Below, piece by piece: positions 1-64,000 of a stretch of 64,000 bases of DNA. The notes under the pieces are model-generated. The model saw only the letters and a list, made by a program, of their open reading frames with translations. It ran no database searches and was not told the origin of the DNA. The DNA comes from Pseudomonadota bacterium (GTDB lineage Bacteria > Campylobacterota > Campylobacteria > Campylobacterales > Sulfurimonadaceae): contig JAZDQA010000011.1 in NCBI GenBank assembly GCA_043797085.1, positions 64,001-128,000 on the forward strand, in the 5' to 3' direction. Position numbers and translations under genes: made by a program. The first letter of the stretch is position 1; every line of letters begins with the position of its first letter.

Positions 1-715
1 TTATGGAGTAAAAGCATTTTTGAAACTTTCGTTCTTTATCATGTTGCCTTTTTTCTTGATTGCCAAAGAGCCCGACCTTGGTACGGCAACCGTGTTGGCG
101 TTGCTTGGATTCGGGATTTTATTTATCGTTGGTGTCCATTGGAAAATTTGGCTTGGACTTGGGGTGGTGTTTATTGTATCTCTTCCGTTGATTTACACCC
201 AGTTGCATGATTATCAAAAACAGCGTTTGTACGATTTTGTAGGGGAAAAGCCAAGCTATCACGTCGAACAGTCGATTATCGCGATTGGTTCGGGCGGATT
301 TTTGGGTAAACCCAAAGAAGAAGCGACGCAAACACAGATGAAATTTCTACCCATTGCTTCGAGTGATTTTATCTTCGCCTACGTCGTTGAGCGTTTTGGA
401 TTTTTAGGGGCATTTTTTCTCATATCCTTGTACGCAGCATTGATTGTGCATTTACTGATACTCTCATCGTGGTCGGCTGATTATTATATCAAGGTGGTCA
501 CTGGCGGACTGTCACTGCTGGTATTTATCTACATGAGTGTCAATATTGCTATGACCATGGGGCTTGCTCCGGTCGTTGGTGTTCCATTGCCGATGTTTAG
601 TTATGGCGGGAGCAGTTTTGTTAATTTTATGGTCTTATTTGCCATTATGGAAAACCTCTTAGCCTATCGTTTTCGTTATATGTACGATAATGTTGGTAAA
701 AAAAGCTTCGTCTAA
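1..715 (+). CDS. rodA: Rod shape-determining protein RodA (SEDS family), 5'-truncated at window edge
   Basis: Polytopic membrane ORF with SEDS motifs EPDLGTA, QSIIAIGSGG, SDFIFA, GVPLPMFSYGGSS. FtsW cannot be fully excluded. Confidence 0.85.
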   Translation, partial: YGVKAFLKLSFFIMLPFFLIAKEPDLGTATVLALLGFGILFIVGVHWKIWLGLGVVFIVSLPLIYTQLHDYQKQRLYDFVGEKPSYHVEQSIIAIGSGGFLGKPKEEATQTQMKFLPIASSDFIFAYVVERFGFLGAFFLISLYAALIVHLLILSSWSADYYIKVVTGGLSLLVFIYMSVNIAMTMGLAPVVGVPLPMFSYGGSSFVNFMVLFAIMENLLAYRFRYMYDNVGKKSFV

Positions 716-727
716 TCTAAGAGCGTT

Positions 728-740
728 TATAATGGCGCTC
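728..740 (+). promoter_or_regulatory. Host stable-RNA promoter -10 box and GC-rich discriminator
   Basis: TATAAT at 728-733 followed by GGCGCTC, 16 nt before the tRNA 5' end at 750. Confidence 0.6.
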
Positions 741-749
741 CACTTTCAC

Positions 750-790
750 GGGTCAATAGTTCAGTGGTTAGAGCCCTCCGCTCATAACGG
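750..790 (+). pseudogene. 5' half of host tRNA(CAU), interrupted by the prophage (attL core CTCATAACGG 781-790)
   Basis: Acceptor 5' strand, D arm and anticodon loop are present, then tRNA sequence stops. Joins to 39121-39155 to give a 76-nt cloverleaf. Confidence 0.9.
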
Positions 791-850
791 CTTAATCTGA
801 ATTGATAGAACGCCTACAGACAGGGCGGTAAACGGTCTTTATTTTTTTAC

Positions 851-873
851 GGTGACGGCTTAGGTGACGGCTT
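851..873 (+). repeat. Paired GGTGACGGCTT direct repeats, putative integrase arm-type sites (left arm)
   Basis: Copies at 851-861 and 863-873; an identical pair lies at 38983-39005. Confidence 0.75.
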
Positions 874-885
874 CACTTCTTAAAT

Positions 886-961
886 GGGTCAATAGTTCAA
901 TGGTTAGAGCCCACCGCTCATAACGGTGTTGTTGCAGGTTCAAGTCCTGCTTGACCCACCA
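886..961 (+). tRNA. Prophage-encoded non-initiator tRNA with CAT anticodon (elongator Met or Ile2)
   Basis: 76-nt cloverleaf with GGGTCAA/TTGACCC acceptor, CACCG-CTCATAA-CGGTG anticodon arm, GCAGG-TTCAAGT-CCTGC T arm and encoded CCA. Paired G1-C72 argues against an initiator tRNA. Confidence 0.93.
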
Positions 962-972
962 TTTCTTCAAAA

Positions 973-1161
973 TCAAGCTGATTTATCAATACGATTTCTC
1001 TCTAAAAATTCTTCAATATCTGATATTTTATAAACAACAGCATTACCAAATTTTGAGTAAGATAGTTTTCGTTGGCTTCGATAGTTAGCCAGAGTACCTT
1101 TTGCAATACCGAATTTTTCCATAACTTGTTTATCTGTTATGTATTTGTCAAGCAATTCCAT
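973..1161 (-). CDS. Excisionase-like helix-turn-helix protein
   Basis: 62 aa with HTH-like pattern (VMEKFGIAKGTLANYR...YSKFGNAVVY); last gene of the leftward operon, next to attL. Confidence 0.7.
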   Translation of the reverse strand: MELLDKYITDKQVMEKFGIAKGTLANYRSQRKLSYSKFGNAVVYKISDIEEFLERNRIDKSA

Positions 1162-1345
1162 TTGCTCCCTCCTTCATAAATTTCGGAAGAAGTAAGCCCA
1201 TAAAGCAACTTCCTACCCCACCTTTTTTATATTTTGGCTTACTACCTGCTGAGCAACTCTTATCTCCGTTTACCCCTTTGATACATTCTGAACAGTCAAT
1301 ATTCCACTGTCCTCTTGTATCTTGTCCGCTGTATTTTGGTTTCAT
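1148..1345 (-). CDS. Hypothetical Cys-rich phage protein
   Basis: 65 aa with CxxC, AAGGAG RBS, overlaps the next gene. Confidence 0.55.
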   Translation of the reverse strand: MKPKYSGQDTRGQWNIDCSECIKGVNGDKSCSAGSKPKYKKGGVGSCFMGLLLPKFMKEGANGIA

Positions 1346-1409
1346 CCTGCTCTCCTTATTTTTTCAACAATTCTCTGCGCTTCCAATGTATCAAAGTAAT
1401 CATCAACAC

Positions 1410-1913
1410 TCATAAAATCACTTCGTTTAATTTCTTCTTCGCTCTGCGTTTCGATGCTTCTTCCCGTCTGCGCTTCAGGTTCTCTTCGGGGTGATTGTCT
1501 CTCCACTTCTTTACTGACTGATAAGATAGTGTCGGGTGAAGCTTCCGGTAGTTTTTCATGTATGTCCGCTTGTACTCTCTCTTCTCTTCGATTGACATCG
1601 GTTTTTTCTTCGGATTTGTTTGGAGCGGATCCGTCACCGCTTTGGACTTTTTTGGCTGCACAACCTTTTTACCAATATCGGAAATATGGTTATCCATAAG
1701 ATTTATCATAAGTGGTTTAGAACTTACTTTTTTAGTATCATGATTTGATAGTGTTGGGGCAGCGTTTTTATGGCTGGCATTTTTTCGAGATATTGAAGGA
1801 ATATGTTCTTCCTCCTTGATCCCTATAGCTTTTTTCCATTCTTTTTCAGACATAGGATGTTTCATCCCTTTTGACTTTAGAATGTCGAGGTATTTTTTAT
1901 ATCCTTCATGCAT
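1410..1913 (-). CDS. Hypothetical highly basic phage protein
   Basis: Lys/Arg-rich ORF overlapping the upstream gene; start uncertain (1913 or 1925). Confidence 0.6.
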   Translation of the reverse strand: MHEGYKKYLDILKSKGMKHPMSEKEWKKAIGIKEEEHIPSISRKNASHKNAAPTLSNHDTKKVSSKPLMINLMDNHISDIGKKVVQPKKSKAVTDPLQTNPKKKPMSIEEKREYKRTYMKNYRKLHPTLSYQSVKKWRDNHPEENLKRRREEASKRRAKKKLNEVIL

Positions 1914-2754
1914 TACCAATACCATTACCTATAATTGATTTTAATCTCTTTCTTTCTCCATCCCGTCTCCATTTTGCACGTAATTTTTCAATACGATCAG
2001 GGTCATCTTTGATTTGTTGATAGCGATTACGTTCTTTTTCAAGGCGACGTTCGACAGCTGCTATATTTTGTTTAAAGCGCTCACGTTTTTTTGGCCCACG
2101 AGCTCTATCTTGAGCCCGTATTTTTTCAGCATTTTGCTTTCGGTACTCCCGAGCTTTTGCACGATGTTCTTCCCATTGCTGAGGAGTCCAATCTTTTTTC
2201 TTATCACGCTGTTTGCGGTTGTATTCAGATACCTTGTCTTTATTGCTTTGAGCATATTCACGATTTCTATCAAGACTTTTCTTTTTATTTTTTGCGTAAT
2301 ATTCTCGCTGATATTCATTTCGCTTTCGTTTTGTTTCATCCGGAGATTGTCGAGGAGATACTCCTTTTTCTAATCTCTTTTTAGCCTGATACTCACGAGC
2401 ACTTTTACGATTACGCTCTATCAACTCTTCATGAGTTAATTTTACTCGCTTTGGTTTCTCTATTTTTAGAGCAGCTTCTTTTTTTACTTTCAGATCTTTG
2501 ACAGGTTTTGGTTTTATCGATCGGAGTACTCTTAGTTTTGTCGTGACGCTTTTCGCTTTGATCGCCGTTTCACTTAGTTTTGGGGCTGGGGCCTTTTTTG
2601 CTTTGGATAGCTCCTCGATGCTGACACGATTTTCATCTTTTATTTTCTCCTGATCTATCAGATACCCGAAAACAGAGCGCTTCGTCCCAGGCTTAATCTT
2701 CATCTCTTTGCATTTTTCTAAGTAACTTTTATAAAGGGTGTCGATGTTATTCAT
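1906..2754 (-). CDS. Hypothetical highly basic protein with REY-type helical repeats
   Basis: AAGGAG RBS before ATG 2754; repeated (A/Q/N)REY motifs. Confidence 0.6.
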   Translation of the reverse strand: MNNIDTLYKSYLEKCKEMKIKPGTKRSVFGYLIDQEKIKDENRVSIEELSKAKKAPAPKLSETAIKAKSVTTKLRVLRSIKPKPVKDLKVKKEAALKIEKPKRVKLTHEELIERNRKSAREYQAKKRLEKGVSPRQSPDETKRKRNEYQREYYAKNKKKSLDRNREYAQSNKDKVSEYNRKQRDKKKDWTPQQWEEHRAKAREYRKQNAEKIRAQDRARGPKKRERFKQNIAAVERRLEKERNRYQQIKDDPDRIEKLRAKWRRDGERKRLKSIIGNGIGNA

Positions 2755-2897
2755 GGAGGCTCCTTTGATTAATCTATTTCTTACTCTTTCCATACTTTGC
2801 ATCATGAGGGTTCGTGCCCCATCTGCGCTTTGTTTTGATAGAACCTATTCCTATTGCGATGATCAGAAATAGAATTAATGCTATTCCTATAATTTTA

Positions 2898-3083
2898 TCA
2901 GCGAACATTTTTAACTCCTAAATCAGTAGTAATCTGATCGATGGTGTACGGCAGCACAACTCCTCCAATTTCAACATCGAAGTATTTTGTTCCTTCGTAC
3001 CTACGTATTCGCACAACTCTTCCTTTGAACTGACCGTACACATAAATCCATTGACCAGGCTTGATGTCATTTTTAGTTTGCAT
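2898..3083 (-). CDS. Hypothetical small phage protein
   Basis: GGAGG RBS; ATG 3083 overlaps the upstream stop (TGATG). Confidence 0.55.
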   Translation of the reverse strand: MQTKNDIKPGQWIYVYGQFKGRVVRIRRYEGTKYFDVEIGGVVLPYTIDQITTDLGVKNVR

Positions 3084-3370
3084 CACGCTATACCTCCAAC
3101 AATAAATAATCCGATAATTCCAAACATAAAAGCAACAACTCCCCAAAAACCTTGCGACTTTTCACGAAAGACGGTACCATACAAGACAGCAGCGGTTATA
3201 AAATAGATCGTAGCTGCCAAAGGCATGATTGCAAACGCCAAAATGAGAGGAATAATTACAGCATGAACAGCACCTTTGAAGGCTTTATCGTAAGCGTCAT
3301 TATTTTCGTAGGATATAAAATCTATAGCGACCCCGTTTGGTGTGCTAAGGTTGAGCGTTTCTTTTAACAT
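3083..3370 (-). CDS. Hypothetical membrane protein
   Basis: AAGGAG RBS; 2-3 hydrophobic segments. Confidence 0.6.
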   Translation of the reverse strand: MLKETLNLSTPNGVAIDFISYENNDAYDKAFKGAVHAVIIPLILAFAIMPLAATIYFITAAVLYGTVFREKSQGFWGVVAFMFGIIGLFIVGGIA

Positions 3371-3458
3371 AGTTTCTCCTTTGGTAATTCTTCAATGATT
3401 CGTAGCGCCCACCATAGTGGGAGCCCATTAAGAGATTCTAAAATTCTTTTGAACTTCA

Positions 3459-4265
3459 TTAGATCTCCTCAATAGTGACTTTGTACTGTTTATCAGCAAG
3501 CAAAACACCTAAGTCTCGAAACTCTCTATAAATTTCATATGACATAAGTGCATGACCACTTTTTTTTAATTGTTTAACTACTTTTTTCCCCTGGTAAACC
3601 TTCTCCACTTTCGGTTTCGCCGCTTCTTTGAAATCATCACGCTTAATCTCACCAGAGTTGTATCTCTGATAGATTTCACGCTGTTTTTCAGGATCTTTTA
3701 CCCTGCTTAGTTCTTCGAGTACTGATAACCCGATATCGCGTTTGTTTGCTTCGATGTCAGCTTTGATCATAGGGTCGAGCTTGAAGCATCCGAATGCTTT
3801 AGAGACATAGGATAATGGTTTGCCTATAGCTCCCGCTAACTCTTGCTTCTGAGTGTATTTACCTGATTCCCATAGCCTTACTATCGCCATCGATGTCTCA
3901 TAGTCAGTCAAGTCCTCACGCTGGATGTTCTCGATTAGAGCCATTTCATCCACTGAGTGATCGTCGCTATAAAATACGATTGATTTAATCGTTATTGCTC
4001 CATTAATCTTGGATGATTCGTATCTGCGCTGCCCTGCGATAATCATGTATTTGTCTGATTTACGTACCACACTGATTGGTTGTAGTAGTCCTTTGGTTTT
4101 GATAGACTCTGCCAGTTCTAAAAGTGAAACGGGGTCAAAATGTTTGCGTGGTTGGTCGGGGTTTGGGTATATCTTCGATATCTCTATCTCCATCAGAGAG
4201 CTAATACCTGATGTTCTGGGAGCAGTTTGATTAGTTGCGTTTTTAAGGGCGGATAAGTTCATCAC
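3459..4265 (-). CDS. parB: ParB/Spo0J family partition protein
   Basis: NPDQPRKHFD, GLLQPI, IAGQRRY (GxRR box), ALIENIQREDL. Confidence 0.9.
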   Translation of the reverse strand: MMNLSALKNATNQTAPRTSGISSLMEIEISKIYPNPDQPRKHFDPVSLLELAESIKTKGLLQPISVVRKSDKYMIIAGQRRYESSKINGAITIKSIVFYSDDHSVDEMALIENIQREDLTDYETSMAIVRLWESGKYTQKQELAGAIGKPLSYVSKAFGCFKLDPMIKADIEANKRDIGLSVLEELSRVKDPEKQREIYQRYNSGEIKRDDFKEAAKPKVEKVYQGKKVVKQLKKSGHALMSYEIYREFRDLGVLLADKQYKVTIEEI

Positions 4266-4848
4266 GTACTCCTATGATCTCAGCTCTCGAAGTATCGAAA
4301 GAACTGATAGATGAATGAAACACACTCTTACCGTCCCCCATGGTCGACCGGTATATTTTACGTGATCGTATGACCGAGTCAAGCAAAACGATATTAGTAT
4401 CGCTGATTGCCTCTTTAATCGTGTCAAAGTTACGGGTAAGAGGGTGGATGTTGTTAAACACCATATACGCTTCGGCATCACTACCGATCTCAGATAGGAT
4501 CGATTTGAACGTATGAAATCCAAGAACCTCAGTAATGCTGTCGCTGATTGGTATGAGTATTTTGTCGCTATAGGCAAGAGCAGTACGGTTGATATCGCTA
4601 TCAAACCCTCCGACGTCTATAATGACCACTTTATCACTCGGTGTTGCTTTGAGTATCTCGATGAGCTCTGAGGAGGTATGAGGCTGTATTACGTTAAGCG
4701 TTCCACCACTCATTAGATTGAGATAGTGGATTGTTTGCTGAAAGTCTAAGTCGATGACATCAGCATGGTTAGCAAATGAGTGAGCCAAATGCCACGCAAG
4801 AGTTGATTTCCCAACTCCTCCCTTAGTGTGTGAAATAGTAATAATCAT
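4243..4848 (-). CDS. parA: ParA family ATPase
   Basis: Deviant Walker A KGGVGKST, IDLDFQ and VIID motifs; overlaps parB. Confidence 0.9.
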   Translation of the reverse strand: MIITISHTKGGVGKSTLAWHLAHSFANHADVIDLDFQQTIHYLNLMSGGTLNVIQPHTSSELIEILKATPSDKVVIIDVGGFDSDINRTALAYSDKILIPISDSITEVLGFHTFKSILSEIGSDAEAYMVFNNIHPLTRNFDTIKEAISDTNIVLLDSVIRSRKIYRSTMGDGKSVFHSSISSFDTSRAEIIGVRDELIRP

Positions 4849-4864
4849 GGTTGGATTCCTTGGT

Positions 4865-4883
4865 TTGATTTTCCCGCGGGAAA
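4865..4883. promoter_or_regulatory. Palindrome TTTCCCGCGGGAAA, candidate parS/operator upstream of parA
   Basis: 14-bp palindrome; the 19-mer TTGATTTTCCCGCGGGAAA recurs inverted at 16932-16950. Confidence 0.45.
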
Positions 4884-4949
4884 TTTTGTGAGCTCTCTAC
4901 GTGACTCAGCGAACCACAAAGGGAACCTGCGCCTCGTAGAAAGCTATGG

Positions 4950-4979
4950 GACGGCTCCGACATGAATGTCGGAGCCGTC
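4950..4979. other. Perfect inverted repeat (hairpin/cruciform) downstream of DGR target 2
   Basis: GACGGCTCCGACA-TGAA-TGTCGGAGCCGTC; no U-tract on either strand. Confidence 0.6.
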
Positions 4980-5013
4980 ATTAAACTTGAAACGCTTTCA
5001 CACCTTCAATGCC

Positions 5014-5838
5014 TTACATTACCTTCTCTTCTTGATTGTTATCACTCACTTCCGTTCGTTCTGTCATGGGCTCAATGTAGGCTGGACGGAACCCGATGAA
5101 GCTGTACGAGACCGAACGAGCAGCGCCCAGATACAAGGCACCGAGCCCAGCATCCGCACCACCGTACCAATTCCCGCCACGGAACGGCAAACGTTCATCG
5201 CAGTTATCAGCCCAAAAATAGCCTTTTATATCTGTCATGTTGTGTTGTTGAGGTGGTACGATCAACGCTTTGAATAGAAGCTCATCGATTACAACACCGT
5301 CCAATACTTTGGTTTCAACCCAGCGGTTACCGTCATAATCTTCATTTGTAACCGCATTTCCGAAAATTGGTATTCCGTCATTGATGTCCACATGGGTATC
5401 AAATCGTTTCCATTCAGACTCATGCGCTGAAAAATCATTATCATGAGGCATAATGATCTGACCATCGATAAGCTTTAACCCATCGACCCACTCCCATAAC
5501 GATCCGACTCCACCGACGGCGTTTTTACCCTCTTTCAGGCTCCACATTGCCATCGCTGACCACTCCCAGTTCGTCATGAGATGCCATCCTGCACCTTTAT
5601 CCGAACAATGTTTTTTCGCATCATCAAAATCAATCCTTACTACCGGACTGCCGTTCTCATCTTTCTCGTGCCCCATACCGATATGGATGGCATCAATCTC
5701 GACCCCGTTAATGATGAATGCTGGATGAATGCCAGATCCGAATCGTGGGTCCACATCTTCAATGCGAAACTTTGGTATGATTTTCATATCATTATTTTTG
5801 CCATGCTGATCATAGATGGCTGTTATCTCTTTTTGCAT
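5014..5838 (-). CDS. Second (remote) DGR target protein, paralog of 26394-27455, predicted C-type lectin/FGE-like fold
   Basis: Shares PKF, HPAFI.NGVE, KGAGWH.MTNWEW and WEW.DGLKL.DG with target 1; C-terminal RGGNW...IGFRPA region matches TR; GGAGA RBS before ATG 5838. Confidence 0.9.
   Translation of the reverse strand: MQKEITAIYDQHGKNNDMKIIPKFRIEDVDPRFGSGIHPAFIINGVEIDAIHIGMGHEKDENGSPVVRIDFDDAKKHCSDKGAGWHLMTNWEWSAMAMWSLKEGKNAVGGVGSLWEWVDGLKLIDGQIIMPHDNDFSAHESEWKRFDTHVDINDGIPIFGNAVTNEDYDGNRWVETKVLDGVVIDELLFKALIVPPQQHNMTDIKGYFWADNCDERLPFRGGNWYGGADAGLGALYLGAARSVSYSFIGFRPAYIEPMTERTEVSDNNQEEKVM
5080..5190 (-). repeat. DGR variable region VR2
   Basis: 111-nt ungapped match to TR with 15 mismatches, all at TR adenines. 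Confidence 0.95.
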
Positions 5839-5958
5839 AATTTTCTCCCAATATACAAAGCCGTACCGTGTAGCTACCGTGACACGCACTTTTTTCTTTA
5901 TTCTGAGTCCCACTGGAACTACCTCATATTTTTATAGAACTCCATGTATGGAATGTGG

Positions 5959-6738
5959 TTAAACCTGATACGATTTAACGCCCTCAATACTGTCACAGAT
6001 ACTCTGTGTGAGTTGTCGGCGTGTTTCCTCTTCGAGTTGGTCGATGTTGTAACAGATCAGCTCTGCAACAAACGCACCGTCCTGAGCACTCAAAAATAAC
6101 TCTGTCTCAAAGCGGGTGGTTAGTTCACGATCATTGGTATAGATTGGAAACTCAAAAGTAATAATCCGTGGGATTTCAACGTTTGCTTTTCCAGTTCGGA
6201 CAGTGGCATCAATGCTAAACTTGTTTGATGCATTTCGCTGGATGCTGTCAATTGTTGTGATTCCCTGCAAGCTCTCTGCCATGTCGATGATGTCCATGTC
6301 ATCTGCTTTTTTGTTATCCAGTGCAACGATGAACGGCTCCATACGTTTAAGGAAGCGAATAAAATCTTTTTGACTGATTGATCTTCCATTGTTTGCTCGG
6401 TAATGTTTATAGTCATCAGTTTGGATCAGAGGCATAAGCGCTGCACTGTCACCGTAATCAGGTTGTGAAGCTGTGATATAGTTGAATACGGCTTTTACCC
6501 TGCCATCATCATAGAAAAGCTTTGTAGCGTTTGTTTTGTACTCAGTAACGAATGCAATGAAGTCATCTTTGTTGATGATACTTTGTGATACAACATGCCG
6601 TGCCAATTCAGGCTTAAGGTGGAGTGGCTGCATACTATTATCAATTTTATAGTCTTGGTGTGTAGCTCTAGCCCCATTATCAAGAAGTACACTTGGTATT
6701 CTAAATGCATCGATAAGCGGTCTTAAAAAATCTTTCAT
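5959..6738 (-). CDS. DUF2303/YfdQ-like phage protein
   Basis: Size and pattern (DFIAFV..Y, AVFNY, ISQKDF..FL, EFPIY) resemble the YfdQ family; paired with an upstream 108-aa gene. Confidence 0.6.
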   Translation of the reverse strand: MKDFLRPLIDAFRIPSVLLDNGARATHQDYKIDNSMQPLHLKPELARHVVSQSIINKDDFIAFVTEYKTNATKLFYDDGRVKAVFNYITASQPDYGDSAALMPLIQTDDYKHYRANNGRSISQKDFIRFLKRMEPFIVALDNKKADDMDIIDMAESLQGITTIDSIQRNASNKFSIDATVRTGKANVEIPRIITFEFPIYTNDRELTTRFETELFLSAQDGAFVAELICYNIDQLEEETRRQLTQSICDSIEGVKSYQV

Positions 6739-7061
6739 TGGTTAACTCCCGGAAGTATTTGTTGGTTTGGACGGTTACGTGATGGCATAAATGTTTGCTC
6801 ATTAACAAAGAAGCCTGTTTTGATCTTAGGTCGAGGGATGGTATGACTTACATCTCCAACCATAGTGATCTGATCATCAGCGACTTTGGAAATTTCGAGC
6901 TTGATAGTGATGGTCGATTTTTTCTCCTGAATCATGGTGGCTTTTACACATTCTTTCAGTGCTCGGGCGGTGTTATCCGCAATGTCTCCGTTTCCAATAG
7001 TTCTAAAAGCATTGATAAACGCATCGATCTCAGAGGCGAAAACCTCGGGGTTCTGTTCCAT
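6735..7061 (-). CDS. YfdP-like phage protein
   Basis: ATGA overlap with the YfdQ-like gene; KKSTITIKLEI...PRP...FFV...SRNRPNQ pattern. Confidence 0.5.
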   Translation of the reverse strand: MEQNPEVFASEIDAFINAFRTIGNGDIADNTARALKECVKATMIQEKKSTITIKLEISKVADDQITMVGDVSHTIPRPKIKTGFFVNEQTFMPSRNRPNQQILPGVNQ

Positions 7062-7185
7062 AGTGATTCCTTCGGGTTGAGTATTTAATCAGGGCAGGCG
7101 CCTTACCCTCATGTAGATACTCGATTTTCATGGTGAAACCCTCTGATATAATGTTGCTGCAACACAAATCAAAACAAAAGGCTTC

Positions 7186-7455
7186 ATGATGGAAATAACG
7201 GTTAATTATCAAGGGCATAGCGGAGTAAATCTCAGTGTTAAAGATTCAATGAGCTATATGCCAAGAGTAGGGGAAATGATTCATAATCCATCTGTCGAAG
7301 ATAGTGGGTGTACGGGCATGTTTGTTATCTATGATATTACACATGAACGTGCAGATGATGGATCGTTCTCATGTGTTGTTCAATGTATTGAATTTGGAGA
7401 TGTTGATGATAAACGTGACAGGCTTGCTGAAAGCGGCCATCTTACCTATCATTAA
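7186..7455 (+). CDS. Hypothetical moron, opposite to the early operon
   Basis: 89-aa ORF with its own extended -10 TGATATAAT at 7144-7152. Confidence 0.55.
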   Translation: MMEITVNYQGHSGVNLSVKDSMSYMPRVGEMIHNPSVEDSGCTGMFVIYDITHERADDGSFSCVVQCIEFGDVDDKRDRLAESGHLTYH

Positions 7456-7679
7456 GCTGATATAAACAACGCTTCAAACTCTTTACGAAATTTGATGATC
7501 TCATCGCGTAGTTTCATCATTTTTTCGTTGTATGCTTTTATATCTTCTGCTCTGTCAATATTATTTTTTGAATAATAACTACCTAGAGGAGAAAATGAGT
7601 AATATAAATCTTGCTCAATATTTCTAAGATTATTGGATACTTCTACCGCTTTTCGTATTTCATCAAATTTAACTTCCAT
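7452..7679 (-). CDS. Hypothetical phage protein
   Basis: AAGGAG RBS; 75 aa. Confidence 0.6.
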   Translation of the reverse strand: MEVKFDEIRKAVEVSNNLRNIEQDLYYSFSPLGSYYSKNNIDRAEDIKAYNEKMMKLRDEIIKFRKEFEALFISA

Positions 7680-7884
7680 AATCTCTCCTTGAGTATTTTG
7701 TAAACCACCTCGAAAGATGATTTATTAAAAACTCTTGCACCACTGCTTCGTGGCTCAGTCACCCTCACGGTAACTCATCCCAAACCAGCACCACCGATCA
7801 ACGGCTTCTTTCCACTGTAGGGCTCAGGGAAACTCTTCCCCGTATTTTGAGCATAGGCTCAATAGATCACACGCTATGTGTAAT

Positions 7885-8136
7885 CTATGAAACTATTTTT
7901 ATATCGTTTGAGCGGCAGTAGGTATGGAACCCGTTGCAGTTCTTTTTTAGGTATTCGTAAATTAGTTTGTCGAGAGGAGTACTCTTTCCGTTTCGAACTA
8001 ATTTATCATGAAGACGTTGCTTCATAGATGATGGTTTTGCTCCTATCTCTTTTGATGCAGTTTCAAAGCTTTTGCCTGAAACTAACAATCCTAGTTTTAC
8101 GTTTTGATATAGAGATAGATGCTGGTTAAATGCCAT
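7885..8136 (-). CDS. Putative Cro/Ner-like DNA-binding protein
   Basis: 83 aa, divergent from the repressor, first gene after the leftward promoter; HTH-like SFETASKEIGAKPSSM. Confidence 0.45.
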   Translation of the reverse strand: MAFNQHLSLYQNVKLGLLVSGKSFETASKEIGAKPSSMKQRLHDKLVRNGKSTPLDKLIYEYLKKNCNGFHTYCRSNDIKIVS

Positions 8137-8214
8137 TTTTGTTAAACCTTTTGAGTATTGCTAATCATGCGTTATAATCTTGTTTACGTTATGCAAACGT
8201 AAACGGATAAAGCA

Positions 8215-8244
8215 ATTATAGACAACATTGTCAAGTAATGTCAA
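8215..8244 (-). promoter_or_regulatory. Leftward early promoter with overlapping operator repeats
   Basis: TTGACA (8244-8239), 18 bp, TATAAT (8220-8215) on minus; TGTCAA hexamers at 8229, 8239, 8252 and 8262. Confidence 0.7.
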
Positions 8245-8260
8245 GAGGAAGTGTCAAGTT

Positions 8261-8932
8261 ATGTCAACATGGTATGAAAGATTAAAAAAATTACGTGAAC
8301 AAAAGAGCCTTAGTCAGACTCAATTAGGTGAAAAAATAGGCAAAGACTTAACCGCAATAAGTAGGTATGAGAATGGAAGTGGAGCACAAAATCTTACTTA
8401 TAAATTAAAACAAAGTTTACGCTGGGTATTTACGCCTGAAGAAATAGAGTATATTGAGCATGGTGCTATAGTTGAACCTGATAATACGACTAATAATGGA
8501 GTGGTAAAAAATACAATATTAGTTCCCATTATATCTGCAAAGGCAAGTGGTTCACCGGTTGGTGAGATTCACTATGAGGTTGTGACAAAAGGGGAGCTAT
8601 CGATTGCAAGGATGCTATTTAGGACAATGCCAAACGTAGAAAATATACAAGCGATAGAGGTGATCGGGAATAGTATGTCCCCTCGAATTAATCCTGGGGA
8701 TTATGTCATTATCGATAAAGCCGATTCTTTTAATCAAGATGGGGTTTATGTGTTGCAGTTTGATAGTATGTTATTAGTGAAAAGATTGCAGGTAACGACA
8801 AAAGGGATTAAGATCATCAGCGATAACCGATCATACGATGATGACATGTATGATCCCGAAGATGATCAGCGTATGATGCATATCATCGGAAAAGTTATTT
8901 TAGTGATCAATAGAGATATGGCATCGTTCTGA
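8261..8932 (+). CDS. CI-like repressor (XRE HTH plus S24 peptidase)
   Basis: RLKKLRE..SLSQTQLGEKIG HTH; GNSMSP and LVKRL catalytic Ser/Lys motifs. Confidence 0.9.
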   Translation: MSTWYERLKKLREQKSLSQTQLGEKIGKDLTAISRYENGSGAQNLTYKLKQSLRWVFTPEEIEYIEHGAIVEPDNTTNNGVVKNTILVPIISAKASGSPVGEIHYEVVTKGELSIARMLFRTMPNVENIQAIEVIGNSMSPRINPGDYVIIDKADSFNQDGVYVLQFDSMLLVKRLQVTTKGIKIISDNRSYDDDMYDPEDDQRMMHIIGKVILVINRDMASF

Positions 8933-8943
8933 TAGTCACTTAA

Positions 8944-9600
8944 TTATTTTGGCGCTGCACTACTATATTCACCATAAAATTCATTTAACCATTCTTCGCC
9001 TTGAGCAGTAAAAATATCTAGTTTTGCATAAGAGAAAAATTGAAGGTAAGTGAGATTATTCCATTTATCTGGCAAATAATTTCTACTTACTTCAATCCTT
9101 GCCCACGTATTTGAATGATCACCATCCCAAATAACAAAAGTAATTTTTCCAATATCTGATCTAGCAAATAATTTTTTACTTAGATTAAATGCTTTAATTG
9201 CAACACTATTCCATGCCTGTACCCCACTCCAACTACTTGATTCTATCTCTATGTCGATATTATTAAGCCCTTTATGTTCTCCTGCATATTGCATTTGTAT
9301 GTTAGCAGATACAACATCAGAAGATATTGACTTTATAGATTCTTCTGATAATTTTTTAGTATTTATGTAGGTATCACTTTCTATTATAGCAACTTCTTTT
9401 TGTTCATTTTTTGGTGTATTAATATTTTCAGATTTTGGAGCTGCAATAGCTATAATAATCGTCCATACTAGAAAACCTGCTACCCCACCTACTAAATGAG
9501 AAATAATCTTTCCATCCCCTTTTCCTATTCTATTTTTTGATAGGTATTTCCATGTAAAGTATGCTGCGATTCCGCCTACAATAAAAAATAAAAATGTCAC
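8944..9600 (-). CDS. Membrane-anchored hypothetical protein (immunity-region moron)
   Basis: Two N-terminal TM segments plus a soluble domain; AT-rich; GGAG RBS with GTG start. Confidence 0.65.
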   Translation of the reverse strand: MTFLFFIVGGIAAYFTWKYLSKNRIGKGDGKIISHLVGGVAGFLVWTIIIAIAAPKSENINTPKNEQKEVAIIESDTYINTKKLSEESIKSISSDVVSANIQMQYAGEHKGLNNIDIEIESSSWSGVQAWNSVAIKAFNLSKKLFARSDIGKITFVIWDGDHSNTWARIEVSRNYLPDKWNNLTYLQFFSYAKLDIFTAQGEEWLNEFYGEYSSAAPK

Positions 9601-9609
9601 AATAGTCTC

Positions 9610-9858
9610 CTAATTACATAGTGATTCGCATGGAACCCCATCTTTGTCTCTGTCGAGTTTTCTAACTCCACACTCATTTAGATAAAACTTTGCCTCAGCA
9701 CAGGTATTCATCTCTTTACATTTATCTTTTCCGCTGCAAGAGAATCTCTCTGACTTTTGCTTTGGCTCTTTTTTCTGTTTTTCTGCCGCGTTTAGCGTGC
9801 ATGAGCTCATAATTATAACCGACAACACGGCAACTTTTAGTATTTTGTATTCTTTCAT
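9610..9858 (-). CDS. Secreted Excalibur calcium-binding domain protein
   Basis: Signal peptide; CKEMNTCAEAKFYL..C...LDRDKDGVPCE motif. Confidence 0.8.
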   Translation of the reverse strand: MKEYKILKVAVLSVIIMSSCTLNAAEKQKKEPKQKSERFSCSGKDKCKEMNTCAEAKFYLNECGVRKLDRDKDGVPCESLCN

Positions 9859-9892
9859 TTAAGACTCCTAAAATTAAAAAACTTGACAATAC

Positions 9893-9922
9893 TTGACAAT
9901 AGTGTCAATTAATGTCTATAAT
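9893..9922 (+). promoter_or_regulatory. Rightward early promoter with operator repeats
   Basis: TTGACA 9893-9898, 18 bp, TATAAT 9917-9922; ACTTGACAAT tandem at 9881-9900. Confidence 0.75.
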
Positions 9923-9999
9923 TGCAGACCAACCTATTTATCTGAGCGGCGGTTGGACCTTCGGGGCCGCTCTTCAGATAAGTGTCCAAAGGATACACA

Positions 10000-10518
10000 A
10001 TGCCTATCTCGAAAACTACATGGTTCTATAAAGCAATCGACTCAGCTCTAAACGCTTTTGGTGAACGTCATCACATAACAGCTCGCCAACATTTCGCGCC
10101 ATTGCTCGGATATCATGGTGATAATGCAAGCATACAGCTCGGAACCGCTCTGAATTGTACCACATACAACCCCATCACCCCAAAACCTATTTCTATCGAT
10201 CAACTCTCTGTCTTACTTGATGAGCTTGGAAGTGATAAAAAAATCATCCTAGATGCTATTGCAAAACAATGTGATGGCGTTTTTAACTTCAGTGCACAGG
10301 CTTCACCAACACAAAGTGAAAGTGTAAAGGATGAGTTGTTGATGATCGCAGCATTTGCCGGTAACTTATCGGCAAAGTTTTTGGAGTACAAAAACAATGA
10401 CGGATGCATCGATGAACTTGAGGCGAATGAGCTAGAGCGTATCGCGTATGAGACACGACAACACTTGAGATCATTCGAAGATATGATTGAACTTCAAAAA
10501 GCAAAAATGGAGGATTGA
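10000..10518 (+). CDS. Phage regulatory CII-like protein
   Basis: First gene after the rightward promoter; C-terminal DGCIDELE..EL pattern typical of 186/P2 CII-like proteins. Confidence 0.5.
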   Translation: MPISKTTWFYKAIDSALNAFGERHHITARQHFAPLLGYHGDNASIQLGTALNCTTYNPITPKPISIDQLSVLLDELGSDKKIILDAIAKQCDGVFNFSAQASPTQSESVKDELLMIAAFAGNLSAKFLEYKNNDGCIDELEANELERIAYETRQHLRSFEDMIELQKAKMED

Positions 10519-10519
10519 T

Positions 10520-10798
10520 ATGGCAAAGATAACGTTTAAAAAAGGTTCCACACCGTATACGCTTCACACTCACTTCTCTTTAGGGGGGTCATTTACTTAT
10601 GATGAAGCCTACCAAAAAGATATTCGCCATCTTTCTCAGCGTATTGCTGATCTAAAGTCTAAATTTTTAGAAGCTGGTATCAAAGATTTGATCATGGTAA
10701 TCGATGAGCCAAATGAGCGTGGTGGATTTCATGCCCGGTATTTTTATCGTGGGTATGGTTGCCTGCTGGAAAATAAAGATGGAGCGAGGGTCTACTAA
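10520..10798 (+). CDS. Putative winged-HTH protein
   Basis: GGAGG RBS; FTYDEA...HLSQRIADLK pattern. Confidence 0.5.
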   Translation: MAKITFKKGSTPYTLHTHFSLGGSFTYDEAYQKDIRHLSQRIADLKSKFLEAGIKDLIMVIDEPNERGGFHARYFYRGYGCLLENKDGARVY

Positions 10799-10935
10799 TG
10801 AGAATTAAACATAATCTCCTCCTCACTGCTAATAAGATCGTTATGAAAACCCCTATCCTATCATTTAATATCAAAGTAAAAATTAGAAAAATAATTATGA
10901 CTGAGCTGAAATCCAGCGGGTTTAAAGGTCTATAA
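10798..10935 (+). CDS. Small hypothetical protein (45 aa, absent from ORF track)
   Basis: Fills the gap exactly, with TAATG overlaps at both ends. Confidence 0.45.
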   Translation: MRIKHNLLLTANKIVMKTPILSFNIKVKIRKIIMTELKSSGFKGL

Positions 10936-12197
10936 TGGAACAGCACCTCTATAACCTTGCTTTTGAGCGTTCAGTTCTTTCATCGCTTTTGTTTATTCAT
11001 GATTTTGATACTGTAGATGAGATGGTAGCTCTACTCAATGAAGATCTGTTTTTTCTCCAATCCCACAAAGATATTTGTGCTGCCATTATTAAGCTTCAAT
11101 TATCTGGGTTACCGATCGAAGAGAGTTTTATCCAAAAACACATGGTGCAAACTGGTAAGTTCGATGAAAGAGTGATGGTTGAAATCCTGACAGCTAACAG
11201 CATGGCGAACATAAAACCATATATCGATGCTCTTATGGAGTTTGCACGAAAGCGAAAGCTAGAACAGCTGTCATTCAATATCCGAAAAATGATTAGTGAA
11301 GAAAATAATAGTGCTGATGACATTGAATCCATGCTAGAACTATCTCTCAGTGAGTCTCAGATCAAGAGCGGTATGACGATGCCTGTCACAATGGAGAGAG
11401 CTATCGAAGAGTTCCATAACATGACAATCCCTGAACCGATTCGTACTGGTATAGAAAGCCTCGATAATCTACTGTGTGGAGGGTTTGAACCTGCACAACT
11501 CGTTCATATCGGTGGAGAGCGTAACGTCGGTAAAACAACGCTCATGAAGCAGATATTATTTAATACATCAGTCAACTACGACACACTCTTCTTTAGCTTC
11601 GAAATGCCTAAATGGAAGATGGCCAAATATACTGAGCGTATGACCGGTAAAAGCAATATGAAGCGGTATCACATCATCGACACGAACATGATGAAAAGCC
11701 GTGACGTTACTGATGTAGCACGTATGATCAGAACAATGTGGAGAAAACACGGTATACGATTCGCGCTGATAGATTCAAAGATGAAACTAAACCACCGTTC
11801 TTATAAAGGGAACAGTGACGCTGAGAAAAAAGGAGAGATTGACTCTATCCTCAGTGCAGTAACGCAAGAGACTGGAATCGTTATCCTGATGATTGTACAG
11901 GCTTCACGTGAAGAGCTAAAGAACGGAAAGATGGGAAGCTACGGTTCTGTATTGTCCGACTATGAGACAGATATGCAGCTGATGCTTAAAAAGACTGATG
12001 GTGGGATAGAAGTAAGTTGTGAGAAGAATCGACAAGAGGTATTACATTACCCTGCGAAACTTTGGTTTAACGAGAAAGAGCTGAAGTTTGACAGTATAAA
12101 AGCGGACATTGTGCACTATAAGATGCCATCATCGTATACGGATCGCGCTTCTTTGATTGCAGGCAATGATGAGAAAGTTGAGATTGTAGTCCTATGA
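10935..12197 (+). CDS. DnaB-like replicative helicase
   Basis: DnaB N-terminal pattern (ERSVLSSLL, FF..HKDI); TGIESLD, Walker A GERNVGKT, FFSFEM, EKNR. Confidence 0.85.
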   Translation: MEQHLYNLAFERSVLSSLLFIHDFDTVDEMVALLNEDLFFLQSHKDICAAIIKLQLSGLPIEESFIQKHMVQTGKFDERVMVEILTANSMANIKPYIDALMEFARKRKLEQLSFNIRKMISEENNSADDIESMLELSLSESQIKSGMTMPVTMERAIEEFHNMTIPEPIRTGIESLDNLLCGGFEPAQLVHIGGERNVGKTTLMKQILFNTSVNYDTLFFSFEMPKWKMAKYTERMTGKSNMKRYHIIDTNMMKSRDVTDVARMIRTMWRKHGIRFALIDSKMKLNHRSYKGNSDAEKKGEIDSILSAVTQETGIVILMIVQASREELKNGKMGSYGSVLSDYETDMQLMLKKTDGGIEVSCEKNRQEVLHYPAKLWFNEKELKFDSIKADIVHYKMPSSYTDRASLIAGNDEKVEIVVL

Positions 12198-13030
12198 GAA
12201 TGAATTATAAGAGCTACCCAACCGATTTTATTCAACAACTCAAACGTGAGCGTGGTGTAGCAGGCCGTAAGAAAGCGCGTGCGTTTATGGAGTTTTGGGA
12301 TGATATGGAACATGGAGATCACAACAGTGAATCATTTTATGCAAAGTCATGGGACGTATCTCGCAGTACTTCTCATGAATGGATCAAAGAGTTTAAAATA
12401 GAAATGGACTTATATATCGATCACATGTTCTTAAAAAATCAGCAACACTATAATCACGCTGTATTTTCAACCGAGCAAAACGAGCAAAGACAACCGAGCA
12501 AAACGAGCACAAATAAACCCCGTACTATAGGCACTTCTACAATATCAACCGAGCAAACCGAGCAAGGCTTACCGAGGGAAGCTTTTAATCTATATGATAA
12601 TAATAACGTGCGTGAACTTCGTAGAGAATGGTGGAATGATGCTGAGTTTAACGATTTGTTTTTTATCTACTCTCAGAATACTAAGTTCGTCGGTAAAAAA
12701 GAGGATGCATTCGAACAATTCACTAAAACAGAAATGAACCCATCTATCATAATCCTATCCGCTGTCCAATATCTACATGATCCTGCTATCGGTGGGAAAC
12801 ACTATAATCTTGCAAACTTCCTCAAAAATGAAACATACTTGGCATATATTCCTAAGATGATCAAGGTGCGCCATGGTGATCAAGACATCGTCGGTGAGTA
12901 TGATCGAGTCAATCAGCGTATCATTGAGAGTGGAAGCAATCGTTTTATAGTGTTGACTCCCGAGCGATTAGTTGAATTATTCAAAGCAGGTGCATTAGAG
13001 TTTATCAAACCAGTGGGGAGAGCAGCATGA
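12194..13030 (+). CDS. Putative replication initiator containing iterons
   Basis: Coupled to the helicase; N-terminal HTH-like segment; internal 19-bp repeats as in lambda O-type genes. Confidence 0.55.
   Translation: MRMNYKSYPTDFIQQLKRERGVAGRKKARAFMEFWDDMEHGDHNSESFYAKSWDVSRSTSHEWIKEFKIEMDLYIDHMFLKNQQHYNHAVFSTEQNEQRQPSKTSTNKPRTIGTSTISTEQTEQGLPREAFNLYDNNNVRELRREWWNDAEFNDLFFIYSQNTKFVGKKEDAFEQFTKTEMNPSIIILSAVQYLHDPAIGGKHYNLANFLKNETYLAYIPKMIKVRHGDQDIVGEYDRVNQRIIESGSNRFIVLTPERLVELFKAGALEFIKPVGRAA
12468..12564 (+). repeat. Three 19-bp iterons CAACCGAGCAAA(A/C)CGAGCA, putative phage origin
   Basis: Copies at 12468-12486, 12491-12509 (identical) and 12546-12564 (1 mismatch). Confidence 0.7.
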
Positions 13031-13617
13031 TCGTAACGATTGATATGACTGGGCAAGAAGCATTACTCAAAGCAGTTAACCCAAACACTGCAAAGAAAGC
13101 AATCAAGAGAACACTCAAGGAATTAATGAGCAGCGCTATGACTGCCGGACAAAAAGAAGTAACAAAAACATACAACCTCAAGACCTCACAGCTCAAAAGA
13201 TATATTGGAAGTCGTGTCGTATCTAATGCAGGGCTACAGGTATCTGTATCTATCCGATCGCAAGGATATGTCTCTATGTTTAATTTTATAAACAAGGCGA
13301 GTATCCAAAGCTCACTTACCCGTAAAAACAAAAATAGTAAGGGCAAAGTTAAAGTGAAGATCATCAAAGGAGGCGGTGCTCATACGTTCCGTCATGCATT
13401 CGTGATGATAGGAAAGAGTGGAAACATCGGTATCTTTGAGCGTGTACGTGGAGTGAAGTCATCAACGGGTAACGATAAGATCACTCGCCTCAATACTGTT
13501 GGACCTATAGGGATGTTCGAGAAGATTGGACTCCCTATCATCCAAGATCATGTGACATCACGCGCTGCTAATGTACTAAAGCGAAACCTTGCATTCTATA
13601 TGAGTAAAGAGTCATGA
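13027..13617 (+). CDS. GpZ-like tail completion protein
   Basis: Basic protein with KKAIKRTL and HAF...GIFER patterns; position before terminase. Confidence 0.55.
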   Translation: MIVTIDMTGQEALLKAVNPNTAKKAIKRTLKELMSSAMTAGQKEVTKTYNLKTSQLKRYIGSRVVSNAGLQVSVSIRSQGYVSMFNFINKASIQSSLTRKNKNSKGKVKVKIIKGGGAHTFRHAFVMIGKSGNIGIFERVRGVKSSTGNDKITRLNTVGPIGMFEKIGLPIIQDHVTSRAANVLKRNLAFYMSKES

Positions 13618-13752
13618 TAAAAACATTAAGGTACTCCGCCATAGTTACCGTAGTGCGGGGCTTAAGACTCGCGGAAAGTCTCTATTTTTTGAGTCCTAAA
13701 CTTCCTAAACTTTCCAGTTGTGGAATGTTTACTAAACAAACAATAGGGTAGA

Positions 13753-14448
13753 TTGATGGTTAATTTAATTACTGCTTCACAATGTTTGATCAAGCTTGAG
13801 AATGATGGTATTAAATATACAAAAGGGTATTTTTCCCAAATGACAAGCGACGGTAAAATTCCATGGCACCCAAAAGCAGATAGCCCAAAAAAATTCTATA
13901 TTTACGAAGAGGTACTTGAAGCAATCAAAAACACTCAAGATCCAACCCGTGACGCTCAAAGAGAAGCAAACGAGCAAAAGCGTGCAGAGCCCATCGATTT
14001 GTTTGCTGCCGTCGGAACGTATGAGAGTATTGCCGATATGAGTGATGATGAGCGTGAGGCCTATGACATCGAATGTAGAAGAGAGCTAGAAGAGGCACGT
14101 AAGGCAAGAGAAGCCGCTTTAGCAGCTGGAGCAAAAGATACCAGTGATAATGAAGAAAAAGACCTTACAACAATGAAATTGAACGATGTAAAAATTGCTA
14201 AAGAGTATTGGTTGGGAGAAAAAGCAAAAGCTGAAGTCGAACAGATGAAAAAAGTACTCATCCCAAAAAATGAGGTTGCCGGGGTAATTGAGTTTATGAT
14301 CTCTCCAATCAATACCAAACTCGATGAGATACCACATAAGATGAGGGCTAATTTTAGTGATTTTCCTGAGAAACAATACCGTTGGCTAATTGATCATATC
14401 AATCATCTCAAAGAAGAGCTCCATAACAGTGGGAAAGAGCTTCTATGA
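13753..14448 (+). CDS. Terminase small subunit
   Basis: Directly upstream of and overlapping terL; N-terminal HTH-like region and coiled C-terminus. Confidence 0.7.
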   Translation: MMVNLITASQCLIKLENDGIKYTKGYFSQMTSDGKIPWHPKADSPKKFYIYEEVLEAIKNTQDPTRDAQREANEQKRAEPIDLFAAVGTYESIADMSDDEREAYDIECRRELEEARKAREAALAAGAKDTSDNEEKDLTTMKLNDVKIAKEYWLGEKAKAEVEQMKKVLIPKNEVAGVIEFMISPINTKLDEIPHKMRANFSDFPEKQYRWLIDHINHLKEELHNSGKELL

Positions 14449-16304
14449 CTCAGATCATGAGCCAACGTCAGATTGAGCTTGTAGCGTTTGGTCTAATGCT
14501 ATTTAAACCAAAGCCAATCTTAACAGGAAGTGAGTGGGCAGATGAGTATTTTTATCTCTCTCCAGAGTCAAGCGCTCGCCCAGGAAAGTGGAAAACAGAT
14601 CCGTGGCAAAAAGAAATACTCGATGAGATGACTAATGCTACTACCCCTTTTGTGTCGGTTGAAAAATCAGCACGTGTAGGGTACACCAAAATGCTCAATA
14701 TCACGCAGTGCTATTTTATCCATCAGGACCCATGCTCAATACTTCATGCCCAACCAACCGACGGAGATATCATAGGGTATGCAGAGGATGAATTTGAGCC
14801 TATGGTGCGTGATAATGACGTCATACGTGAAAGAGTAAATACACACAACAATCGAGGGCGTAATAAGCGAGAAAAAACGGTTAAAAAAATGTATCCGGGA
14901 GGAATATGGGAAGGGATTGGAGCACATTCTCCTCGTAATTTTAGACGGAGAACAACCAGAGTGACGATGGGAGATGAGATCGATGGATGGGAATTTGAAG
15001 CTGGTAAGGAAGGTGACCCTATAGCATTGTTCCAAAAACGTTCTCATGGGTTTTGGAATAGAAAGAATATTTTAGGCGGTACACCTACGCTTTTGAGAAT
15101 ATCAAAGATACATAAAAGTGTTAAAAGCGGTGATGGGCGCCGTAGATTTTTACCATGTCCCCATTGTAATTATATGCAAACGATTGAGTTTGATAATTTT
15201 CGATATGAGATCGATGAGATCGGGATGCTTGTCAAAGAATCGGTTATGCTTGAGTGTATAAACTGCTCAAAACTCATAGAAGAGAACAAAAAGATGTCAA
15301 TGGACGAAAAAGGGGAATGGAGAGCGGAGCGCCCATTTAACGGCCATGCTACTTTTATTATCTGGTCCGCATACGCACATGATCCTAACTATCGATGGCA
15401 CCACATTGTTCAGGAATATCTTGATAGCAAAGACGATGAGCTAAAGCTAAAGGTTTTTACCAATACGGTGCTTGGTAAACCATGGGAAGATAAGATCGAG
15501 AAGAATCAACCGGAGGATATCTTATCGCTCAAGATTGATTTATCAGAGGGGATCGTTCCTCCTAAAACTGCTGCATTGGTTATGGCGGTTGACGTCCAGA
15601 AAGATCACTTTTGGTTTGAGGTAAAAGGCTTGATCTATGGAAATGGTACACACCTGGTACGCTATGGGCGTGCTGAGACGTGGGCAGATATCGAAATGAT
15701 TATGAGAACACCGTATGTTGATGCATTAGGAGGGGTCCACATGGTACGCATTTGTGCAGTAGACTCAGGGTATTTGGCGGATGAAGTCTATGAGTTTTGT
15801 GCGATGAACTCAGATATCTGTATCCCAGTAAAGGGTGCCAGTCAGCGCATGAGCTCTCCCTATACTGTGAGCAATGTTGACAAAGACATAAATGGTCGCC
15901 CAGTAGCAACTGGGTTGAAGCTCTACAAGCTTGATACAGAGTTTTACAAAGATATCCTCGATGCAAAGATAAAGCGATCCATAGCAGCAGTATCGAACGA
16001 TGAGACGGCTCAAAATAATCTTATGAGCTTTCATAGCAGTACCGATGCTCTTTATGTGAAGCAATATACCAGTGAGTACAAACATACCGAAACCAATTCA
16101 AAAACAGGAGTAGAAAAAAGCGAATGGCGTAAAGTTGGGGAAAAAGCACCGAACCACCTTTGGGACTGTGGCACCTATATCACATTTCTAGGGGAATTAC
16201 TCGGAATACGGTTTTTGCCGTCCGAACCGATTGAAACGGTGGCACGATCACGCCGCCGCGAGCGTCCGGTTAGACAGCATGAAGATGATGAATCAAATTA
16301 TTAG
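14445..16304 (+). CDS. Terminase large subunit, lambda GpA family
   Basis: SEWADEY, KSARVGYT, GDEIDG, PCPHC, FTNTVLG, AVDVQ, NHLWDC. Confidence 0.95.
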   Translation: MTQIMSQRQIELVAFGLMLFKPKPILTGSEWADEYFYLSPESSARPGKWKTDPWQKEILDEMTNATTPFVSVEKSARVGYTKMLNITQCYFIHQDPCSILHAQPTDGDIIGYAEDEFEPMVRDNDVIRERVNTHNNRGRNKREKTVKKMYPGGIWEGIGAHSPRNFRRRTTRVTMGDEIDGWEFEAGKEGDPIALFQKRSHGFWNRKNILGGTPTLLRISKIHKSVKSGDGRRRFLPCPHCNYMQTIEFDNFRYEIDEIGMLVKESVMLECINCSKLIEENKKMSMDEKGEWRAERPFNGHATFIIWSAYAHDPNYRWHHIVQEYLDSKDDELKLKVFTNTVLGKPWEDKIEKNQPEDILSLKIDLSEGIVPPKTAALVMAVDVQKDHFWFEVKGLIYGNGTHLVRYGRAETWADIEMIMRTPYVDALGGVHMVRICAVDSGYLADEVYEFCAMNSDICIPVKGASQRMSSPYTVSNVDKDINGRPVATGLKLYKLDTEFYKDILDAKIKRSIAAVSNDETAQNNLMSFHSSTDALYVKQYTSEYKHTETNSKTGVEKSEWRKVGEKAPNHLWDCGTYITFLGELLGIRFLPSEPIETVARSRRRERPVRQHEDDESNY

Positions 16305-16313
16305 GAGAAATAA

Positions 16314-16511
16314 ATGTCATTTTGGGATAGAAGAGAAAATATCAAGAATAAACCCTCGGTTGAGCTGCGAACATCTCGCGTAATTGAAAAAATTATGGAC
16401 GATTATGAGATACCAATGGGGGTTGCCATAGAAAAATTGATGCGAGAAGATGGACTTTATGCCGAAACAATTGAACAATTATCTAAACTTTACCCAGATA
16501 TTACTAGCTAA
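16314..16511 (+). CDS. Hypothetical protein
   Basis: AGGAG RBS; 65 aa. Confidence 0.55.
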   Translation: MSFWDRRENIKNKPSVELRTSRVIEKIMDDYEIPMGVAIEKLMREDGLYAETIEQLSKLYPDITS

Positions 16512-16686
16512 TAGTTCTAAACTTTTATAAAAACTAAACTTTTAACCCCTATTTTGTGAACTTTTAATGAAGTAGCAGAAAAAAAAGAAAAAGTTTAGGG
16601 TAATAGTTTTTGAGCATGACCTAATTTTGATACCCTAAACAAACTTTTTGTATTTTCCTAAACTGCCACCATACTTTTAGAAAGGT

Positions 16687-16923
16687 TTGGTTTTGGCACA
16701 AACACTCGGACAACAACTTGACGCTGTTCAAACTGCTATCTCAGCTGTAGAGACTTCTCAAAGCTATGAGATGGACGGCAGGAAACTTACCAGAGCCGAT
16801 CTTTCAACACTTTACAAACGCGAAGATTCCCTAATCTCAAAGATCGAGATTTTCGGACGCGACTATGCACCTGGACAAAATACATCTCCTATGAAAACGA
16901 GAGCTAATGTTCGATTCTCTTAA
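16687..16923 (+). CDS. GpW-like head-tail joining protein
   Basis: QSYEMDGRKLTRADL motif, immediately before portal. Confidence 0.7.
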   Translation: MVLAQTLGQQLDAVQTAISAVETSQSYEMDGRKLTRADLSTLYKREDSLISKIEIFGRDYAPGQNTSPMKTRANVRFS

Positions 16924-18307
16924 AAGCGTATTTTCCCGCGGGAAAATCAAGCGTGGTTTTTATGAGGGCGGAAAACGCACCGGGACCAATCAAGATTTTT
17001 GGAATGCTAACAGTGATTTTGAGAATACTGCTTCACCTGATCGTGATACGATGCGTGCTCGCGCTCGTTGGCTCCATGAGAACAATGCGATCATGGCCAA
17101 TATCGATGCAACCATCGTCCGTAACAGTGTCGGGAATGGGTTCACCTTTCAATCCAAGTGTGGTAAAGAGAATATCGATAAGCAAATTGAAACTCTTTGG
17201 AATGCGTGGGTACAGCCTAAGAACTGTGATGTTACCGGGCGTCAGCATTTTGGCGGGATTCAGCAACTCATCCTTTCTCAGCGAATGTGTGACGGTGAAA
17301 TCGTTATCAAAAAGCATCTCTCTAAAAACAAAAAGAATCCTTTTCAAGTACAACTTATTGAGGCAGATCGTTTTGATACATCATATCGTGTTCGCGTAGA
17401 TAATTCAAATATTCTAAATAGCGTAGATGGTATCGAGCTGGACACGATGGGAGCTCCTCAAAACTATGTTTTTAGAGATGGGCTTATGAGCAACGTCAAG
17501 GTCCCAGCATCAGAAGTCATTCATTATTTTAAAATGGGGAATCGCTCTTCTCAGTACCGTGGATTATCAGAATATAAACAATCTATTGTTGATCTTCGCA
17601 ACTTCGCAGGGTATCAAACCTCTACTCTTAAATCTGCTCGTGCACGATCTAGCGTCGCCTACGCAATTGAGACAAACAACGTACAAGGGCACATGGCTTC
17701 TATGCTTCAAGGGAATAAAGAGGGAAGTGATCCAATCTATGACATTAACGGAGTAATGGTTCAATATCTGAATCAAGGTGAAAAACTCCATCAGTATGAC
17801 CCGGCCGTAAAAGGTGCGGAATATGGTGAGTTTGTTCGCGCATGTGTTCGCCTAATAGCTACTGCTCGACAGATCAGCTATGAGCTCGCATTTCGTGATT
17901 ATTCTCAGGTTAATTTTTCCAGTGCTCGCGCCTCTTTTATCCAAGATCACAAACGTTTCAGTAATGAACAGTGGCACATGGTTACCTATGTTCTTAATCC
18001 ACTGTTTGAATCATGGCTCGATGTGAATGTAATGGCTGGAAATATTAAAGGACTAGGAGTAAGTGCCTATTTCATAAATAAATCTGATTTTTGTCAGCCT
18101 CGCTGGGTAGCTCCTGCTCGTGAGTGGGTTGATCCACTTAAAGATATCAATGCAATTCAAAAAGAGATCGACATGGGTATCACAACTATTGAAGAGGTAG
18201 CTGCTGCACGAGGTAAAGACTTAGAAGATGTTATCGCATCAAGAGTAAAAATAAATAAGATGCTTAAAGATGCTGGAATTTTAACAAAGGAGGAAGCGAA
18301 TGCCTAA
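16907..18307 (+). CDS. Portal protein, lambda family
   Basis: MRARARWL..N, QLIEAD, QYRGLS, VNFSSAR, WVDPLKD. Confidence 0.92.
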   Translation: MFDSLKSVFSRGKIKRGFYEGGKRTGTNQDFWNANSDFENTASPDRDTMRARARWLHENNAIMANIDATIVRNSVGNGFTFQSKCGKENIDKQIETLWNAWVQPKNCDVTGRQHFGGIQQLILSQRMCDGEIVIKKHLSKNKKNPFQVQLIEADRFDTSYRVRVDNSNILNSVDGIELDTMGAPQNYVFRDGLMSNVKVPASEVIHYFKMGNRSSQYRGLSEYKQSIVDLRNFAGYQTSTLKSARARSSVAYAIETNNVQGHMASMLQGNKEGSDPIYDINGVMVQYLNQGEKLHQYDPAVKGAEYGEFVRACVRLIATARQISYELAFRDYSQVNFSSARASFIQDHKRFSNEQWHMVTYVLNPLFESWLDVNVMAGNIKGLGVSAYFINKSDFCQPRWVAPAREWVDPLKDINAIQKEIDMGITTIEEVAAARGKDLEDVIASRVKINKMLKDAGILTKEEANA

Positions 18308-20246
18308 AGAAATTAGCGCAGAAAAATTACTAGAAAATAGTGATTTTGTCCGTGCTCAGATAGAACCTGGATCAGTAAATTCAGATGAGCGACGTGTTGC
18401 TATTTTGATCTCTACTGAAACTCCAGTTCGCCGTTATGACTATTACAGCGGTCAGTATTATGAAGAGGTATTACTACATGGAGAAGAGAATGTTGATCTA
18501 ACCCGCGCTATCACTGCAAAGCTACGCTGGATGCATGGAAGTGGAAAATATGGAGAGCTACCAATAGGGAAGCTTGAAAACGTTACTTTGGCAAACCGAC
18601 AGCTTCGCGCCGAGGCGGTATTTTCTAAGGCCAACCCAGACGCGGATATGTTCTGGCGTATGGTCGAAGAGGAGACGCTTACTGAGATATCAGTAGGTGG
18701 GTCAAAACAAGAGAATCGTGTAACTGAGAGAGATGGAAGCATCGCTCTTGTAGAAGTGACACGATGGGCATTCCACGAAGCTTCGCTCGTGGATATTGGT
18801 GCCGATCCGAGTGCTGGAATCGGTCGAAGTGAAAATCAAAACAAAGGGGTAAACGTGAACGAAGAATTGGAAGCGCTAAAGCGCCAACTTGAAGAAATGA
18901 GAGCATCGGGCGCAGCTAATGATGCAATTGCTCGTAAAAATGAAGAAATTCAAGCAAAAGTATCAGCACTTGCTGCTGAAAATACAGAGCTAAAACGTGT
19001 AGCTAGTATTCGTGATCTCGTAGCTGCTAAACCAGGCGTGATTGGTAAAGATGAAATTAACCGTTTCATCGGTGATACAACAAAAAATGCTGATGATTTA
19101 GCACGAGCAATGCTCGACGTTGCAACATCAAAGCAAACAAATGTAGATTTTCAACGTGGTGAAGATACTCCACAGGTGTATGTAATAGGTCAGCAAAATC
19201 GTGGAGACTTGATGCGCGCTATCGGCGATAGCTTGATCCTTCGTGCCGGTATGAGTGTTGCAGAACCTCATAAAGATGTGGATCAGTTCCGTGGAGCATC
19301 CATGGTGGAGATCGCACGTATGGTTACTGGGTACAGCGGATACGATCGCAATGAGATTATCAAACGTGCAATGAGTACGAGTGATTTTCCAGTGTTGCTC
19401 GGAAACGTAGCAAATCGTGTCCTTTCCCAAGCGTATGACGAAGAGATGGGGACATTTGATGCATGGACAACTCCGGTTGACGTTGCGGATTTCAAAACTC
19501 GTACAGAGGTAAGCCTTGATCGTTTCGGTGGTCGATTGCGTAAACTCACCGAGGGTGGAGAGAAGAAAAACAAAGAGACAACCGAGAGCGCAGAACAATG
19601 GCGTCTATTCAGCTACGGTGAAAAAATCCGTATCACTCGTGAAATGCTGATCAATGATGACCTTGGGGCATTTGAGGGGATTATCCTCGGGTTTGGCCAA
19701 ATGGCAAAACGTACCGCGAATGGACAAGTTTATGACTTGCTACAAAACAAAGGTGATTTTGCAAACTATGTCATGGGTGATACTAAAGCAATCTTCCATA
19801 CAGATCATGCAAACTATACAGCAACCGGAACAGCACTTGGAACTGATTCGCTGACCGCAGCTCGTACCTTGGTTCGTCGTCAAAAAGACAAATCTGGTAC
19901 CGCTCTAAACATCACACCAAAATACATGATTGTCTCTCCTGAAAAAGAGACATTAGCTCGTCAGTTGATTACTAGCGAAGCAGCTCTTGGCCAAACGAAT
20001 CCTGGGATTATTAATCCATTCCGTAACTCTATGGATATTATCGTTGAGTCTGAGTTATCTGCTACTGCATGGTATCTCGCCGCTGCGCGCCGTACTCTCA
20101 AAGTAGGGTATCTGCAAGGTACAAATCGTCGTCCAATTGTCAATGAAAAAAGCCGTGATCTTAGCGGTGTCGAGTATGAGTGTGTGTTTGATTTCGGCGT
20201 ATTCGCTGAAGATTACCGCGGTCTTTACAAAAATAACGGTCAATAA
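18300..20246 (+). CDS. Prohead protease-major capsid fusion protein
   Basis: N-terminal protease (ISVG, HEASLVDIGAD), coiled scaffold region, then capsid (TSDFPVLL, LINDDLGAF, DYRGLYK). Confidence 0.85.
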   Translation: MPKEISAEKLLENSDFVRAQIEPGSVNSDERRVAILISTETPVRRYDYYSGQYYEEVLLHGEENVDLTRAITAKLRWMHGSGKYGELPIGKLENVTLANRQLRAEAVFSKANPDADMFWRMVEEETLTEISVGGSKQENRVTERDGSIALVEVTRWAFHEASLVDIGADPSAGIGRSENQNKGVNVNEELEALKRQLEEMRASGAANDAIARKNEEIQAKVSALAAENTELKRVASIRDLVAAKPGVIGKDEINRFIGDTTKNADDLARAMLDVATSKQTNVDFQRGEDTPQVYVIGQQNRGDLMRAIGDSLILRAGMSVAEPHKDVDQFRGASMVEIARMVTGYSGYDRNEIIKRAMSTSDFPVLLGNVANRVLSQAYDEEMGTFDAWTTPVDVADFKTRTEVSLDRFGGRLRKLTEGGEKKNKETTESAEQWRLFSYGEKIRITREMLINDDLGAFEGIILGFGQMAKRTANGQVYDLLQNKGDFANYVMGDTKAIFHTDHANYTATGTALGTDSLTAARTLVRRQKDKSGTALNITPKYMIVSPEKETLARQLITSEAALGQTNPGIINPFRNSMDIIVESELSATAWYLAAARRTLKVGYLQGTNRRPIVNEKSRDLSGVEYECVFDFGVFAEDYRGLYKNNGQ

Positions 20247-20256
20247 GGAGTAAGTA

Positions 20257-20598
20257 ATGGCAAAAGAAGCAACACAATATCAAGATGGTGATGTAATCGA
20301 CTATACCTTAGCAGGTGCAGTCGATGTAGGGGATGTTGTACCACTGGGTACAGGTATGATCGGTATTGCACTGAGTAGCGGATTAGCTGGAGAGGTTATT
20401 GGGCTTGCAATTGAAGAGGTTTATGAGATCAATGCAACTACAGCAGATGTAATCGCAATCGGTGATATTGTTTATTTTAATGCTACTACGCGGGCAATTA
20501 CAATAACAGCAACATCAAATACTCGTGCGGGCCGTGCAGTAAGTAAAAAAGCAGCAGCAACAGCCGGTACTGTTTTTGTAAAAATTAACGCAGCGTAA
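20257..20598 (+). CDS. DUF2190-like capsid cement/decoration protein
   Basis: Y.QDGD.IDY, GDVV, GD.VY, V.VKIN pattern after the capsid gene. Confidence 0.75.
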   Translation: MAKEATQYQDGDVIDYTLAGAVDVGDVVPLGTGMIGIALSSGLAGEVIGLAIEEVYEINATTADVIAIGDIVYFNATTRAITITATSNTRAGRAVSKKAAATAGTVFVKINAA

Positions 20599-20609
20599 GG
20601 GGGCATTCG

Positions 20610-20882
20610 ATGTTTGTGAAACTTCATCGCAATGAAACATATCGTGGCGCTAGTCATCAAGAGGGGGACATCATCGAAGTTGGTGATGATCTCGGAGGTC
20701 GTATGATCTTGTCCGGTACAGCAACCAAGGCTACAAAGCCAGAGGATAAAGTAACTGCTGAAACTATTGATGCAATGCCATATAAAGATATGAAGAAACT
20801 TGTATCTGAATTAAGTATTGAAACATCAGATACAAAAATGCCAACTTATTCGGCAGCGCTTAAAGCGCACTACGGGGTATAA
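20610..20882 (+). CDS. Hypothetical head-region protein
   Basis: ORF within the structural operon. Confidence 0.55.
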   Translation: MFVKLHRNETYRGASHQEGDIIEVGDDLGGRMILSGTATKATKPEDKVTAETIDAMPYKDMKKLVSELSIETSDTKMPTYSAALKAHYGV

Positions 20883-20884
20883 AA

Positions 20885-21193
20885 ATGTTTAAAGAGCAGC
20901 TTCAAAAAGATTTGGATGTTTTTATAAACCCAAATGAGTTTGGATCGGCTGCTCTTTATAATGGAGAACCAATAGCTGTTGATTTTAGAAGCTCCAGCGA
21001 TGTTGTTTTTGATCGTGGAAATATTCACGATGTCAGCAGTTCTGTCCCTGTATGTTTTTGCAAAGAAAGTGATATCCAAGGTATAGAAAATGGAGACTCG
21101 ATTGTGATCGATGGCGCTATTTTTTATGTTTTAGATTCTGATGAATCATCAGGTGGGATACAAAAAATTTATTTAAGTAAGGATAGACCGTGA
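20885..21193 (+). CDS. Head-tail joining protein
   Basis: FKEQLQKDLDVFIN..EF pattern and position. Confidence 0.6.
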   Translation: MFKEQLQKDLDVFINPNEFGSAALYNGEPIAVDFRSSSDVVFDRGNIHDVSSSVPVCFCKESDIQGIENGDSIVIDGAIFYVLDSDESSGGIQKIYLSKDRP

Positions 21194-21597
21194 GTAAACG
21201 TCAAATAATTGTCGATGCAATTATCACCCGTCTATCTGCTATACCAAACATCATCAGCGTTGATGATTGGAAAGTCCATAAGCTCAGCGAAAAAGAGATG
21301 CCTGCAATCATTATTCGTGATGTTGGGTCAAAAACAGATTCATCAGCGTATGGATCTATAGGCCACTCTTTATCTATTGAAGTTGATTTATTAGTTAGTG
21401 ATAGTTCAACAACGATGGCAACATTGAGAACAATCATGTCAAGTATTTTGACAGCAATAGGTACTGAGGGTGATGATTTACTCGATCACGTTACTTATGA
21501 AGGTGATGATATTTTAGCAGAGCATCAGGATTATTTTTATGGTGGTGCTAGAATGAAATTTAGCGTGGACTATTCCACGGCGGCATGGGAGATATGA
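21190..21597 (+). CDS. Tail terminator-like protein
   Basis: KRQIIVDAI..RL and MPAIII; position before baseplate genes. Confidence 0.55.
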   Translation: MSKRQIIVDAIITRLSAIPNIISVDDWKVHKLSEKEMPAIIIRDVGSKTDSSAYGSIGHSLSIEVDLLVSDSSTTMATLRTIMSSILTAIGTEGDDLLDHVTYEGDDILAEHQDYFYGGARMKFSVDYSTAAWEI

Positions 21598-22106
21598 TGA
21601 TTGATAACCTAATCCAAATCGGAACTATTGTCAACGTTGATCCTGAGAATCGCGCATTAGTACGTGTTGAACTGTTTGAGCGTGTCACGGACTGGATCCC
21701 TTATAAGATGATCGTTAATTCTCATATCCGTATTTGGACACCTCCTCGTGTCGGTGAGCAGGTGATCGTATTCTCTCCTTTTGGTGAAGGTGATGATGGG
21801 ATTGTTATTGGTGGGATTTATAACGTTAATCAAAAAGAGCCGACAGGATCAAATGATCATACAAGTGTCATTGTATTTGAAGATGGTACCTCGATCACAT
21901 ATGACACGACAGCCAAAGCTTTGACAATCAATGCGTCCGGTTCGGTTGCTGTCACGGCTCCCTCTGGTATGTCGATCACGGCGGATGTCACGATCACTGG
22001 TAATCTGAATGTATCTGGTACGGTTACTGACGAAAAAGGATCATTGACTACTCATATTCATAGCGGTGTGATGGCTGGACCATCAAATACGGGAGCGCGT
22101 CCATGA
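21594..22106 (+). CDS. Baseplate assembly/spike protein V
   Basis: TDWIP, PPRVGEQV, FEDGT.I.YD and C-terminal HxH. Confidence 0.9.
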   Translation: MMIDNLIQIGTIVNVDPENRALVRVELFERVTDWIPYKMIVNSHIRIWTPPRVGEQVIVFSPFGEGDDGIVIGGIYNVNQKEPTGSNDHTSVIVFEDGTSITYDTTAKALTINASGSVAVTAPSGMSITADVTITGNLNVSGTVTDEKGSLTTHIHSGVMAGPSNTGARP

Positions 22107-22378
22107 ATTTAGCACAGCGCATTACCCGAATCCTTACGACTCGTCCAGGCGAACGTGTCGCTCTTCCGACGTATGGCTCAGAGCTATACAAGCTACGCGA
22201 CAGAGCGCTGACTAATGAGGTACGTTTGATGTTTACCATGTACTGTAAAGCGGCCATCGAGAAATGGGAAAACGTGAAGGTATCCAAAGCAGAACTTACT
22301 GCTATCAATACGACGGATGGGTCATTCTCATTTACGATATCACTCTCAAACGGTGAAACTATTGCGGGGGTAGCGTGA
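22103..22378 (+). CDS. Baseplate protein W/gp25 family
   Basis: ILTTRPGERV..PTYGS. Confidence 0.85.
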   Translation: MNLAQRITRILTTRPGERVALPTYGSELYKLRDRALTNEVRLMFTMYCKAAIEKWENVKVSKAELTAINTTDGSFSFTISLSNGETIAGVA

Positions 22379-23448
22379 TGTTGATACCTCCTATGTGTGT
22401 AGTGAAGAGTTATGATGAGATCAAAGCGGAAATGGTAGCTACTTATCAAACCGTCGTTCCGTTTTATATTCCGAATGAATCGGATGATGTTATGAGCGTA
22501 CTTGAAGCGTTTGCGTATCGAGAACTGATGCTTAGAACATTTTTCAATACTCAGGTTGCAAACAGTTTTTGGCAAACTGCCACGGGCGAATATCTCGATT
22601 TTATCGCACAGTTTTTCGATGTTTTCCGCCTGATTGGAGAGAAACCTACTGCATCAGCTACGTTTACTATTAATACTATCCTTGGATATGACTATGTCCT
22701 TGAGGCGGGCGCTGAACTGCTTAATAATGACGGATCTATATCAGTACTTATCCAAAACATCACGATACTAGCAGGAAGTGTCGAAGTATCAGGAATCATC
22801 GAGCTTCAGATCGAGACTGCTCAAAGTTCTGCTGCGGTATCTAGCATTATGATTCCTCGACCTTATCTCAAAAGCGTTATCCAAACTACCACGTTTAGCG
22901 GTGGATCGGATACCGAAACGGACGATGAGATGCGCGAGCGAATCAAGCTCTCATTCGAAGAGGTCACGACCGCAGGATCAGTGAGCTCGTATCGAGCTTA
23001 TGCACTCAAAGCAGATGAGCGTATCGATGATGTCGCGGTATTAAGTCCTACTCCCGGGGTTGTTGACGTCATTCTACACTCACTCAGTGCTGTGGATGCA
23101 GCGATGATCAGTCGCGCATATACCGCACTCTCCGCAGATAAGGCCAGACCGCTATGTGACACGGTACAAGTTCGCGCTGCCACTGTTACGAGCTATACCG
23201 TCAATGCGGTTCTCACTCTCGATCCGTTGTCTGATCCCGCATCAACACTGGAAGCAGCACGGCTACGACTTAAAGAGCGTGTGGACAGTATCCTCATCGG
23301 TCAGAGTATCACAACCTCCTCGATGATTGCGGCACTGTCGGTTGATGGGGTGGATGATGTAACGCTGATCGCTCCCGCTTTGGCCGTATCGGTACTCTCT
23401 GATGGCGTAGCAATCTGTACGCTCATCGATATCAGCGTAGGAGCATAA
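22375..23448 (+). CDS. Baseplate J-like protein
   Basis: AYRE, ATGEYLD, GGSDTETDD, TAGS..SY, RPLCD. Confidence 0.9.
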   Translation: MMLIPPMCVVKSYDEIKAEMVATYQTVVPFYIPNESDDVMSVLEAFAYRELMLRTFFNTQVANSFWQTATGEYLDFIAQFFDVFRLIGEKPTASATFTINTILGYDYVLEAGAELLNNDGSISVLIQNITILAGSVEVSGIIELQIETAQSSAAVSSIMIPRPYLKSVIQTTTFSGGSDTETDDEMRERIKLSFEEVTTAGSVSSYRAYALKADERIDDVAVLSPTPGVVDVILHSLSAVDAAMISRAYTALSADKARPLCDTVQVRAATVTSYTVNAVLTLDPLSDPASTLEAARLRLKERVDSILIGQSITTSSMIAALSVDGVDDVTLIAPALAVSVLSDGVAICTLIDISVGA

Positions 23449-23449
23449 A

Positions 23450-24211
23450 ATGAATATTATTGATAATGCAGCATGGGATGACATCTATCTAATCGAAACG
23501 AGCGATTACGTTTTAGGGGGAGTAGAGGGAACCAGCAACGAACAGGCAAAAGCTCTCGCTAACCGTACCCGATATCTGCGCGATTTGCTTGAAGCAATTG
23601 AAAATGAAATAGCGCTAATGCCGACATCGAATGTGATGAATCAGGCGCTTTCGCTCAAAGCTGATAAAACCTATACAGATACGGAGCTTGGCAAAAAAGC
23701 CGACAAAACCTATGCAGATAACAAGCTGGGGCTCAAAGCGGATAAAACCTATGTCGATGATGGGTTTGCTATAAAATCGTCGGTAACTGCCAAAGCTGAT
23801 AAAACCTATACAGACACGGAGCTTGGCAAAAAAGCTGACAAATCTTATACAGACACGGAGCTTGGCAAAAAAGCGGATAAAAGCTATGTTGATAATAACT
23901 TTTTGGCAGCATCAAAAATTGTTACTGCAACATCCGGTGAGGTACAAACTTCAGCCCGTGCAGGTGGACAATTGCAGGCCAATTGGAACTATAACTTCGC
24001 AGATATATATCCTCCATCAGGGTTTACGATGTCAAATTTAATTGGCTTTATATGCTCCCCTGCAATTATTTACTTTAATGGAGCGGTAAATGGAGATGAT
24101 ACTTTGTACTGCCGTTGGGAACGACGGCTTGATTATGTGCGTGTCATCTGCCAAAACAGTGAAAACCGAGCAGTCAGTTCTATAAACTATCTTGCGATGT
24201 GGCAAAAATGA
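23450..24211 (+). CDS. Tail fiber-like protein with 13-aa repeats
   Basis: N-terminal IYLIETSD.VLGG..G.SNEQAKALANRTRYL typical of tail fibers; KADK(T/S)Y repeats. Confidence 0.7.
   Translation: MNIIDNAAWDDIYLIETSDYVLGGVEGTSNEQAKALANRTRYLRDLLEAIENEIALMPTSNVMNQALSLKADKTYTDTELGKKADKTYADNKLGLKADKTYVDDGFAIKSSVTAKADKTYTDTELGKKADKSYTDTELGKKADKSYVDNNFLAASKIVTATSGEVQTSARAGGQLQANWNYNFADIYPPSGFTMSNLIGFICSPAIIYFNGAVNGDDTLYCRWERRLDYVRVICQNSENRAVSSINYLAMWQK
23657..23893 (+). repeat. 39-bp coding tandem repeats (KADKTYTDTELGK-type)
   Basis: Six KADK(T/S)Y units in two blocks of three. Confidence 0.8.
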
Positions 24212-24918
24212 TTAACTCACTCTTGCCTACTCATTACACACCGCGAGAGCATGCGCTCGATGCGGTCAGCGAAGAGGTTCGTAATAAGCTCTCCAATGAT
24301 TTATGGGATGCTCCGATTCTCGATCCAATACGGTGTAATGAGAAATTTTTACCGATGCTCGCCAAATTCTACGGGGCCGAACTGTGGATGAGCAATATGA
24401 CTACTGATCAGCAGCGTAAAGCGATCGGAGATTCGATTGTAATCCGTAAAAAGCGCGGTACTGCATGGTCTGTCAAACAGGTTATTAAAAGCTTTGACGA
24501 GGGTGCGAGTGTCATCGAGGGGGTATCGCCGATTCGGTATGACGGTACTCATCATTATGATGGAACACAGCAACACGGTGTTAATGACGAATGGGCGGAG
24601 TACTCCGTCATGCTCACTCAGCCGATACCCAGTGCGGACGATCAGATCCGCTTTATGAATATGCTGGGAAGTTACGCTCCAGCACGGTGCCATCTCGTCG
24701 GTATCGACTGGCGTCTTAGTGCAGGCTCACAGTGTGATGTTGAGAGTAGTGCTATTTTTGCAATCGATCCTTATTCATTACTTAGCATAAGTGCCTCATC
24801 GCCCTGTGCTCATAAGGCTTCGGCTGTATTCGAATGGGATTGTGAGAGCGAACTTTCGATAAGTGCTTCTCTCGCATCCTCAGTATCTATGGGTGCAATG
24901 ACGCACTTAAACATATAA
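24199..24918 (+). CDS. P2 gpI-like tail protein
   Basis: SLLP, FLPMLA, RKKRGT, YAPARCHL. Confidence 0.75.
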   Translation: MAKMINSLLPTHYTPREHALDAVSEEVRNKLSNDLWDAPILDPIRCNEKFLPMLAKFYGAELWMSNMTTDQQRKAIGDSIVIRKKRGTAWSVKQVIKSFDEGASVIEGVSPIRYDGTHHYDGTQQHGVNDEWAEYSVMLTQPIPSADDQIRFMNMLGSYAPARCHLVGIDWRLSAGSQCDVESSAIFAIDPYSLLSISASSPCAHKASAVFEWDCESELSISASLASSVSMGAMTHLNI

Positions 24919-24928
24919 GGAGAAACCA

Positions 24929-26074
24929 ATGGCAGTTACAGGCATACCAACAACATCAGGCTTAACGATCCTATCCGGATCACTTAAAGAAGGGGTAACG
25001 AAATTTGCCCTCTACGGCACATCGACCGCTACTACTGACGTACCGTTTACGGAAGTGAGCACGATCGCAACGCTTGCATCGTATTTGGTTGGAACGTTTG
25101 ATGTGAGCCGTGGGTATTTTGATCAGACTGGCGTGCTCACATTTGAGTGTCCAATTCCATACAACACCGATTCGACTAAATGGGTAGGAGCATGCGGCCT
25201 GATCCATGTCAATCCATCTACCGGAGAAAGCACACTCGTTGCGATAACTCAGGTACCTAAGTTTCAAAAGGTATCCGGTATCGGAGGAACTATTATCTAT
25301 AAAGTGCCAATCGCAGGAACAGCTGGATCACCGGTATTTGGTACTGAGAGCTATGCGACCAGTGTGCAGGTCGATGAGCGTCTCAATGAACTATATAGCG
25401 GTTTAATGATCGCGATGGATCAGGCGGGGCTTGCTAATAAAGAGATTGAAAAGACACGAACTAAGCGGATACAGTCGGGGGTGATCACACTCAAAAATCG
25501 AGGGGTTATCAAAGGGTGTACTCTCACAAAAAGTATTACGGCTACTCGTAACCTGAGTCTTGGCAATGGCACGGCATACATGAACGGACAAATCCTTGCG
25601 GTAGCTGATCAGCTCAATACCGCTGTGGTACCGGTTAATACCGATGTCGTTTCGAAGACATGTTATGCCTATATGTGGATCGATACGTCTGGCAACGTGC
25701 AGGTGGACTGTACTGCTTTGGGTGGAAGTGTCCCTAGTACCGCTATGGCTATGTATCTCATCACGGTACCCGCCAACTCTACGGAGGCAACCGATCCGAA
25801 TCTCGCACTGTGTACTCTGACCGACGTACGGGTAATCGAGCCGAGCTATCCGAAGATGCTGGTCAATGCTCCATATACCTATGTCGCGCTTCCTTACGAC
25901 ATGATCGAAACCGATTACAGCATCGAGCTAGACGTGATGGAGTTCTCAGGTGGAGGATTTCAAATGGGTTATGTCTATGCTGGTGCTCGTGCTAAAAACG
26001 GTTTTTCTATATATATGAACGGTACCTCCGATACTTTAACAGTACGCTGGACCGCTAAAAAAACAAACTTATAA
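24929..26074 (+). CDS. Tail fiber/baseplate structural protein
   Basis: Thr/Gly/Val-rich; located between gpI and the DGR target. Confidence 0.55.
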   Translation: MAVTGIPTTSGLTILSGSLKEGVTKFALYGTSTATTDVPFTEVSTIATLASYLVGTFDVSRGYFDQTGVLTFECPIPYNTDSTKWVGACGLIHVNPSTGESTLVAITQVPKFQKVSGIGGTIIYKVPIAGTAGSPVFGTESYATSVQVDERLNELYSGLMIAMDQAGLANKEIEKTRTKRIQSGVITLKNRGVIKGCTLTKSITATRNLSLGNGTAYMNGQILAVADQLNTAVVPVNTDVVSKTCYAYMWIDTSGNVQVDCTALGGSVPSTAMAMYLITVPANSTEATDPNLALCTLTDVRVIEPSYPKMLVNAPYTYVALPYDMIETDYSIELDVMEFSGGGFQMGYVYAGARAKNGFSIYMNGTSDTLTVRWTAKKTNL

Positions 26075-26084
26075 AGGGGAATGA

Positions 26085-26393
26085 ATGATTGTTAAAGAAA
26101 TGCAGCCGGACGGAAACTTCGAAGATTACTTATTAGAAGGATCGGTTCTTAAAATCGGTAAGCAGATTATGGATATCGACGAGCTTCAAAAAGAGGAACA
26201 AGTCATCATCGACATCATCGAGGATGGACGCTTTGTTGCCAATATCATAATACCCCCTGCTGTGTATGAAGAAATACAGGAGCCTACGGTGGAGGGTGAG
26301 CCATCTATTCCACCAGTAAAGGTTCTGATAGACATGGACGCGGTCAAACTTATCCTATGGGATAAACCAATCTTAACAGTAGAAGGAGAATAA
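26085..26393 (+). CDS. Hypothetical tail-associated protein
   Basis: Acidic 102-aa ORF abutting the DGR target. Confidence 0.55.
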   Translation: MIVKEMQPDGNFEDYLLEGSVLKIGKQIMDIDELQKEEQVIIDIIEDGRFVANIIIPPAVYEEIQEPTVEGEPSIPPVKVLIDMDAVKLILWDKPILTVEGE

Positions 26394-27455
26394 ATGCCGA
26401 CGATTTTTACAAAAGACACACTCCGTGCGAGTGTAGAGGCCAGCACTGGCGGAAAGGTCACCGTGCTCTATGATGACAAAGGATACCCGAGCTATATGCA
26501 CGTCGTTCCGAAATTCAATGTTCAGGATATCGATGTTTCTTTGGGTACCGGAGTACACCCGGCGTTTATCGTCAATGGTGTGGAGAAGAGCGAAATCTTT
26601 ATCGGTCAGCATCTCGCGCACGTTCGTGATGATCGTGCGGTAAGTTTGCCAGGTCTTGATCCTAAAACCGGAGTCACATTTGATCAGGCACGTACGTATT
26701 GTAAAAACAAGGGTGCAGGCTGGCACATGATGACGAACTGGGAGTGGGCGGCCGTCTCACTATGGGCACTTAAAAATGGGTTTCAGCCTCGAGGTAACAC
26801 GAACTATGGACGAAGCCATGAGGCGACGTATGAAACGGCAGCACGAATGGACGGCGGAGCACCTGGTGTCACTACCGGAACTCCTCGAACACTAACCGGA
26901 GGCGGACCAGCATCATGGCGTCATGATAATACCTATGCGGGTATCGCTGATCTCGTCGGGAACGTGTGGGAGTGGCAAGATGGGCTCAAACTCGTGGATG
27001 GAAAAATCATAATGCCCGCCGATAACCACTACTCTCTCGATGAAGCGTCATGGGCGGATACCGGTGTGCGTTTTGATGGTACGGTTGCCTCTGCTGGGTT
27101 GGACGGATCGTACGGAGATGTCGGTGATCCGATCCTAAGCGACGCGATCATCAACTACCTCGGGCCAACCGGGGACAATGGCTCTTACGATTACTCGACG
27201 ATTGCGAACTGGAGAAGCCTCACGGCAAAAGCCGGATACACAGTCCCTAATAACATGAAGCAGGCATTGATCTATCCATACGATGCGGTAAACCCAAAAG
27301 GTTATCTCTATATGCGTAACTACGGGGAGCGTTTGCCGGTCCGTGGCGGGTATTGGAGCGATGGTGCGGGTGCTGGGCTCGGTGCCTTGAATCTGACCAA
27401 TGCTCGTTCGTACTCGGGCAGCCACATCGGGTTCCGTCCAGCCTACATTATGTAG
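26394..27455 (+). CDS. Primary DGR target, Mtd-like receptor-binding protein (predicted CLec/FGE-like fold)
   Basis: In the tail module; IADLVGNVWEW and RGG.W...IGFRPA motifs; C-terminal VR matches TR. Confidence 0.9.
   Translation: MPTIFTKDTLRASVEASTGGKVTVLYDDKGYPSYMHVVPKFNVQDIDVSLGTGVHPAFIVNGVEKSEIFIGQHLAHVRDDRAVSLPGLDPKTGVTFDQARTYCKNKGAGWHMMTNWEWAAVSLWALKNGFQPRGNTNYGRSHEATYETAARMDGGAPGVTTGTPRTLTGGGPASWRHDNTYAGIADLVGNVWEWQDGLKLVDGKIIMPADNHYSLDEASWADTGVRFDGTVASAGLDGSYGDVGDPILSDAIINYLGPTGDNGSYDYSTIANWRSLTAKAGYTVPNNMKQALIYPYDAVNPKGYLYMRNYGERLPVRGGYWSDGAGAGLGALNLTNARSYSGSHIGFRPAYIM
27333..27443 (+). repeat. DGR variable region VR1
   Basis: 111-nt ungapped match to TR with 11 mismatches, all at TR adenines. 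Confidence 0.95.
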
Positions 27456-27491
27456 CAGTGATGGATTGAGCGATAGCGAAAGGATCTAAGA

Positions 27492-27827
27492 ATGAACGGA
27501 AGATATCTCCTGCTGGAGAAAAAGATCAGAGACCTGAAAATGTATCTTGGGGTGATGCTTCGCAATTATCCACGGTACGAAAAATTCGCTATCGCGCATG
27601 AGATACAGTCGAACATCACCATGATGCAAAGAATGGTGATCGCAACGGGCAAAAAGTATTTTAAAAAGACGGATCTTCGCGATCTTGATATCGAGCATGA
27701 AATGCTCCGACAAAATATACTCATCTCGTATGAGATGAAGTACATCGATATGAGACGGTTCGAATATGTATCCGGTCTGATCGACGAAGTCGGAAGACTC
27801 ATCGGCGACTGGATATCAAAAATTTAG
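27492..27827 (+). CDS. avd: DGR accessory variability determinant (four-helix bundle)
   Basis: Basic 111-aa protein with YPRYEKF, LRDLDIE, EVGRLIGDW, between VR and TR. Confidence 0.88.
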   Translation: MNGRYLLLEKKIRDLKMYLGVMLRNYPRYEKFAIAHEIQSNITMMQRMVIATGKKYFKKTDLRDLDIEHEMLRQNILISYEMKYIDMRRFEYVSGLIDEVGRLIGDWISKI

Positions 27828-27848
27828 GTTGCACTTCTCTTGTGTGTT

Positions 27849-27959
27849 TTGCCGATCCGTGGCGGGAATTGGAACGATGGTGCGAATGCTGGGCTCGGTG
27901 CCTTGAATCTGAACAATGCTCGTTCGAACTCGAACAGCAACATCGGGTTCCGTCCAGAC
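27849..27959 (+). ncRNA. DGR template region TR
   Basis: Intergenic copy of VR with 24 adenines and nine AAY codons, between avd and RT. Confidence 0.93.
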
Positions 27960-28117
27960 TGTACGGCTGTTATTGAAGCTCATGGCGTATTCGCCTCGAG
28001 ATGAATGTTGTATAGGGTAGAAGTGCGACCTGTATCCTTAACCGGACGAAATAAATGCTTGAATAGCATAAGCCTTGAGCTGCGTGCTAACTGTAGGCCA
28101 TTACCAAAGAGGGAAAC

Positions 28118-29212
28118 GTGGGAAAAGTATTCGATCAAATCATAATGATGGAGAACGCCTTGGATGCTTTCAGACTGATTCGAAAAGGGCATTCAGAAGA
28201 TTATTCGATGCTCAAGTTCGAAAGCAACCTGATGGCCAATATCCAAACGATTGTCGGGAGCATAAAAGACGGGACCTACTCCGTAAAGGGGTATCGGATA
28301 CTCGTCGTGCGAGAACCGAAAGAGCGAAATATTTACGCACCTTATATTGAGGATCGATTAGTACAGCAGATGATCTACAGCGCCATCGAACCTTTTCTTG
28401 ACCGAAAGATGGACCATTATTCCGGTGCATGCAGGATTGGAAAAGGGGTTGAGTTTTCACGTAAAAGTACTCAGCGCATGATGCGTTATCGCGATTCAAT
28501 TTGGTATGTCAAGCTCGACATTGATAAGTTTTTTGCGTCTATCGATCACGATGTTCTCAAAAGCATACTTGCAAAGCATATCCGGGACAAAGCCGTGCTA
28601 GAACTGCTTGAGTGTTTTATCGGGAACGGTTTCGGGGACAAGGGGATACCGATCGGCAATCTGCTCAGTCAGCTCTTCGCCAACTTGTATCTCAATGAAC
28701 TCGATCAGTTTGTCCGGCACGATACTAAAGCCGTCCATTATGTTCGGTATATGGATGATTTTATCTGTTTTGCCAAAGATAAAGAATCTGCCCGTGAGTT
28801 AAAGATAGAAGCGATCCGCTTCGTTAATGAACAGCTGAAGCTGAACATTGATAACCGAAAGGTGAAACTTCAAAAGGTTAAACACGGGATCACGTTCCTG
28901 GGGTGCAAGATAAAGGCAAAAAAGATGTTTTTGTCCAAGACGAAAATCAAGAAGATCCGCCATCGGATCAAGCGGTACATTCAAAGCGGATGTTCCACCC
29001 CGATGCAGCATTCGTTCGCGAATATTGTTCCGGAGGATGATACGTTTGTTTTGGCAAAAATATTCCATGTCTACAATGAATTCGCAGGGCGCGGCGAAAA
29101 GCTCCTCATGCTTAAGGCATGCTCTAAAAAGTTCAATGTGTTCATGTCAGGTCAATACCTATTTATAGGTGGCGCAAAAAAGTTATCAAAAATTAAGGAG
29201 GTAACACTATGA
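28118..29212 (+). CDS. DGR reverse transcriptase
   Basis: EPKER.I, DRLVQ, KLDIDKFF, GIPIGNLLSQLFANLYL, YVRYMDD, FLG; GTG start. Confidence 0.95.
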   Translation: MGKVFDQIIMMENALDAFRLIRKGHSEDYSMLKFESNLMANIQTIVGSIKDGTYSVKGYRILVVREPKERNIYAPYIEDRLVQQMIYSAIEPFLDRKMDHYSGACRIGKGVEFSRKSTQRMMRYRDSIWYVKLDIDKFFASIDHDVLKSILAKHIRDKAVLELLECFIGNGFGDKGIPIGNLLSQLFANLYLNELDQFVRHDTKAVHYVRYMDDFICFAKDKESARELKIEAIRFVNEQLKLNIDNRKVKLQKVKHGITFLGCKIKAKKMFLSKTKIKKIRHRIKRYIQSGCSTPMQHSFANIVPEDDTFVLAKIFHVYNEFAGRGEKLLMLKACSKKFNVFMSGQYLFIGGAKKLSKIKEVTL

Positions 29213-30309
29213 GTTTAAATTTTGGAATTAACGGAAGCATCAGCGTCAATGCTGCGCGTCCGATAACAGTCGATTCGACAACCCCGATCGCTATCGTAGC
29301 GACAACGGATATTGTCAATCTTGGAATAAAGTTTTTCGGTAATGCTGAATTGGCACGTTTAGAGTATTCCGCTTCGACAGCCGGTACTCTTATCTCAGCA
29401 CTCGATGCGATCATTGCCCAGGGTGTTCGTTGTCCGATCATTCTTAATATGCTAGATGATTCAGCAACAGATATACAGGTGATAGCAGCGATTAATGCTC
29501 TATCGACCTCTGAAGCCATTACAGGATATCGACCTGATCTTATTATTGCTCCTGGGTTCTCTAGTTCTGCTGCGGTAGGTGCCGCGATGGATGCTATTGC
29601 ATCACGTCTATGGTGTACTGCTATCGTCGATGTGACTGCAACGACTGAGAGTTTAGCACTATCGTTTGCCGGTAACTTCGGAAGCCGTCACGTTCTCCTC
29701 GTTGGTCCCGAATCGATCAGCATTGGTGGGATCGGTATGGCACCATCGGCAGTCTATGCCGGTGTGATCGCGGCGATGGATGCTTCCAATCCATTTGGAT
29801 GGGCAGAGTCTGCATCAAACCGTATTGCCAAAGGGGTTAGCTCAACAACCCGCATCGTCGATTATGCGGACGGTCAGGATTCGGAAGCACGTCGTCTTCG
29901 TAATGCCGGTGTCGCATCAATCGTTCGTGATGTGGGCTGGCGTACTTTTGGTTTTGAGACCACCGACATCGATCCGATCTGGTCACCGCTGAATCGTGTA
30001 CGCTCGTTTTACAAAATGCTTCGCGGCATGATCTTAGCTTCAAAATGGGCGCGTGACCGTGGAGCTGATGAGCTTCTCATGGTTAAACAATCAGTCGAAG
30101 AGTTTATGCGCGGTTTGAAAGGTGCGGGTGTCGTTCTCGGATTCGAGGCGTATTTCGATACTGAAAAGAACACAAAAACAACCGTCACCAATGGACAGTT
30201 TTATTTGACAGTAGAGGTTCAGGATATGCCAACGATCCGTGAACTTAACATCGAGCTTGTCTATGTAGACAATTACAGTGACGTTCTTCTCAACGTCATT
30301 AACGGTTAA
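29209..30309 (+). CDS. Tail sheath protein
   Basis: P2 FI-like: LIIAPGF, GWAESASN, GWRTFG. Confidence 0.88.
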   Translation: MSLNFGINGSISVNAARPITVDSTTPIAIVATTDIVNLGIKFFGNAELARLEYSASTAGTLISALDAIIAQGVRCPIILNMLDDSATDIQVIAAINALSTSEAITGYRPDLIIAPGFSSSAAVGAAMDAIASRLWCTAIVDVTATTESLALSFAGNFGSRHVLLVGPESISIGGIGMAPSAVYAGVIAAMDASNPFGWAESASNRIAKGVSSTTRIVDYADGQDSEARRLRNAGVASIVRDVGWRTFGFETTDIDPIWSPLNRVRSFYKMLRGMILASKWARDRGADELLMVKQSVEEFMRGLKGAGVVLGFEAYFDTEKNTKTTVTNGQFYLTVEVQDMPTIRELNIELVYVDNYSDVLLNVING

Positions 30310-30319
30310 GGAGTAAACA

Positions 30320-30817
30320 ATGGCTAAATCACGTCAAATCTTTCGCGATATGAACATCCTCGTGGATGGTATCGGCAACGTTGGAGTCAGCAAATCATGC
30401 GAACTCCCAAAAATCGAGTATCTCACGATCGAACGTGACGGTGCGATGGCAATGGAGGAAGTGATCCCCCTCATCAAAGCGATGAGTGCGAAGATCGTCC
30501 TCAACGAATACAACCCATTGGCATTCGTTGCAGCCAGTAACCTATTTGGACTCGGAACGCTGATCATCATTAAAGGGTCTACAGTACAGGATGGTAAATC
30601 TATCCCAGTACTCGCAACCCTTGGTGGAAGCGTCAAGGTTATTGAGTCTCCAATTCCTGAGCGAGGCAAAGAAGTAGAGATGACACTTGAGATCGCAGTA
30701 ACTTCGTATGCGCTTGTAGTAAACAACATTCCGCAAGTTGCGATCGATGTCAAAAACATGGTGTGCGTCATCGGTGGCGTTGATTTGTATGCTGAGCTTC
30801 GCGCTCATATTTTGTAG
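30320..30817 (+). CDS. Tail tube protein (P2 FII-like)
   Basis: ELPKI and IDVKNMV..IGGVD; follows sheath. Confidence 0.85.
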   Translation: MAKSRQIFRDMNILVDGIGNVGVSKSCELPKIEYLTIERDGAMAMEEVIPLIKAMSAKIVLNEYNPLAFVAASNLFGLGTLIIIKGSTVQDGKSIPVLATLGGSVKVIESPIPERGKEVEMTLEIAVTSYALVVNNIPQVAIDVKNMVCVIGGVDLYAELRAHIL

Positions 30818-30827
30818 GGGGTAGACG

Positions 30828-31109
30828 ATGGCTGAAGAAAAAAAAGGATTGCCGGATTATGTTTCGGACGGTGCTGATGGAGCAAAAGTTGTCACTTTAA
30901 CGGATGCAACAAAAGTTACCATGCGTGAGCCTACAGTTAATGACATGATCGTTTCTGAGGATGAAAGCAAAGCGAAAAGCGAAGTTACACTCATCAGTAA
31001 TCTATGTATGTTAACTCCGGCTGATGTTCGGGCAATGAAGATTAAAAACTACACTCGCCTACAGGTGGTACTCGCGCATTTTTTGTACTCCCAAGACGAG
31101 AATGCATAA
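30828..31109 (+). CDS. Tail assembly chaperone (GpE-like)
   Basis: VTMREPTVND and LISNLC; between tube and tape measure. Confidence 0.8.
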   Translation: MAEEKKGLPDYVSDGADGAKVVTLTDATKVTMREPTVNDMIVSEDESKAKSEVTLISNLCMLTPADVRAMKIKNYTRLQVVLAHFLYSQDENA

Positions 31110-31240
31110 GCATAATGGCTTTAGTGGGGCACTGGCTTCATTTTAGCTACACCGACATGCTCGGTATGAAGGTTTCTATTTTATTGGATTTTTTTGATGA
31201 GGCGGTATCGCTCGCAGAAAGTTCAAAAGGGCAGCAATAA
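30828..31240 (+). CDS. -1 frameshift-extended tail chaperone (E+E')
   Basis: Slippery TTTTTTG at 31079-31085; -1 frame open to TAA 31238-31240, encoding MALVGHWLHFSYTDMLGM... Confidence 0.75.
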
Positions 31241-31397
31241 AACTGGAAACGATAACCGCTCCTCCGAAATAAGGAGATGCGCTATCGAATCCAAACGCAG
31301 ATACGATCAGGGAAATAAATACCCCGATAAAGACAATTCCTATGATGGACATGGCAAACGTTGACATGGCTTTGATAGTAATGATGAAATTTTCCAT
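31176..31397 (-). CDS. Small two-TM membrane moron, antisense to the tail operon
   Basis: 73 aa with two hydrophobic helices; TGCTATACT extended -10 ends 6 nt before the ATG. Confidence 0.55.
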   Translation of the reverse strand: MENFIITIKAMSTFAMSIIGIVFIGVFISLIVSAFGFDSASPYFGGAVIVSSFIAALLNFLRAIPPHQKNPIK

Positions 31398-31429
31398 AAA
31401 AAAAGTATAGCACAGACAAGGAAAACACA

Positions 31430-33691
31430 ATGGATAAGATGCTGGCACTCGGAATCGTATTAAGCGCAAAAGATATGTTCTCCCCAGTGCTATCAAAGCT
31501 CAATGGTGGGATCGGTGATGTTCTAAAAAAAACCGATGCAATGGCTTCCAAAAAAGTCGACTTGAATCAAAAGCTCGATAAAGCCACGCTCTCTGCATAT
31601 GGTTTGGATAGACAGATCAAAGAGATAGATGATGAGCTGAAAGTACTCAATGCCAAAAAAATAAAACTGGATGAGCAATTCAAGTCAGGGGAAATATCTG
31701 CCGAAAAGTTCGGTGCAGAACTCAGCAAGGTCGAACGTAAAAAATCACTACTTGATTCTAAAAAGATGCGATTATCAAGCGACCTGGATGCAACTACCCA
31801 AAGTGCTAAAAAACTTGAAGCCGAACTTAACAAAATAGATAAAGCCACACGCTTTGAAAAAATAGGGAAAGCACTTAAAGAAATCCCAAAAAATGCTACT
31901 CTAGCAGGTACTGCTTTAATAGGGGTAAGCGTTGCTTCACGTGGGGCTGCTGAAACCGTTATCAAATCATATGTTGATTTTGAAGATGAACAAACCCAGT
32001 TAAAAAATACACTCATGAAAAGTGATGGCACAGTAAGCCCATTTTTTAAATCAATTAGTAATGAGGCAACAAAACTTGGGAATGCATTGCCAGGGACTAC
32101 AGCTGACTTCTTCAAAATGGCATCGACGCTCAAATCGCTTGGAGTTGAAGAGAAGAGTATTGTAGGAGGTGCTCTTAAATCAGCAGCATACCTTGGAGCT
32201 GTTTTAAAAATACCATACGAAGAAGCTGCTACAGCTACGGCTAAATTTAAAGAAGCAATGGGGATAGCAGATAATGAACTACTCCCATTTATTGATGATA
32301 TTCAGCGTCTATCGCACATGGGTGTCCAAGTTGGAGAAATGAGTTTTGCATTCTCGAAGATCGGGGCAACGATGAAAGGTCTTGGCATGAGTGGGCTTAA
32401 AGCGGCTCGGGATGTTGAACCCCTAATCGGCATGTTGATCAAGGCAGGATTCTCAGGCGAGACGGTAGGTACAAACCTAGGAAACATTATGAAAGATGCT
32501 GTCTCATTTAAAGGTTCAAAAGACCTTGACGCAATGGGAATCAAACTAAATTTCAATGATGCAAACGGTAATTTTAAAGGTACCGAAAATATGATCAAGC
32601 AACTCGAGAAACTGAAAGCTATCAAAAGTGATGCTGCACGTTTAAGTGCTGTAGAGTCCATATTTGGAAAAGGTGAAGCCTCTACTATGGTCAACGTTCT
32701 AATCAATAAAGGTACATCAGGGCTTGTAGAGTTTAATAAGCAGATGAAAGTTCAGGCGGATATCAATCAACGTGCTGCTGAATCATCAAAAACATTAGGA
32801 TCGATGTGGGAGGCAATGACCGGAACCGTAACTAATTTGTTTGCGCTCATAGGTGGGAGTTTATCACCTGAGATGAAATCCCTTACCGAATGGTTTGGGA
32901 ACTCTGCCGCAGCTATCAGCAGCTTTGGGGAAAAACACCCCGTAATAACAAAATTTGTAGGAGGAGCAGTTGTAGGACTTACAATCGTTACTGGAGTGCT
33001 TGGTGCTGTAGGTATAGCAGTAGGAGCTCTTACGTTTGCCGTCGGAGCTTTAGGTATAACCAGTATGGCCACATTTGGAATTGTCCTCGGAGCAGCAGCT
33101 TTAATTGGTGGGGCTGCATTTTTGATAATTAGTAATTGGGAACCTATCAAGGGATGGTTTCAAGGTATATTTGAAAATATTAAGACAGCTGCTTCAACAT
33201 CTTGGGAGTATTTAAAAGGGATATTTTCATGGACACCACTAGGGATGGTTATAAATAACTGGACCCCAATAGTATCTACGTTTCAGGCAATTATAGGGGC
33301 AATATCAAAGCCGTTTACAGTTTTCTTTGATTGGATTGAATCGAAATTCAAGGCAGTATCAGAGACTGTAAATAGCGTTGGTTCATTTTTTGGGATGTCT
33401 ACCGGTCAAGCCCCTACTCCAAGAACCGTTAGGATCCCAGCAAACACAACTTCAACTCCAGCAAGTGCTAGAACAGCAGTAGAAAACCGAACAGACAATA
33501 TACAACAAAGGATAGCATCAGTTCCAACTAGATCTCAATCCATGAATAACAATGTAACGGTAAATATATCAAACCCTAGCTTTGCCAATGCAGCACAGGC
33601 TGTTGCTACTCAAAAACAGATCGATGAGCAGGTTCGCAAAGCCCTGGCAAAACAGAAAAATGATAAAGCAGATAGGGGGTATGCGTCATGA
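31430..33691 (+). CDS. Tail tape measure protein
   Basis: 753-aa Ala/Gly-rich helical protein with a TM region and NWEPIK repeats. Confidence 0.92.
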   Translation: MDKMLALGIVLSAKDMFSPVLSKLNGGIGDVLKKTDAMASKKVDLNQKLDKATLSAYGLDRQIKEIDDELKVLNAKKIKLDEQFKSGEISAEKFGAELSKVERKKSLLDSKKMRLSSDLDATTQSAKKLEAELNKIDKATRFEKIGKALKEIPKNATLAGTALIGVSVASRGAAETVIKSYVDFEDEQTQLKNTLMKSDGTVSPFFKSISNEATKLGNALPGTTADFFKMASTLKSLGVEEKSIVGGALKSAAYLGAVLKIPYEEAATATAKFKEAMGIADNELLPFIDDIQRLSHMGVQVGEMSFAFSKIGATMKGLGMSGLKAARDVEPLIGMLIKAGFSGETVGTNLGNIMKDAVSFKGSKDLDAMGIKLNFNDANGNFKGTENMIKQLEKLKAIKSDAARLSAVESIFGKGEASTMVNVLINKGTSGLVEFNKQMKVQADINQRAAESSKTLGSMWEAMTGTVTNLFALIGGSLSPEMKSLTEWFGNSAAAISSFGEKHPVITKFVGGAVVGLTIVTGVLGAVGIAVGALTFAVGALGITSMATFGIVLGAAALIGGAAFLIISNWEPIKGWFQGIFENIKTAASTSWEYLKGIFSWTPLGMVINNWTPIVSTFQAIIGAISKPFTVFFDWIESKFKAVSETVNSVGSFFGMSTGQAPTPRTVRIPANTTSTPASARTAVENRTDNIQQRIASVPTRSQSMNNNVTVNISNPSFANAAQAVATQKQIDEQVRKALAKQKNDKADRGYAS

Positions 33692-34071
33692 ACACTGTAA
33701 TGGCAATGATCTCAACGTTCGCGTTTGACTTATCAAGTAGAGACTTTAACCGGCTCGATCGTACACGAAGCTACAACTTTGCAGAAATACAAAAAGCTCA
33801 AGATCACCCAGGCCTACAGTCTATCGGAAAAGATATGGAAGAAATCACAATTAGTGGAAGTCTAACAACGCTTAGATCAGGAATAGATCCTCTCGATGAT
33901 CTCTACACGATAGCAGATCAAAAAGATCCGGTCCCATTTGTAATGGGGTACGGTGTCGTTGTAGGTGATTTCCTAATAACAAAGATCAGTGAGGGCAAAT
34001 CGATCTTCCTGGATGATGGTGTTCACATTCAAATGGAGTTCAGCATCGATCTCAAAAAGGTGTACCTATGA
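33688..34071 (+). CDS. P2 GpU-like tail protein
   Basis: LQSIG...ITISG, GYG...GDF.I, F..DG. Confidence 0.8.
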   Translation: MNTVMAMISTFAFDLSSRDFNRLDRTRSYNFAEIQKAQDHPGLQSIGKDMEEITISGSLTTLRSGIDPLDDLYTIADQKDPVPFVMGYGVVVGDFLITKISEGKSIFLDDGVHIQMEFSIDLKKVYL

Positions 34072-34268
34072 AATATGCTATAGCAACTCAGGGTGATCGT
34101 CTCGATCAAATCGTATATCAGTATTATAAAACGCTTGACGTACTAGGCGAGGTAATGATGAGCAACCCTGATCTGCTCAATAAGCCTATCCTCGATGAGG
34201 GTGATCGTGTAGCTCTCCCAGATATAGCTATCGAAGCTCAATCTGAAACTGGGGTGAGTTTATGGTAA
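34068..34268 (+). CDS. Tail protein X
   Basis: QGDRLDQI.Y.YY, NP.L and C-terminal LW. Confidence 0.85.
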   Translation: MKYAIATQGDRLDQIVYQYYKTLDVLGEVMMSNPDLLNKPILDEGDRVALPDIAIEAQSETGVSLW

Positions 34269-35206
34269 AGCATCCTGATTTTAAGATCATCGTAAACGAC
34301 AAAGACGTTACCGAAAGCCTGCGACCTTATTTAGTAAGTGTTGAATATACCGACGATATCGATGATGAAGCGGATGGGCTTACTTTGCGATTTCAGGGTG
34401 AGAATTTCAAGCCTCCATCGTTTAATGATTCGCTCAAGGTATGGCTTGGATACCGTGAAGGGCTTTGGTATATCGGTTCATTTTCCGTTTTAAAGTCACG
34501 TATCGAGTTTGAGACGTTGGAAGTAGAAGTCACTGCAACGCCTGTCAATTTTGGAAGCGACATAAAAGAGAAGCGGACCATGTCTTATGACAACGTAACG
34601 CTTGATCAGATTTTAAACAAGATAGCTAAACGGTACAAGCTGTCAGTAAAAAACAGCTTCCCAAAGCGTGCCTACAAACACAAAAGCCAAACCAATCAAA
34701 GCGACTTGGATTTCATGCAGCGGTTGGCGAAAGAGAGCGGTGCAACATTCGCCATCAAAAACAATACGATCATTTTTCGTCCTAAAAATGGGAGTGATGG
34801 TGACAAAGAGCTTCCCTCTGTTTCCATCGATGCAAAGCTGACAAAAGGGTTGTGGTTCGAAACCCTTGATAAAACAGCATACGGATCATGCGTCGCTTCA
34901 TGGCATAGCACGAAAGATAATAAAACCCAGAGCGTTACAGTCGGTAAAGGTAAACCAGTGCTGCACATCAAGAGCACATTCAAAGATGCAAGTGATGCCA
35001 GGATGAAAGCATTAGCCCGATTAGATGAGTCAAAACGCGGGGAAGCACGCGGTGGCTTTGAGGGTGAGGGGATGAATATTGTCGCTGGCTCAAAGGTTCA
35101 ATTATCCAATCTACCTCCTGGATGGCAGTCAGCGTTTGGTATCAAACAAGTACGTCATTCATGGGGAGATAGTGGATACACGGTAAACGTTGAGTTTGAA
35201 AGTTAG
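34262..35206 (+). CDS. GpD-like late control/baseplate hub protein
   Basis: VWLGY, QTNQSDLDFMQRLA, VRHS...GY. Confidence 0.85.
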   Translation: MVKHPDFKIIVNDKDVTESLRPYLVSVEYTDDIDDEADGLTLRFQGENFKPPSFNDSLKVWLGYREGLWYIGSFSVLKSRIEFETLEVEVTATPVNFGSDIKEKRTMSYDNVTLDQILNKIAKRYKLSVKNSFPKRAYKHKSQTNQSDLDFMQRLAKESGATFAIKNNTIIFRPKNGSDGDKELPSVSIDAKLTKGLWFETLDKTAYGSCVASWHSTKDNKTQSVTVGKGKPVLHIKSTFKDASDARMKALARLDESKRGEARGGFEGEGMNIVAGSKVQLSNLPPGWQSAFGIKQVRHSWGDSGYTVNVEFES

Positions 35207-35209
35207 GAG

Positions 35210-35497
35210 GTGTTGATGTCAAAAGATTACTGCTCATGGTTCCCGGAGAGAATATGTGGTACTGATATATCCAAGTGCTGTAAGAAGCACGACAATGACT
35301 GCGGCATGGCTGGATCATTTAATTTTGTGAAACATCAGATTGACTTCTATCGATGCCTAAGTTTAAAAGTATGTGTTTTATGGGCGGTATTGATCACCTC
35401 GGGAGGGACACTGTTTTGTCTCATAAAAAGCCCTTGGTTGATCTACAAAAAGATCAAATATCGAATCACTGTAGATCGTGATTCAGTTAGAAATTAA
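35210..35497 (+). CDS. Hypothetical Cys-rich protein with PLA2-like CCxxHD motif
   Basis: DYCSWFP...CCKKHD. Confidence 0.45.
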   Translation: MLMSKDYCSWFPERICGTDISKCCKKHDNDCGMAGSFNFVKHQIDFYRCLSLKVCVLWAVLITSGGTLFCLIKSPWLIYKKIKYRITVDRDSVRN

Positions 35498-35507
35498 AGG
35501 ATAAACA

Positions 35508-35804
35508 GTGAAAGCATTATTTCTTATGATACTGCTCAGTATAGCATGCATAGCTATTGAAGAGGACAAAGTAAAACACTTCGCAGGTTCTATGGCCATT
35601 GCAAGCGTAGGAAGTGGATTAGCTAAGCACTATGGATCAAGCCCAGTAGAAGCTTGGTTTATTGGGTTTGGTACATCTATTATCGTAGGTATCGCTAAAG
35701 AGCGTATAGACGGAAGTGGATATGGCAGTGAGGACATCCATGATGTCTACGCAGATACATTAGGTGCCTCCATAGGAGCAACCTTATTCTCATTGGAGTT
35801 CTGA
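35508..35804 (+). CDS. YfiM-like membrane protein
   Basis: DKVKHF, G.AKE..D and D.YAD.LG motifs. Confidence 0.55.
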   Translation: MKALFLMILLSIACIAIEEDKVKHFAGSMAIASVGSGLAKHYGSSPVEAWFIGFGTSIIVGIAKERIDGSGYGSEDIHDVYADTLGASIGATLFSLEF

Positions 35805-35805
35805 A

Positions 35806-36066
35806 ATGAAAAAAGTAATGTTGGTTGTAATGTTAATGATGATGGTAGTAATGAGTGGGTGTACTCCCGCAACGGTTGATTTTATGGAGTCAATGCAAGT
35901 TGATGGACAGCATCAGAAAGCCTTGGAATTCTTGGGTGATGATAAGGGTACACTTGTTTATAAGGCAACTCCTAAAGCTAAAGAGTGCCTACGAGCAAAG
36001 ATGGTCGAGCGTGGGTATTATCTTGTACAGGATGATATTGATTGTTTTGATAATGAGGTTCGGTGA
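35806..36066 (+). CDS. Putative lipoprotein
   Basis: Signal peptide ending MSGC. Confidence 0.6.
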   Translation: MKKVMLVVMLMMMVVMSGCTPATVDFMESMQVDGQHQKALEFLGDDKGTLVYKATPKAKECLRAKMVERGYYLVQDDIDCFDNEVR

Positions 36067-36353
36067 TGGACTGGCAATGGATAGCTAATGGCGCTTTTGT
36101 AATTTTAGGTATTGTGGGTACTGCACTTTATAACTCACTTAAAAATAATATGGATAACTCATTTAAATCAGTTAATGAAAGTATCCATGAAATAGAGCTT
36201 GATGCTTCAAAGTTGACAGAGAAAGTCCAAGCAGTTGAACTTTTAGTAGCTGGAAATTATGTGATGAAATCTGAATTTGAAGCAAAGATGGACGCAATGC
36301 TTAAAAAGCTTGACAAGATTTTTGACAAGCTGGATGGAAAGGCAGATAAATAA
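36063..36353 (+). CDS. Single-TM coiled-coil lysis-region protein
   Basis: N-terminal TM segment; C-terminal YV.K.EF...LDKI.DKLD.KADK. Confidence 0.55.
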   Translation: MMDWQWIANGAFVILGIVGTALYNSLKNNMDNSFKSVNESIHEIELDASKLTEKVQAVELLVAGNYVMKSEFEAKMDAMLKKLDKIFDKLDGKADK

Positions 36354-36523
36354 TGGAAGAATATAAAGGTATTAACCGCGATCAGTTCCCAGCTTGGCAG
36401 GGATGGAAGATTGTCGATGACTATAAAAGACTTGATGCAGATGCTTACGTCATAGTAAACCTTTGTGAAAACAATGGCCAGCTTCAGCAGCTGGTAGCTC
36501 AATTTTACGAAGGAGGTAAATAA
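36353..36523 (+). CDS. Small hypothetical protein (56 aa, absent from ORF track)
   Basis: MEEYKGINRDQFPAW...; TAATG overlaps at both ends. Confidence 0.55.
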   Translation: MEEYKGINRDQFPAWQGWKIVDDYKRLDADAYVIVNLCENNGQLQQLVAQFYEGGK

Positions 36524-37089
36524 TGGCACAGTTTGAAGTCGCACATGCAAGAACATCGTCAAATGAGGGAGGATATGCGAATAACATCAAAGACCGAGGT
36601 GGTGAAACCTTTCATGGAATTGCTCGAAAATACTGGCCAAAATGGACGGGGTGGGTACTAATCGATGCTCAAAGATCAAAATTTCCAAAAGAGATTCATA
36701 GCTCTAAAAACTGGAAACACGTTGACAAAATACTCAATGAGATACCACGCTTAAAAGAGCTTGTACGATCATTCTATAAAGCCAACTTTTGGGATGACAT
36801 CGAGGGAGATCGTATCAATTCTCAAGAAGTAGCCAATACTCTCTATGACTGGGCGGTAAACAGCGGCGAAGGTTCACCAGCAAAAGCGATTCAACGGATT
36901 ATCGGTGCGACAGCTGATGGTGATATCGGTCCTGCAACTGCCTTGAAGATTAATACTTATCCGGATCAGTTATCTTTACCAGGTATGTTGAGAGAAAAAC
37001 GGGTACAGCTTGTTAGAGATATTGTTAAAAATGATCCAAGCCAAATCGTGTTTTTGAAGAACTGGGTTGAAAGGGCAAAGTATGCTTAA
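36523..37089 (+). CDS. Endolysin, glycoside hydrolase 108 family
   Basis: EGGYAN..DRGGET..GI, D.AVNSG, DG.IGP.T, FLKNW..R. Confidence 0.9.
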   Translation: MAQFEVAHARTSSNEGGYANNIKDRGGETFHGIARKYWPKWTGWVLIDAQRSKFPKEIHSSKNWKHVDKILNEIPRLKELVRSFYKANFWDDIEGDRINSQEVANTLYDWAVNSGEGSPAKAIQRIIGATADGDIGPATALKINTYPDQLSLPGMLREKRVQLVRDIVKNDPSQIVFLKNWVERAKYA

Positions 37090-37327
37090 AAATACCATGT
37101 ACGAAATATTTTCACCGGATGGTAAATTATCATCTTCACGCATAGGATTTTTTATTGCATTGATAGCTGTCATCATTTTTGCCGGCTATGATACATGGAT
37201 CAATAAGCGTCTTGATATTGGTTTAGCTGGGTTAATACTTACAGCTGGAACAACTGGATACGGTATCCATAGGACTACTGAAAAAGGTGAAAAAACAGAA
37301 ATAACACCATCGGGAGGCGGGCAATGA
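37082..37327 (+). CDS. Putative holin
   Basis: Two TM segments and DGKLSSSR; adjacent to endolysin. Confidence 0.6.
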   Translation: MLKNTMYEIFSPDGKLSSSRIGFFIALIAVIIFAGYDTWINKRLDIGLAGLILTAGTTGYGIHRTTEKGEKTEITPSGGGQ

Positions 37328-37689
37328 CTGCTTTATTCTTAAAAGAGTTTTGGCGTGAAATTATCATAGTTATTATGGGTATTACTTTATTCTCAGTATG
37401 GTCCATCTATTCTAATCGTGTTGAGGAACGCGATAATACTATCACGAAAATGACTGTCGAGGCAAAACTTGGAGAGATCCAACAGGATGCATTACGTAAA
37501 GCAATTATAGATCAAAGTGATGCCGTAGAAAAACAGCGCATCGATGCTGAAAAACGTGCTGCTAAATTTAAAGCGGAATCAAAGCGGATCTGGTTGGACT
37601 TTGAGCGTACTAAATTAGACGTGCAAAATCTATCCGGGGATGCAGAGTGTGAAGCTATGCGTAATATTGTAAGGGAGGCAGTGCAATGA
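37324..37689 (+). CDS. Putative i-spanin (Rz-like)
   Basis: N-terminal TM, coiled coil and C-terminal Cys. Confidence 0.6.
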   Translation: MTALFLKEFWREIIIVIMGITLFSVWSIYSNRVEERDNTITKMTVEAKLGEIQQDALRKAIIDQSDAVEKQRIDAEKRAAKFKAESKRIWLDFERTKLDVQNLSGDAECEAMRNIVREAVQ

Positions 37690-37910
37690 AGATTATAATT
37701 TTGTTGCCGACATTGATGTCGGTCGCACTTTTAACTGGGTGTGTTGGGAAAACTGTATATGTAGATCGTATCGTTGAAGTGAAAGTTCCAGTGCCGTGCA
37801 AGATGAAGGAAGTTAAGCCGGCCATACCAGGTGCGAATGATGCGGTGACGACAGCTGATATTGTGAGAGAACGGGATGAGTTGAGAAAATCTAATAATGG
37901 GTGTCAGTAA
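37686..37910 (+). CDS. Putative o-spanin lipoprotein
   Basis: LTGC lipobox; VEVKVPVPC; terminal Cys. Confidence 0.65.
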   Translation: MKIIILLPTLMSVALLTGCVGKTVYVDRIVEVKVPVPCKMKEVKPAIPGANDAVTTADIVRERDELRKSNNGCQ

Positions 37911-38969
37911 TCACTTACTGATATCATCCATCATATTAGAGGCTATCCTTGAGCCTTTCATGTAATTCATCGTTAGATACTTATTGATCGTTGTAGCATC
38001 ATTGTGACCTAGAGCACCGCTCATATGTATCGCATCAACTCCATTCTCAGCCATTGCTGAAACCATAATATTTCTAAGGTAATGTAGTGAGAACCAATCC
38101 CCTATGCTTTTTCTAATCATCAAAACTTGTTTATACCCACCGGTGATCTTTCCACCTGTTCTAGGAGATGTGAATACATATCCTTTTTTAGGCATGAACT
38201 CCATAAGGGCGATTTTAACATTAGGCGGTAAGAATATCTTTTGCTCTTCCCCATTCTTAGTATCCCTGAGAATGTACATGTCATGTGCTAGATCTACATC
38301 TTCAACTCTTAGGTTTATTATTTCTCCTCTACGACGTCCTTGAATTGCTAGAAGGAAAAATGCTCTAAAAAACGGGTCTTTTTCGTATCGCTCCATGATA
38401 TGATTATAAGCAATTTTCAACCGCTCAGAAGCATTTGCTACAATCTTCTTAGTCTTTGTATATTTAATCTTAACATCTTCACATGGGTTATGATACATGA
38501 TCCTATTTGCCCTGGCTATACGAAATGCAGGTGATAGTATCTCGATCGCCTGCTTAGCTGTACGTGCAGCATATCCACTTTTTATGAGGGCATCAACCAG
38601 GGACTGAATATGATCCGGCATAATTGATGATATTTTCTTATTTCCAAGTTTTGTTTTAACGTTACGATCATAGAATGATTTACGATCACGTTTGTACTCA
38701 CCCTCATCAAGTGTCGATAAATATTTATCAACCATATAATTAACGGTGGCATCTGAGCTTATTCCCTGCTCAACTTTTTCCTTGATAGATAGGAATTCTT
38801 TTTTGGCAACCATTAAACGATCGCGTTTTGATAGGTCCTTATTGGATAGATCTATGATCCCTCGATGCTGTTTTTTTTCAAACTCAAATCGATACCAAAA
38901 ACGATCATAGCTATCATTGGCTTTTAGGTTTTGCATTACAAGATTATTGAACTGTTCTTTAGGTGGCAT
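37911..38969 (-). CDS. int: Prophage tyrosine integrase
   Basis: GRRRGEI, TKNG, HYLR, LGH and KY catalytic motifs; adjacent to attR. Confidence 0.93.
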   Translation of the reverse strand: MPPKEQFNNLVMQNLKANDSYDRFWYRFEFEKKQHRGIIDLSNKDLSKRDRLMVAKKEFLSIKEKVEQGISSDATVNYMVDKYLSTLDEGEYKRDRKSFYDRNVKTKLGNKKISSIMPDHIQSLVDALIKSGYAARTAKQAIEILSPAFRIARANRIMYHNPCEDVKIKYTKTKKIVANASERLKIAYNHIMERYEKDPFFRAFFLLAIQGRRRGEIINLRVEDVDLAHDMYILRDTKNGEEQKIFLPPNVKIALMEFMPKKGYVFTSPRTGGKITGGYKQVLMIRKSIGDWFSLHYLRNIMVSAMAENGVDAIHMSGALGHNDATTINKYLTMNYMKGSRIASNMMDDISK

Positions 38970-38982
38970 ATTGTATCTTTCG

Positions 38983-39005
38983 GGTGACGGCTTTGGTGAC
39001 GGCTT
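38983..39005 (+). repeat. Paired GGTGACGGCTT direct repeats, putative arm-type sites (right arm)
   Basis: Copies at 38983-38993 and 38995-39005, same sequence as the left pair. Confidence 0.75.
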
Positions 39006-39110
39006 TCGAATGAATGATACTATAATTTTAGTGAATATGGGTGAAAGTAGGCAAGGTTTTAAGGGCGTGTGGTGAGGGATAGTGAGGAATGATTATGGAA
39101 GATAAAGCGA

Positions 39111-39155
39111 CTCATAACGGAGTTGTCGCAGGTTCAAATCCTGCTTGACCCACCA
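39111..39155 (+). pseudogene. 3' half of tRNA(CAU) at attR
   Basis: CTCATAACGGAG...GCAGGTTCAAATCCTGCTTGACCCACCA; CGGAG pairs with CTCCG of the 5' half at 776-780. Confidence 0.9.
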
Positions 39156-39224
39156 CCTTCAAACCTCACAATCACCGAAACTTCAAGCCTTTTTTGAATC
39201 ATAATAATAATTGTATTTTTATAT

Positions 39225-39248
39225 TGGGTACCGCTTTGGGTACCGTTT
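39225..39248 (+). repeat. Paired TGGGTACCG(C/T)TT repeats, putative arm-type sites of element 2
   Basis: 12-bp period, same geometry as the prophage pairs. Confidence 0.6.
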
Positions 39249-39506
39249 AAGTTATTGACTTTTGTTGCTCTGGTGCAATTTGCTTATTCTTAATTCTATC
39301 AAATTATTTAGTTTTTTAATGCGGATAGTGTTCAATTTATTGATACTGGAGTTCAAAAGAAGGTATACATTGAAGAAAGTTACTTATATTTTGAATTTTT
39401 CTATTTGATTCGATATTGCAGAACTTTCTTGATCATTTCGCTTATGAGCTGTAGAGAGTTGGCTATTGTTACTGAATAACTGATTTTATCATATTCGTAA
39501 AATCAG

Positions 39507-39701
39507 TTATTCCAATATACCATCAGCTTCAAATGTGTGTTTTTCTATCCATGCGTTTATCTTACTTCTACTGTAAAAAACAAATCCTCCAATCTTTGAG
39601 TACGGTATCATCTTTAGCTGTCTGTACTTCGCTTGAGTACTCACTGCAATCCCAAACTCTTCCAACAATGTTTTAGTATTTAACCATTCGTTGCTACTCA
39701 T
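39507..39701 (-). CDS. Excisionase-like HTH protein
   Basis: Similar to 973-1161 (FGIA..T.A.YR....YSK.G..V.Y). Confidence 0.7.
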   Translation of the reverse strand: MSSNEWLNTKTLLEEFGIAVSTQAKYRQLKMIPYSKIGGFVFYSRSKINAWIEKHTFEADGILE

Positions 39702-39735
39702 AAGTAAAACCCTCTTTTCAAATTATCCAGGAGTG

Positions 39736-40398
39736 TCATCGATATAGTCCCCTTTCGTCATCGTCGCCATTTTGATTTTTTTGTAACTCTTTATGTTTGC
39801 GGCACCATGATGAAAAAGCGCTGAGCCAATTAACCCAAGCCCCTCCAATCATAGAGTTATGTTCAATAAACTTCTCATATTCCAGTCTTCCATTGACAAC
39901 ACCTAGGCGTTGTGCAGCCTCCAAACATGCGGTATAAAGATCATGCTCAATATACCCAGCCGGCAAATCTACAAGGGCTGTTTTTTTTGTGAACTGGAAT
40001 TTATGAGGTTTTTTATCTTTTGGTGCTGTTAATTTAGGCGGTTTTGATTCGCCGTCATTTGCGTTTTTCTTTATTTCGGGTTTGCGCTTCCAACTTATCC
40101 CTTTTTCTGTTAGGCAGTAAGCAGGGGTGGTGTTTTTGTTGATACATTTGATGATACCCTTATCCTCAAGTTCTTTTATGGAGCGTGATATGGTCGATAC
40201 GCTTCCAAGAAACGGTAATTCTGCAAGTATTTTTTCCCGATAGAGAAGGTAGTAAATATTATCATCATTGACATCGTTAGATTTATGACGAGTAGCCCAG
40301 CTCTCTAAATCAGCAAAGACACCCATAACAGGGATTGTCCTTAGTCGTAATTTCCACTCATTTACCTTTTGTAAATTTATACACATTGCAAATGTCAT
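39736..40398 (-). CDS. Winged-HTH, replication initiator-like protein
   Basis: KILAELPFLGSVSTISRSIKELEDKG; C-terminal W.NW.SAF..W. Confidence 0.5.
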   Translation of the reverse strand: MTFAMCINLQKVNEWKLRLRTIPVMGVFADLESWATRHKSNDVNDDNIYYLLYREKILAELPFLGSVSTISRSIKELEDKGIIKCINKNTTPAYCLTEKGISWKRKPEIKKNANDGESKPPKLTAPKDKKPHKFQFTKKTALVDLPAGYIEHDLYTACLEAAQRLGVVNGRLEYEKFIEHNSMIGGAWVNWLSAFSSWCRKHKELQKNQNGDDDERGLYR

Positions 40399-40609
40399 AG
40401 TAAGCTTACCTCCGTTTTTATTTTATTGCTACTGTTGTAATATGCTGCATTTGTTCATTTAAGAAACTTATCGATCTATTTTCTAAACAAGTGAATGTAT
40501 TCTTCTTGCTTTAATCTCACGAATAATAGTTTTAAAATGCTATAATTAAACACTAGCTAAGCTAATTGTAGTGCAATATAGAACTTAAAGTCAATAGTCA
40601 AGGTGCAAA

Positions 40610-41026
40610 ATGAGTAATTATAAAGAAATAATGGATAGATTGAAACTTTATTATGGTGTTAAAACGTATAAGGAAGTGGCTAAAAAGCTTGCTATAAGCT
40701 ATGATACTGTGAAATCTTGGGGAAATAGAGATAAAGTCGTGATTGAGACTTTGCTTGAATGTATGCAACATGAACCTGTAAGCGTAGATTGGCTTTTAAG
40801 GGGAATCGGTAAAATGCATATTAAATCTATCGAAGCGCAAATTCAAGAGATGAACGATGAGAATAATATGATGCTAAGTCCTGAAGAGGATGGGCATTTA
40901 AGAAAAATAAGTGAAGATCTAAATAATATAAATTATATCAGAGAGCTGTTGCAGTATGCACCCAAACCATTTATTGAGCAATTAATCACTCGACTCGAAG
41001 AGTTCAAAAAGCTCTCAGAACTCTAA
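40610..41026 (+). CDS. CI-type HTH regulator
   Basis: RLK..YG....EVAKKL.IS..TV.SW..R and VSVDWLLRG. Confidence 0.75.
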   Translation: MSNYKEIMDRLKLYYGVKTYKEVAKKLAISYDTVKSWGNRDKVVIETLLECMQHEPVSVDWLLRGIGKMHIKSIEAQIQEMNDENNMMLSPEEDGHLRKISEDLNNINYIRELLQYAPKPFIEQLITRLEEFKKLSEL

Positions 41027-41924
41027 ATAAAAGTTTTTTCTCTTTTAAAAATAGACTTTTTATTTATAAAAAGGCTATAGGATAATTTAGTATAAGGATT
41101 GTGTGCATATTTGCACGACCACTTGACCGAATATGGATGACCTCGACCGATATTGGTCGACCTAAAAAATCGCCGCCATTTGAAATTTCAATTCAAAATT
41201 ATATATTCATTGGGCAATTATCGCATATAGAGGACTGCAGGTGTATGGGGATGGGGAATCATCCCCCCCTAAAAAGTCTATGAGTATAAATAGCAAAATA
41301 AATTTACACTACGGCAGCATTGTGTCTCCACAAAAGAAATATGATTATTTTAACGGCTACGCCATCGCTACTGAAAATATTGAATAAATTGCTTCCACTT
41401 TGATACCCTGCAATACCACCGATTTATCTCTAACCTTAAGCCGATTTCACCTAAGATCGGGTTCTAACCTTAAGCGGTATGTATTTCTTAAGAAAGTCCC
41501 ATTGAAACTGAAACTAAACATATTAAAATCTTTAAAATAATATGTTTTAGTAGTGGAACGCGTATTTTTCCGTAATTTCCGAAAAGATTAAAATTCCCGC
41601 ACTCACCACCCCATTCCCTCCGAAAAAGTACCCATCTCGATGCGCGTCCACCACGAACGAACCCATTTTATTATAAGCTACGTTCTTGCAGGTCATTCTC
41701 TCAATAAAATCCGTAAATCTCGAAAATAGGTTAAAAAAATTTCCAAATGGCGGCAAAGCGGTGGAGGTGGAGGAATTGTGCGATATTTACTGTTTTGAGT
41801 CTTTAAAATCGTGTGTAAGATCGATTGTCCGACGTTTTCTTTGTCGGGTGCGAACCATTTTACACGGTGAAAGAGTTTTTAGGTGAGAGGCTACGAGCAT
41901 GGATGATTTTGGACTACAAAAGCC

Positions 41925-42113
41925 CTATTGTTTTCCTACTGTTTTCCAACCATTGCTCACTTCACCAATATATTGTGTTGTTCCAGTGATCTTATTCATT
42001 CTAAAAGGATAATTACCAACCTCTCTATACTCCCAAACTCCATCGCTCCACAAATAACCTATAAAGAGAGCACCGATCATAGCGATAAACTTTAAAATAT
42101 ATTCCTTATTCAT
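41925..42113 (-). CDS. Small membrane-anchored protein
   Basis: N-terminal TM segment; RMNKITG; overlaps the upstream gene. Confidence 0.5.
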   Translation of the reverse strand: MNKEYILKFIAMIGALFIGYLWSDGVWEYREVGNYPFRMNKITGTTQYIGEVSNGWKTVGKQ

Positions 42114-42303
42114 TACCCTTTATGAGTTTTTGTAACTCAATAAGCTTTCTAATCTTTTCTTCGTCGAGATCATTTAGCTTACATAATACTCCAATTTTCA
42201 CAAATTCAAGCAGTTTAGGAAACTTTTGCTTCCAGCCTTTGATTGTATTTTCACTTTTACCGAGTATTTCCCCGATCTCTTTGTATGTAATATCTTTTTT
42301 CAT
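42106..42303 (-). CDS. Small HTH protein
   Basis: TYKEIGEILGKSENTIKGW. Confidence 0.65.
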   Translation of the reverse strand: MKKDITYKEIGEILGKSENTIKGWKQKFPKLLEFVKIGVLCKLNDLDEEKIRKLIELQKLIKGNE

Positions 42304-42447
42304 ACAAATATATTATCTAAAAAATCGAATAAAATCAATTTTACTCAATAAAGTATCCTATAAGATACCTTGTTAATATATTTTTAAGTCATACTATAGG
42401 ATACTATCAGAGATATAAGTATTGAATAAGATATAAAAGGATAAATT

Positions 42448-43038
42448 GTGAGACCTATTGGAACGACAAGAGCTAAAAAGCCAATCCTTAAAAAAGAGTT
42501 TGAAAGACTCGTCCGAGCATGTAACCACAGTACGGAGATCAAAAGTACAACAAAGGTGAAGCTTATTTCAGCGTTCACGCTTTTATATATGACTGGTTGC
42601 AGGGCAGGGGAGATTGTGAATATGATGAGATCGGACGTAGAGCAAATGATAAGAGAAAATGAATATTCTCTCACAAACGCTACTAAGACTAAAACATCAA
42701 GGCTGATAAGCTTCGATGAGAGTCGCCAACAAGTAGAGTTTTTAAAAAAGATACTTCCTCGCCATAGTACTTATCTATTTGCCCGTAACAATTCAGACTC
42801 ACCCATGACCGCGAGCGCATTGAAACTTTTGATGAATACATTTATCCATAGCGTACTGGGTGAACTGTACTCGTCACATTCGTTTAGAGCAGGATATATT
42901 ACGGCATTTCATCAACAGGGATTAAGCCTTGAGCATATTCGCCAAGATATAGGACACGCTAATATCGCGACGACAGCGCGATATGCTACTGTGACAAACG
43001 AGGAAATTTCACGGAGTAAGAATTTTAGAAACTGGTAA
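42448..43038 (+). CDS. Minimal tyrosine recombinase (catalytic domain only)
   Basis: TGCRAGE, HSFR, IGHANIATTARY; 196 aa. Confidence 0.85.
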   Translation: MRPIGTTRAKKPILKKEFERLVRACNHSTEIKSTTKVKLISAFTLLYMTGCRAGEIVNMMRSDVEQMIRENEYSLTNATKTKTSRLISFDESRQQVEFLKKILPRHSTYLFARNNSDSPMTASALKLLMNTFIHSVLGELYSSHSFRAGYITAFHQQGLSLEHIRQDIGHANIATTARYATVTNEEISRSKNFRNW

Positions 43039-43127
43039 AATCGTTTTTACATAATCATCCAATAACATCTTAGAATATTAAGTGTTAAATAGATATGCTT
43101 ATAGCAATTAAAATTAGATGGTGATAT

Positions 43128-46016
43128 TTGAAAAAAGCAATATACCTACCTACGGGACAAAATACCCTCGTCGTATCTGAATTTGACGGATATTGTGAAA
43201 TTTTTCTTGATGGTGAATACAAGACCGTTCCAAAATCAGATATCGGTGATGTAGCAGCATCGATAGCATCCGTTTCGCTTCCCAGTCTCGAAGAGCATAT
43301 TTTTGCTGACTATCTACGTAAGCCTATCTCTGATTTACTTTATTCGTTCAACACAAACCGTCTCAGCCCTGAACCGCACCAGTATAAACCGCTTATCAAA
43401 TTTCTCAATTCTGAAAACAACCGCATCCTTATAGCCGATGAAGTGGGATTGGGAAAAACCATCGAAGCAGGGATGATTTTCAAAGAGATTGATCAGCGCG
43501 AAGATCTAAAAATCTCATTGATAGTTGTTCCTTCATCTCTTACCTACAAATGGAAAGAGGAGCTTGAAATCCGCTTTGATGAACATTTTAGGATACTAAA
43601 ATCAAATGAATTTATACAATTGATTGATGAATTTGATGGGTTTCATGAGGGAAGATCGTTTAATGAAAAAATTATCATCTCCTATCATACCCTCCGAGAT
43701 GAGAGGGTAATAAAAAAGCTCCGCAATAGTTTCTTTGAAGTTGACTTTCTTATAATGGATGAAGCCCATACTATGAGAAATGCGGGAACATCGACGTTTG
43801 AAAGTGGAGAAATTATCACCGCATTAGCCGATCATATTATATTTTTGAGTGCAACCCCTGTTCAAAACAGCCTTAGTGATATTTTCAATATTCTCTCATT
43901 GCTTGATAATGACTATTTCAAAGACTATGACTATTTTACAAAAATGATTGCTCCCAATGCGGTGATCCATAAAACGATTGCAATGCTTCGTAATCATAAT
44001 TCTCTCGAAGAGATTAACGGTTTTTTGTATGAAAAGGGGTCGTTTGAGGGTGAGTTAGGTCAAGTGGTTGGATCACTCATGAAACTGAATAGCATTGACA
44101 GCGAACAACGAATCCATTTTATCAACTGTCTTATACAGTGCGATCATTTGAGTTTTATTATCAATCGAAGCAAGAAAAAAGACGTAGGGCGCTCCATCCC
44201 ACGAAATGCCACCTCCGTCATCGTGAACATCACCGATGCTGAACAAGCGTACTATGATAGTGTTATCGAATTTGTTAAATTTCTCAACCCCAGCACACCC
44301 CAAGGTTTTATCACCATCATGCCAGAACGAATGGCGAGTTCGTCGATGATCGCTTCGTTGGAGAGTTTTATTTCGATGCGTAAAAGCGGGAAACTTTTTA
44401 TCAAAGATATCGAAGATTTAGAAGATTATTACGATGATATTGACATCCGAGCCGAAGCAATGAACTATCTTGATGCGGTGATTGAACGAGGAAGTGCTAT
44501 TGGTATCAATGATTCAAAATTCCTTCGTTTTGATGAAATCGTACGTGATCTACACAGCCAAAACCTTCGTCAGATGATCGTTTTCTCATTTTTCAAAAAA
44601 ACGCTTAATTATCTCGAAATCAAACTAACAGCATTAGGATATAAAGTCGGAAAAATACACGGAGATTTTACCATCGAAGAACGATTCGCCAAGATCAAAG
44701 AGTTTAAAAAGGGTAGCTTTGACATTCTCCTTTCCAGCGAAGTAGGTTCGGAAGGGTTAGACATGCAGTTTTGTAATGTTGTCATCAACTATGATCTCCC
44801 ATGGAATCCAATGCGAGTTGAACAGCGTATAGGACGTATCGACCGTATCGGTCAAAAATTCGACAAACTTCATATTTTCAATCTCTGCATCGAAGGCTCC
44901 ATCGAAGATCGTATCTATAACCGTCTCTATACCAAACTCGATATTTTTGAAAGCTCAATTGGTGAGTTGGAACCCATTTTGGGAGATCTGCAAAGCCGTC
45001 TCAACATCGCAGAACTTATCCATCTTACTCCTGAAGAGGTCGAACAGCGCGTCCATCTCCAAGAACTTGCCATCACTCGTGAGAAAATAGAGATCGAGGG
45101 GCAAACCGCTGAAGTGGAAAAACTGATTAATGACGATTACCGTTTTGAGAGCGAAAAAGAACAATGGATAGGAGCTGAAAAAACAGCTTACCTTCAAAAA
45201 CAAGTTCGCCGCCTCTTTTTAGCTTTTTTAGAATATAAGGGAATCGGATTTAATGAGCTAAAAGACGGTACGGTCAAGCTCACAACAGATAATACAAAGC
45301 GCCTAATTGGAATACTAAAAGAGCGAATGAGCGATAAACGCACACAAAGCACACGTTACAGAGATGAATTTAATGCATTACGTATACTTAACAGACAAAA
45401 AGAACTCCGTATTACATTTGAGTCGAATAACAACGATGATTACAACACCCTATATCTATCCCTCTCTCATCCATTTATAATGATGATTTCCCCAAACAAA
45501 AGCGCTACACCGCTTTACACTACTATAGCCCACCCAAACTCTTCAAGCGCAGTAGGTGTCATCTATCGTGCTGATATTCATGCCCGAAAGCCTAAATCAT
45601 CGTTGTGCATCACACTTCTTCATGGTTCAGGAATGGTTGAAACACTTGATTATTTTGATTTTATCACTCACGCTACGCAAGTTAATGAGATCAGTACAGG
45701 TGATGCAGACAGTATTAAAATTAGAACAATGCCACACATTATGAGTTATATCGAAAAACTAAAGTCGGAGGAATCCGAAACACTTTATCGGCTTATCGAT
45801 GTAAAGATTCAAGCTCTAACCAACTACTACGACAAAAAGATAGCCCAAGCCAAAAAGATGGAATCAAAGGTGAAAGAAGAAGGGGTATTGCGGATGCGTG
45901 AAGCGCAGATCGACAATCTAATCGAGGATAAATACTCCAAGATCACTGCACTCGAAAAACAGCGGGATATTGCGGGGAGTTTTGAGATTTTAGGGATAGT
46001 TGGAATTGGAGAATGA
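43128..46016 (+). CDS. SNF2-family helicase/ATPase
   Basis: LIADEVGLGKT, DEAH, SATP, GSEGLDMQ, YDLPWNP, EQRIGRIDR. Confidence 0.92.
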   Translation: MKKAIYLPTGQNTLVVSEFDGYCEIFLDGEYKTVPKSDIGDVAASIASVSLPSLEEHIFADYLRKPISDLLYSFNTNRLSPEPHQYKPLIKFLNSENNRILIADEVGLGKTIEAGMIFKEIDQREDLKISLIVVPSSLTYKWKEELEIRFDEHFRILKSNEFIQLIDEFDGFHEGRSFNEKIIISYHTLRDERVIKKLRNSFFEVDFLIMDEAHTMRNAGTSTFESGEIITALADHIIFLSATPVQNSLSDIFNILSLLDNDYFKDYDYFTKMIAPNAVIHKTIAMLRNHNSLEEINGFLYEKGSFEGELGQVVGSLMKLNSIDSEQRIHFINCLIQCDHLSFIINRSKKKDVGRSIPRNATSVIVNITDAEQAYYDSVIEFVKFLNPSTPQGFITIMPERMASSSMIASLESFISMRKSGKLFIKDIEDLEDYYDDIDIRAEAMNYLDAVIERGSAIGINDSKFLRFDEIVRDLHSQNLRQMIVFSFFKKTLNYLEIKLTALGYKVGKIHGDFTIEERFAKIKEFKKGSFDILLSSEVGSEGLDMQFCNVVINYDLPWNPMRVEQRIGRIDRIGQKFDKLHIFNLCIEGSIEDRIYNRLYTKLDIFESSIGELEPILGDLQSRLNIAELIHLTPEEVEQRVHLQELAITREKIEIEGQTAEVEKLINDDYRFESEKEQWIGAEKTAYLQKQVRRLFLAFLEYKGIGFNELKDGTVKLTTDNTKRLIGILKERMSDKRTQSTRYRDEFNALRILNRQKELRITFESNNNDDYNTLYLSLSHPFIMMISPNKSATPLYTTIAHPNSSSAVGVIYRADIHARKPKSSLCITLLHGSGMVETLDYFDFITHATQVNEISTGDADSIKIRTMPHIMSYIEKLKSEESETLYRLIDVKIQALTNYYDKKIAQAKKMESKVKEEGVLRMREAQIDNLIEDKYSKITALEKQRDIAGSFEILGIVGIGE

Positions 46017-46017
46017 A

Positions 46018-49000
46018 ATGACAGAACAAGAACTATACATTCGTAAGAAAAAATCTAAATTCGAAGAAGAAAAAAATACAGATTCATATAAACGTGTACA
46101 GCGTATGGCAAAAACACTAAGTATCGATCTCTATGAATCAGAATCTCATTTTATATATGAATTGATACAAAATGCACAAGATAATGATTACAATCCCAAC
46201 GTATTTCCGGAAATTTCTTTTTATCTTTTAGATGATGGTATTTTGATTCAAAATAATGAAGTCGGATTTAATCAAAATAACATTAATTCTATCTGTGATT
46301 TTCATGAATCTACAAAAACAGAAAATAAAGAACTTGGATATATCGGAGAAAAAGGGATAGGCTTTAAATCTGTTTTTACTATTTCTGATACACCTGCTAT
46401 TCATTCAAATGGGTATAGATTTTATTTCAAGAAAGGTGAGTACATCGAACCGTATTGGATTGACGATTTTAAATCATATCCTGAAAAATTTGCTGATGAA
46501 AACTATACATCTATTTATTTACCATACAGTCATGATTTCAAACATATCGATGATATTAAGAACAAAATAAAAGACATAGAGCCATTCGTTCTTTTATTTC
46601 TTGATAAATTAAAAAAGATTTGTATTTATAATCAAAATGAGCTGGTTTTAGATGTCTCAAAAAAAATCAATAAGAACGGCAGTTCAAATGAATTGATTCT
46701 AAAAACAACTAAAGCAAAATATGACTTTATCACAATTAATAAAATCATTTCAAGACCAGAAAACCTCATAGAACAAAAACGTGAAAAGATCAAACACAGA
46801 GAAATTATTTTTGCATTTCCATTAAATGAAATTAAAGATGATAGAATTTTTGCTTTTTTACCTACACATGTAAAATCGGGGCTTCCATTTATCATACAGG
46901 CTGATTTTATATTAACCGCGAATCGTGAAGGAATTTCTTTCACTGAGGATTGGAACAATTGGCTTGTTGTTGAATTGCAGCAATTTTATGAAGAGGCTGT
47001 AACAGTTTTCCAAAATCATGATTTATTAAAATTCACTTATTTAATATATTATAAAAAATCTAATAATGGCAACAATCCAGTTTTTAGCAATCTTTATGAA
47101 AAAACTATCAAATCTATCAAAAATAAAGAGATTATTTTAAATGATAATGGAAAATGGGAGAAACCAGAAAATATTCTCATTCTTGACGGTATTGATTTCG
47201 AAATTAATTTACTTAAAAAACTCTACGGTACTAATTTTTCTGTAATACATCCTGATTTTAAAATTGATAAAGATCTAATCGTTAAATTCAATATCGAGAA
47301 AATTAACAAAGATAAACTCATTGATAGAATATGTCGCTATTTAGAAAACAAAAAAAACATTGAAGTAGGTGAGTTAAAAGCATTTACTTCCTTTTTGGCT
47401 GATTACGAAACGGATCATTTAATTCGAAGAGTAAAAAAAATATTACCCATTCTACCGCTTTACATGCAAGAGACAAAAGACTATTATGATGCTAATGATA
47501 TTTATCTATCAGATATTTATCAGTCTTCTTTTTCAACCGAGAGTATGATCAAAGACATCAATATCGACTTTACAACATGGAATTTCTTATCTGATTATTA
47601 TTTATCAAACGAAAAATTAAAAATTTTCATTGTGAAAATTTTGGGTGATTCGAACCAAAAAATCATTAATTTTTTTGAAACTCATACCGATATATTGGAA
47701 GCATATTTATATGCAGACATCGAAAATAACTATCCAAAAGTTTTGGATTTTTTAATCGAAACGAAAATTGAAGATCAGATTATTAAAAAACTACCTTTGA
47801 TCCTTACTAATCAAAATAAATTCAAATCTGCATTTAAAGCTACCGATATCTATTTTTCTCATTCAGGAACAGAATCTTTAGAGGTATTAAACTCCAATCT
47901 TTTCAATATCCTCAATCAGAATCAACGCTATAAAGATCTTTTTGTAAGAGTGTATGGGATTAAAACAGCCGATGATGTGACTATCATTATGGATCAAGAT
48001 CTACGTTGGTTTGAGCAAAACAAAAATTCAAGAAACAGCGAGAATGATCTTCACATCTTGAAGCTAACAAAAAAAATCATATATCATCTCGATAACTTTG
48101 ATGAGAGTCAAAAAAAACAGTTGAAAAATAAAATACTTTTTATAGCTACAAACTCTTCAGATAACTACATAAAATCTGAAAAAATTTATCTCTCTCAAAA
48201 TCTGCAAGAAGCCATATATGGCACTGATTCAATAGAAAAATTTATTGTCACCGACAGAAAAGAACTTTTTGATTTTTTGGATGCAAGGTATGAAATTATT
48301 TTTGAGGAAATAGATGAAGCAAAAATTATTCGATTTATGCATCTGATTTCATTTTCAAAATCTCTTAGAAAAGAAAACACTGAGTCTTTTATCAAATCCT
48401 TAAAACCTGATTTGCTAAAAGATGAAAATCTCAAAGCGATCAAGTTAATAATAGAAAACAACCCAAATTCAGATTTTCTGAAAACTCTCAAAGTTTACGA
48501 TCATCTTGATCGTTTAGATGAAGTTCAGAATCTATACTTTTCAAAAATTGGTGATACGAATATTGCCCATTTAAGCGATGAGTATAAAAAAATGAATCTT
48601 GAATGGGGAAATTTCAAACAGTATTTTAAAGAATCTGGTAAAAAAGCCAAAGACATTCAATACATCATTTCATACCTTCAGTCCGAATCCATCGATTGTA
48701 TTGAAGCAGAAAAAGTATTTCGATATATCGATACAGAAGATTTATCAAATCAACAAAGTTTGCAAAAATTCTTCAAGACACATAAGTTGATTTTTGATGC
48801 TGAAAATAATCGAAAATATCTTGATGATGCTCGCTGGAAACGTGATAAAAGTGGTAAAACGATTTTATCTGAAATTTATACGCATGATTTAGAGCGGTTC
48901 TTTGTCAAAAAGTTGGGTTTATCTGATGATATCACTATTCAATCCGTGATTGATGAACTCAAGGCTTTTGATAGAAAAAGTTTCGAGTATTATGAATTAT

Positions 49001-50580
49001 TGATTAAACTTGGAGAACTGGCAGTAGAAGAAATTCAGATTCAAAAGTATTACAATGAAAATGGACTAAATAAATATCTTGCTGACGATAATCCAAAAAG
49101 TATTAAATCGTTCATAGTGAGTAAATTACGGCTATTTTTATTAGATAATGGAAAATCCAATGAGGATGAGAATTTTTATTTTAATGATTTGAATCTTGAC
49201 AATTATGAGTCAAAGCTATTAAGCAAGATTTTTTCTGCTTTAGAAGATGCTCCACCACCCAAACATTTTGAGCCTTTATTTTCTCATCTACACATTAAAA
49301 AACTTTCCGATTTGCCAGTGAAAAGTCATTGCGGGAAATTTATATGTGAATTTGAACTATCTAAATATCAACAATATCTTCGATTTGCTTATGACTATCT
49401 CTACTCAGAAGAAAAAATAAATTATGATGCCATTATTACAAATATAGATCAGTTTCAGTCGATAAATATGATTAAAACTGTTTCAATATATGATAAATTA
49501 TATACATCCCGTACTATAAGTCAATTAGCAATTACGGATGCATCTATCGACTTTTTTATCGAGGTTGATATATTGAATGTCACAAGTGAAGAAGGGATAT
49601 ACAAATTCATAGGTCAAAAACTTGGCATAGAATATGAAAAAATTGAACTATATGCTCAAAAAGGTGAACGCTACCGAAAAGATAAAAATATCAAATCAGA
49701 TCAGCATTTTTCAATTGAGTTTGCTGAGTTACCACAAAAGCCGCAAGATTCAATTATGAAGGAACAAAATCATAAAGAAGATCATAATTATGATGAATCT
49801 GAAAAAATTCCCACCCTTGAAGCTATGACATATGAAAGGGAAGAAAGAAAAAAAAGCGGTTATGATATTGCAAAAGGTTATGAAAGAGATGTGCCTGATG
49901 ATGGAAATAACTCTACCAATCCATCGATTGTTAAAGATCAAGAAAAGTATTTACAGGCATATGAAAAAAAACGCACTGCTCGTTTGTCAGAGATAACGAA
50001 TGCTTCAAAATCGATTTCAGATACAACAATAGAAAAACTTAAATTGCAAAATACTAACTTCCCTAATAATTCAAACAAAGTTAAACCAAATAAATATGGA
50101 TATGAAGAAACAAAGAATACATTTAAAAGAAGAGATTGGTATTTAGGTCAGTGCCAAATATGTGGATTTACTTTCAAAACAAAAGATGGTAATCATTGCG
50201 AAAGATTTACGTGGACTGATTTTGGTCGTGGTGAATGGACAGAAGGACAAAAAGCACTGCTAATATATAATATTATCGAGCCAGGAAACTCATTATGTTT
50301 ATGTTCACGGTGTTATTCAATTTTAAAACATGGAGGACAATTCAAAGCTTTATTTTTAGATAATGACTTTCGCCATAAATATAAATCGAATGAATATAGT
50401 TTTGAAAATTTTTTGGAAGATATTGAATTAGATAAACCATTAACACAACCAGACTGTTTTAACGATCATGTTGAATGGAAAGATATGTATTTTACAAGCA
50501 TAGAGTTAAACAAGAAAGAAGAAAATATATATTTTACGGAAGAACATTTACTTTTATTTTTTATTTTCTTGACAAGTTAA
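46018..50580 (+). CDS. Large protein with sacsin-like GHKL ATPase N-terminus and C-terminal Zn/HNH-like region
   Basis: ELIQNAQD, NNEVGF, IGEKGIGFKSVF, FIIQADF; CQICGF...NSLCLCSRC near the C-terminus; GGAG RBS before ATG 46018. Confidence 0.75.
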   Translation: MTEQELYIRKKKSKFEEEKNTDSYKRVQRMAKTLSIDLYESESHFIYELIQNAQDNDYNPNVFPEISFYLLDDGILIQNNEVGFNQNNINSICDFHESTKTENKELGYIGEKGIGFKSVFTISDTPAIHSNGYRFYFKKGEYIEPYWIDDFKSYPEKFADENYTSIYLPYSHDFKHIDDIKNKIKDIEPFVLLFLDKLKKICIYNQNELVLDVSKKINKNGSSNELILKTTKAKYDFITINKIISRPENLIEQKREKIKHREIIFAFPLNEIKDDRIFAFLPTHVKSGLPFIIQADFILTANREGISFTEDWNNWLVVELQQFYEEAVTVFQNHDLLKFTYLIYYKKSNNGNNPVFSNLYEKTIKSIKNKEIILNDNGKWEKPENILILDGIDFEINLLKKLYGTNFSVIHPDFKIDKDLIVKFNIEKINKDKLIDRICRYLENKKNIEVGELKAFTSFLADYETDHLIRRVKKILPILPLYMQETKDYYDANDIYLSDIYQSSFSTESMIKDINIDFTTWNFLSDYYLSNEKLKIFIVKILGDSNQKIINFFETHTDILEAYLYADIENNYPKVLDFLIETKIEDQIIKKLPLILTNQNKFKSAFKATDIYFSHSGTESLEVLNSNLFNILNQNQRYKDLFVRVYGIKTADDVTIIMDQDLRWFEQNKNSRNSENDLHILKLTKKIIYHLDNFDESQKKQLKNKILFIATNSSDNYIKSEKIYLSQNLQEAIYGTDSIEKFIVTDRKELFDFLDARYEIIFEEIDEAKIIRFMHLISFSKSLRKENTESFIKSLKPDLLKDENLKAIKLIIENNPNSDFLKTLKVYDHLDRLDEVQNLYFSKIGDTNIAHLSDEYKKMNLEWGNFKQYFKESGKKAKDIQYIISYLQSESIDCIEAEKVFRYIDTEDLSNQQSLQKFFKTHKLIFDAENNRKYLDDARWKRDKSGKTILSEIYTHDLERFFVKKLGLSDDITIQSVIDELKAFDRKSFEYYELLIKLGELAVEEIQIQKYYNENGLNKYLADDNPKSIKSFIVSKLRLFLLDNGKSNEDENFYFNDLNLDNYESKLLSKIFSALEDAPPPKHFEPLFSHLHIKKLSDLPVKSHCGKFICEFELSKYQQYLRFAYDYLYSEEKINYDAIITNIDQFQSINMIKTVSIYDKLYTSRTISQLAITDASIDFFIEVDILNVTSEEGIYKFIGQKLGIEYEKIELYAQKGERYRKDKNIKSDQHFSIEFAELPQKPQDSIMKEQNHKEDHNYDESEKIPTLEAMTYEREERKKSGYDIAKGYERDVPDDGNNSTNPSIVKDQEKYLQAYEKKRTARLSEITNASKSISDTTIEKLKLQNTNFPNNSNKVKPNKYGYEETKNTFKRRDWYLGQCQICGFTFKTKDGNHCERFTWTDFGRGEWTEGQKALLIYNIIEPGNSLCLCSRCYSILKHGGQFKALFLDNDFRHKYKSNEYSFENFLEDIELDKPLTQPDCFNDHVEWKDMYFTSIELNKKEENIYFTEEHLLLFFIFLTS

Positions 50581-50826
50581 AATATAAGGATCAATATACA
50601 ATGTGCTCAATTTGTAAAACACCTTATGTTGGTGATGGTGTGTTAGATGGAAAACTAATGTGTCTATAAAATGGGGGGCATTCCATTTTATTATAAACCA
50701 ATATCCATGTATTGTATGGAAGGATGCTGAAGATTTGGCGAAACAACTTATTGATGATCTAAGACGCGATTTATAGACTCAAGCTTTGAGCTGATTTGGA
50801 CAAAATTATTTAACCAAAATTGATAG

Positions 50827-51525
50827 TTATATTCTCTTCTCAAACGCCTTCAGTTGCTCTTCACATTTCAAATAGCCGCTCAAGTATTTTTTAACCACTC
50901 CCCAAAACTCTTTCGAGTGATTTTTGTAAGCGATATGCGCCAACTCATGAACCACGGCATATTCGATTAATGACGGGGAAAGTTTCATAAGCTCAGGATT
51001 GAAGGCAATTTGATTCTTATGATTGCAGCTTCCCCATTTAGTATTTGAGGTTTTAAAATCAATATGAGCGGGAGTAAGTTGCATTTTCTTGCTCCATTTG
51101 AGCACCAGCTTTTTGATCTTGTCGTGTGCTTTTTCGAGATAAAAAATTTCAATGGCTTCGCTGATCTTTTCTTGATCAACTTCTTGCGGTATACGTATCT
51201 TGAATTTTGAGTGAATAAAGTCTATTAGAACGCTCTGGCACTCTTCTTTGATCAACTCGACATAATAGCTCTTTCCAAGATAATAAAGGCGTGAGCCTGT
51301 GATTATGGCATCTTGAGACGGTGCTTCACCGAGTTCTTCGAGTTTAACACAAATCCACGCCGCTTTTTTATGAACCAGCTTTTTGATTTCGTCATTATCA
51401 ACCGAATCGTTTGCCCGTACCAACACAGGACAATCTCGTTCAACGGTGATATAAGTGTGTTTGAGCCGATTATTGCGCTGCACTTCAAACTCTATGGTTC
51501 GAGTGCCGTAGGTAATAGCGGTCAT
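50827..51525 (-). CDS. YgjP/M48-like metallopeptidase associated with type I RM
   Basis: KWGSC and VHELAH...NHSKEFW; coupled to hsdR. Confidence 0.85.
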   Translation of the reverse strand: MTAITYGTRTIEFEVQRNNRLKHTYITVERDCPVLVRANDSVDNDEIKKLVHKKAAWICVKLEELGEAPSQDAIITGSRLYYLGKSYYVELIKEECQSVLIDFIHSKFKIRIPQEVDQEKISEAIEIFYLEKAHDKIKKLVLKWSKKMQLTPAHIDFKTSNTKWGSCNHKNQIAFNPELMKLSPSLIEYAVVHELAHIAYKNHSKEFWGVVKKYLSGYLKCEEQLKAFEKRI

Positions 51526-54509
51526 TGGTTTTCTAAAATATCCACAATATCTACAGGAAGCGATTTGAACAATTCACTATCTGCACCAGCAGCACGTAGC
51601 AACGATTTGATTTCTACACGAATCGTCTTTTTAATATCGTCGTGATCTTTCCAGTCGGCTTTTTGGAGATAAATACCGATTTTGTTAAAAATAGCTAACG
51701 TCAATCCCATAGGATCAGGGAGTAGTTTTTCAATTTTCTTGTAAATTGGAAACTGTTCCGTTGAAGCAAGTCCAAGTCGTTGCCACTCGTCTTTGGCATT
51801 TATAATCTCTTCTTGGATTTTATGGAATTCGGTTAGTAAGTGCGCTTGATCGATTCGATCCTCTTCACGATCACGAATTAGTCGCTCCAACCGCTTTGCC
51901 AAATCGTCATAAAACTCAGGATTCTCTTTTTTATTGGCTTGAATCGTGTGTTTGATCCGATTGGCGATGGTCAGCTCTTTGGTTTTACCGCCTTTACGTG
52001 CCAGCTCTTCTTCGAACCGTTTAGAGTCGGTAATATCCACCGCTTCGGACAGCAGATAATGAACTCCTGTTGCACGAAGGTGTTCATCGATAATCATTTG
52101 GATTTTTTTGCTCTCTTCTTTGGTGATAAGGAGCTTTTCAGGGGTATGGGTATTCACTGATTCCAGTTTAATGTCATTGAAGAGTTTTAAATCATACTCA
52201 TACGCTACCGCAAATGGATCAGGCAACACAATATCCATAGACTTGTTAAAGAGCTTCACCAGCTCGATATATTTGTCTCTCAGATCATCGGGTTCGAGAT
52301 ACAGTACACAAGCATCCACAAACTTAGCTCGCTCTTTATGTCTGTCAATTTTAACGGTATTGAAATACGCCACAATTTTTGAATGACGGTTTTCCAGTAT
52401 GGTTTTTTCATTATCAATGTTCGTCATAACGTCACTGGCTTCGAGATCACCGCTAAATATTTTTAAAGCGTCGGTGAGATAGTTGGTAATCCCCGCATAA
52501 TCGACAACAAGTCCATACACTTTTCCACTTCCTGTTCGATTGACCCGTGCGATAGCCTGAAGAAGGTTATGCTCTTTGAGGAGTTTATCGATATACATAC
52601 ATTGAACGATAGGAGCATCGTATCCCGTGAGAAGCATATCTGATACGATCAAAATCGCCGTATTGTCAAACTGTTTTTTGCCGCCTCTACTCAAATCAAT
52701 TTCGCTTCCAAAAGGGAGCTTGAAATTTTCAATCGCTGTTTTTACTTGATCTTCAGACGTTGCCAACTCTCTAAATTCAGGAGGGTCTTTCTTGGTATTC
52801 AAGCTCATGATCACTTTAGTCTCAAAAGTATTCAATCCCTGTTCTTTGAGTTTTAAAAACGCTTTTTGATACGCAATCGCTTGATAACGGTTATGACAAA
52901 CCAGCATAGCTTTATAGCCGTTAGGGTAGATTTTATCTTTGAAATGGGTGATCAAATGTTTAGCAATCTCTTCAAGCCGACGTTTTGCCATGAGAAAAGT
53001 ATCCAAACTTGCCGCTTTGCTTTTGAGCTTGGCTTGTTTCTCTTCAGTTTCATGTCCGAACGTCGCACTGAATACTTCATTCATAAGCTCTTTTTCGATA
53101 AAGAAATCAGGCATTCCCGTCTGATACCGAATCGCCAACGTGTTACCGTCTTCGACCGATTGTTTGATCGTGTACTTATCGATATAGTCCCCGCCGTAAA
53201 ACTCTCGCAATGTCGATTTGGACTCTTTATCGATAGGGGTTCCTGTAAAGGCGATAAACTTGGCTTTGGGAAGTGCGCTTCTCATATACGCCGCCGTCAT
53301 TCCGTATTGGCTACGGTGTGCTTCGTCAATCAGAACAAAGATATTTTCCTTATCCGATAGCACTTCCAGATTATCCCGTTGCTCTTCAGCCCGTTCTTGG
53401 AACTTATGAATCGTTGTCATAAGGGTTTTTCCGTATGTGTCTTTTAGCAGTTCTTTGAGATTGGCGATACTGGCGGTCTGTATCGGATTGTCAAATCCCA
53501 CCCGTCGAAACGTAGAGCTGATTTGATTATCGAGATCGATCCGATCTGTCACCACCAAAATCGTCGGGTTATCAAATCCCGCTTCCTCACGGCGTAATTT
53601 TGTCGCCAAATAGATCATGGTGATCGATTTACCCGATCCTTGGGTGTGCCATACAACACCCCCTTTATTCGTCGTCTGTAATCGATCAAGGATTTTATTG
53701 ACTGCACGGAGCTGCTGATAACGGGGAAGCTTCTTGATCGTTCGCCCCTGATCCACTTCGAAGATCGTGAAGTTACGCACTATGTCCAAAAATATCTCTT
53801 TTTGAAACAAAGCGTGTATTAAAATATCCTGAACCGTCGGTTCCCGATCCACCAGCTCTTGCACTGCCGTAACGTCGTCAGCTCTGTATTTGGCATAGTG
53901 AGGAAAGCTCCCGCCGATTGTTCCATAGAGGGCTTTGCCTTTATTGATTCCAATACACATTTGATTGTAGTGGAAGAGCTTCGGAGAATTGGTTTGGTAA
54001 TATTCCAAGTCGCTGATAGCGTCTGTAATACTCACCTTTGGTGATTTAGCTTCAATCACCGCCAATGGCAAGCCATTGACATAGACAATCAAATCAGGAA
54101 TCGAGTTATTCCCATGCCCGTGGTGTTTCATTTGATTCACGACGAGGAAATTGTTATTTTCGATATTCTGATAATCGATTAGAAATACAGGCTGTGGCTT
54201 GGAATCTGGTGTCGGCTTTTCGGTGATAGCGTCGCTTTTGGTGATTAGTTCAAACGCTCGTTGATTCGCTTCCATGAGGGTACTTGCCGAGATTGTCGTG
54301 ACGTTGCGAATCACCTTTTCGAGAACATTCCCATCCAGCCACGGGTTGATTTTTTGCAGAGCCATTCTGAGCCGATCCAGCAGCACTACTTCATTGATAG
54401 AACTTCGTGAATCTTGTAGTGAAGCGTCGATATAGTCGTATCCCAACTTTTGGAAGAGTTCGATTGCGGGAAGTTCGCTTTGGAAATATTCGGGGGTCAT
54501 TTGGCTCAT
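51522..54509 (-). CDS. hsdR: Type I restriction endonuclease subunit R
   Basis: PDL..YVNGLPLAVIEAK, HTQGSGKS, DEAHRSQ, FTGTP, LLTGYD, QAIARVNR. Confidence 0.95.
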   Translation of the reverse strand: MSQMTPEYFQSELPAIELFQKLGYDYIDASLQDSRSSINEVVLLDRLRMALQKINPWLDGNVLEKVIRNVTTISASTLMEANQRAFELITKSDAITEKPTPDSKPQPVFLIDYQNIENNNFLVVNQMKHHGHGNNSIPDLIVYVNGLPLAVIEAKSPKVSITDAISDLEYYQTNSPKLFHYNQMCIGINKGKALYGTIGGSFPHYAKYRADDVTAVQELVDREPTVQDILIHALFQKEIFLDIVRNFTIFEVDQGRTIKKLPRYQQLRAVNKILDRLQTTNKGGVVWHTQGSGKSITMIYLATKLRREEAGFDNPTILVVTDRIDLDNQISSTFRRVGFDNPIQTASIANLKELLKDTYGKTLMTTIHKFQERAEEQRDNLEVLSDKENIFVLIDEAHRSQYGMTAAYMRSALPKAKFIAFTGTPIDKESKSTLREFYGGDYIDKYTIKQSVEDGNTLAIRYQTGMPDFFIEKELMNEVFSATFGHETEEKQAKLKSKAASLDTFLMAKRRLEEIAKHLITHFKDKIYPNGYKAMLVCHNRYQAIAYQKAFLKLKEQGLNTFETKVIMSLNTKKDPPEFRELATSEDQVKTAIENFKLPFGSEIDLSRGGKKQFDNTAILIVSDMLLTGYDAPIVQCMYIDKLLKEHNLLQAIARVNRTGSGKVYGLVVDYAGITNYLTDALKIFSGDLEASDVMTNIDNEKTILENRHSKIVAYFNTVKIDRHKERAKFVDACVLYLEPDDLRDKYIELVKLFNKSMDIVLPDPFAVAYEYDLKLFNDIKLESVNTHTPEKLLITKEESKKIQMIIDEHLRATGVHYLLSEAVDITDSKRFEEELARKGGKTKELTIANRIKHTIQANKKENPEFYDDLAKRLERLIRDREEDRIDQAHLLTEFHKIQEEIINAKDEWQRLGLASTEQFPIYKKIEKLLPDPMGLTLAIFNKIGIYLQKADWKDHDDIKKTIRVEIKSLLRAAGADSELFKSLPVDIVDILENQ

Positions 54510-54518
54510 AACTTCTCT

Positions 54519-55235
54519 TTAGTTGGATTCTAACTGCTGGACAATAAATTGTTTTTTTTCTTCAATCAAGGGAAACTCGTCAAACAAAATACTAAGTTCT
54601 TGCATATCGCTACTGATCCAACCCAATACCGTCAAAATATCGTTATGAATTTGCTCTAAATTAGGCTGATTGAAAACAGGCTCATAGTGAAAAATACGAT
54701 TTCTAAATTTTCTGATTAAGTCTATAGTATTGCCAACAATGACTTTATCACTATCAACAGAATGCGAAATGGGACAGTTTGGAAATACGTCAGAAAATAT
54801 TTTACGCCACATATTGGTGTAATTTCGCTCCTTAGAGAGCAATAGTTCAGTCCAAAAACCGAAATTAAGTTCTGCAATTATTTTTCCGTCATGGATATTA
54901 TTGTGTCTAAGTTTATATTTGACACCACAAAGCATTTTCCAGCATTCCCGTGAATGTTTCTCTTTTTTAGCGAGATACCTTTCATGTGAATTTGTTTCAT
55001 GCAAATAGAAAAAATCATGGCTCGGATAATGTTTTTTAAATCCGTTATAAATGGCATTACGCAAAGAAACTTCGAGATTTTGAAGTAGAAAATAAAAGTT
55101 TTCAGAGATTTTAGCATTCAGAATATAGTTGGCTATCGCCAGCTTGTTATCATTACTTCCACCATTATTTTTGTAAGTGGATAATCTGCTAGCGGATATA
55201 CTCGTTTCAATGTTGTTATAAAATTGTTGTGTCAT
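54519..55235 (-). CDS. Abi-like (AbiD/AbiF-type) HEPN protein
   Basis: SRLSTY, EVSLRN, LNFGFW and RNRIFH (Rx4H). Confidence 0.8.
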   Translation of the reverse strand: MTQQFYNNIETSISASRLSTYKNNGGSNDNKLAIANYILNAKISENFYFLLQNLEVSLRNAIYNGFKKHYPSHDFFYLHETNSHERYLAKKEKHSRECWKMLCGVKYKLRHNNIHDGKIIAELNFGFWTELLLSKERNYTNMWRKIFSDVFPNCPISHSVDSDKVIVGNTIDLIRKFRNRIFHYEPVFNQPNLEQIHNDILTVLGWISSDMQELSILFDEFPLIEEKKQFIVQQLESN

Positions 55236-55416
55236 TTTGCTACTTTAACTCAATTTAATATGAAATTCGTTACACTTCTTTTAATGAACCTCGGAATCAC
55301 CCGAAGATATAAGTAGGGATTGCCTCTCACTGAAGCTGTCCGAGGTACTGTCTTTCACTTCTAACATTCAAATCTTGATTTATTATCTCTGTAATTTTCA
55401 CCAATAAAGCAACATT

Positions 55417-55584
55417 ATGAAAAAAACAATCGCTAATTCCAATCCCTATTTTTCGACACCACAGAAGAAAGAGAATATGATAGTCAATTCTGTCTATACT
55501 TCCGCTAAAGTCGAAGGCTCCAAAACGACCAAAGAAGAACTGAAAAAACATTATGCACGTCTCATTTTTGCTCAACTTCAATAG
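55417..55584 (+). CDS. Small 55-aa ORF with a Fic-antitoxin-like SxxxEG motif
   Basis: MKKTIANSNPYF...VYTSAKVEG...; below the ORF track cut-off. Confidence 0.35.
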   Translation: MKKTIANSNPYFSTPQKKENMIVNSVYTSAKVEGSKTTKEELKKHYARLIFAQLQ

Positions 55585-56893
55585 GAACGTCAATTCTATC
55601 CATCGCAATACAAACGTTGTCTTTAACAATATAGCATTCAACAAAATGCTTACCTTTGAATTTTGTTGGTTCAGTATGAGTTCTTTCGCCTTTAAAAATT
55701 GATCCCCTCAATTGACCAGCCTTTTTAGACTCTAGCCCTTCATTTTTTACTTTCCAATAAATTTCATATCCATTAGGAATCTCATCGTCTATCTTTTCAA
55801 TAAAAAATTCCAACTTTTTTTGTGCTCTTAATATGGGGACAACACTTAGAAACATATCTCGTATGCCATTTTGTCCTTTTACAATACAATTTATTTTTAA
55901 TTGATAATCTAAAGATATTAGAACAACTTTGTCTTCTATGAATTCTTCAACTTCAGAATAATTTTCATTGAATTTTTCAAGTTTAGCACTTCGTGTAAAT
56001 TCAGGAAATTTATAACCAAAAACTGCTTTCCATTTTTCGATACTTTTCTTTTTATCCTCTTCATTATATGCTTCATTTGTTTTGTCGTTATAAAGTTTAA
56101 TTTTATTTCTAAAATTCGAATATTGATCTTCAGTCCAATTTCGCATAAAGTCTTCTTGAGGCATTATAGGGTTATACACATGCGGCATTACGGAATTTAC
56201 TTGTAAATAATCATTCAGTCTATTTATTAAAGTTTTAAAAGCTGTTGGTAAATTACTATAATTAGTTGTACTATCTGAAGAATAAACTTGATTAGCAAGT
56301 AACGTATTTAATAAAACAGATTTCACTGTAAAATTCTGTTTTATATCTCTCATATATTTAAACAGTCTTATTACCTTTCTAAGGTTGTAATTAGTCAATC
56401 TATTTTTATCGGCTAACCATGTAGTATATTCAATAGGACTTGTTAGTTCAAAGGCATTATCTTTGAAGTTGACTATGTAGTATCCCCCAGCTCTTTCTAT
56501 AAGAGGAACAATATCAATATGAAAATCTCCAGCGTAATTAAGGGTCACGCAGCGAGTATTTTTTTTTATAATATTTTGATATGTACTTGTTTCTTGAAAT
56601 TCTTTAAACAATTGATTTATGTACTCACAAGGATTATCTTCAAATTCATCTATTGGTGTAACCAACAATAAAATATCAGCGTCAAATTCTTTATTCGCTT
56701 TTGGTGGCTTGATAATTGTTTTATGCCTATATGAACCCTGTGAAAACATTTCTTGATAACTATCACAAAATGTATCAGTCTTTTGTATAAATTGATTTAA
56801 AGTATTAAACTTTTGATCCAAAATATTGACTCTCGATTGATTCAGATTCACTTCGTCATTCATAAATTGATTGAAATAGCTAACTAATTGCAC
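55562..56893 (-). CDS. CBASS cyclic oligonucleotide synthase (CD-NTase/SMODS) with AGS-C-like C-terminal domain
   Basis: QGSY..KT, FDAD, HIDIVP; C-terminal YWKVKNEG...E.T.FKG.H.VECY. Confidence 0.85.
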   Translation of the reverse strand: MQLVSYFNQFMNDEVNLNQSRVNILDQKFNTLNQFIQKTDTFCDSYQEMFSQGSYRHKTIIKPPKANKEFDADILLLVTPIDEFEDNPCEYINQLFKEFQETSTYQNIIKKNTRCVTLNYAGDFHIDIVPLIERAGGYYIVNFKDNAFELTSPIEYTTWLADKNRLTNYNLRKVIRLFKYMRDIKQNFTVKSVLLNTLLANQVYSSDSTTNYSNLPTAFKTLINRLNDYLQVNSVMPHVYNPIMPQEDFMRNWTEDQYSNFRNKIKLYNDKTNEAYNEEDKKKSIEKWKAVFGYKFPEFTRSAKLEKFNENYSEVEEFIEDKVVLISLDYQLKINCIVKGQNGIRDMFLSVVPILRAQKKLEFFIEKIDDEIPNGYEIYWKVKNEGLESKKAGQLRGSIFKGERTHTEPTKFKGKHFVECYIVKDNVCIAMDRIDVPIEVEQK

Positions 56894-56894
56894 A

Positions 56895-57839
56895 TTACTC
56901 TCCTAAGCCTAATAATCTTCGTATTGCTTCACTATTTTCAGCAAAGTGTTTTACTGCTTTTGACTCTAATGTTGAAATGATATTAGTCTTGTCTAATGAT
57001 AACTCATTGTCAGATTCAAAATTAAGTCGTAAATAATTTTCTTTCGGAAGCATAAAATTGACAGTATTATGCACATTAATTGACTGTAAATTCAAAATTG
57101 TGTCAATGAGCTTACTGGTTTTCCATTTAGTGAGAAAACCCCATTTGTCTAGCATAGAATCTTGCGTGTCATAGTATTTGTGCCCTATGCCAGTCCCTAT
57201 AGATAATAGTTTTATATTATTCATAGTAATAGAGTCAATATTATTTGTCGTTTTAATTTTTCCTATGGCTTCTGTTAGTGCAACAAGAGAAGGATTATTT
57301 GCCCATAAGCCCCCATCTGCTAATAAATATTTTTGCATTTCGACTGGATTAAAATATAAAGGTGCCGAACAAGAAGCAAGTATAGCGTCTTGAATTTTTC
57401 GATCTTTATCTCTTTTATATTCAGATAGATAATGTGACTTTATTACATGAACGTCACCGTTAGATATATCAGTTGTAGGGATGAGTAAACGAGTTTTTAT
57501 GGAAGAATCAGATAATGTTTTATTCTTAAATTTACTGTTCAGAAGGTTTTTTAAATGAGAATTGTCATATCTACTTTTAAATAATCCCATTCGTCCAGTT
57601 TGACGTAATTTAAAAATATTTTCACCTTCATTTTTATATAAATCAATTATCTCTTGCAATGGAATATCTATCGCTATGGCTGAAGCTAAGATTGATCCCG
57701 TACTTGTGCCTGCTATTAAGTCAAAATGTTCATTGATCTTGATAGCAAACTTATCTTCTATTTCTTTGAGAATTATCGCAGAATATATCCCTCTTATGCC
57801 ACCACCGTCAATTGAAAGAATTTTAAAATATTGATTCAT
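56895..57839 (-). CDS. Patatin-like phospholipase, CBASS effector (CapV-like)
   Basis: DGGGIRG, GTSTG, DGG..ANNP; immediately upstream of the CD-NTase. Confidence 0.88.
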   Translation of the reverse strand: MNQYFKILSIDGGGIRGIYSAIILKEIEDKFAIKINEHFDLIAGTSTGSILASAIAIDIPLQEIIDLYKNEGENIFKLRQTGRMGLFKSRYDNSHLKNLLNSKFKNKTLSDSSIKTRLLIPTTDISNGDVHVIKSHYLSEYKRDKDRKIQDAILASCSAPLYFNPVEMQKYLLADGGLWANNPSLVALTEAIGKIKTTNNIDSITMNNIKLLSIGTGIGHKYYDTQDSMLDKWGFLTKWKTSKLIDTILNLQSINVHNTVNFMLPKENYLRLNFESDNELSLDKTNIISTLESKAVKHFAENSEAIRRLLGLGE

Positions 57840-57894
57840 TAAAACACTAACTCCATTGATTTTTTTAGCAGTTTAATTATCAAAGTATCGTTTT

Positions 57895-59247
57895 TCAACT
57901 GGGTTCTCTTTCAGCTAATTTCTTCAAATATTTATTTTGCTCTTCTATCAATTTAATCAATTGATCTTGTTTTTGGCTCTCTGTAGATTTGTCATTTATG
58001 GCTTTTAAGAGTTGCACGTTATCGTTATCATTATCCACCTTCTCACTAGAAGAAATATGATAAGTTGCTGCTATGCTAAAAAGTCCCACTACTATACTAA
58101 TACCAATCCCCCACAACGCTATTTTTCTTGTGAAGCTATTAGCACCTTTATTTTCGGCAATTTCTGTATCTTTTTGTCCTATTTGTATTTCAACCTTTTC
58201 ATTCTGCTTCTTCAGCTCGATCAGTTGATCTTCGATCTTTTCATTTTGTGTTTTTAATTCATTGACAATAATTTCATTATTGCCCTGCTGATTTTGCATT
58301 AGCAAAATGATATTGTTTTGAATATCTGAATCAGAAGTCTGTATTTGCAATAGCTCTGAATTAACGGTAATGAGAGTGTCATTTTGTTCTTTTAGTATCT
58401 CAAGAATAGAAATGATTTGTGCATTTTGTGCAGGTAGTGGATTTTTTGGAATTTTAAGTGGTGTGTATTCCCTTTTAAGGATGCTGGGAATGGTTCGTGA
58501 TTGTTCCGCAATTTTATATTCCAAGCTATCGCTTGCAATAGACGTTCCAAGACCAGCTAATATTTTTGAAGAACCCAATAAATCTCTATTGTTCTCTATT
58601 GCTGCAGTTGCATATGCTAAACCTGACTTGTATGTTTTAAAATTTTCTAAATGTGACAATGTATTTTGAATACTTGGGCTATCAATTGTTTTGCGGAACT
58701 GTTCCATAGCTGATTGAACTGTTGCATATTCAGGCTTCAAATATTGTTTGTAATCAGCCGCCAATGCTTCAGCCAAGCCAAGCCCCTTATGCTCAATTGA
58801 CCCCAATAATGGCTTCGTAAATGCCTCATAGTCTTGTGCACTTTTAAATGCAGCAGCGATACTTGGGTTGTTAAGGGATTTTTCCAATTCAGAAATTTTT
58901 GATTGTAAAGATTCAGCGCTCCATGCAGAATCTACCAATCCACCTAAAAAGGTTTTTTTATCATCTTCTATTTGTTTAAAAGTTTCAAATATTGGATTTT
59001 TATAGGCTAATTCTATCTCTTCATACAATTGTTCTATAGCTGTTTTTTTGCTTTTTTCATGTGCTTGAAAATCTGCTGTAAGCTTCTCTATTGCTTGTTG
59101 AGCAGCTGATTTCTTATCCTCACCATTTGTGCTCAAGTCTAATTCTGGGGAAATACTTGGCAAGGGTGGTTTTTCATTTTCGTCTAATGGAAGCTTTGCT
59201 TTTGAAAAATCAATAGTCTTTAAATTCAATTTTGGCTTTTTCTCCAT
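57895..59247 (-). CDS. Hypothetical coiled-coil protein with a C-proximal TM helix
   Basis: 450-aa ORF; one TM segment IALWGIGISIVVGLFSIAA. Confidence 0.65.
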   Translation of the reverse strand: MEKKPKLNLKTIDFSKAKLPLDENEKPPLPSISPELDLSTNGEDKKSAAQQAIEKLTADFQAHEKSKKTAIEQLYEEIELAYKNPIFETFKQIEDDKKTFLGGLVDSAWSAESLQSKISELEKSLNNPSIAAAFKSAQDYEAFTKPLLGSIEHKGLGLAEALAADYKQYLKPEYATVQSAMEQFRKTIDSPSIQNTLSHLENFKTYKSGLAYATAAIENNRDLLGSSKILAGLGTSIASDSLEYKIAEQSRTIPSILKREYTPLKIPKNPLPAQNAQIISILEILKEQNDTLITVNSELLQIQTSDSDIQNNIILLMQNQQGNNEIIVNELKTQNEKIEDQLIELKKQNEKVEIQIGQKDTEIAENKGANSFTRKIALWGIGISIVVGLFSIAATYHISSSEKVDNDNDNVQLLKAINDKSTESQKQDQLIKLIEEQNKYLKKLAEREPS

Positions 59248-59296
59248 TAGTTTACCCTCACTTCCCCGCTCAACAACTTCTGCATAAGTCTTTTTT
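59248..59296 (-). pseudogene. Relic duplicate of the hsdS 3' end
   Basis: 37/40 identity between 59257-59296 and 60812-60851; reads LMQKLLSGEVRVN-stop. Confidence 0.8.
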
Positions 59297-59311
59297 GAAC
59301 GATTATATTCC

Positions 59312-60322
59312 TCATAATTTTGTTTTCCTCTTTGCAGCTACGATAAATTGATATATCAAAAAGCCAGCAAAGATTTTATGTAAAAACCATATCCCATATA
59401 TGTTGTCGAACTTTTCACCTGCTGTTCTACTTAAGGGATTAAAAAAATGCATAAAATCATTAAAATTGTACGTCAGTATAAGTCCTAAACAATACAAGCC
59501 CATATATAAAGCTATCGAAAGTGTAATCAGCCAAAATAATGGTAACGTCCAACTTTGACCGTAATTTGAGACTATACGATTGAAAGAAAATAAAAACTTA
59601 TCCTCTATATTTTCAAATAACTTCGTTTGCTTTAGCTCTTTACGATATTCGTTAAGTTCCAAACTGTAAAACAGTTGAGAATCAATAAAGTTTTTTTGAT
59701 TTTCAAGAACAACTTTGAGTTGTCTAAAAGTATCACGATTGGCTTGATATTTTTTACCCCAATGCACTTCGTTGAATTTAATGCCTTCAAATTGTGTATG
59801 CTTAAAGATTAATGTGGCTTTTTTAAAGTCAATATTAATCAACTTCGCCTTTTCTAAAATACAATTTTCAATATCAACAATAGCACTAAATGAACAATTT
59901 TTAAGATCAAATTTTTTACTATCGTGCCTTGAATCAAAACCTATGATCCTAAAGTTCGCATTAAAGACAGAATCATTGATTATGATTTTTTCACCACTTG
60001 CTAAAGATATATCAGCGTTAGCCATAAACTCACAATTATCAAAAGTTAAATTCTTTAGTTTTTGAAACTTGGATGAATCAAACTCACCCTGAAACTTACA
60101 ATTTATGAAGTTCAAACTATCCGCTATTTGAGTGTTGGAAGGGAAAAAATAATCAAATATAGACGCTTCAGTAATATCAGGAAATTCGATACATTTACAT
60201 GATAAAACATTAGAAGCCCTGCTTGGAAGATAGGTAGCATTGTTGTTTTTATATAGTTCTGCAAAATCAGACCAAAAAGCGTCTGAGGTTTCAGCTGAAA
60301 AATATTGATCACATTTGTTCAA
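59312..60322 (-). CDS. Pentapeptide-repeat-like protein with C-terminal membrane domain
   Basis: F.NC.F repeats, RDTFRQLK, SNYGQSW..P and TM helices. Confidence 0.65.
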   Translation of the reverse strand: MNKCDQYFSAETSDAFWSDFAELYKNNNATYLPSRASNVLSCKCIEFPDITEASIFDYFFPSNTQIADSLNFINCKFQGEFDSSKFQKLKNLTFDNCEFMANADISLASGEKIIINDSVFNANFRIIGFDSRHDSKKFDLKNCSFSAIVDIENCILEKAKLINIDFKKATLIFKHTQFEGIKFNEVHWGKKYQANRDTFRQLKVVLENQKNFIDSQLFYSLELNEYRKELKQTKLFENIEDKFLFSFNRIVSNYGQSWTLPLFWLITLSIALYMGLYCLGLILTYNFNDFMHFFNPLSRTAGEKFDNIYGIWFLHKIFAGFLIYQFIVAAKRKTKL

Positions 60323-60332
60323 TTGATCACCC

Positions 60333-60806
60333 TTACTTTTCTTCCAGTTTCATGATTTTCAATTTCTTTGTGCCATCTTTTGAATTAAAATCAAGCATTG
60401 CAGCAGCTTTCTTATTAATATAAAGTTGAATCTTTCCACCACATTCGGCAGGCGTTTTTGGATCAACAATATTAGAGATTAAAAGTTTAATTCTCGGTTG
60501 AAAATTACTTGCTGGATTGCGCAAGATGATACTTTCTCCATATTTAAACGTTAATTGGCAGTTTGAAAGCAATATTGCTTGATTGTCATAAGCCTCGCTG
60601 CTCACACCCACCATAACAGTCTGTCCATCTTCAATATTATCTTTGAGTTCATCCGAAAGGTTTTTCACATACGCATGCGTCTCTTCTACCTGAGTTATGA
60701 GTTGTTTTGTTTTTTCTGGAAAGCCAAAATACACCATTGCAATAGTTACCACGGCAGTAATTCCCTTAAGTATTTCCCACCAATTATTTTTTAAAAAATT
60801 AAGCAT
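60333..60806 (-). CDS. Hypothetical membrane-anchored protein
   Basis: N-terminal TM segment; overlaps the hsdS stop. Confidence 0.6.
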   Translation of the reverse strand: MLNFLKNNWWEILKGITAVVTIAMVYFGFPEKTKQLITQVEETHAYVKNLSDELKDNIEDGQTVMVGVSSEAYDNQAILLSNCQLTFKYGESIILRNPASNFQPRIKLLISNIVDPKTPAECGGKIQLYINKKAAAMLDFNSKDGTKKLKIMKLEEK

Positions 60807-62058
60807 TCACTCTCACTTCCCCGCTCAACAACTTCTGTATAAGCCCTTTTTTAAGGGTTTTAAATGCCTCTTTTTTAGCTCGTAGGGTTTCGAGTTTTTC
60901 GTCGGTGGTGGAGAGGATTTCGGCGATTTTTTGCTGTTCTTCAAGAGGAGGAAGAGGTACTTTGATAACTGAAAAATCAGATTTATTTAACAAAGGAACA
61001 GCCTGAGTACCTGCAAGATTTTTTATATACTCTTTTTTCATATCAAGCACATAATAATAAAAGTCTGGAGAATTTTCTTTTGTGCAAACAAGAGAGTTTA
61101 TTTGTTGATTGGTGCTCATTTCTTCATAAGCCATGCCGATTTTTCCAATTGTTGAACCGATACACGTCACCAAAATACTACGAGCAGGTAAAATTCTTGT
61201 TTGTTCAAACCCTAAATCAGTTAGTTTATTAGCCGTATTTTTGACTTCTTTTGATTTTCCCAAATCACTTGGAGAAGCCCAAAGTCTGGTGCCATTCGTG
61301 TAATACTCTTGATTTGAAGTTTTTGGAGTGCTACCTGTCACAATTTGCCCAATCTTCTTCAGTTCCACTACTTCCCACACCCTCGGAATCCGCCCAATCT
61401 CAGACTCTTTAAACTCACTATGCCCGATCCCCTCACTCAAAAGCCGCTGCATTAACCCCCGCTTGAGGGTTTGGGTCTCTTCGATCTTGGAGTCAATCGA
61501 ATCGATCTTTTGATCGACGGTACTGAGGATTTCGGCGATTTTTTGCTGTTCTGGGAGAGGGGGAAACGTAATTAAAAGCTTTCGTAAATTTTGAATCCCC
61601 AATGATATCCGTGTGGATCCTGACGTAAAATTTCTGAATTGATTTTTGGTATGCCCTGAATTCAAAAATTGAAACAAGAACTCATTTTTTATACTTTTGC
61701 TTTTTATTAATGCCATTGTCGGTGATAATGCAAATGGAAAATCGTAACGCTTAAACTTTATAACTTTACCTACGGTTGCAACTCTTCCAAATGCAATATC
61801 GTTTTCATTTATCGCAATATTGTTATTTTGCTCTAAAACGTCTTCAAGAGAAACTTTTCTACAGCTTGATAAATTAATCTCACCACTTTCACTAATATCA
61901 CCTATCCCCACAAATGGATAGCCATTACTATCTTCTTTAGGTGCTCTATGAGTTGGGTGTGGGTCAAGAATATCAGCTACATTTCCTAATTCGAGAAGCT
62001 CCCATTCTTCAGGAATCACCCCGATTTCGGTCTGTTTGTATCCTTCTCGAATACTCAT
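60799..62058 (-). CDS. hsdS: Type I RM specificity subunit
   Basis: Two TRDs with repeated PPL.EQQKIAEILST and IP..W conserved regions. Confidence 0.95.
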   Translation of the reverse strand: MSIREGYKQTEIGVIPEEWELLELGNVADILDPHPTHRAPKEDSNGYPFVGIGDISESGEINLSSCRKVSLEDVLEQNNNIAINENDIAFGRVATVGKVIKFKRYDFPFALSPTMALIKSKSIKNEFLFQFLNSGHTKNQFRNFTSGSTRISLGIQNLRKLLITFPPLPEQQKIAEILSTVDQKIDSIDSKIEETQTLKRGLMQRLLSEGIGHSEFKESEIGRIPRVWEVVELKKIGQIVTGSTPKTSNQEYYTNGTRLWASPSDLGKSKEVKNTANKLTDLGFEQTRILPARSILVTCIGSTIGKIGMAYEEMSTNQQINSLVCTKENSPDFYYYVLDMKKEYIKNLAGTQAVPLLNKSDFSVIKVPLPPLEEQQKIAEILSTTDEKLETLRAKKEAFKTLKKGLIQKLLSGEVRVNA

Positions 62059-63611
62059 AGAGCAAACCCTAACTCTCTAAGGTATTCGCCCAGCTTCTCG
62101 TCGATCTCCCGCTCTTTCTCCTCGATCTCACTGATTTTCCCAAGCGTCTCTTCTATGTCTATGATTACCTCTTCGGCACTCATATCGATATAACGGGCGA
62201 TATTGAGATTGTAATCATTATCAGCGATTTCGGACATATCAACCACTCTCATATACTGCTCGACTTCACACCCAGTGTCATAGGAGCTGACCACTTTTTC
62301 GATATTTTCAGGAGTGAGAGAGTTTTGATTTTTGCCGTCTTTATACTCTTTGGAAGCGTCGATAAAGATCACTTTATTCTTTAGAGCTTCGGATTTTGAT
62401 TTATTTATAAGGATAATGCTCGCAGGGATTCCCGTGTTATAAAATAGTTTTTCAGGCAACCCCACCACCGCTTCGATTAGATCGTCACGGAGCAGCCCTT
62501 CACGGATTTTCCCCTCTGTACCGCTACGAAAGAGGACACCGTGAGGCAGAACGATCCCCATTTTCCCATTGTGTTTGAGGACGCTGATCATGTGCTGTAA
62601 AAACGCCATATCGCCATAGCCACGAGGAGGAATACCATAGCGGAACCGTCCGTATTCGTCGCTCACTACGTCGTTGTATTTAGGAGCTATCGGCTGACCT
62701 TTTGCGTCGGTCTTTACATCCACTTCGGCAGCTTCCCACCAGTTGGAGAGACTAAAAGGGGGATTGGCGATAACACGGTCGAATGTTTCGAGTTCTCCAT
62801 TTACGGTATGTTTCGGAGAGCCTAATGTATCGCCTTTGCGAATATCGGAGTCTTTGAAGTTATGGACGATCATATTGATCTTACAAATCGCCCACGTCCC
62901 TAAGTTTTTCTCCTGACCTTTGAGGGTACAGTTGACATACTCACCGATCAGTCCGCCATGACTAGCTACATAATGCGCCGACTGGATCAGCATACCGCCC
63001 GATCCACACGTAGGATCGTAGATCGTGTTTCCCGCTTCGGGTTTGATCAGTTGAACGAGGAGCTGCACCACCTCTTTAGGGGTATAGAATTCTCCCCCTT
63101 TTTTACCAGCGTCGTCGGCGAATACACGGATTAGGTATTCATAGGCGTTTCCGAGAATATCGGGATTTTCGAGTGCGGAGTTGGCGAGAGAGTATTTGTT
63201 GAAATGCTGTAAAAGACGGGAGAGGAGTTTATCGGGAAGTTTTTCGCTATCGCCGAAATGTACTGCCGTCATTACCCCCTCTAATGAGCTGTTGTGTTCT
63301 TCGATTGCGCTAAACGCTTGATCTATCGCTTGACCGATATTTTCCGTCTTTTTGGTGATCTCTTTCCACCATGCGGCTTGGGGGATATAAAAGCGGTGGA
63401 AGTCTTCGTCTTCTATCGCTTCTTCGAGGGTGATTCCCTCTTTATGAGCGGCATTCTCCGCCTCTTCGAAAAACTGATCACTGGCACGTTTGAGAAAGAG
63501 GAGTCCGAAAATATAGTTTTTAAAATCTGAGCTGTCGATATGCCCGCGCAGTAAGTTCGCCGAATCCCAAAGCCACGATTCGAGCGTTGCTAAATCCAAT
63601 TTTTGAGCCAT
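62055..63611 (-). CDS. hsdM: Type I RM N6-adenine methyltransferase
   Basis: GEFYTP, DPTCGSGG, ANPPF, LPHGVLFR. Confidence 0.95.
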   Translation of the reverse strand: MAQKLDLATLESWLWDSANLLRGHIDSSDFKNYIFGLLFLKRASDQFFEEAENAAHKEGITLEEAIEDEDFHRFYIPQAAWWKEITKKTENIGQAIDQAFSAIEEHNSSLEGVMTAVHFGDSEKLPDKLLSRLLQHFNKYSLANSALENPDILGNAYEYLIRVFADDAGKKGGEFYTPKEVVQLLVQLIKPEAGNTIYDPTCGSGGMLIQSAHYVASHGGLIGEYVNCTLKGQEKNLGTWAICKINMIVHNFKDSDIRKGDTLGSPKHTVNGELETFDRVIANPPFSLSNWWEAAEVDVKTDAKGQPIAPKYNDVVSDEYGRFRYGIPPRGYGDMAFLQHMISVLKHNGKMGIVLPHGVLFRSGTEGKIREGLLRDDLIEAVVGLPEKLFYNTGIPASIILINKSKSEALKNKVIFIDASKEYKDGKNQNSLTPENIEKVVSSYDTGCEVEQYMRVVDMSEIADNDYNLNIARYIDMSAEEVIIDIEETLGKISEIEEKEREIDEKLGEYLRELGFAL

Positions 63612-63712
63612 AAAAATCCTAAATTATAAAGTCGTTCATTATAGGAGAAAACATTTAAATGAAAGTGGGTTGTCCTTGTTTTCTGTTGGTTTTTTATATC
63701 TTCCATTTCATT

Positions 63713-64000
63713 TTAATGCTCTAGCAACTTCTCTTTACGCTCTTTTTCGGCGATCACGATGGCATCAATAACTCCACTTGCTATCTCACTGCTCTTTAAA
63801 TAGTTCATGGTGAGATATTTTTTGATTGTATTTGGGTCATTGTGTCCCAGTGCCGCACTGAGATGCATACTCTCTAGCCCTTGTTCTGCCATTGCCGATA
63901 CCATCACGTTACGCAGGTAATGGATACCAAAATTAGTATCTTTTAATCGTGTTTTTAGGCGTCCAACAACTTTGTCAATGTTGATGATATGCCCACCCGT
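63713..64000 (-). CDS. int: Tyrosine integrase of element 2 (C-terminal part)
   Basis: Frame open to the window edge; HYLRNVMVSAMAE...ALGHND..TI.KYLTMNY closely resembles the prophage integrase. Confidence 0.88.
   Translation of the reverse strand, partial: TGGHIINIDKVVGRLKTRLKDTNFGIHYLRNVMVSAMAEQGLESMHLSAALGHNDPNTIKKYLTMNYLKSSEIASGVIDAIVIAEKERKEKLLEH

What the first reader, a model, noticed from the sequence alone, without database searches (positions are those of the whole stretch)
750..39155. Prophage breaks a host tRNA at the anticodon loop and supplies a full replacement with compensatory changes
Seen: 750-790 joined to 39121-39155 gives a 76-nt tRNA(CAU), but neither att junction restores it because the shared core is only 10 bp. 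An intact copy sits 95 bp inside attL (886-961) in the same orientation, downstream of the host -10. It differs at only 5 positions: G15/C48 to A15/U48 (tertiary Levitt pair), U28/A42 to A28/U42 (anticodon stem) and position 59. Four of the five changes are therefore compensatory, supporting function. Established: most tRNA-targeting elements restore the gene through duplicated sequence in attP. Inference: the lysogen depends on the phage tRNA if the gene is single copy, and the 28/42 swap beside the crossover may stop the phage copy acting as attB.
Basis: partly seen in the sequence, partly recalled or inferred. Interest (0 to 1): 0.82.

Follow-up and report, generated by a model that had tools for sequence, protein, structure and literature searches.

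The report
Prophage splits tRNA, carries replacement copy
A tailed prophage in a groundwater sulfur bacterium (Sulfuricurvum) has cut the host's only copy of an essential isoleucine-type tRNA gene in two and carries its own working copy beside the cut, a trick published in 2024 for phages of actinobacteria and seen here in a distant bacterial group and also on non-phage islands.

Summary
Bases 750-790 and 39121-39155 join into a 76-nt tRNA(CAU) identical to the intact gene of related species. The two junctions share only the 10-bp core CTCATAACGG. An intact copy that differs at 5 positions lies at 886-961. The insert (791-39110) is a myovirus-like prophage with a tyrosine integrase, paired arm-type repeats and a diversity-generating retroelement (DGR).

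No other copy of this tRNA is in the assembly. It is probably tRNA-Ile2, the lysidine-modified tRNA that reads AUA. A public metagenome contig carries the predicted attP junction, with base 39110 joined to base 781.

The same layout occurs in 7 of 66 species genomes of the genus, in 5 metagenome or viral contigs and, unintegrated, in one viral contig. It occurs on phages and on small non-phage islands.

One integrase clade shows three designs: a long core without a tRNA, a long core with a tRNA, and a short core with a tRNA.

This is "tRNA-dependent lysogeny" (Guerrero-Bustamante and Hatfull 2024). That paper already covers tRNA-Ile2-CAT targets, so this is a new member of a known kind. Earlier notes of this scan report the same design on other DNA.

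Expression, dependence and the proposed shielding role of the 28:42 swap remain untested. A conserved motif at 811-839 is unexplained.

The parts
20..715 (+). Host left flank: 3' part of an FtsW/RodA-family gene
   Evidence: Pfam PF01098, E 2e-59. The same gene precedes the tRNA in relatives.
728..733 (+). TATAAT, the -10-like hexamer of the host tRNA promoter, 16 nt before the tRNA 5' end
   Evidence: Read. Present in 11 of 11 related loci printed. The consensus scan that requires a -35 hexamer did not list it. Promoter function is inferred.
750..790 (+). Host tRNA(CAU) 5' part, positions 1-41 (attL side)
   Evidence: Identical to the 5' part of the intact genes of relatives.
781..790 (+). 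Common core CTCATAACGG at attL (anticodon loop plus 3 bp of stem)
   Evidence: The attP contig of run X2 crosses here.
791..885 (+). P' arm of attP between the core and the element tRNA
811..839 (+). Conserved motif (candidate small pseudoknot or protein site) found only in short-core elements
   Evidence: Alignment A3 of 12 loci. 96.3% of cells are paired and 4 pairs have changes on both sides. One copy in the genome. Function unknown.
851..873 (+). Two arm-type repeats GGTGACGGCTT (P' arm)
   Evidence: Repeat D10.
886..961 (+). Element-borne complete tRNA(CAU), probably tRNA-Ile2; A15:U48, A28:U42, G59
   Evidence: ARAGORN. Rfam 65.8 bits. Covariation. Isotype evidence.
973..1161 (-). Small HTH_17 protein, candidate excisionase (directionality factor)
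   Evidence: Pfam PF12728, E 5e-9. The role is inferred from family and position.
8228..8932 (+). CI/LexA-like repressor (HTH_3 plus Peptidase_S24)
14445..37089 (+). Virion and lysis genes: gpA-type large terminase, lambda-type portal, capsid, P2-type baseplate, sheath, tube and tape measure, GH108 endolysin
   Evidence: Pfam hits.
26394..29212 (+). DGR inside the tail-fibre region: target gene with VR (variable repeat) 27332-27444, bAvd, TR (template repeat) 27848-27960, reverse transcriptase
   Evidence: (D2). 11 of 11 TR/VR mismatches lie at TR adenines.
37911..38969 (-). Tyrosine integrase of the prophage
   Evidence: Pfam PF00589 and PF22022. 93% identical to the integrase of the G074 element and 44-45% to those of the neighbouring island and of G015/G061.
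38983..39005 (+). Two arm-type repeats GGTGACGGCTT (P arm)
   Evidence: Repeat D10.
39111..39155 (+). Host-type tRNA 3' part, positions 32-76 (attR; core 39111-39120)
   Evidence: (D8).
39156..64000 (.). Tandem classical genomic island (defence island). It runs on to about window-equivalent 64976 and ends with a second identical 3' part at 64977-65021, outside the window. Its integrase starts at 63713 (minus strand) and is cut by the window end.
   Evidence: Arm repeats GGGTACCG.. at 39226-39248 and near the far end.

Best explanation
This is tRNA-dependent lysogeny in a Sulfuricurvum genome.

A temperate myovirus-like phage (791-39110) integrated through its tyrosine integrase. The crossover lies within a 9-10 bp core in the anticodon loop of the host's single tRNA(CAU) gene, which is probably tRNA-Ile2, the lysidine tRNA that reads AUA.

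The phage attP lacks the 3' part of the tRNA that classical elements carry. The host gene therefore stays split, as a 5' part at attL and a 3' part at attR.

The phage carries a complete, diverged copy of the same tRNA 95 bp from the core. The copy lies just beyond the P' arm-type sites and points the same way as the broken gene. This copy takes over decoding, so the lysogen should need it.

Shown here: the split, the short core, the intact co-oriented copy kept by compensatory changes, the lack of any other copy, the attP junction, and recurrence in other hosts and elements.

Inferred: expression of the copy, its Ile2 identity, and dependence of the lysogen on it. For expression I put about even odds on read-through from the host TATAAT at 728-733 and on a promoter of the element's own.

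Likely benefit (inferred): a full copy frees the element from having to match host base pairs that span the crossover. Identical element tRNAs sit in hosts whose own gene differs at 28:42 or at acceptor pairs 6:67 and 7:66. In those hosts a classical 3' part would give a mismatched chimaera.
For: **Split and core.**

**Join equals the intact gene.** 6 of 11 relatives carry exactly the join; 3 more are intact with 2-4 substitutions.

**Element copy.** ARAGORN and Rfam at 65.8 bits.

**Covariation.** 20 host and element tRNAs, 14 distinct. 100% of 308 cells are paired and 9 of 22 pairs change on both sides; 0 of 500 shuffles reach this.

**The element copy is not host DNA.**
- In G007 and G020 the host 5' part has acceptor GGGTCTT, while the adjacent full copy has GGGTCAA with its matching 3' strand.
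- The same 76 nt at 100% identity occur in G000, G007, G049 and G053.

**Single copy.**
- The genome has 4 CAU tRNAs: 2 initiator-like, 1 other, and the element copy.
- blastn finds no further copy.
- In 7 of 7 split genomes of the genus the element copy is the only full-length match.
- The 2-contig relative G042 has one copy.

**Need for the tRNA.** TilS is found above its cut-off. ATA makes up 11.7 per 1000 codons and occurs in 970 of 1032 long ORFs.

**Isotype.**
- The best E. coli match is annotated tRNA-Ile and has a CAT anticodon.
- The next-best matches in the order are tRNA-Ile(GAU) genes.
- The window tRNA shares 59-61 of 77 bases with tRNA-Ile(GAU), against 49-50 for the other CAU tRNA.

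**attP.**
- A 514-nt contig of DNA run X2 covers 781-851 without a difference and is preceded by the letters of 39081-39110.
- An unintegrated attP of the same design lies inside a 30-kb viral contig.

**Integrase and arms.**

**Transcription path.** No terminator-like site lies between 728 and 886.

**Precedent.** PMC10865867; abstract and sections 5, 6, 10 and 11 read.
Against: - There are no expression data. The RNA-library contig that spans 761-1746 cannot prove transcription or strand.
- Dependence is not tested.
- The assembly is a 14-contig draft, 95.9% complete, and lacks the rRNA operons: no tRNA-Ile(GAU) or tRNA-Ala is in the ARAGORN list. An unassembled second copy therefore cannot be excluded.
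- The isotype rests on similarity and elimination, not on an isotype model. ARAGORN calls the gene Met by its anticodon.
- The attP contig comes from a metagenome and may belong to a near-identical phage rather than to this very prophage.
- G061 shows that the element tRNA can ride along where the host gene is restored. The tRNA is therefore not always needed.
- In this phage no -10-like hexamer sits just upstream of the tRNA, so its expression in the free phage is unexplained.
Confidence: 0.85

Rival explanations
1. Classical integration. On this reading 886-961 is the regenerated host gene (host 5' part plus phage 3' part), bounded by the imperfect 45-nt repeats 917-961 and 39111-39155, and 750-790 is a relic of an older event.
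For: The repeats 917-961 and 39111-39155 are 93% alike (D8). That is the usual signature of an element integrated in a tRNA gene.
Against: - The covarying pairs tie 750-790 to 39121-39155 and tie the two halves of 886-961 to each other.
- The join equals the intact gene of 6 relatives.
- The attP contig joins 39110 to 781, not to 917.
- In G007 and G020 the full copy has an acceptor stem unlike the host's.
- The unintegrated viral contig carries the full tRNA beside attP.
Confidence: 0.02
2. The split is real, but the element tRNA is an accessory gene (for codon supply, or to counter a tRNA-cutting defence). The cell survives on another copy of the host tRNA that the draft assembly lacks.
For: The assembly lacks the rRNA operons and some tRNAs. 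In G061 the element tRNA coexists with a restored host gene. The mBio Discussion mentions counter-defence as a possible role of phage tRNAs.
Against: - No second copy is found in any of the 7 split genomes.
- There is one copy in the near-closed relative G042, and one intact copy in G041.
- The element copy always has the same anticodon, always points the same way, and always lies 74-118 nt after the break (12 of 12).
Confidence: 0.08
3. The element copy is an elongator tRNA-Met, not tRNA-Ile2. The design is the same, but the disrupted function is Met decoding.
For: ARAGORN labels it Met by its anticodon. No isotype-specific model could be run.
Against: - The best E. coli relative is the CAT-anticodon tRNA annotated Ile.
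- It is closer to tRNA-Ile(GAU) than the other CAU tRNA of the genome is.
- One search confirmed that the multi-copy matches are tRNA-Ile(GAU).
- TilS needs a substrate tRNA.
Confidence: 0.1

Closest known systems
tRNA-dependent lysogeny of actinobacteriophages (Guerrero-Bustamante and Hatfull, mBio 2024, PMC10865867): Fionnbharth, the Cluster L phages and Gaia, and above all the Gordonia phages OneUp and Mollymur at tRNA-Ile2-CAT
   Same: - A tyrosine integrase with arm-type sites.
- An attB inside a single-copy host tRNA.
- A common core of 8-17 bp (here 10; 9-10 for OneUp and Mollymur), so no junction rebuilds the tRNA.
- A phage tRNA of the same isotype.
- Close relatives with a long core that rebuild the tRNA and carry none.
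(Their Table 2 and sections 5, 6, 10.)
   Different: - The host is a Campylobacterota bacterium and the phage a myovirus-like prophage with a DGR.
- The copy lies 74-118 nt from the core in 12 of 12 loci and is co-oriented with the broken gene behind the host -10. In Fionnbharth the tRNA overlaps gene 37 elsewhere in the genome and has its own shown promoter.
- The copy is 93% identical to the tRNA of the host genus. Fionnbharth's is not close to its host's.
- Non-phage islands use the same design.
- A form with a long core plus a tRNA exists (G061); no row of their Table 2 combines both.
- Nothing here is tested at the bench.
[quoted passage not shown]
   Same: A bioinformatic case in a Gram-negative bacterium: the att site lies in the middle of the tRNA, the host gene is disrupted, and a tRNA with the same anticodon is in the prophage.
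   Different: Two strains only. Their replacement tRNA is at most 80.6% identical to the host's and is closer to those of other genera. Here the copy is closest to the host genus: no match above 88% outside the genus among 201 sampled genomes of the order.
Lj965 prophage of Lactobacillus johnsonii, as cited in the Discussion of PMC10865867; primary papers not seen
   Same: It is reported not to rebuild the tRNA at a junction and to encode a cognate tRNA.
   Different: A Firmicute siphovirus. I could not check any details.
Classical tRNA-integrating islands and prophages (Islander-type; PMC4383910, abstract seen in the listing)
   Same: The same integrase family and the same anticodon-loop site. 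The neighbouring island at 39156 onward, and the viral contig L066, are of this classical kind.
   Different: Classical elements carry the 45-nt 3' part next to the core and regenerate the gene. This prophage does not.

Membership tests
tRNA-dependent lysogeny | A tyrosine integrase recombines attP with an attB that overlaps a host tRNA gene | tested here: met
   Integrase at 37911-38969 with PF00589. Paired arm repeats on both sides of the core. The break lies in the anticodon loop. An attP junction contig exists.
tRNA-dependent lysogeny | A short common core (about 10 bp), so no functional tRNA is rebuilt at attL or attR | tested here: met
   10 bp are shared (781-790 / 39111-39120). ARAGORN finds no tRNA at either junction.
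tRNA-dependent lysogeny | [quoted passage not shown] | tested here: met
   886-961 has the same anticodon, 71 of 76 bases identical to the host gene, and all stems kept.
tRNA-dependent lysogeny | The disrupted host tRNA is single copy and essential | tested here: inconclusive
   No other copy is in the draft assembly or in 7 of 7 split genomes. TilS is present and AUA is common. The assembly is incomplete and essentiality is inferred.
tRNA-dependent lysogeny | The phage tRNA is required for viable lysogens (clear plaques or no integrants without it) | not testable with these tools
   This needs genetics in a cultivable host.
Classical tRNA-restoring integrative element | The element carries the displaced part of the tRNA next to the core, so the target is regenerated | tested here: not met
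   After the core the prophage sequence is unrelated to the tRNA. The feature is met by the neighbouring island, which has identical 45-nt repeats.
tRNA-Ile2 (CAU, lysidine) | A CAU anticodon with isoleucine-type body and identity elements; a substrate of TilS | tested here: inconclusive
   The best E. coli match is the CAT-anticodon tRNA annotated Ile. The window tRNA shares 59-61 of 77 bases with tRNA-Ile(GAU), against 49-50 for the other CAU tRNA. TilS is present. No isotype model was available.

The most novel reading that the evidence does not exclude
The short core, the conserved motif at 811-839 and the diverged tRNA-Ile2 copy form a portable cassette. This cassette has moved among at least three integrase lineages, and between phages and non-phage defence islands, in Sulfuricurvum. 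It would do three things beyond replacing the tRNA:

1. It frees the element from host-specific base pairs that span the crossover, and so widens the range of species it can enter.
2. It closes a heavily used integration hot spot. The host attB is destroyed, and the copy left behind has a flipped 28:42 pair, with differences spaced so that no run of identity exceeds 17 nt. That would make the copy a poor substrate for the integrases and for homologous recombination.
3. It puts the copy under the captured host tRNA promoter. The motif would act as an RNA element in that precursor.
Probability: 0.2. Interest if true: 0.65.

Novelty: new member of a known kind. Interest (0 to 1): 0.45.

Why it matters
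The authors of the 2024 mBio paper on tRNA-dependent lysogeny left open how common the phenomenon is outside actinobacteriophages and how it evolved. These loci bear on both questions.

- **Reach.** The design occurs in Campylobacterota, in about one in ten species genomes of one genus. It occurs on a tailed phage and on small islands without virion genes.
- **Evolution.** One integrase clade (68-93% identity) holds all three states side by side: a long core without a tRNA, a long core with a tRNA, and a short core with a tRNA. This fits, but does not prove, the order "tRNA gained first, restoring segment lost later".
- **Benefit.** Identical element tRNAs sit in hosts whose own tRNA has incompatible stem pairs. 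This gives a concrete reason for the design.
- **Annotation.** Tools that define islands by a regenerated tRNA plus a displaced fragment will misplace the left end of such elements.

Tried and rejected
- **Isolated phages.** tblastn of the integrase against 50,697 phage records gave only distant hits at 30% identity or less. No cultured relative is known.
- **Exact-pattern scans for the element tRNA.** Viral, metagenome and genome collections returned only integrated forms. The unintegrated attP came later, through the motif scan.
- **Integrase-profile scan of viral contigs.** It gave 2 loci: one integrated copy of this phage and one classical long-core attP.
- **Empty site.** tblastx of the host flank right of the island (contig C11, 129022-131500) against the 11 relatives' loci found nothing. 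I have no relative with both flanks contiguous.
- **Other CAU tRNA.** The E. coli search with the genome's other CAU tRNA gave no clear isotype.
- **Promoter scan.** The consensus scan lists no + strand promoter before either tRNA. It requires a -35 hexamer, which I recall is weak in this phylum.
- **Precursor fold.** Folding 743-965 is not more stable than shuffles (z = -0.92).
- **RNA evidence.** Run X1 holds contigs over attL and attR, but contigs cannot show transcription.
- **Joint 790 to 886 in run X2.** Most likely a related element with a 74-nt spacer, not a deletion.
- **Spacing of the five differences.** They are more even than chance (p about 0.02-0.035), but the test was chosen after seeing the data.
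- **Origin of the element tRNA outside the genus.** Not supported among the 201 genomes of the order that were sampled.
- **Earlier notes of this scan.** Nothing at this place.
- **Literature.** The search for 'genomic island', 'tRNA gene', 'not restored' and 'island-encoded tRNA' (three of the four required) found no paper. The 12 papers holding both 'Sulfuricurvum' and 'prophage' (11 listed) were seen as a listing only.


Full report
**1. What is in the sequence**

Bases 750-790 are positions 1-41 of a tRNA. Bases 39111-39155 are positions 32-76, with the encoded CCA.

The two places share only CTCATAACGG (781-790 and 39111-39120). That is the seven-base anticodon loop plus three stem bases; the flanking bases differ.

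The join of 750-790 with 39121-39155 is letter for letter the intact tRNA(CAU) found behind the same FtsW-family gene in 6 of 11 related genomes. Three more are intact with 2-4 substitutions, and two are split like the window.

ARAGORN finds one tRNA in the whole window, at 886-961. Rfam scores it 65.8 bits. It lies 95 bp after the core on the same strand and differs from the host gene at positions 15, 28, 42, 48 and 59.

**2. The insert is a prophage, and a second element sits beside it**

Between the two tRNA parts lie the following:
- a small HTH_17 protein (973-1161, minus strand), a candidate excisionase;
- ParB-like and ParA-like genes;
- a CI/LexA-type repressor and a DnaB-like helicase;
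- a gpA-type terminase, a lambda-type portal and a capsid gene;
- P2-type baseplate, sheath, tube, tape-measure, gpU, gpX and gpD genes;
- a GH108 endolysin;
- a tyrosine integrase (37911-38969, minus strand).

Two copies of GGTGACGGCTT stand at 851-873 and again at 38983-39005, on either side of the core once the ends are joined. That is where arm-type integrase sites are expected.

To the right of attR a different element begins. It carries a CBASS-type cyclase with a patatin effector, a type I restriction system, an SNF2 helicase with a 1526-residue partner, and an Abi-like gene. It ends, about 1 kb beyond the window, with its own integrase, GGGTACCG-type arm repeats and a second, identical 45-nt tRNA 3' part. 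That island is of the classical, gene-restoring kind. The tRNA is therefore a shared hot spot, and the prophage is the element nearest the 5' part.

**3. Which tRNA, and is it the only copy**

The genome is a 14-contig draft of 2.40 Mb. Relatives found by an exact-pattern scan are titled Sulfuricurvum sp..

ARAGORN finds four CAU tRNAs: two that look like initiators, one other, and the element copy. The initiator call rests on a 1:72 mismatch and three G:C pairs in the anticodon stem, criteria that I recall. blastn finds no further copy, only the three fragments.

Four lines point to tRNA-Ile2:
- The best full-length E. coli match (74% identity) is a gene annotated tRNA-Ile that has a CAT anticodon.
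- Outside the genus, the multi-copy matches in the order are tRNA-Ile(GAU) genes. All four that I checked are; two of them are followed by tRNA-Ala.
- The host and element tRNAs share 59-61 of 77 bases with those Ile genes, against 49-50 for the genome's other CAU tRNA.
- TilS is present above its curated cut-off.

A weaker hint is an antisense match to the Rfam plastid ycf2 leader family (46.6 bits, below its threshold). I recall that this family lies opposite plastid trnI-CAU.

ATA makes up 11.7 per 1000 codons and occurs in 970 of 1032 long ORFs.

The isotype is thus probable but not proven. Either way the split gene is a single-copy elongator tRNA. The caveat is that the draft lacks its rRNA operons, since no tRNA-Ile(GAU) or tRNA-Ala is listed. 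Against a hidden copy, the 2-contig relative G042 has exactly one copy.

**4. The element copy is kept functional**

I aligned 5 distinct element tRNAs and 15 host tRNAs of the genus (14 distinct sequences). Every one of 308 cells in the cloverleaf plus the 15:48 tertiary pair is a standard pair. Nine of 22 pairs change on both sides. No shuffle of 500 and no slid register comes near this.

All 15 host genes have G15:C48 and all 5 element genes have A15:U48. Pair 28:42 takes four forms. Position 59 also varies among hosts, so it is not diagnostic.

**5. The predicted attP exists**

I laid four public runs on 200-1800.
- DNA run X2 holds a 514-nt contig that covers 781-851 without a difference. 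It is preceded by the thirty letters of 39081-39110. That is the P arm joined to the core and the P' arm.
- X2 and X4 also hold the uninterrupted host form: 749-790 followed by the letters of 39121-39139. Depth is high and may come from other strains.
- RNA-library run X1 holds a contig over 761-1746 and a contig of attR. Contigs cannot prove transcription.

Independently, a 30-kb viral contig carries the following contiguously in its interior: an integrase start, two arm repeats, about 100 nt, the core with no tRNA 5' part before it, the conserved motif, two arm repeats, and a full tRNA(CAU).

**6. How widespread, and on what**

In a scan of all 66 species genomes held for the genus, 61 had a match.
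- Seven show the split plus an adjacent full copy (G000, G007, G015, G020, G049, G053, G074). In each, that copy is the only full-length match.
- Two more end a contig right after an orphan 5' part (G055, G079).
- One (G061) has an intact host gene and an element copy.

Five further integrated examples come from viral and metagenome contigs. Together these give 12 distinct attL configurations, with spacers of 74-118 nt.

The elements differ in kind:
- about 38 kb of phage here, and about 35 and 41 kb between the tRNA parts in G074 and G015 (gene content not examined);
- an 11.5-kb island in G053 with a CI-like repressor and an AAA_25 ATPase but no virion gene;
- a 19-kb island in G061 with a type I restriction system and a KAP NTPase.

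The integrases form one family. This phage's integrase is 93% identical to that of G074, 65% to G053, and 44-45% to the clade of G015, G061 and the window's own island.

Within that clade the window's island has a long core and no tRNA. G061 has a long core and a tRNA. G015 has a short core and a tRNA. G015 and G061 are 93% identical in integrase and nearly identical in the P arm. An unintegrated classical attP of the family also exists in a viral contig.

**7. How it most likely works**

- *Integration.* It follows the lambda scheme, with the crossover inside the anticodon loop. This is shown by the junctions.
- *Replacement.* The host gene is destroyed and the element's copy replaces it. This is inferred from copy number.
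- *Expression.* The copy always points the same way as the broken gene and lies downstream of the host TATAAT, with no terminator-like site between them. Read-through from the host promoter is therefore plausible. In 4 of 12 loci (G007, G049, G053, L035) a TATTAT lies 14 nt before the copy, as in the host gene. In the other 8, this phage included, arm repeats occupy that place. In G053 the arm repeats lie after the tRNA, so the tRNA is inside attP.
- *Why carry a whole gene.* The crossover separates partners of base pairs that vary among host species: 6:67, 7:66, 27:43 and 28:42. A classical 3' part would make a mismatched chimaera in a host of another type. The same element tRNA, 100% identical, sits in hosts with U28, with C28, and with the alternative acceptor stem.
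The element pair differs from the host pair in 12 of 12 split loci and in G061. None of 19 orphan 3' parts or 9 orphan 5' parts in the genus is of the element type. These are few independent lineages, and the G020 element has the common host pair. The five differences are also spaced so that no identical run exceeds 17 nt (p about 0.02-0.035, post hoc).

**8. Comparison with what is known**

Guerrero-Bustamante and Hatfull (mBio 2024, PMC10865867; abstract and sections 5, 6, 10, 11 read) defined tRNA-dependent lysogeny by these features and proved the dependence genetically. Their Table 2 lists cores of 8-17 bp. It includes two Gordonia phages at tRNA-Ile2-CAT with cores of 9 and 10 bp. They note that close relatives rebuild the tRNA and carry none, and that the order of events is unclear.

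A Sinorhizobium study reports two prophages that inactivate tRNA-Leu(UAG) and bring a replacement (PMC11476347; passages read). A later paper by the same group found no such case in phiLM21-like prophages (PMC12429752; passages read).

The search for the phrase 'tRNA-dependent lysogeny' found 23 papers (22 listed). By title and abstract start, none concerns Campylobacterota. Of the 12 papers holding both 'Sulfuricurvum' and 'prophage' (11 listed), none has a title pointing to this. I read only the listings.

Four of the five defining features are met or consistent here, and the genetic one cannot be tested. The finding is a new member of a known kind.

Earlier notes of this scan describe the same design on other DNA: islands at tRNA-Leu, a mobilizable element at tRNA-Ile(GAU), a Gordonia phage, and a prophage of a CPR (candidate phyla radiation) bacterium. 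I did not check those notes.

**9. Unexplained**

All 12 short-core loci, and the unintegrated viral attP, carry a conserved block about 21 nt after the core (811-839 here). The long-core forms lack it.

It can be drawn as two interleaved short helices. In that drawing 96.3% of cells are paired and 4 pairs change on both sides. Many U-G pairs would fit only an RNA of the + strand. I derived the drawing from these same sequences, so the counts lean towards it.

By position it could equally be a protein-binding site like the bending site of the lambda P' arm; that comparison is recalled. It occurs once in the genome.

**10. Limits**

- There is no experiment and no strand-specific RNA evidence.
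- There is no isotype model.
- The assembly is a draft.
- The attP evidence comes from a metagenome contig.
- Supplementary files of the papers were not opened.

Noticed in passing
window 26394-29212: A DGR in the tail-fibre region. It comprises a target gene with an FGE-sulfatase/lectin-like domain, bAvd and a reverse transcriptase. VR is 27332-27444 and TR 27848-27960. All 11 mismatches are at TR adenines.
   Followed up: partly
window 39156-64000 and on to about 65021 (contig C11 to 129021): A tandem classical island at the same tRNA. It carries a CBASS-like pair (SMODS/AGS-C cyclase 55562-56893, patatin 56895-57839), type I restriction genes (51522-54509, 60799-63611), an SNF2 helicase plus a 1526-aa protein with no Pfam match (43128-50580), an Abi_2-like gene and a YgjP-like peptidase. 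Its integrase is cut by the window end.
   Followed up: partly
window 811-839; alignment A3: A conserved 29-nt block between the core and the arm sites of every short-core element. It is absent from long-core relatives. It is either a candidate small pseudoknot with covariation or a protein site. Function unknown.
   Followed up: partly
L016 (G061:C17:133100-152900), 209-467 and 19549-19593: An island that both restores the host tRNA through a 45-nt repeat and carries a full element-type tRNA after its arm sites. Its integrase is 93% identical to that of the short-core element of G015. It is a possible evolutionary intermediate.
   Followed up: partly
window 3459-4848, minus strand: The prophage encodes a ParB-like protein (N-terminal and HTH domains) and a ParA/MinD-like ATPase. 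These are partition genes more usual on plasmids and phage-plasmids.
   Followed up: no
L028 (G041:C2:80200-80700): A degenerate element-type tRNA copy (positions 5-76, several stem-breaking changes) on a separate 118-kb contig of another species. It is possibly a decayed cassette.
   Followed up: no
run X3, record 14 (17.5-kb contig): An element-like tRNA (4 differences and 1 inserted base) in an unrelated context with no 5' part upstream. It could be another element or a host lineage that was not sampled.
   Followed up: no
window 886-959, minus strand: A sub-threshold Rfam match to the plastid ycf2 leader family (46.6 bits; gathering score 65.7). It most likely reflects likeness of the tRNA to plastid trnI-CAU on the opposite strand. 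The gene order in plastids is recalled.
   Followed up: no
window 42448-43038: A short (196-aa) integrase-family ORF inside the defence island, apart from the island's full-length integrase at its right end.
   Followed up: no
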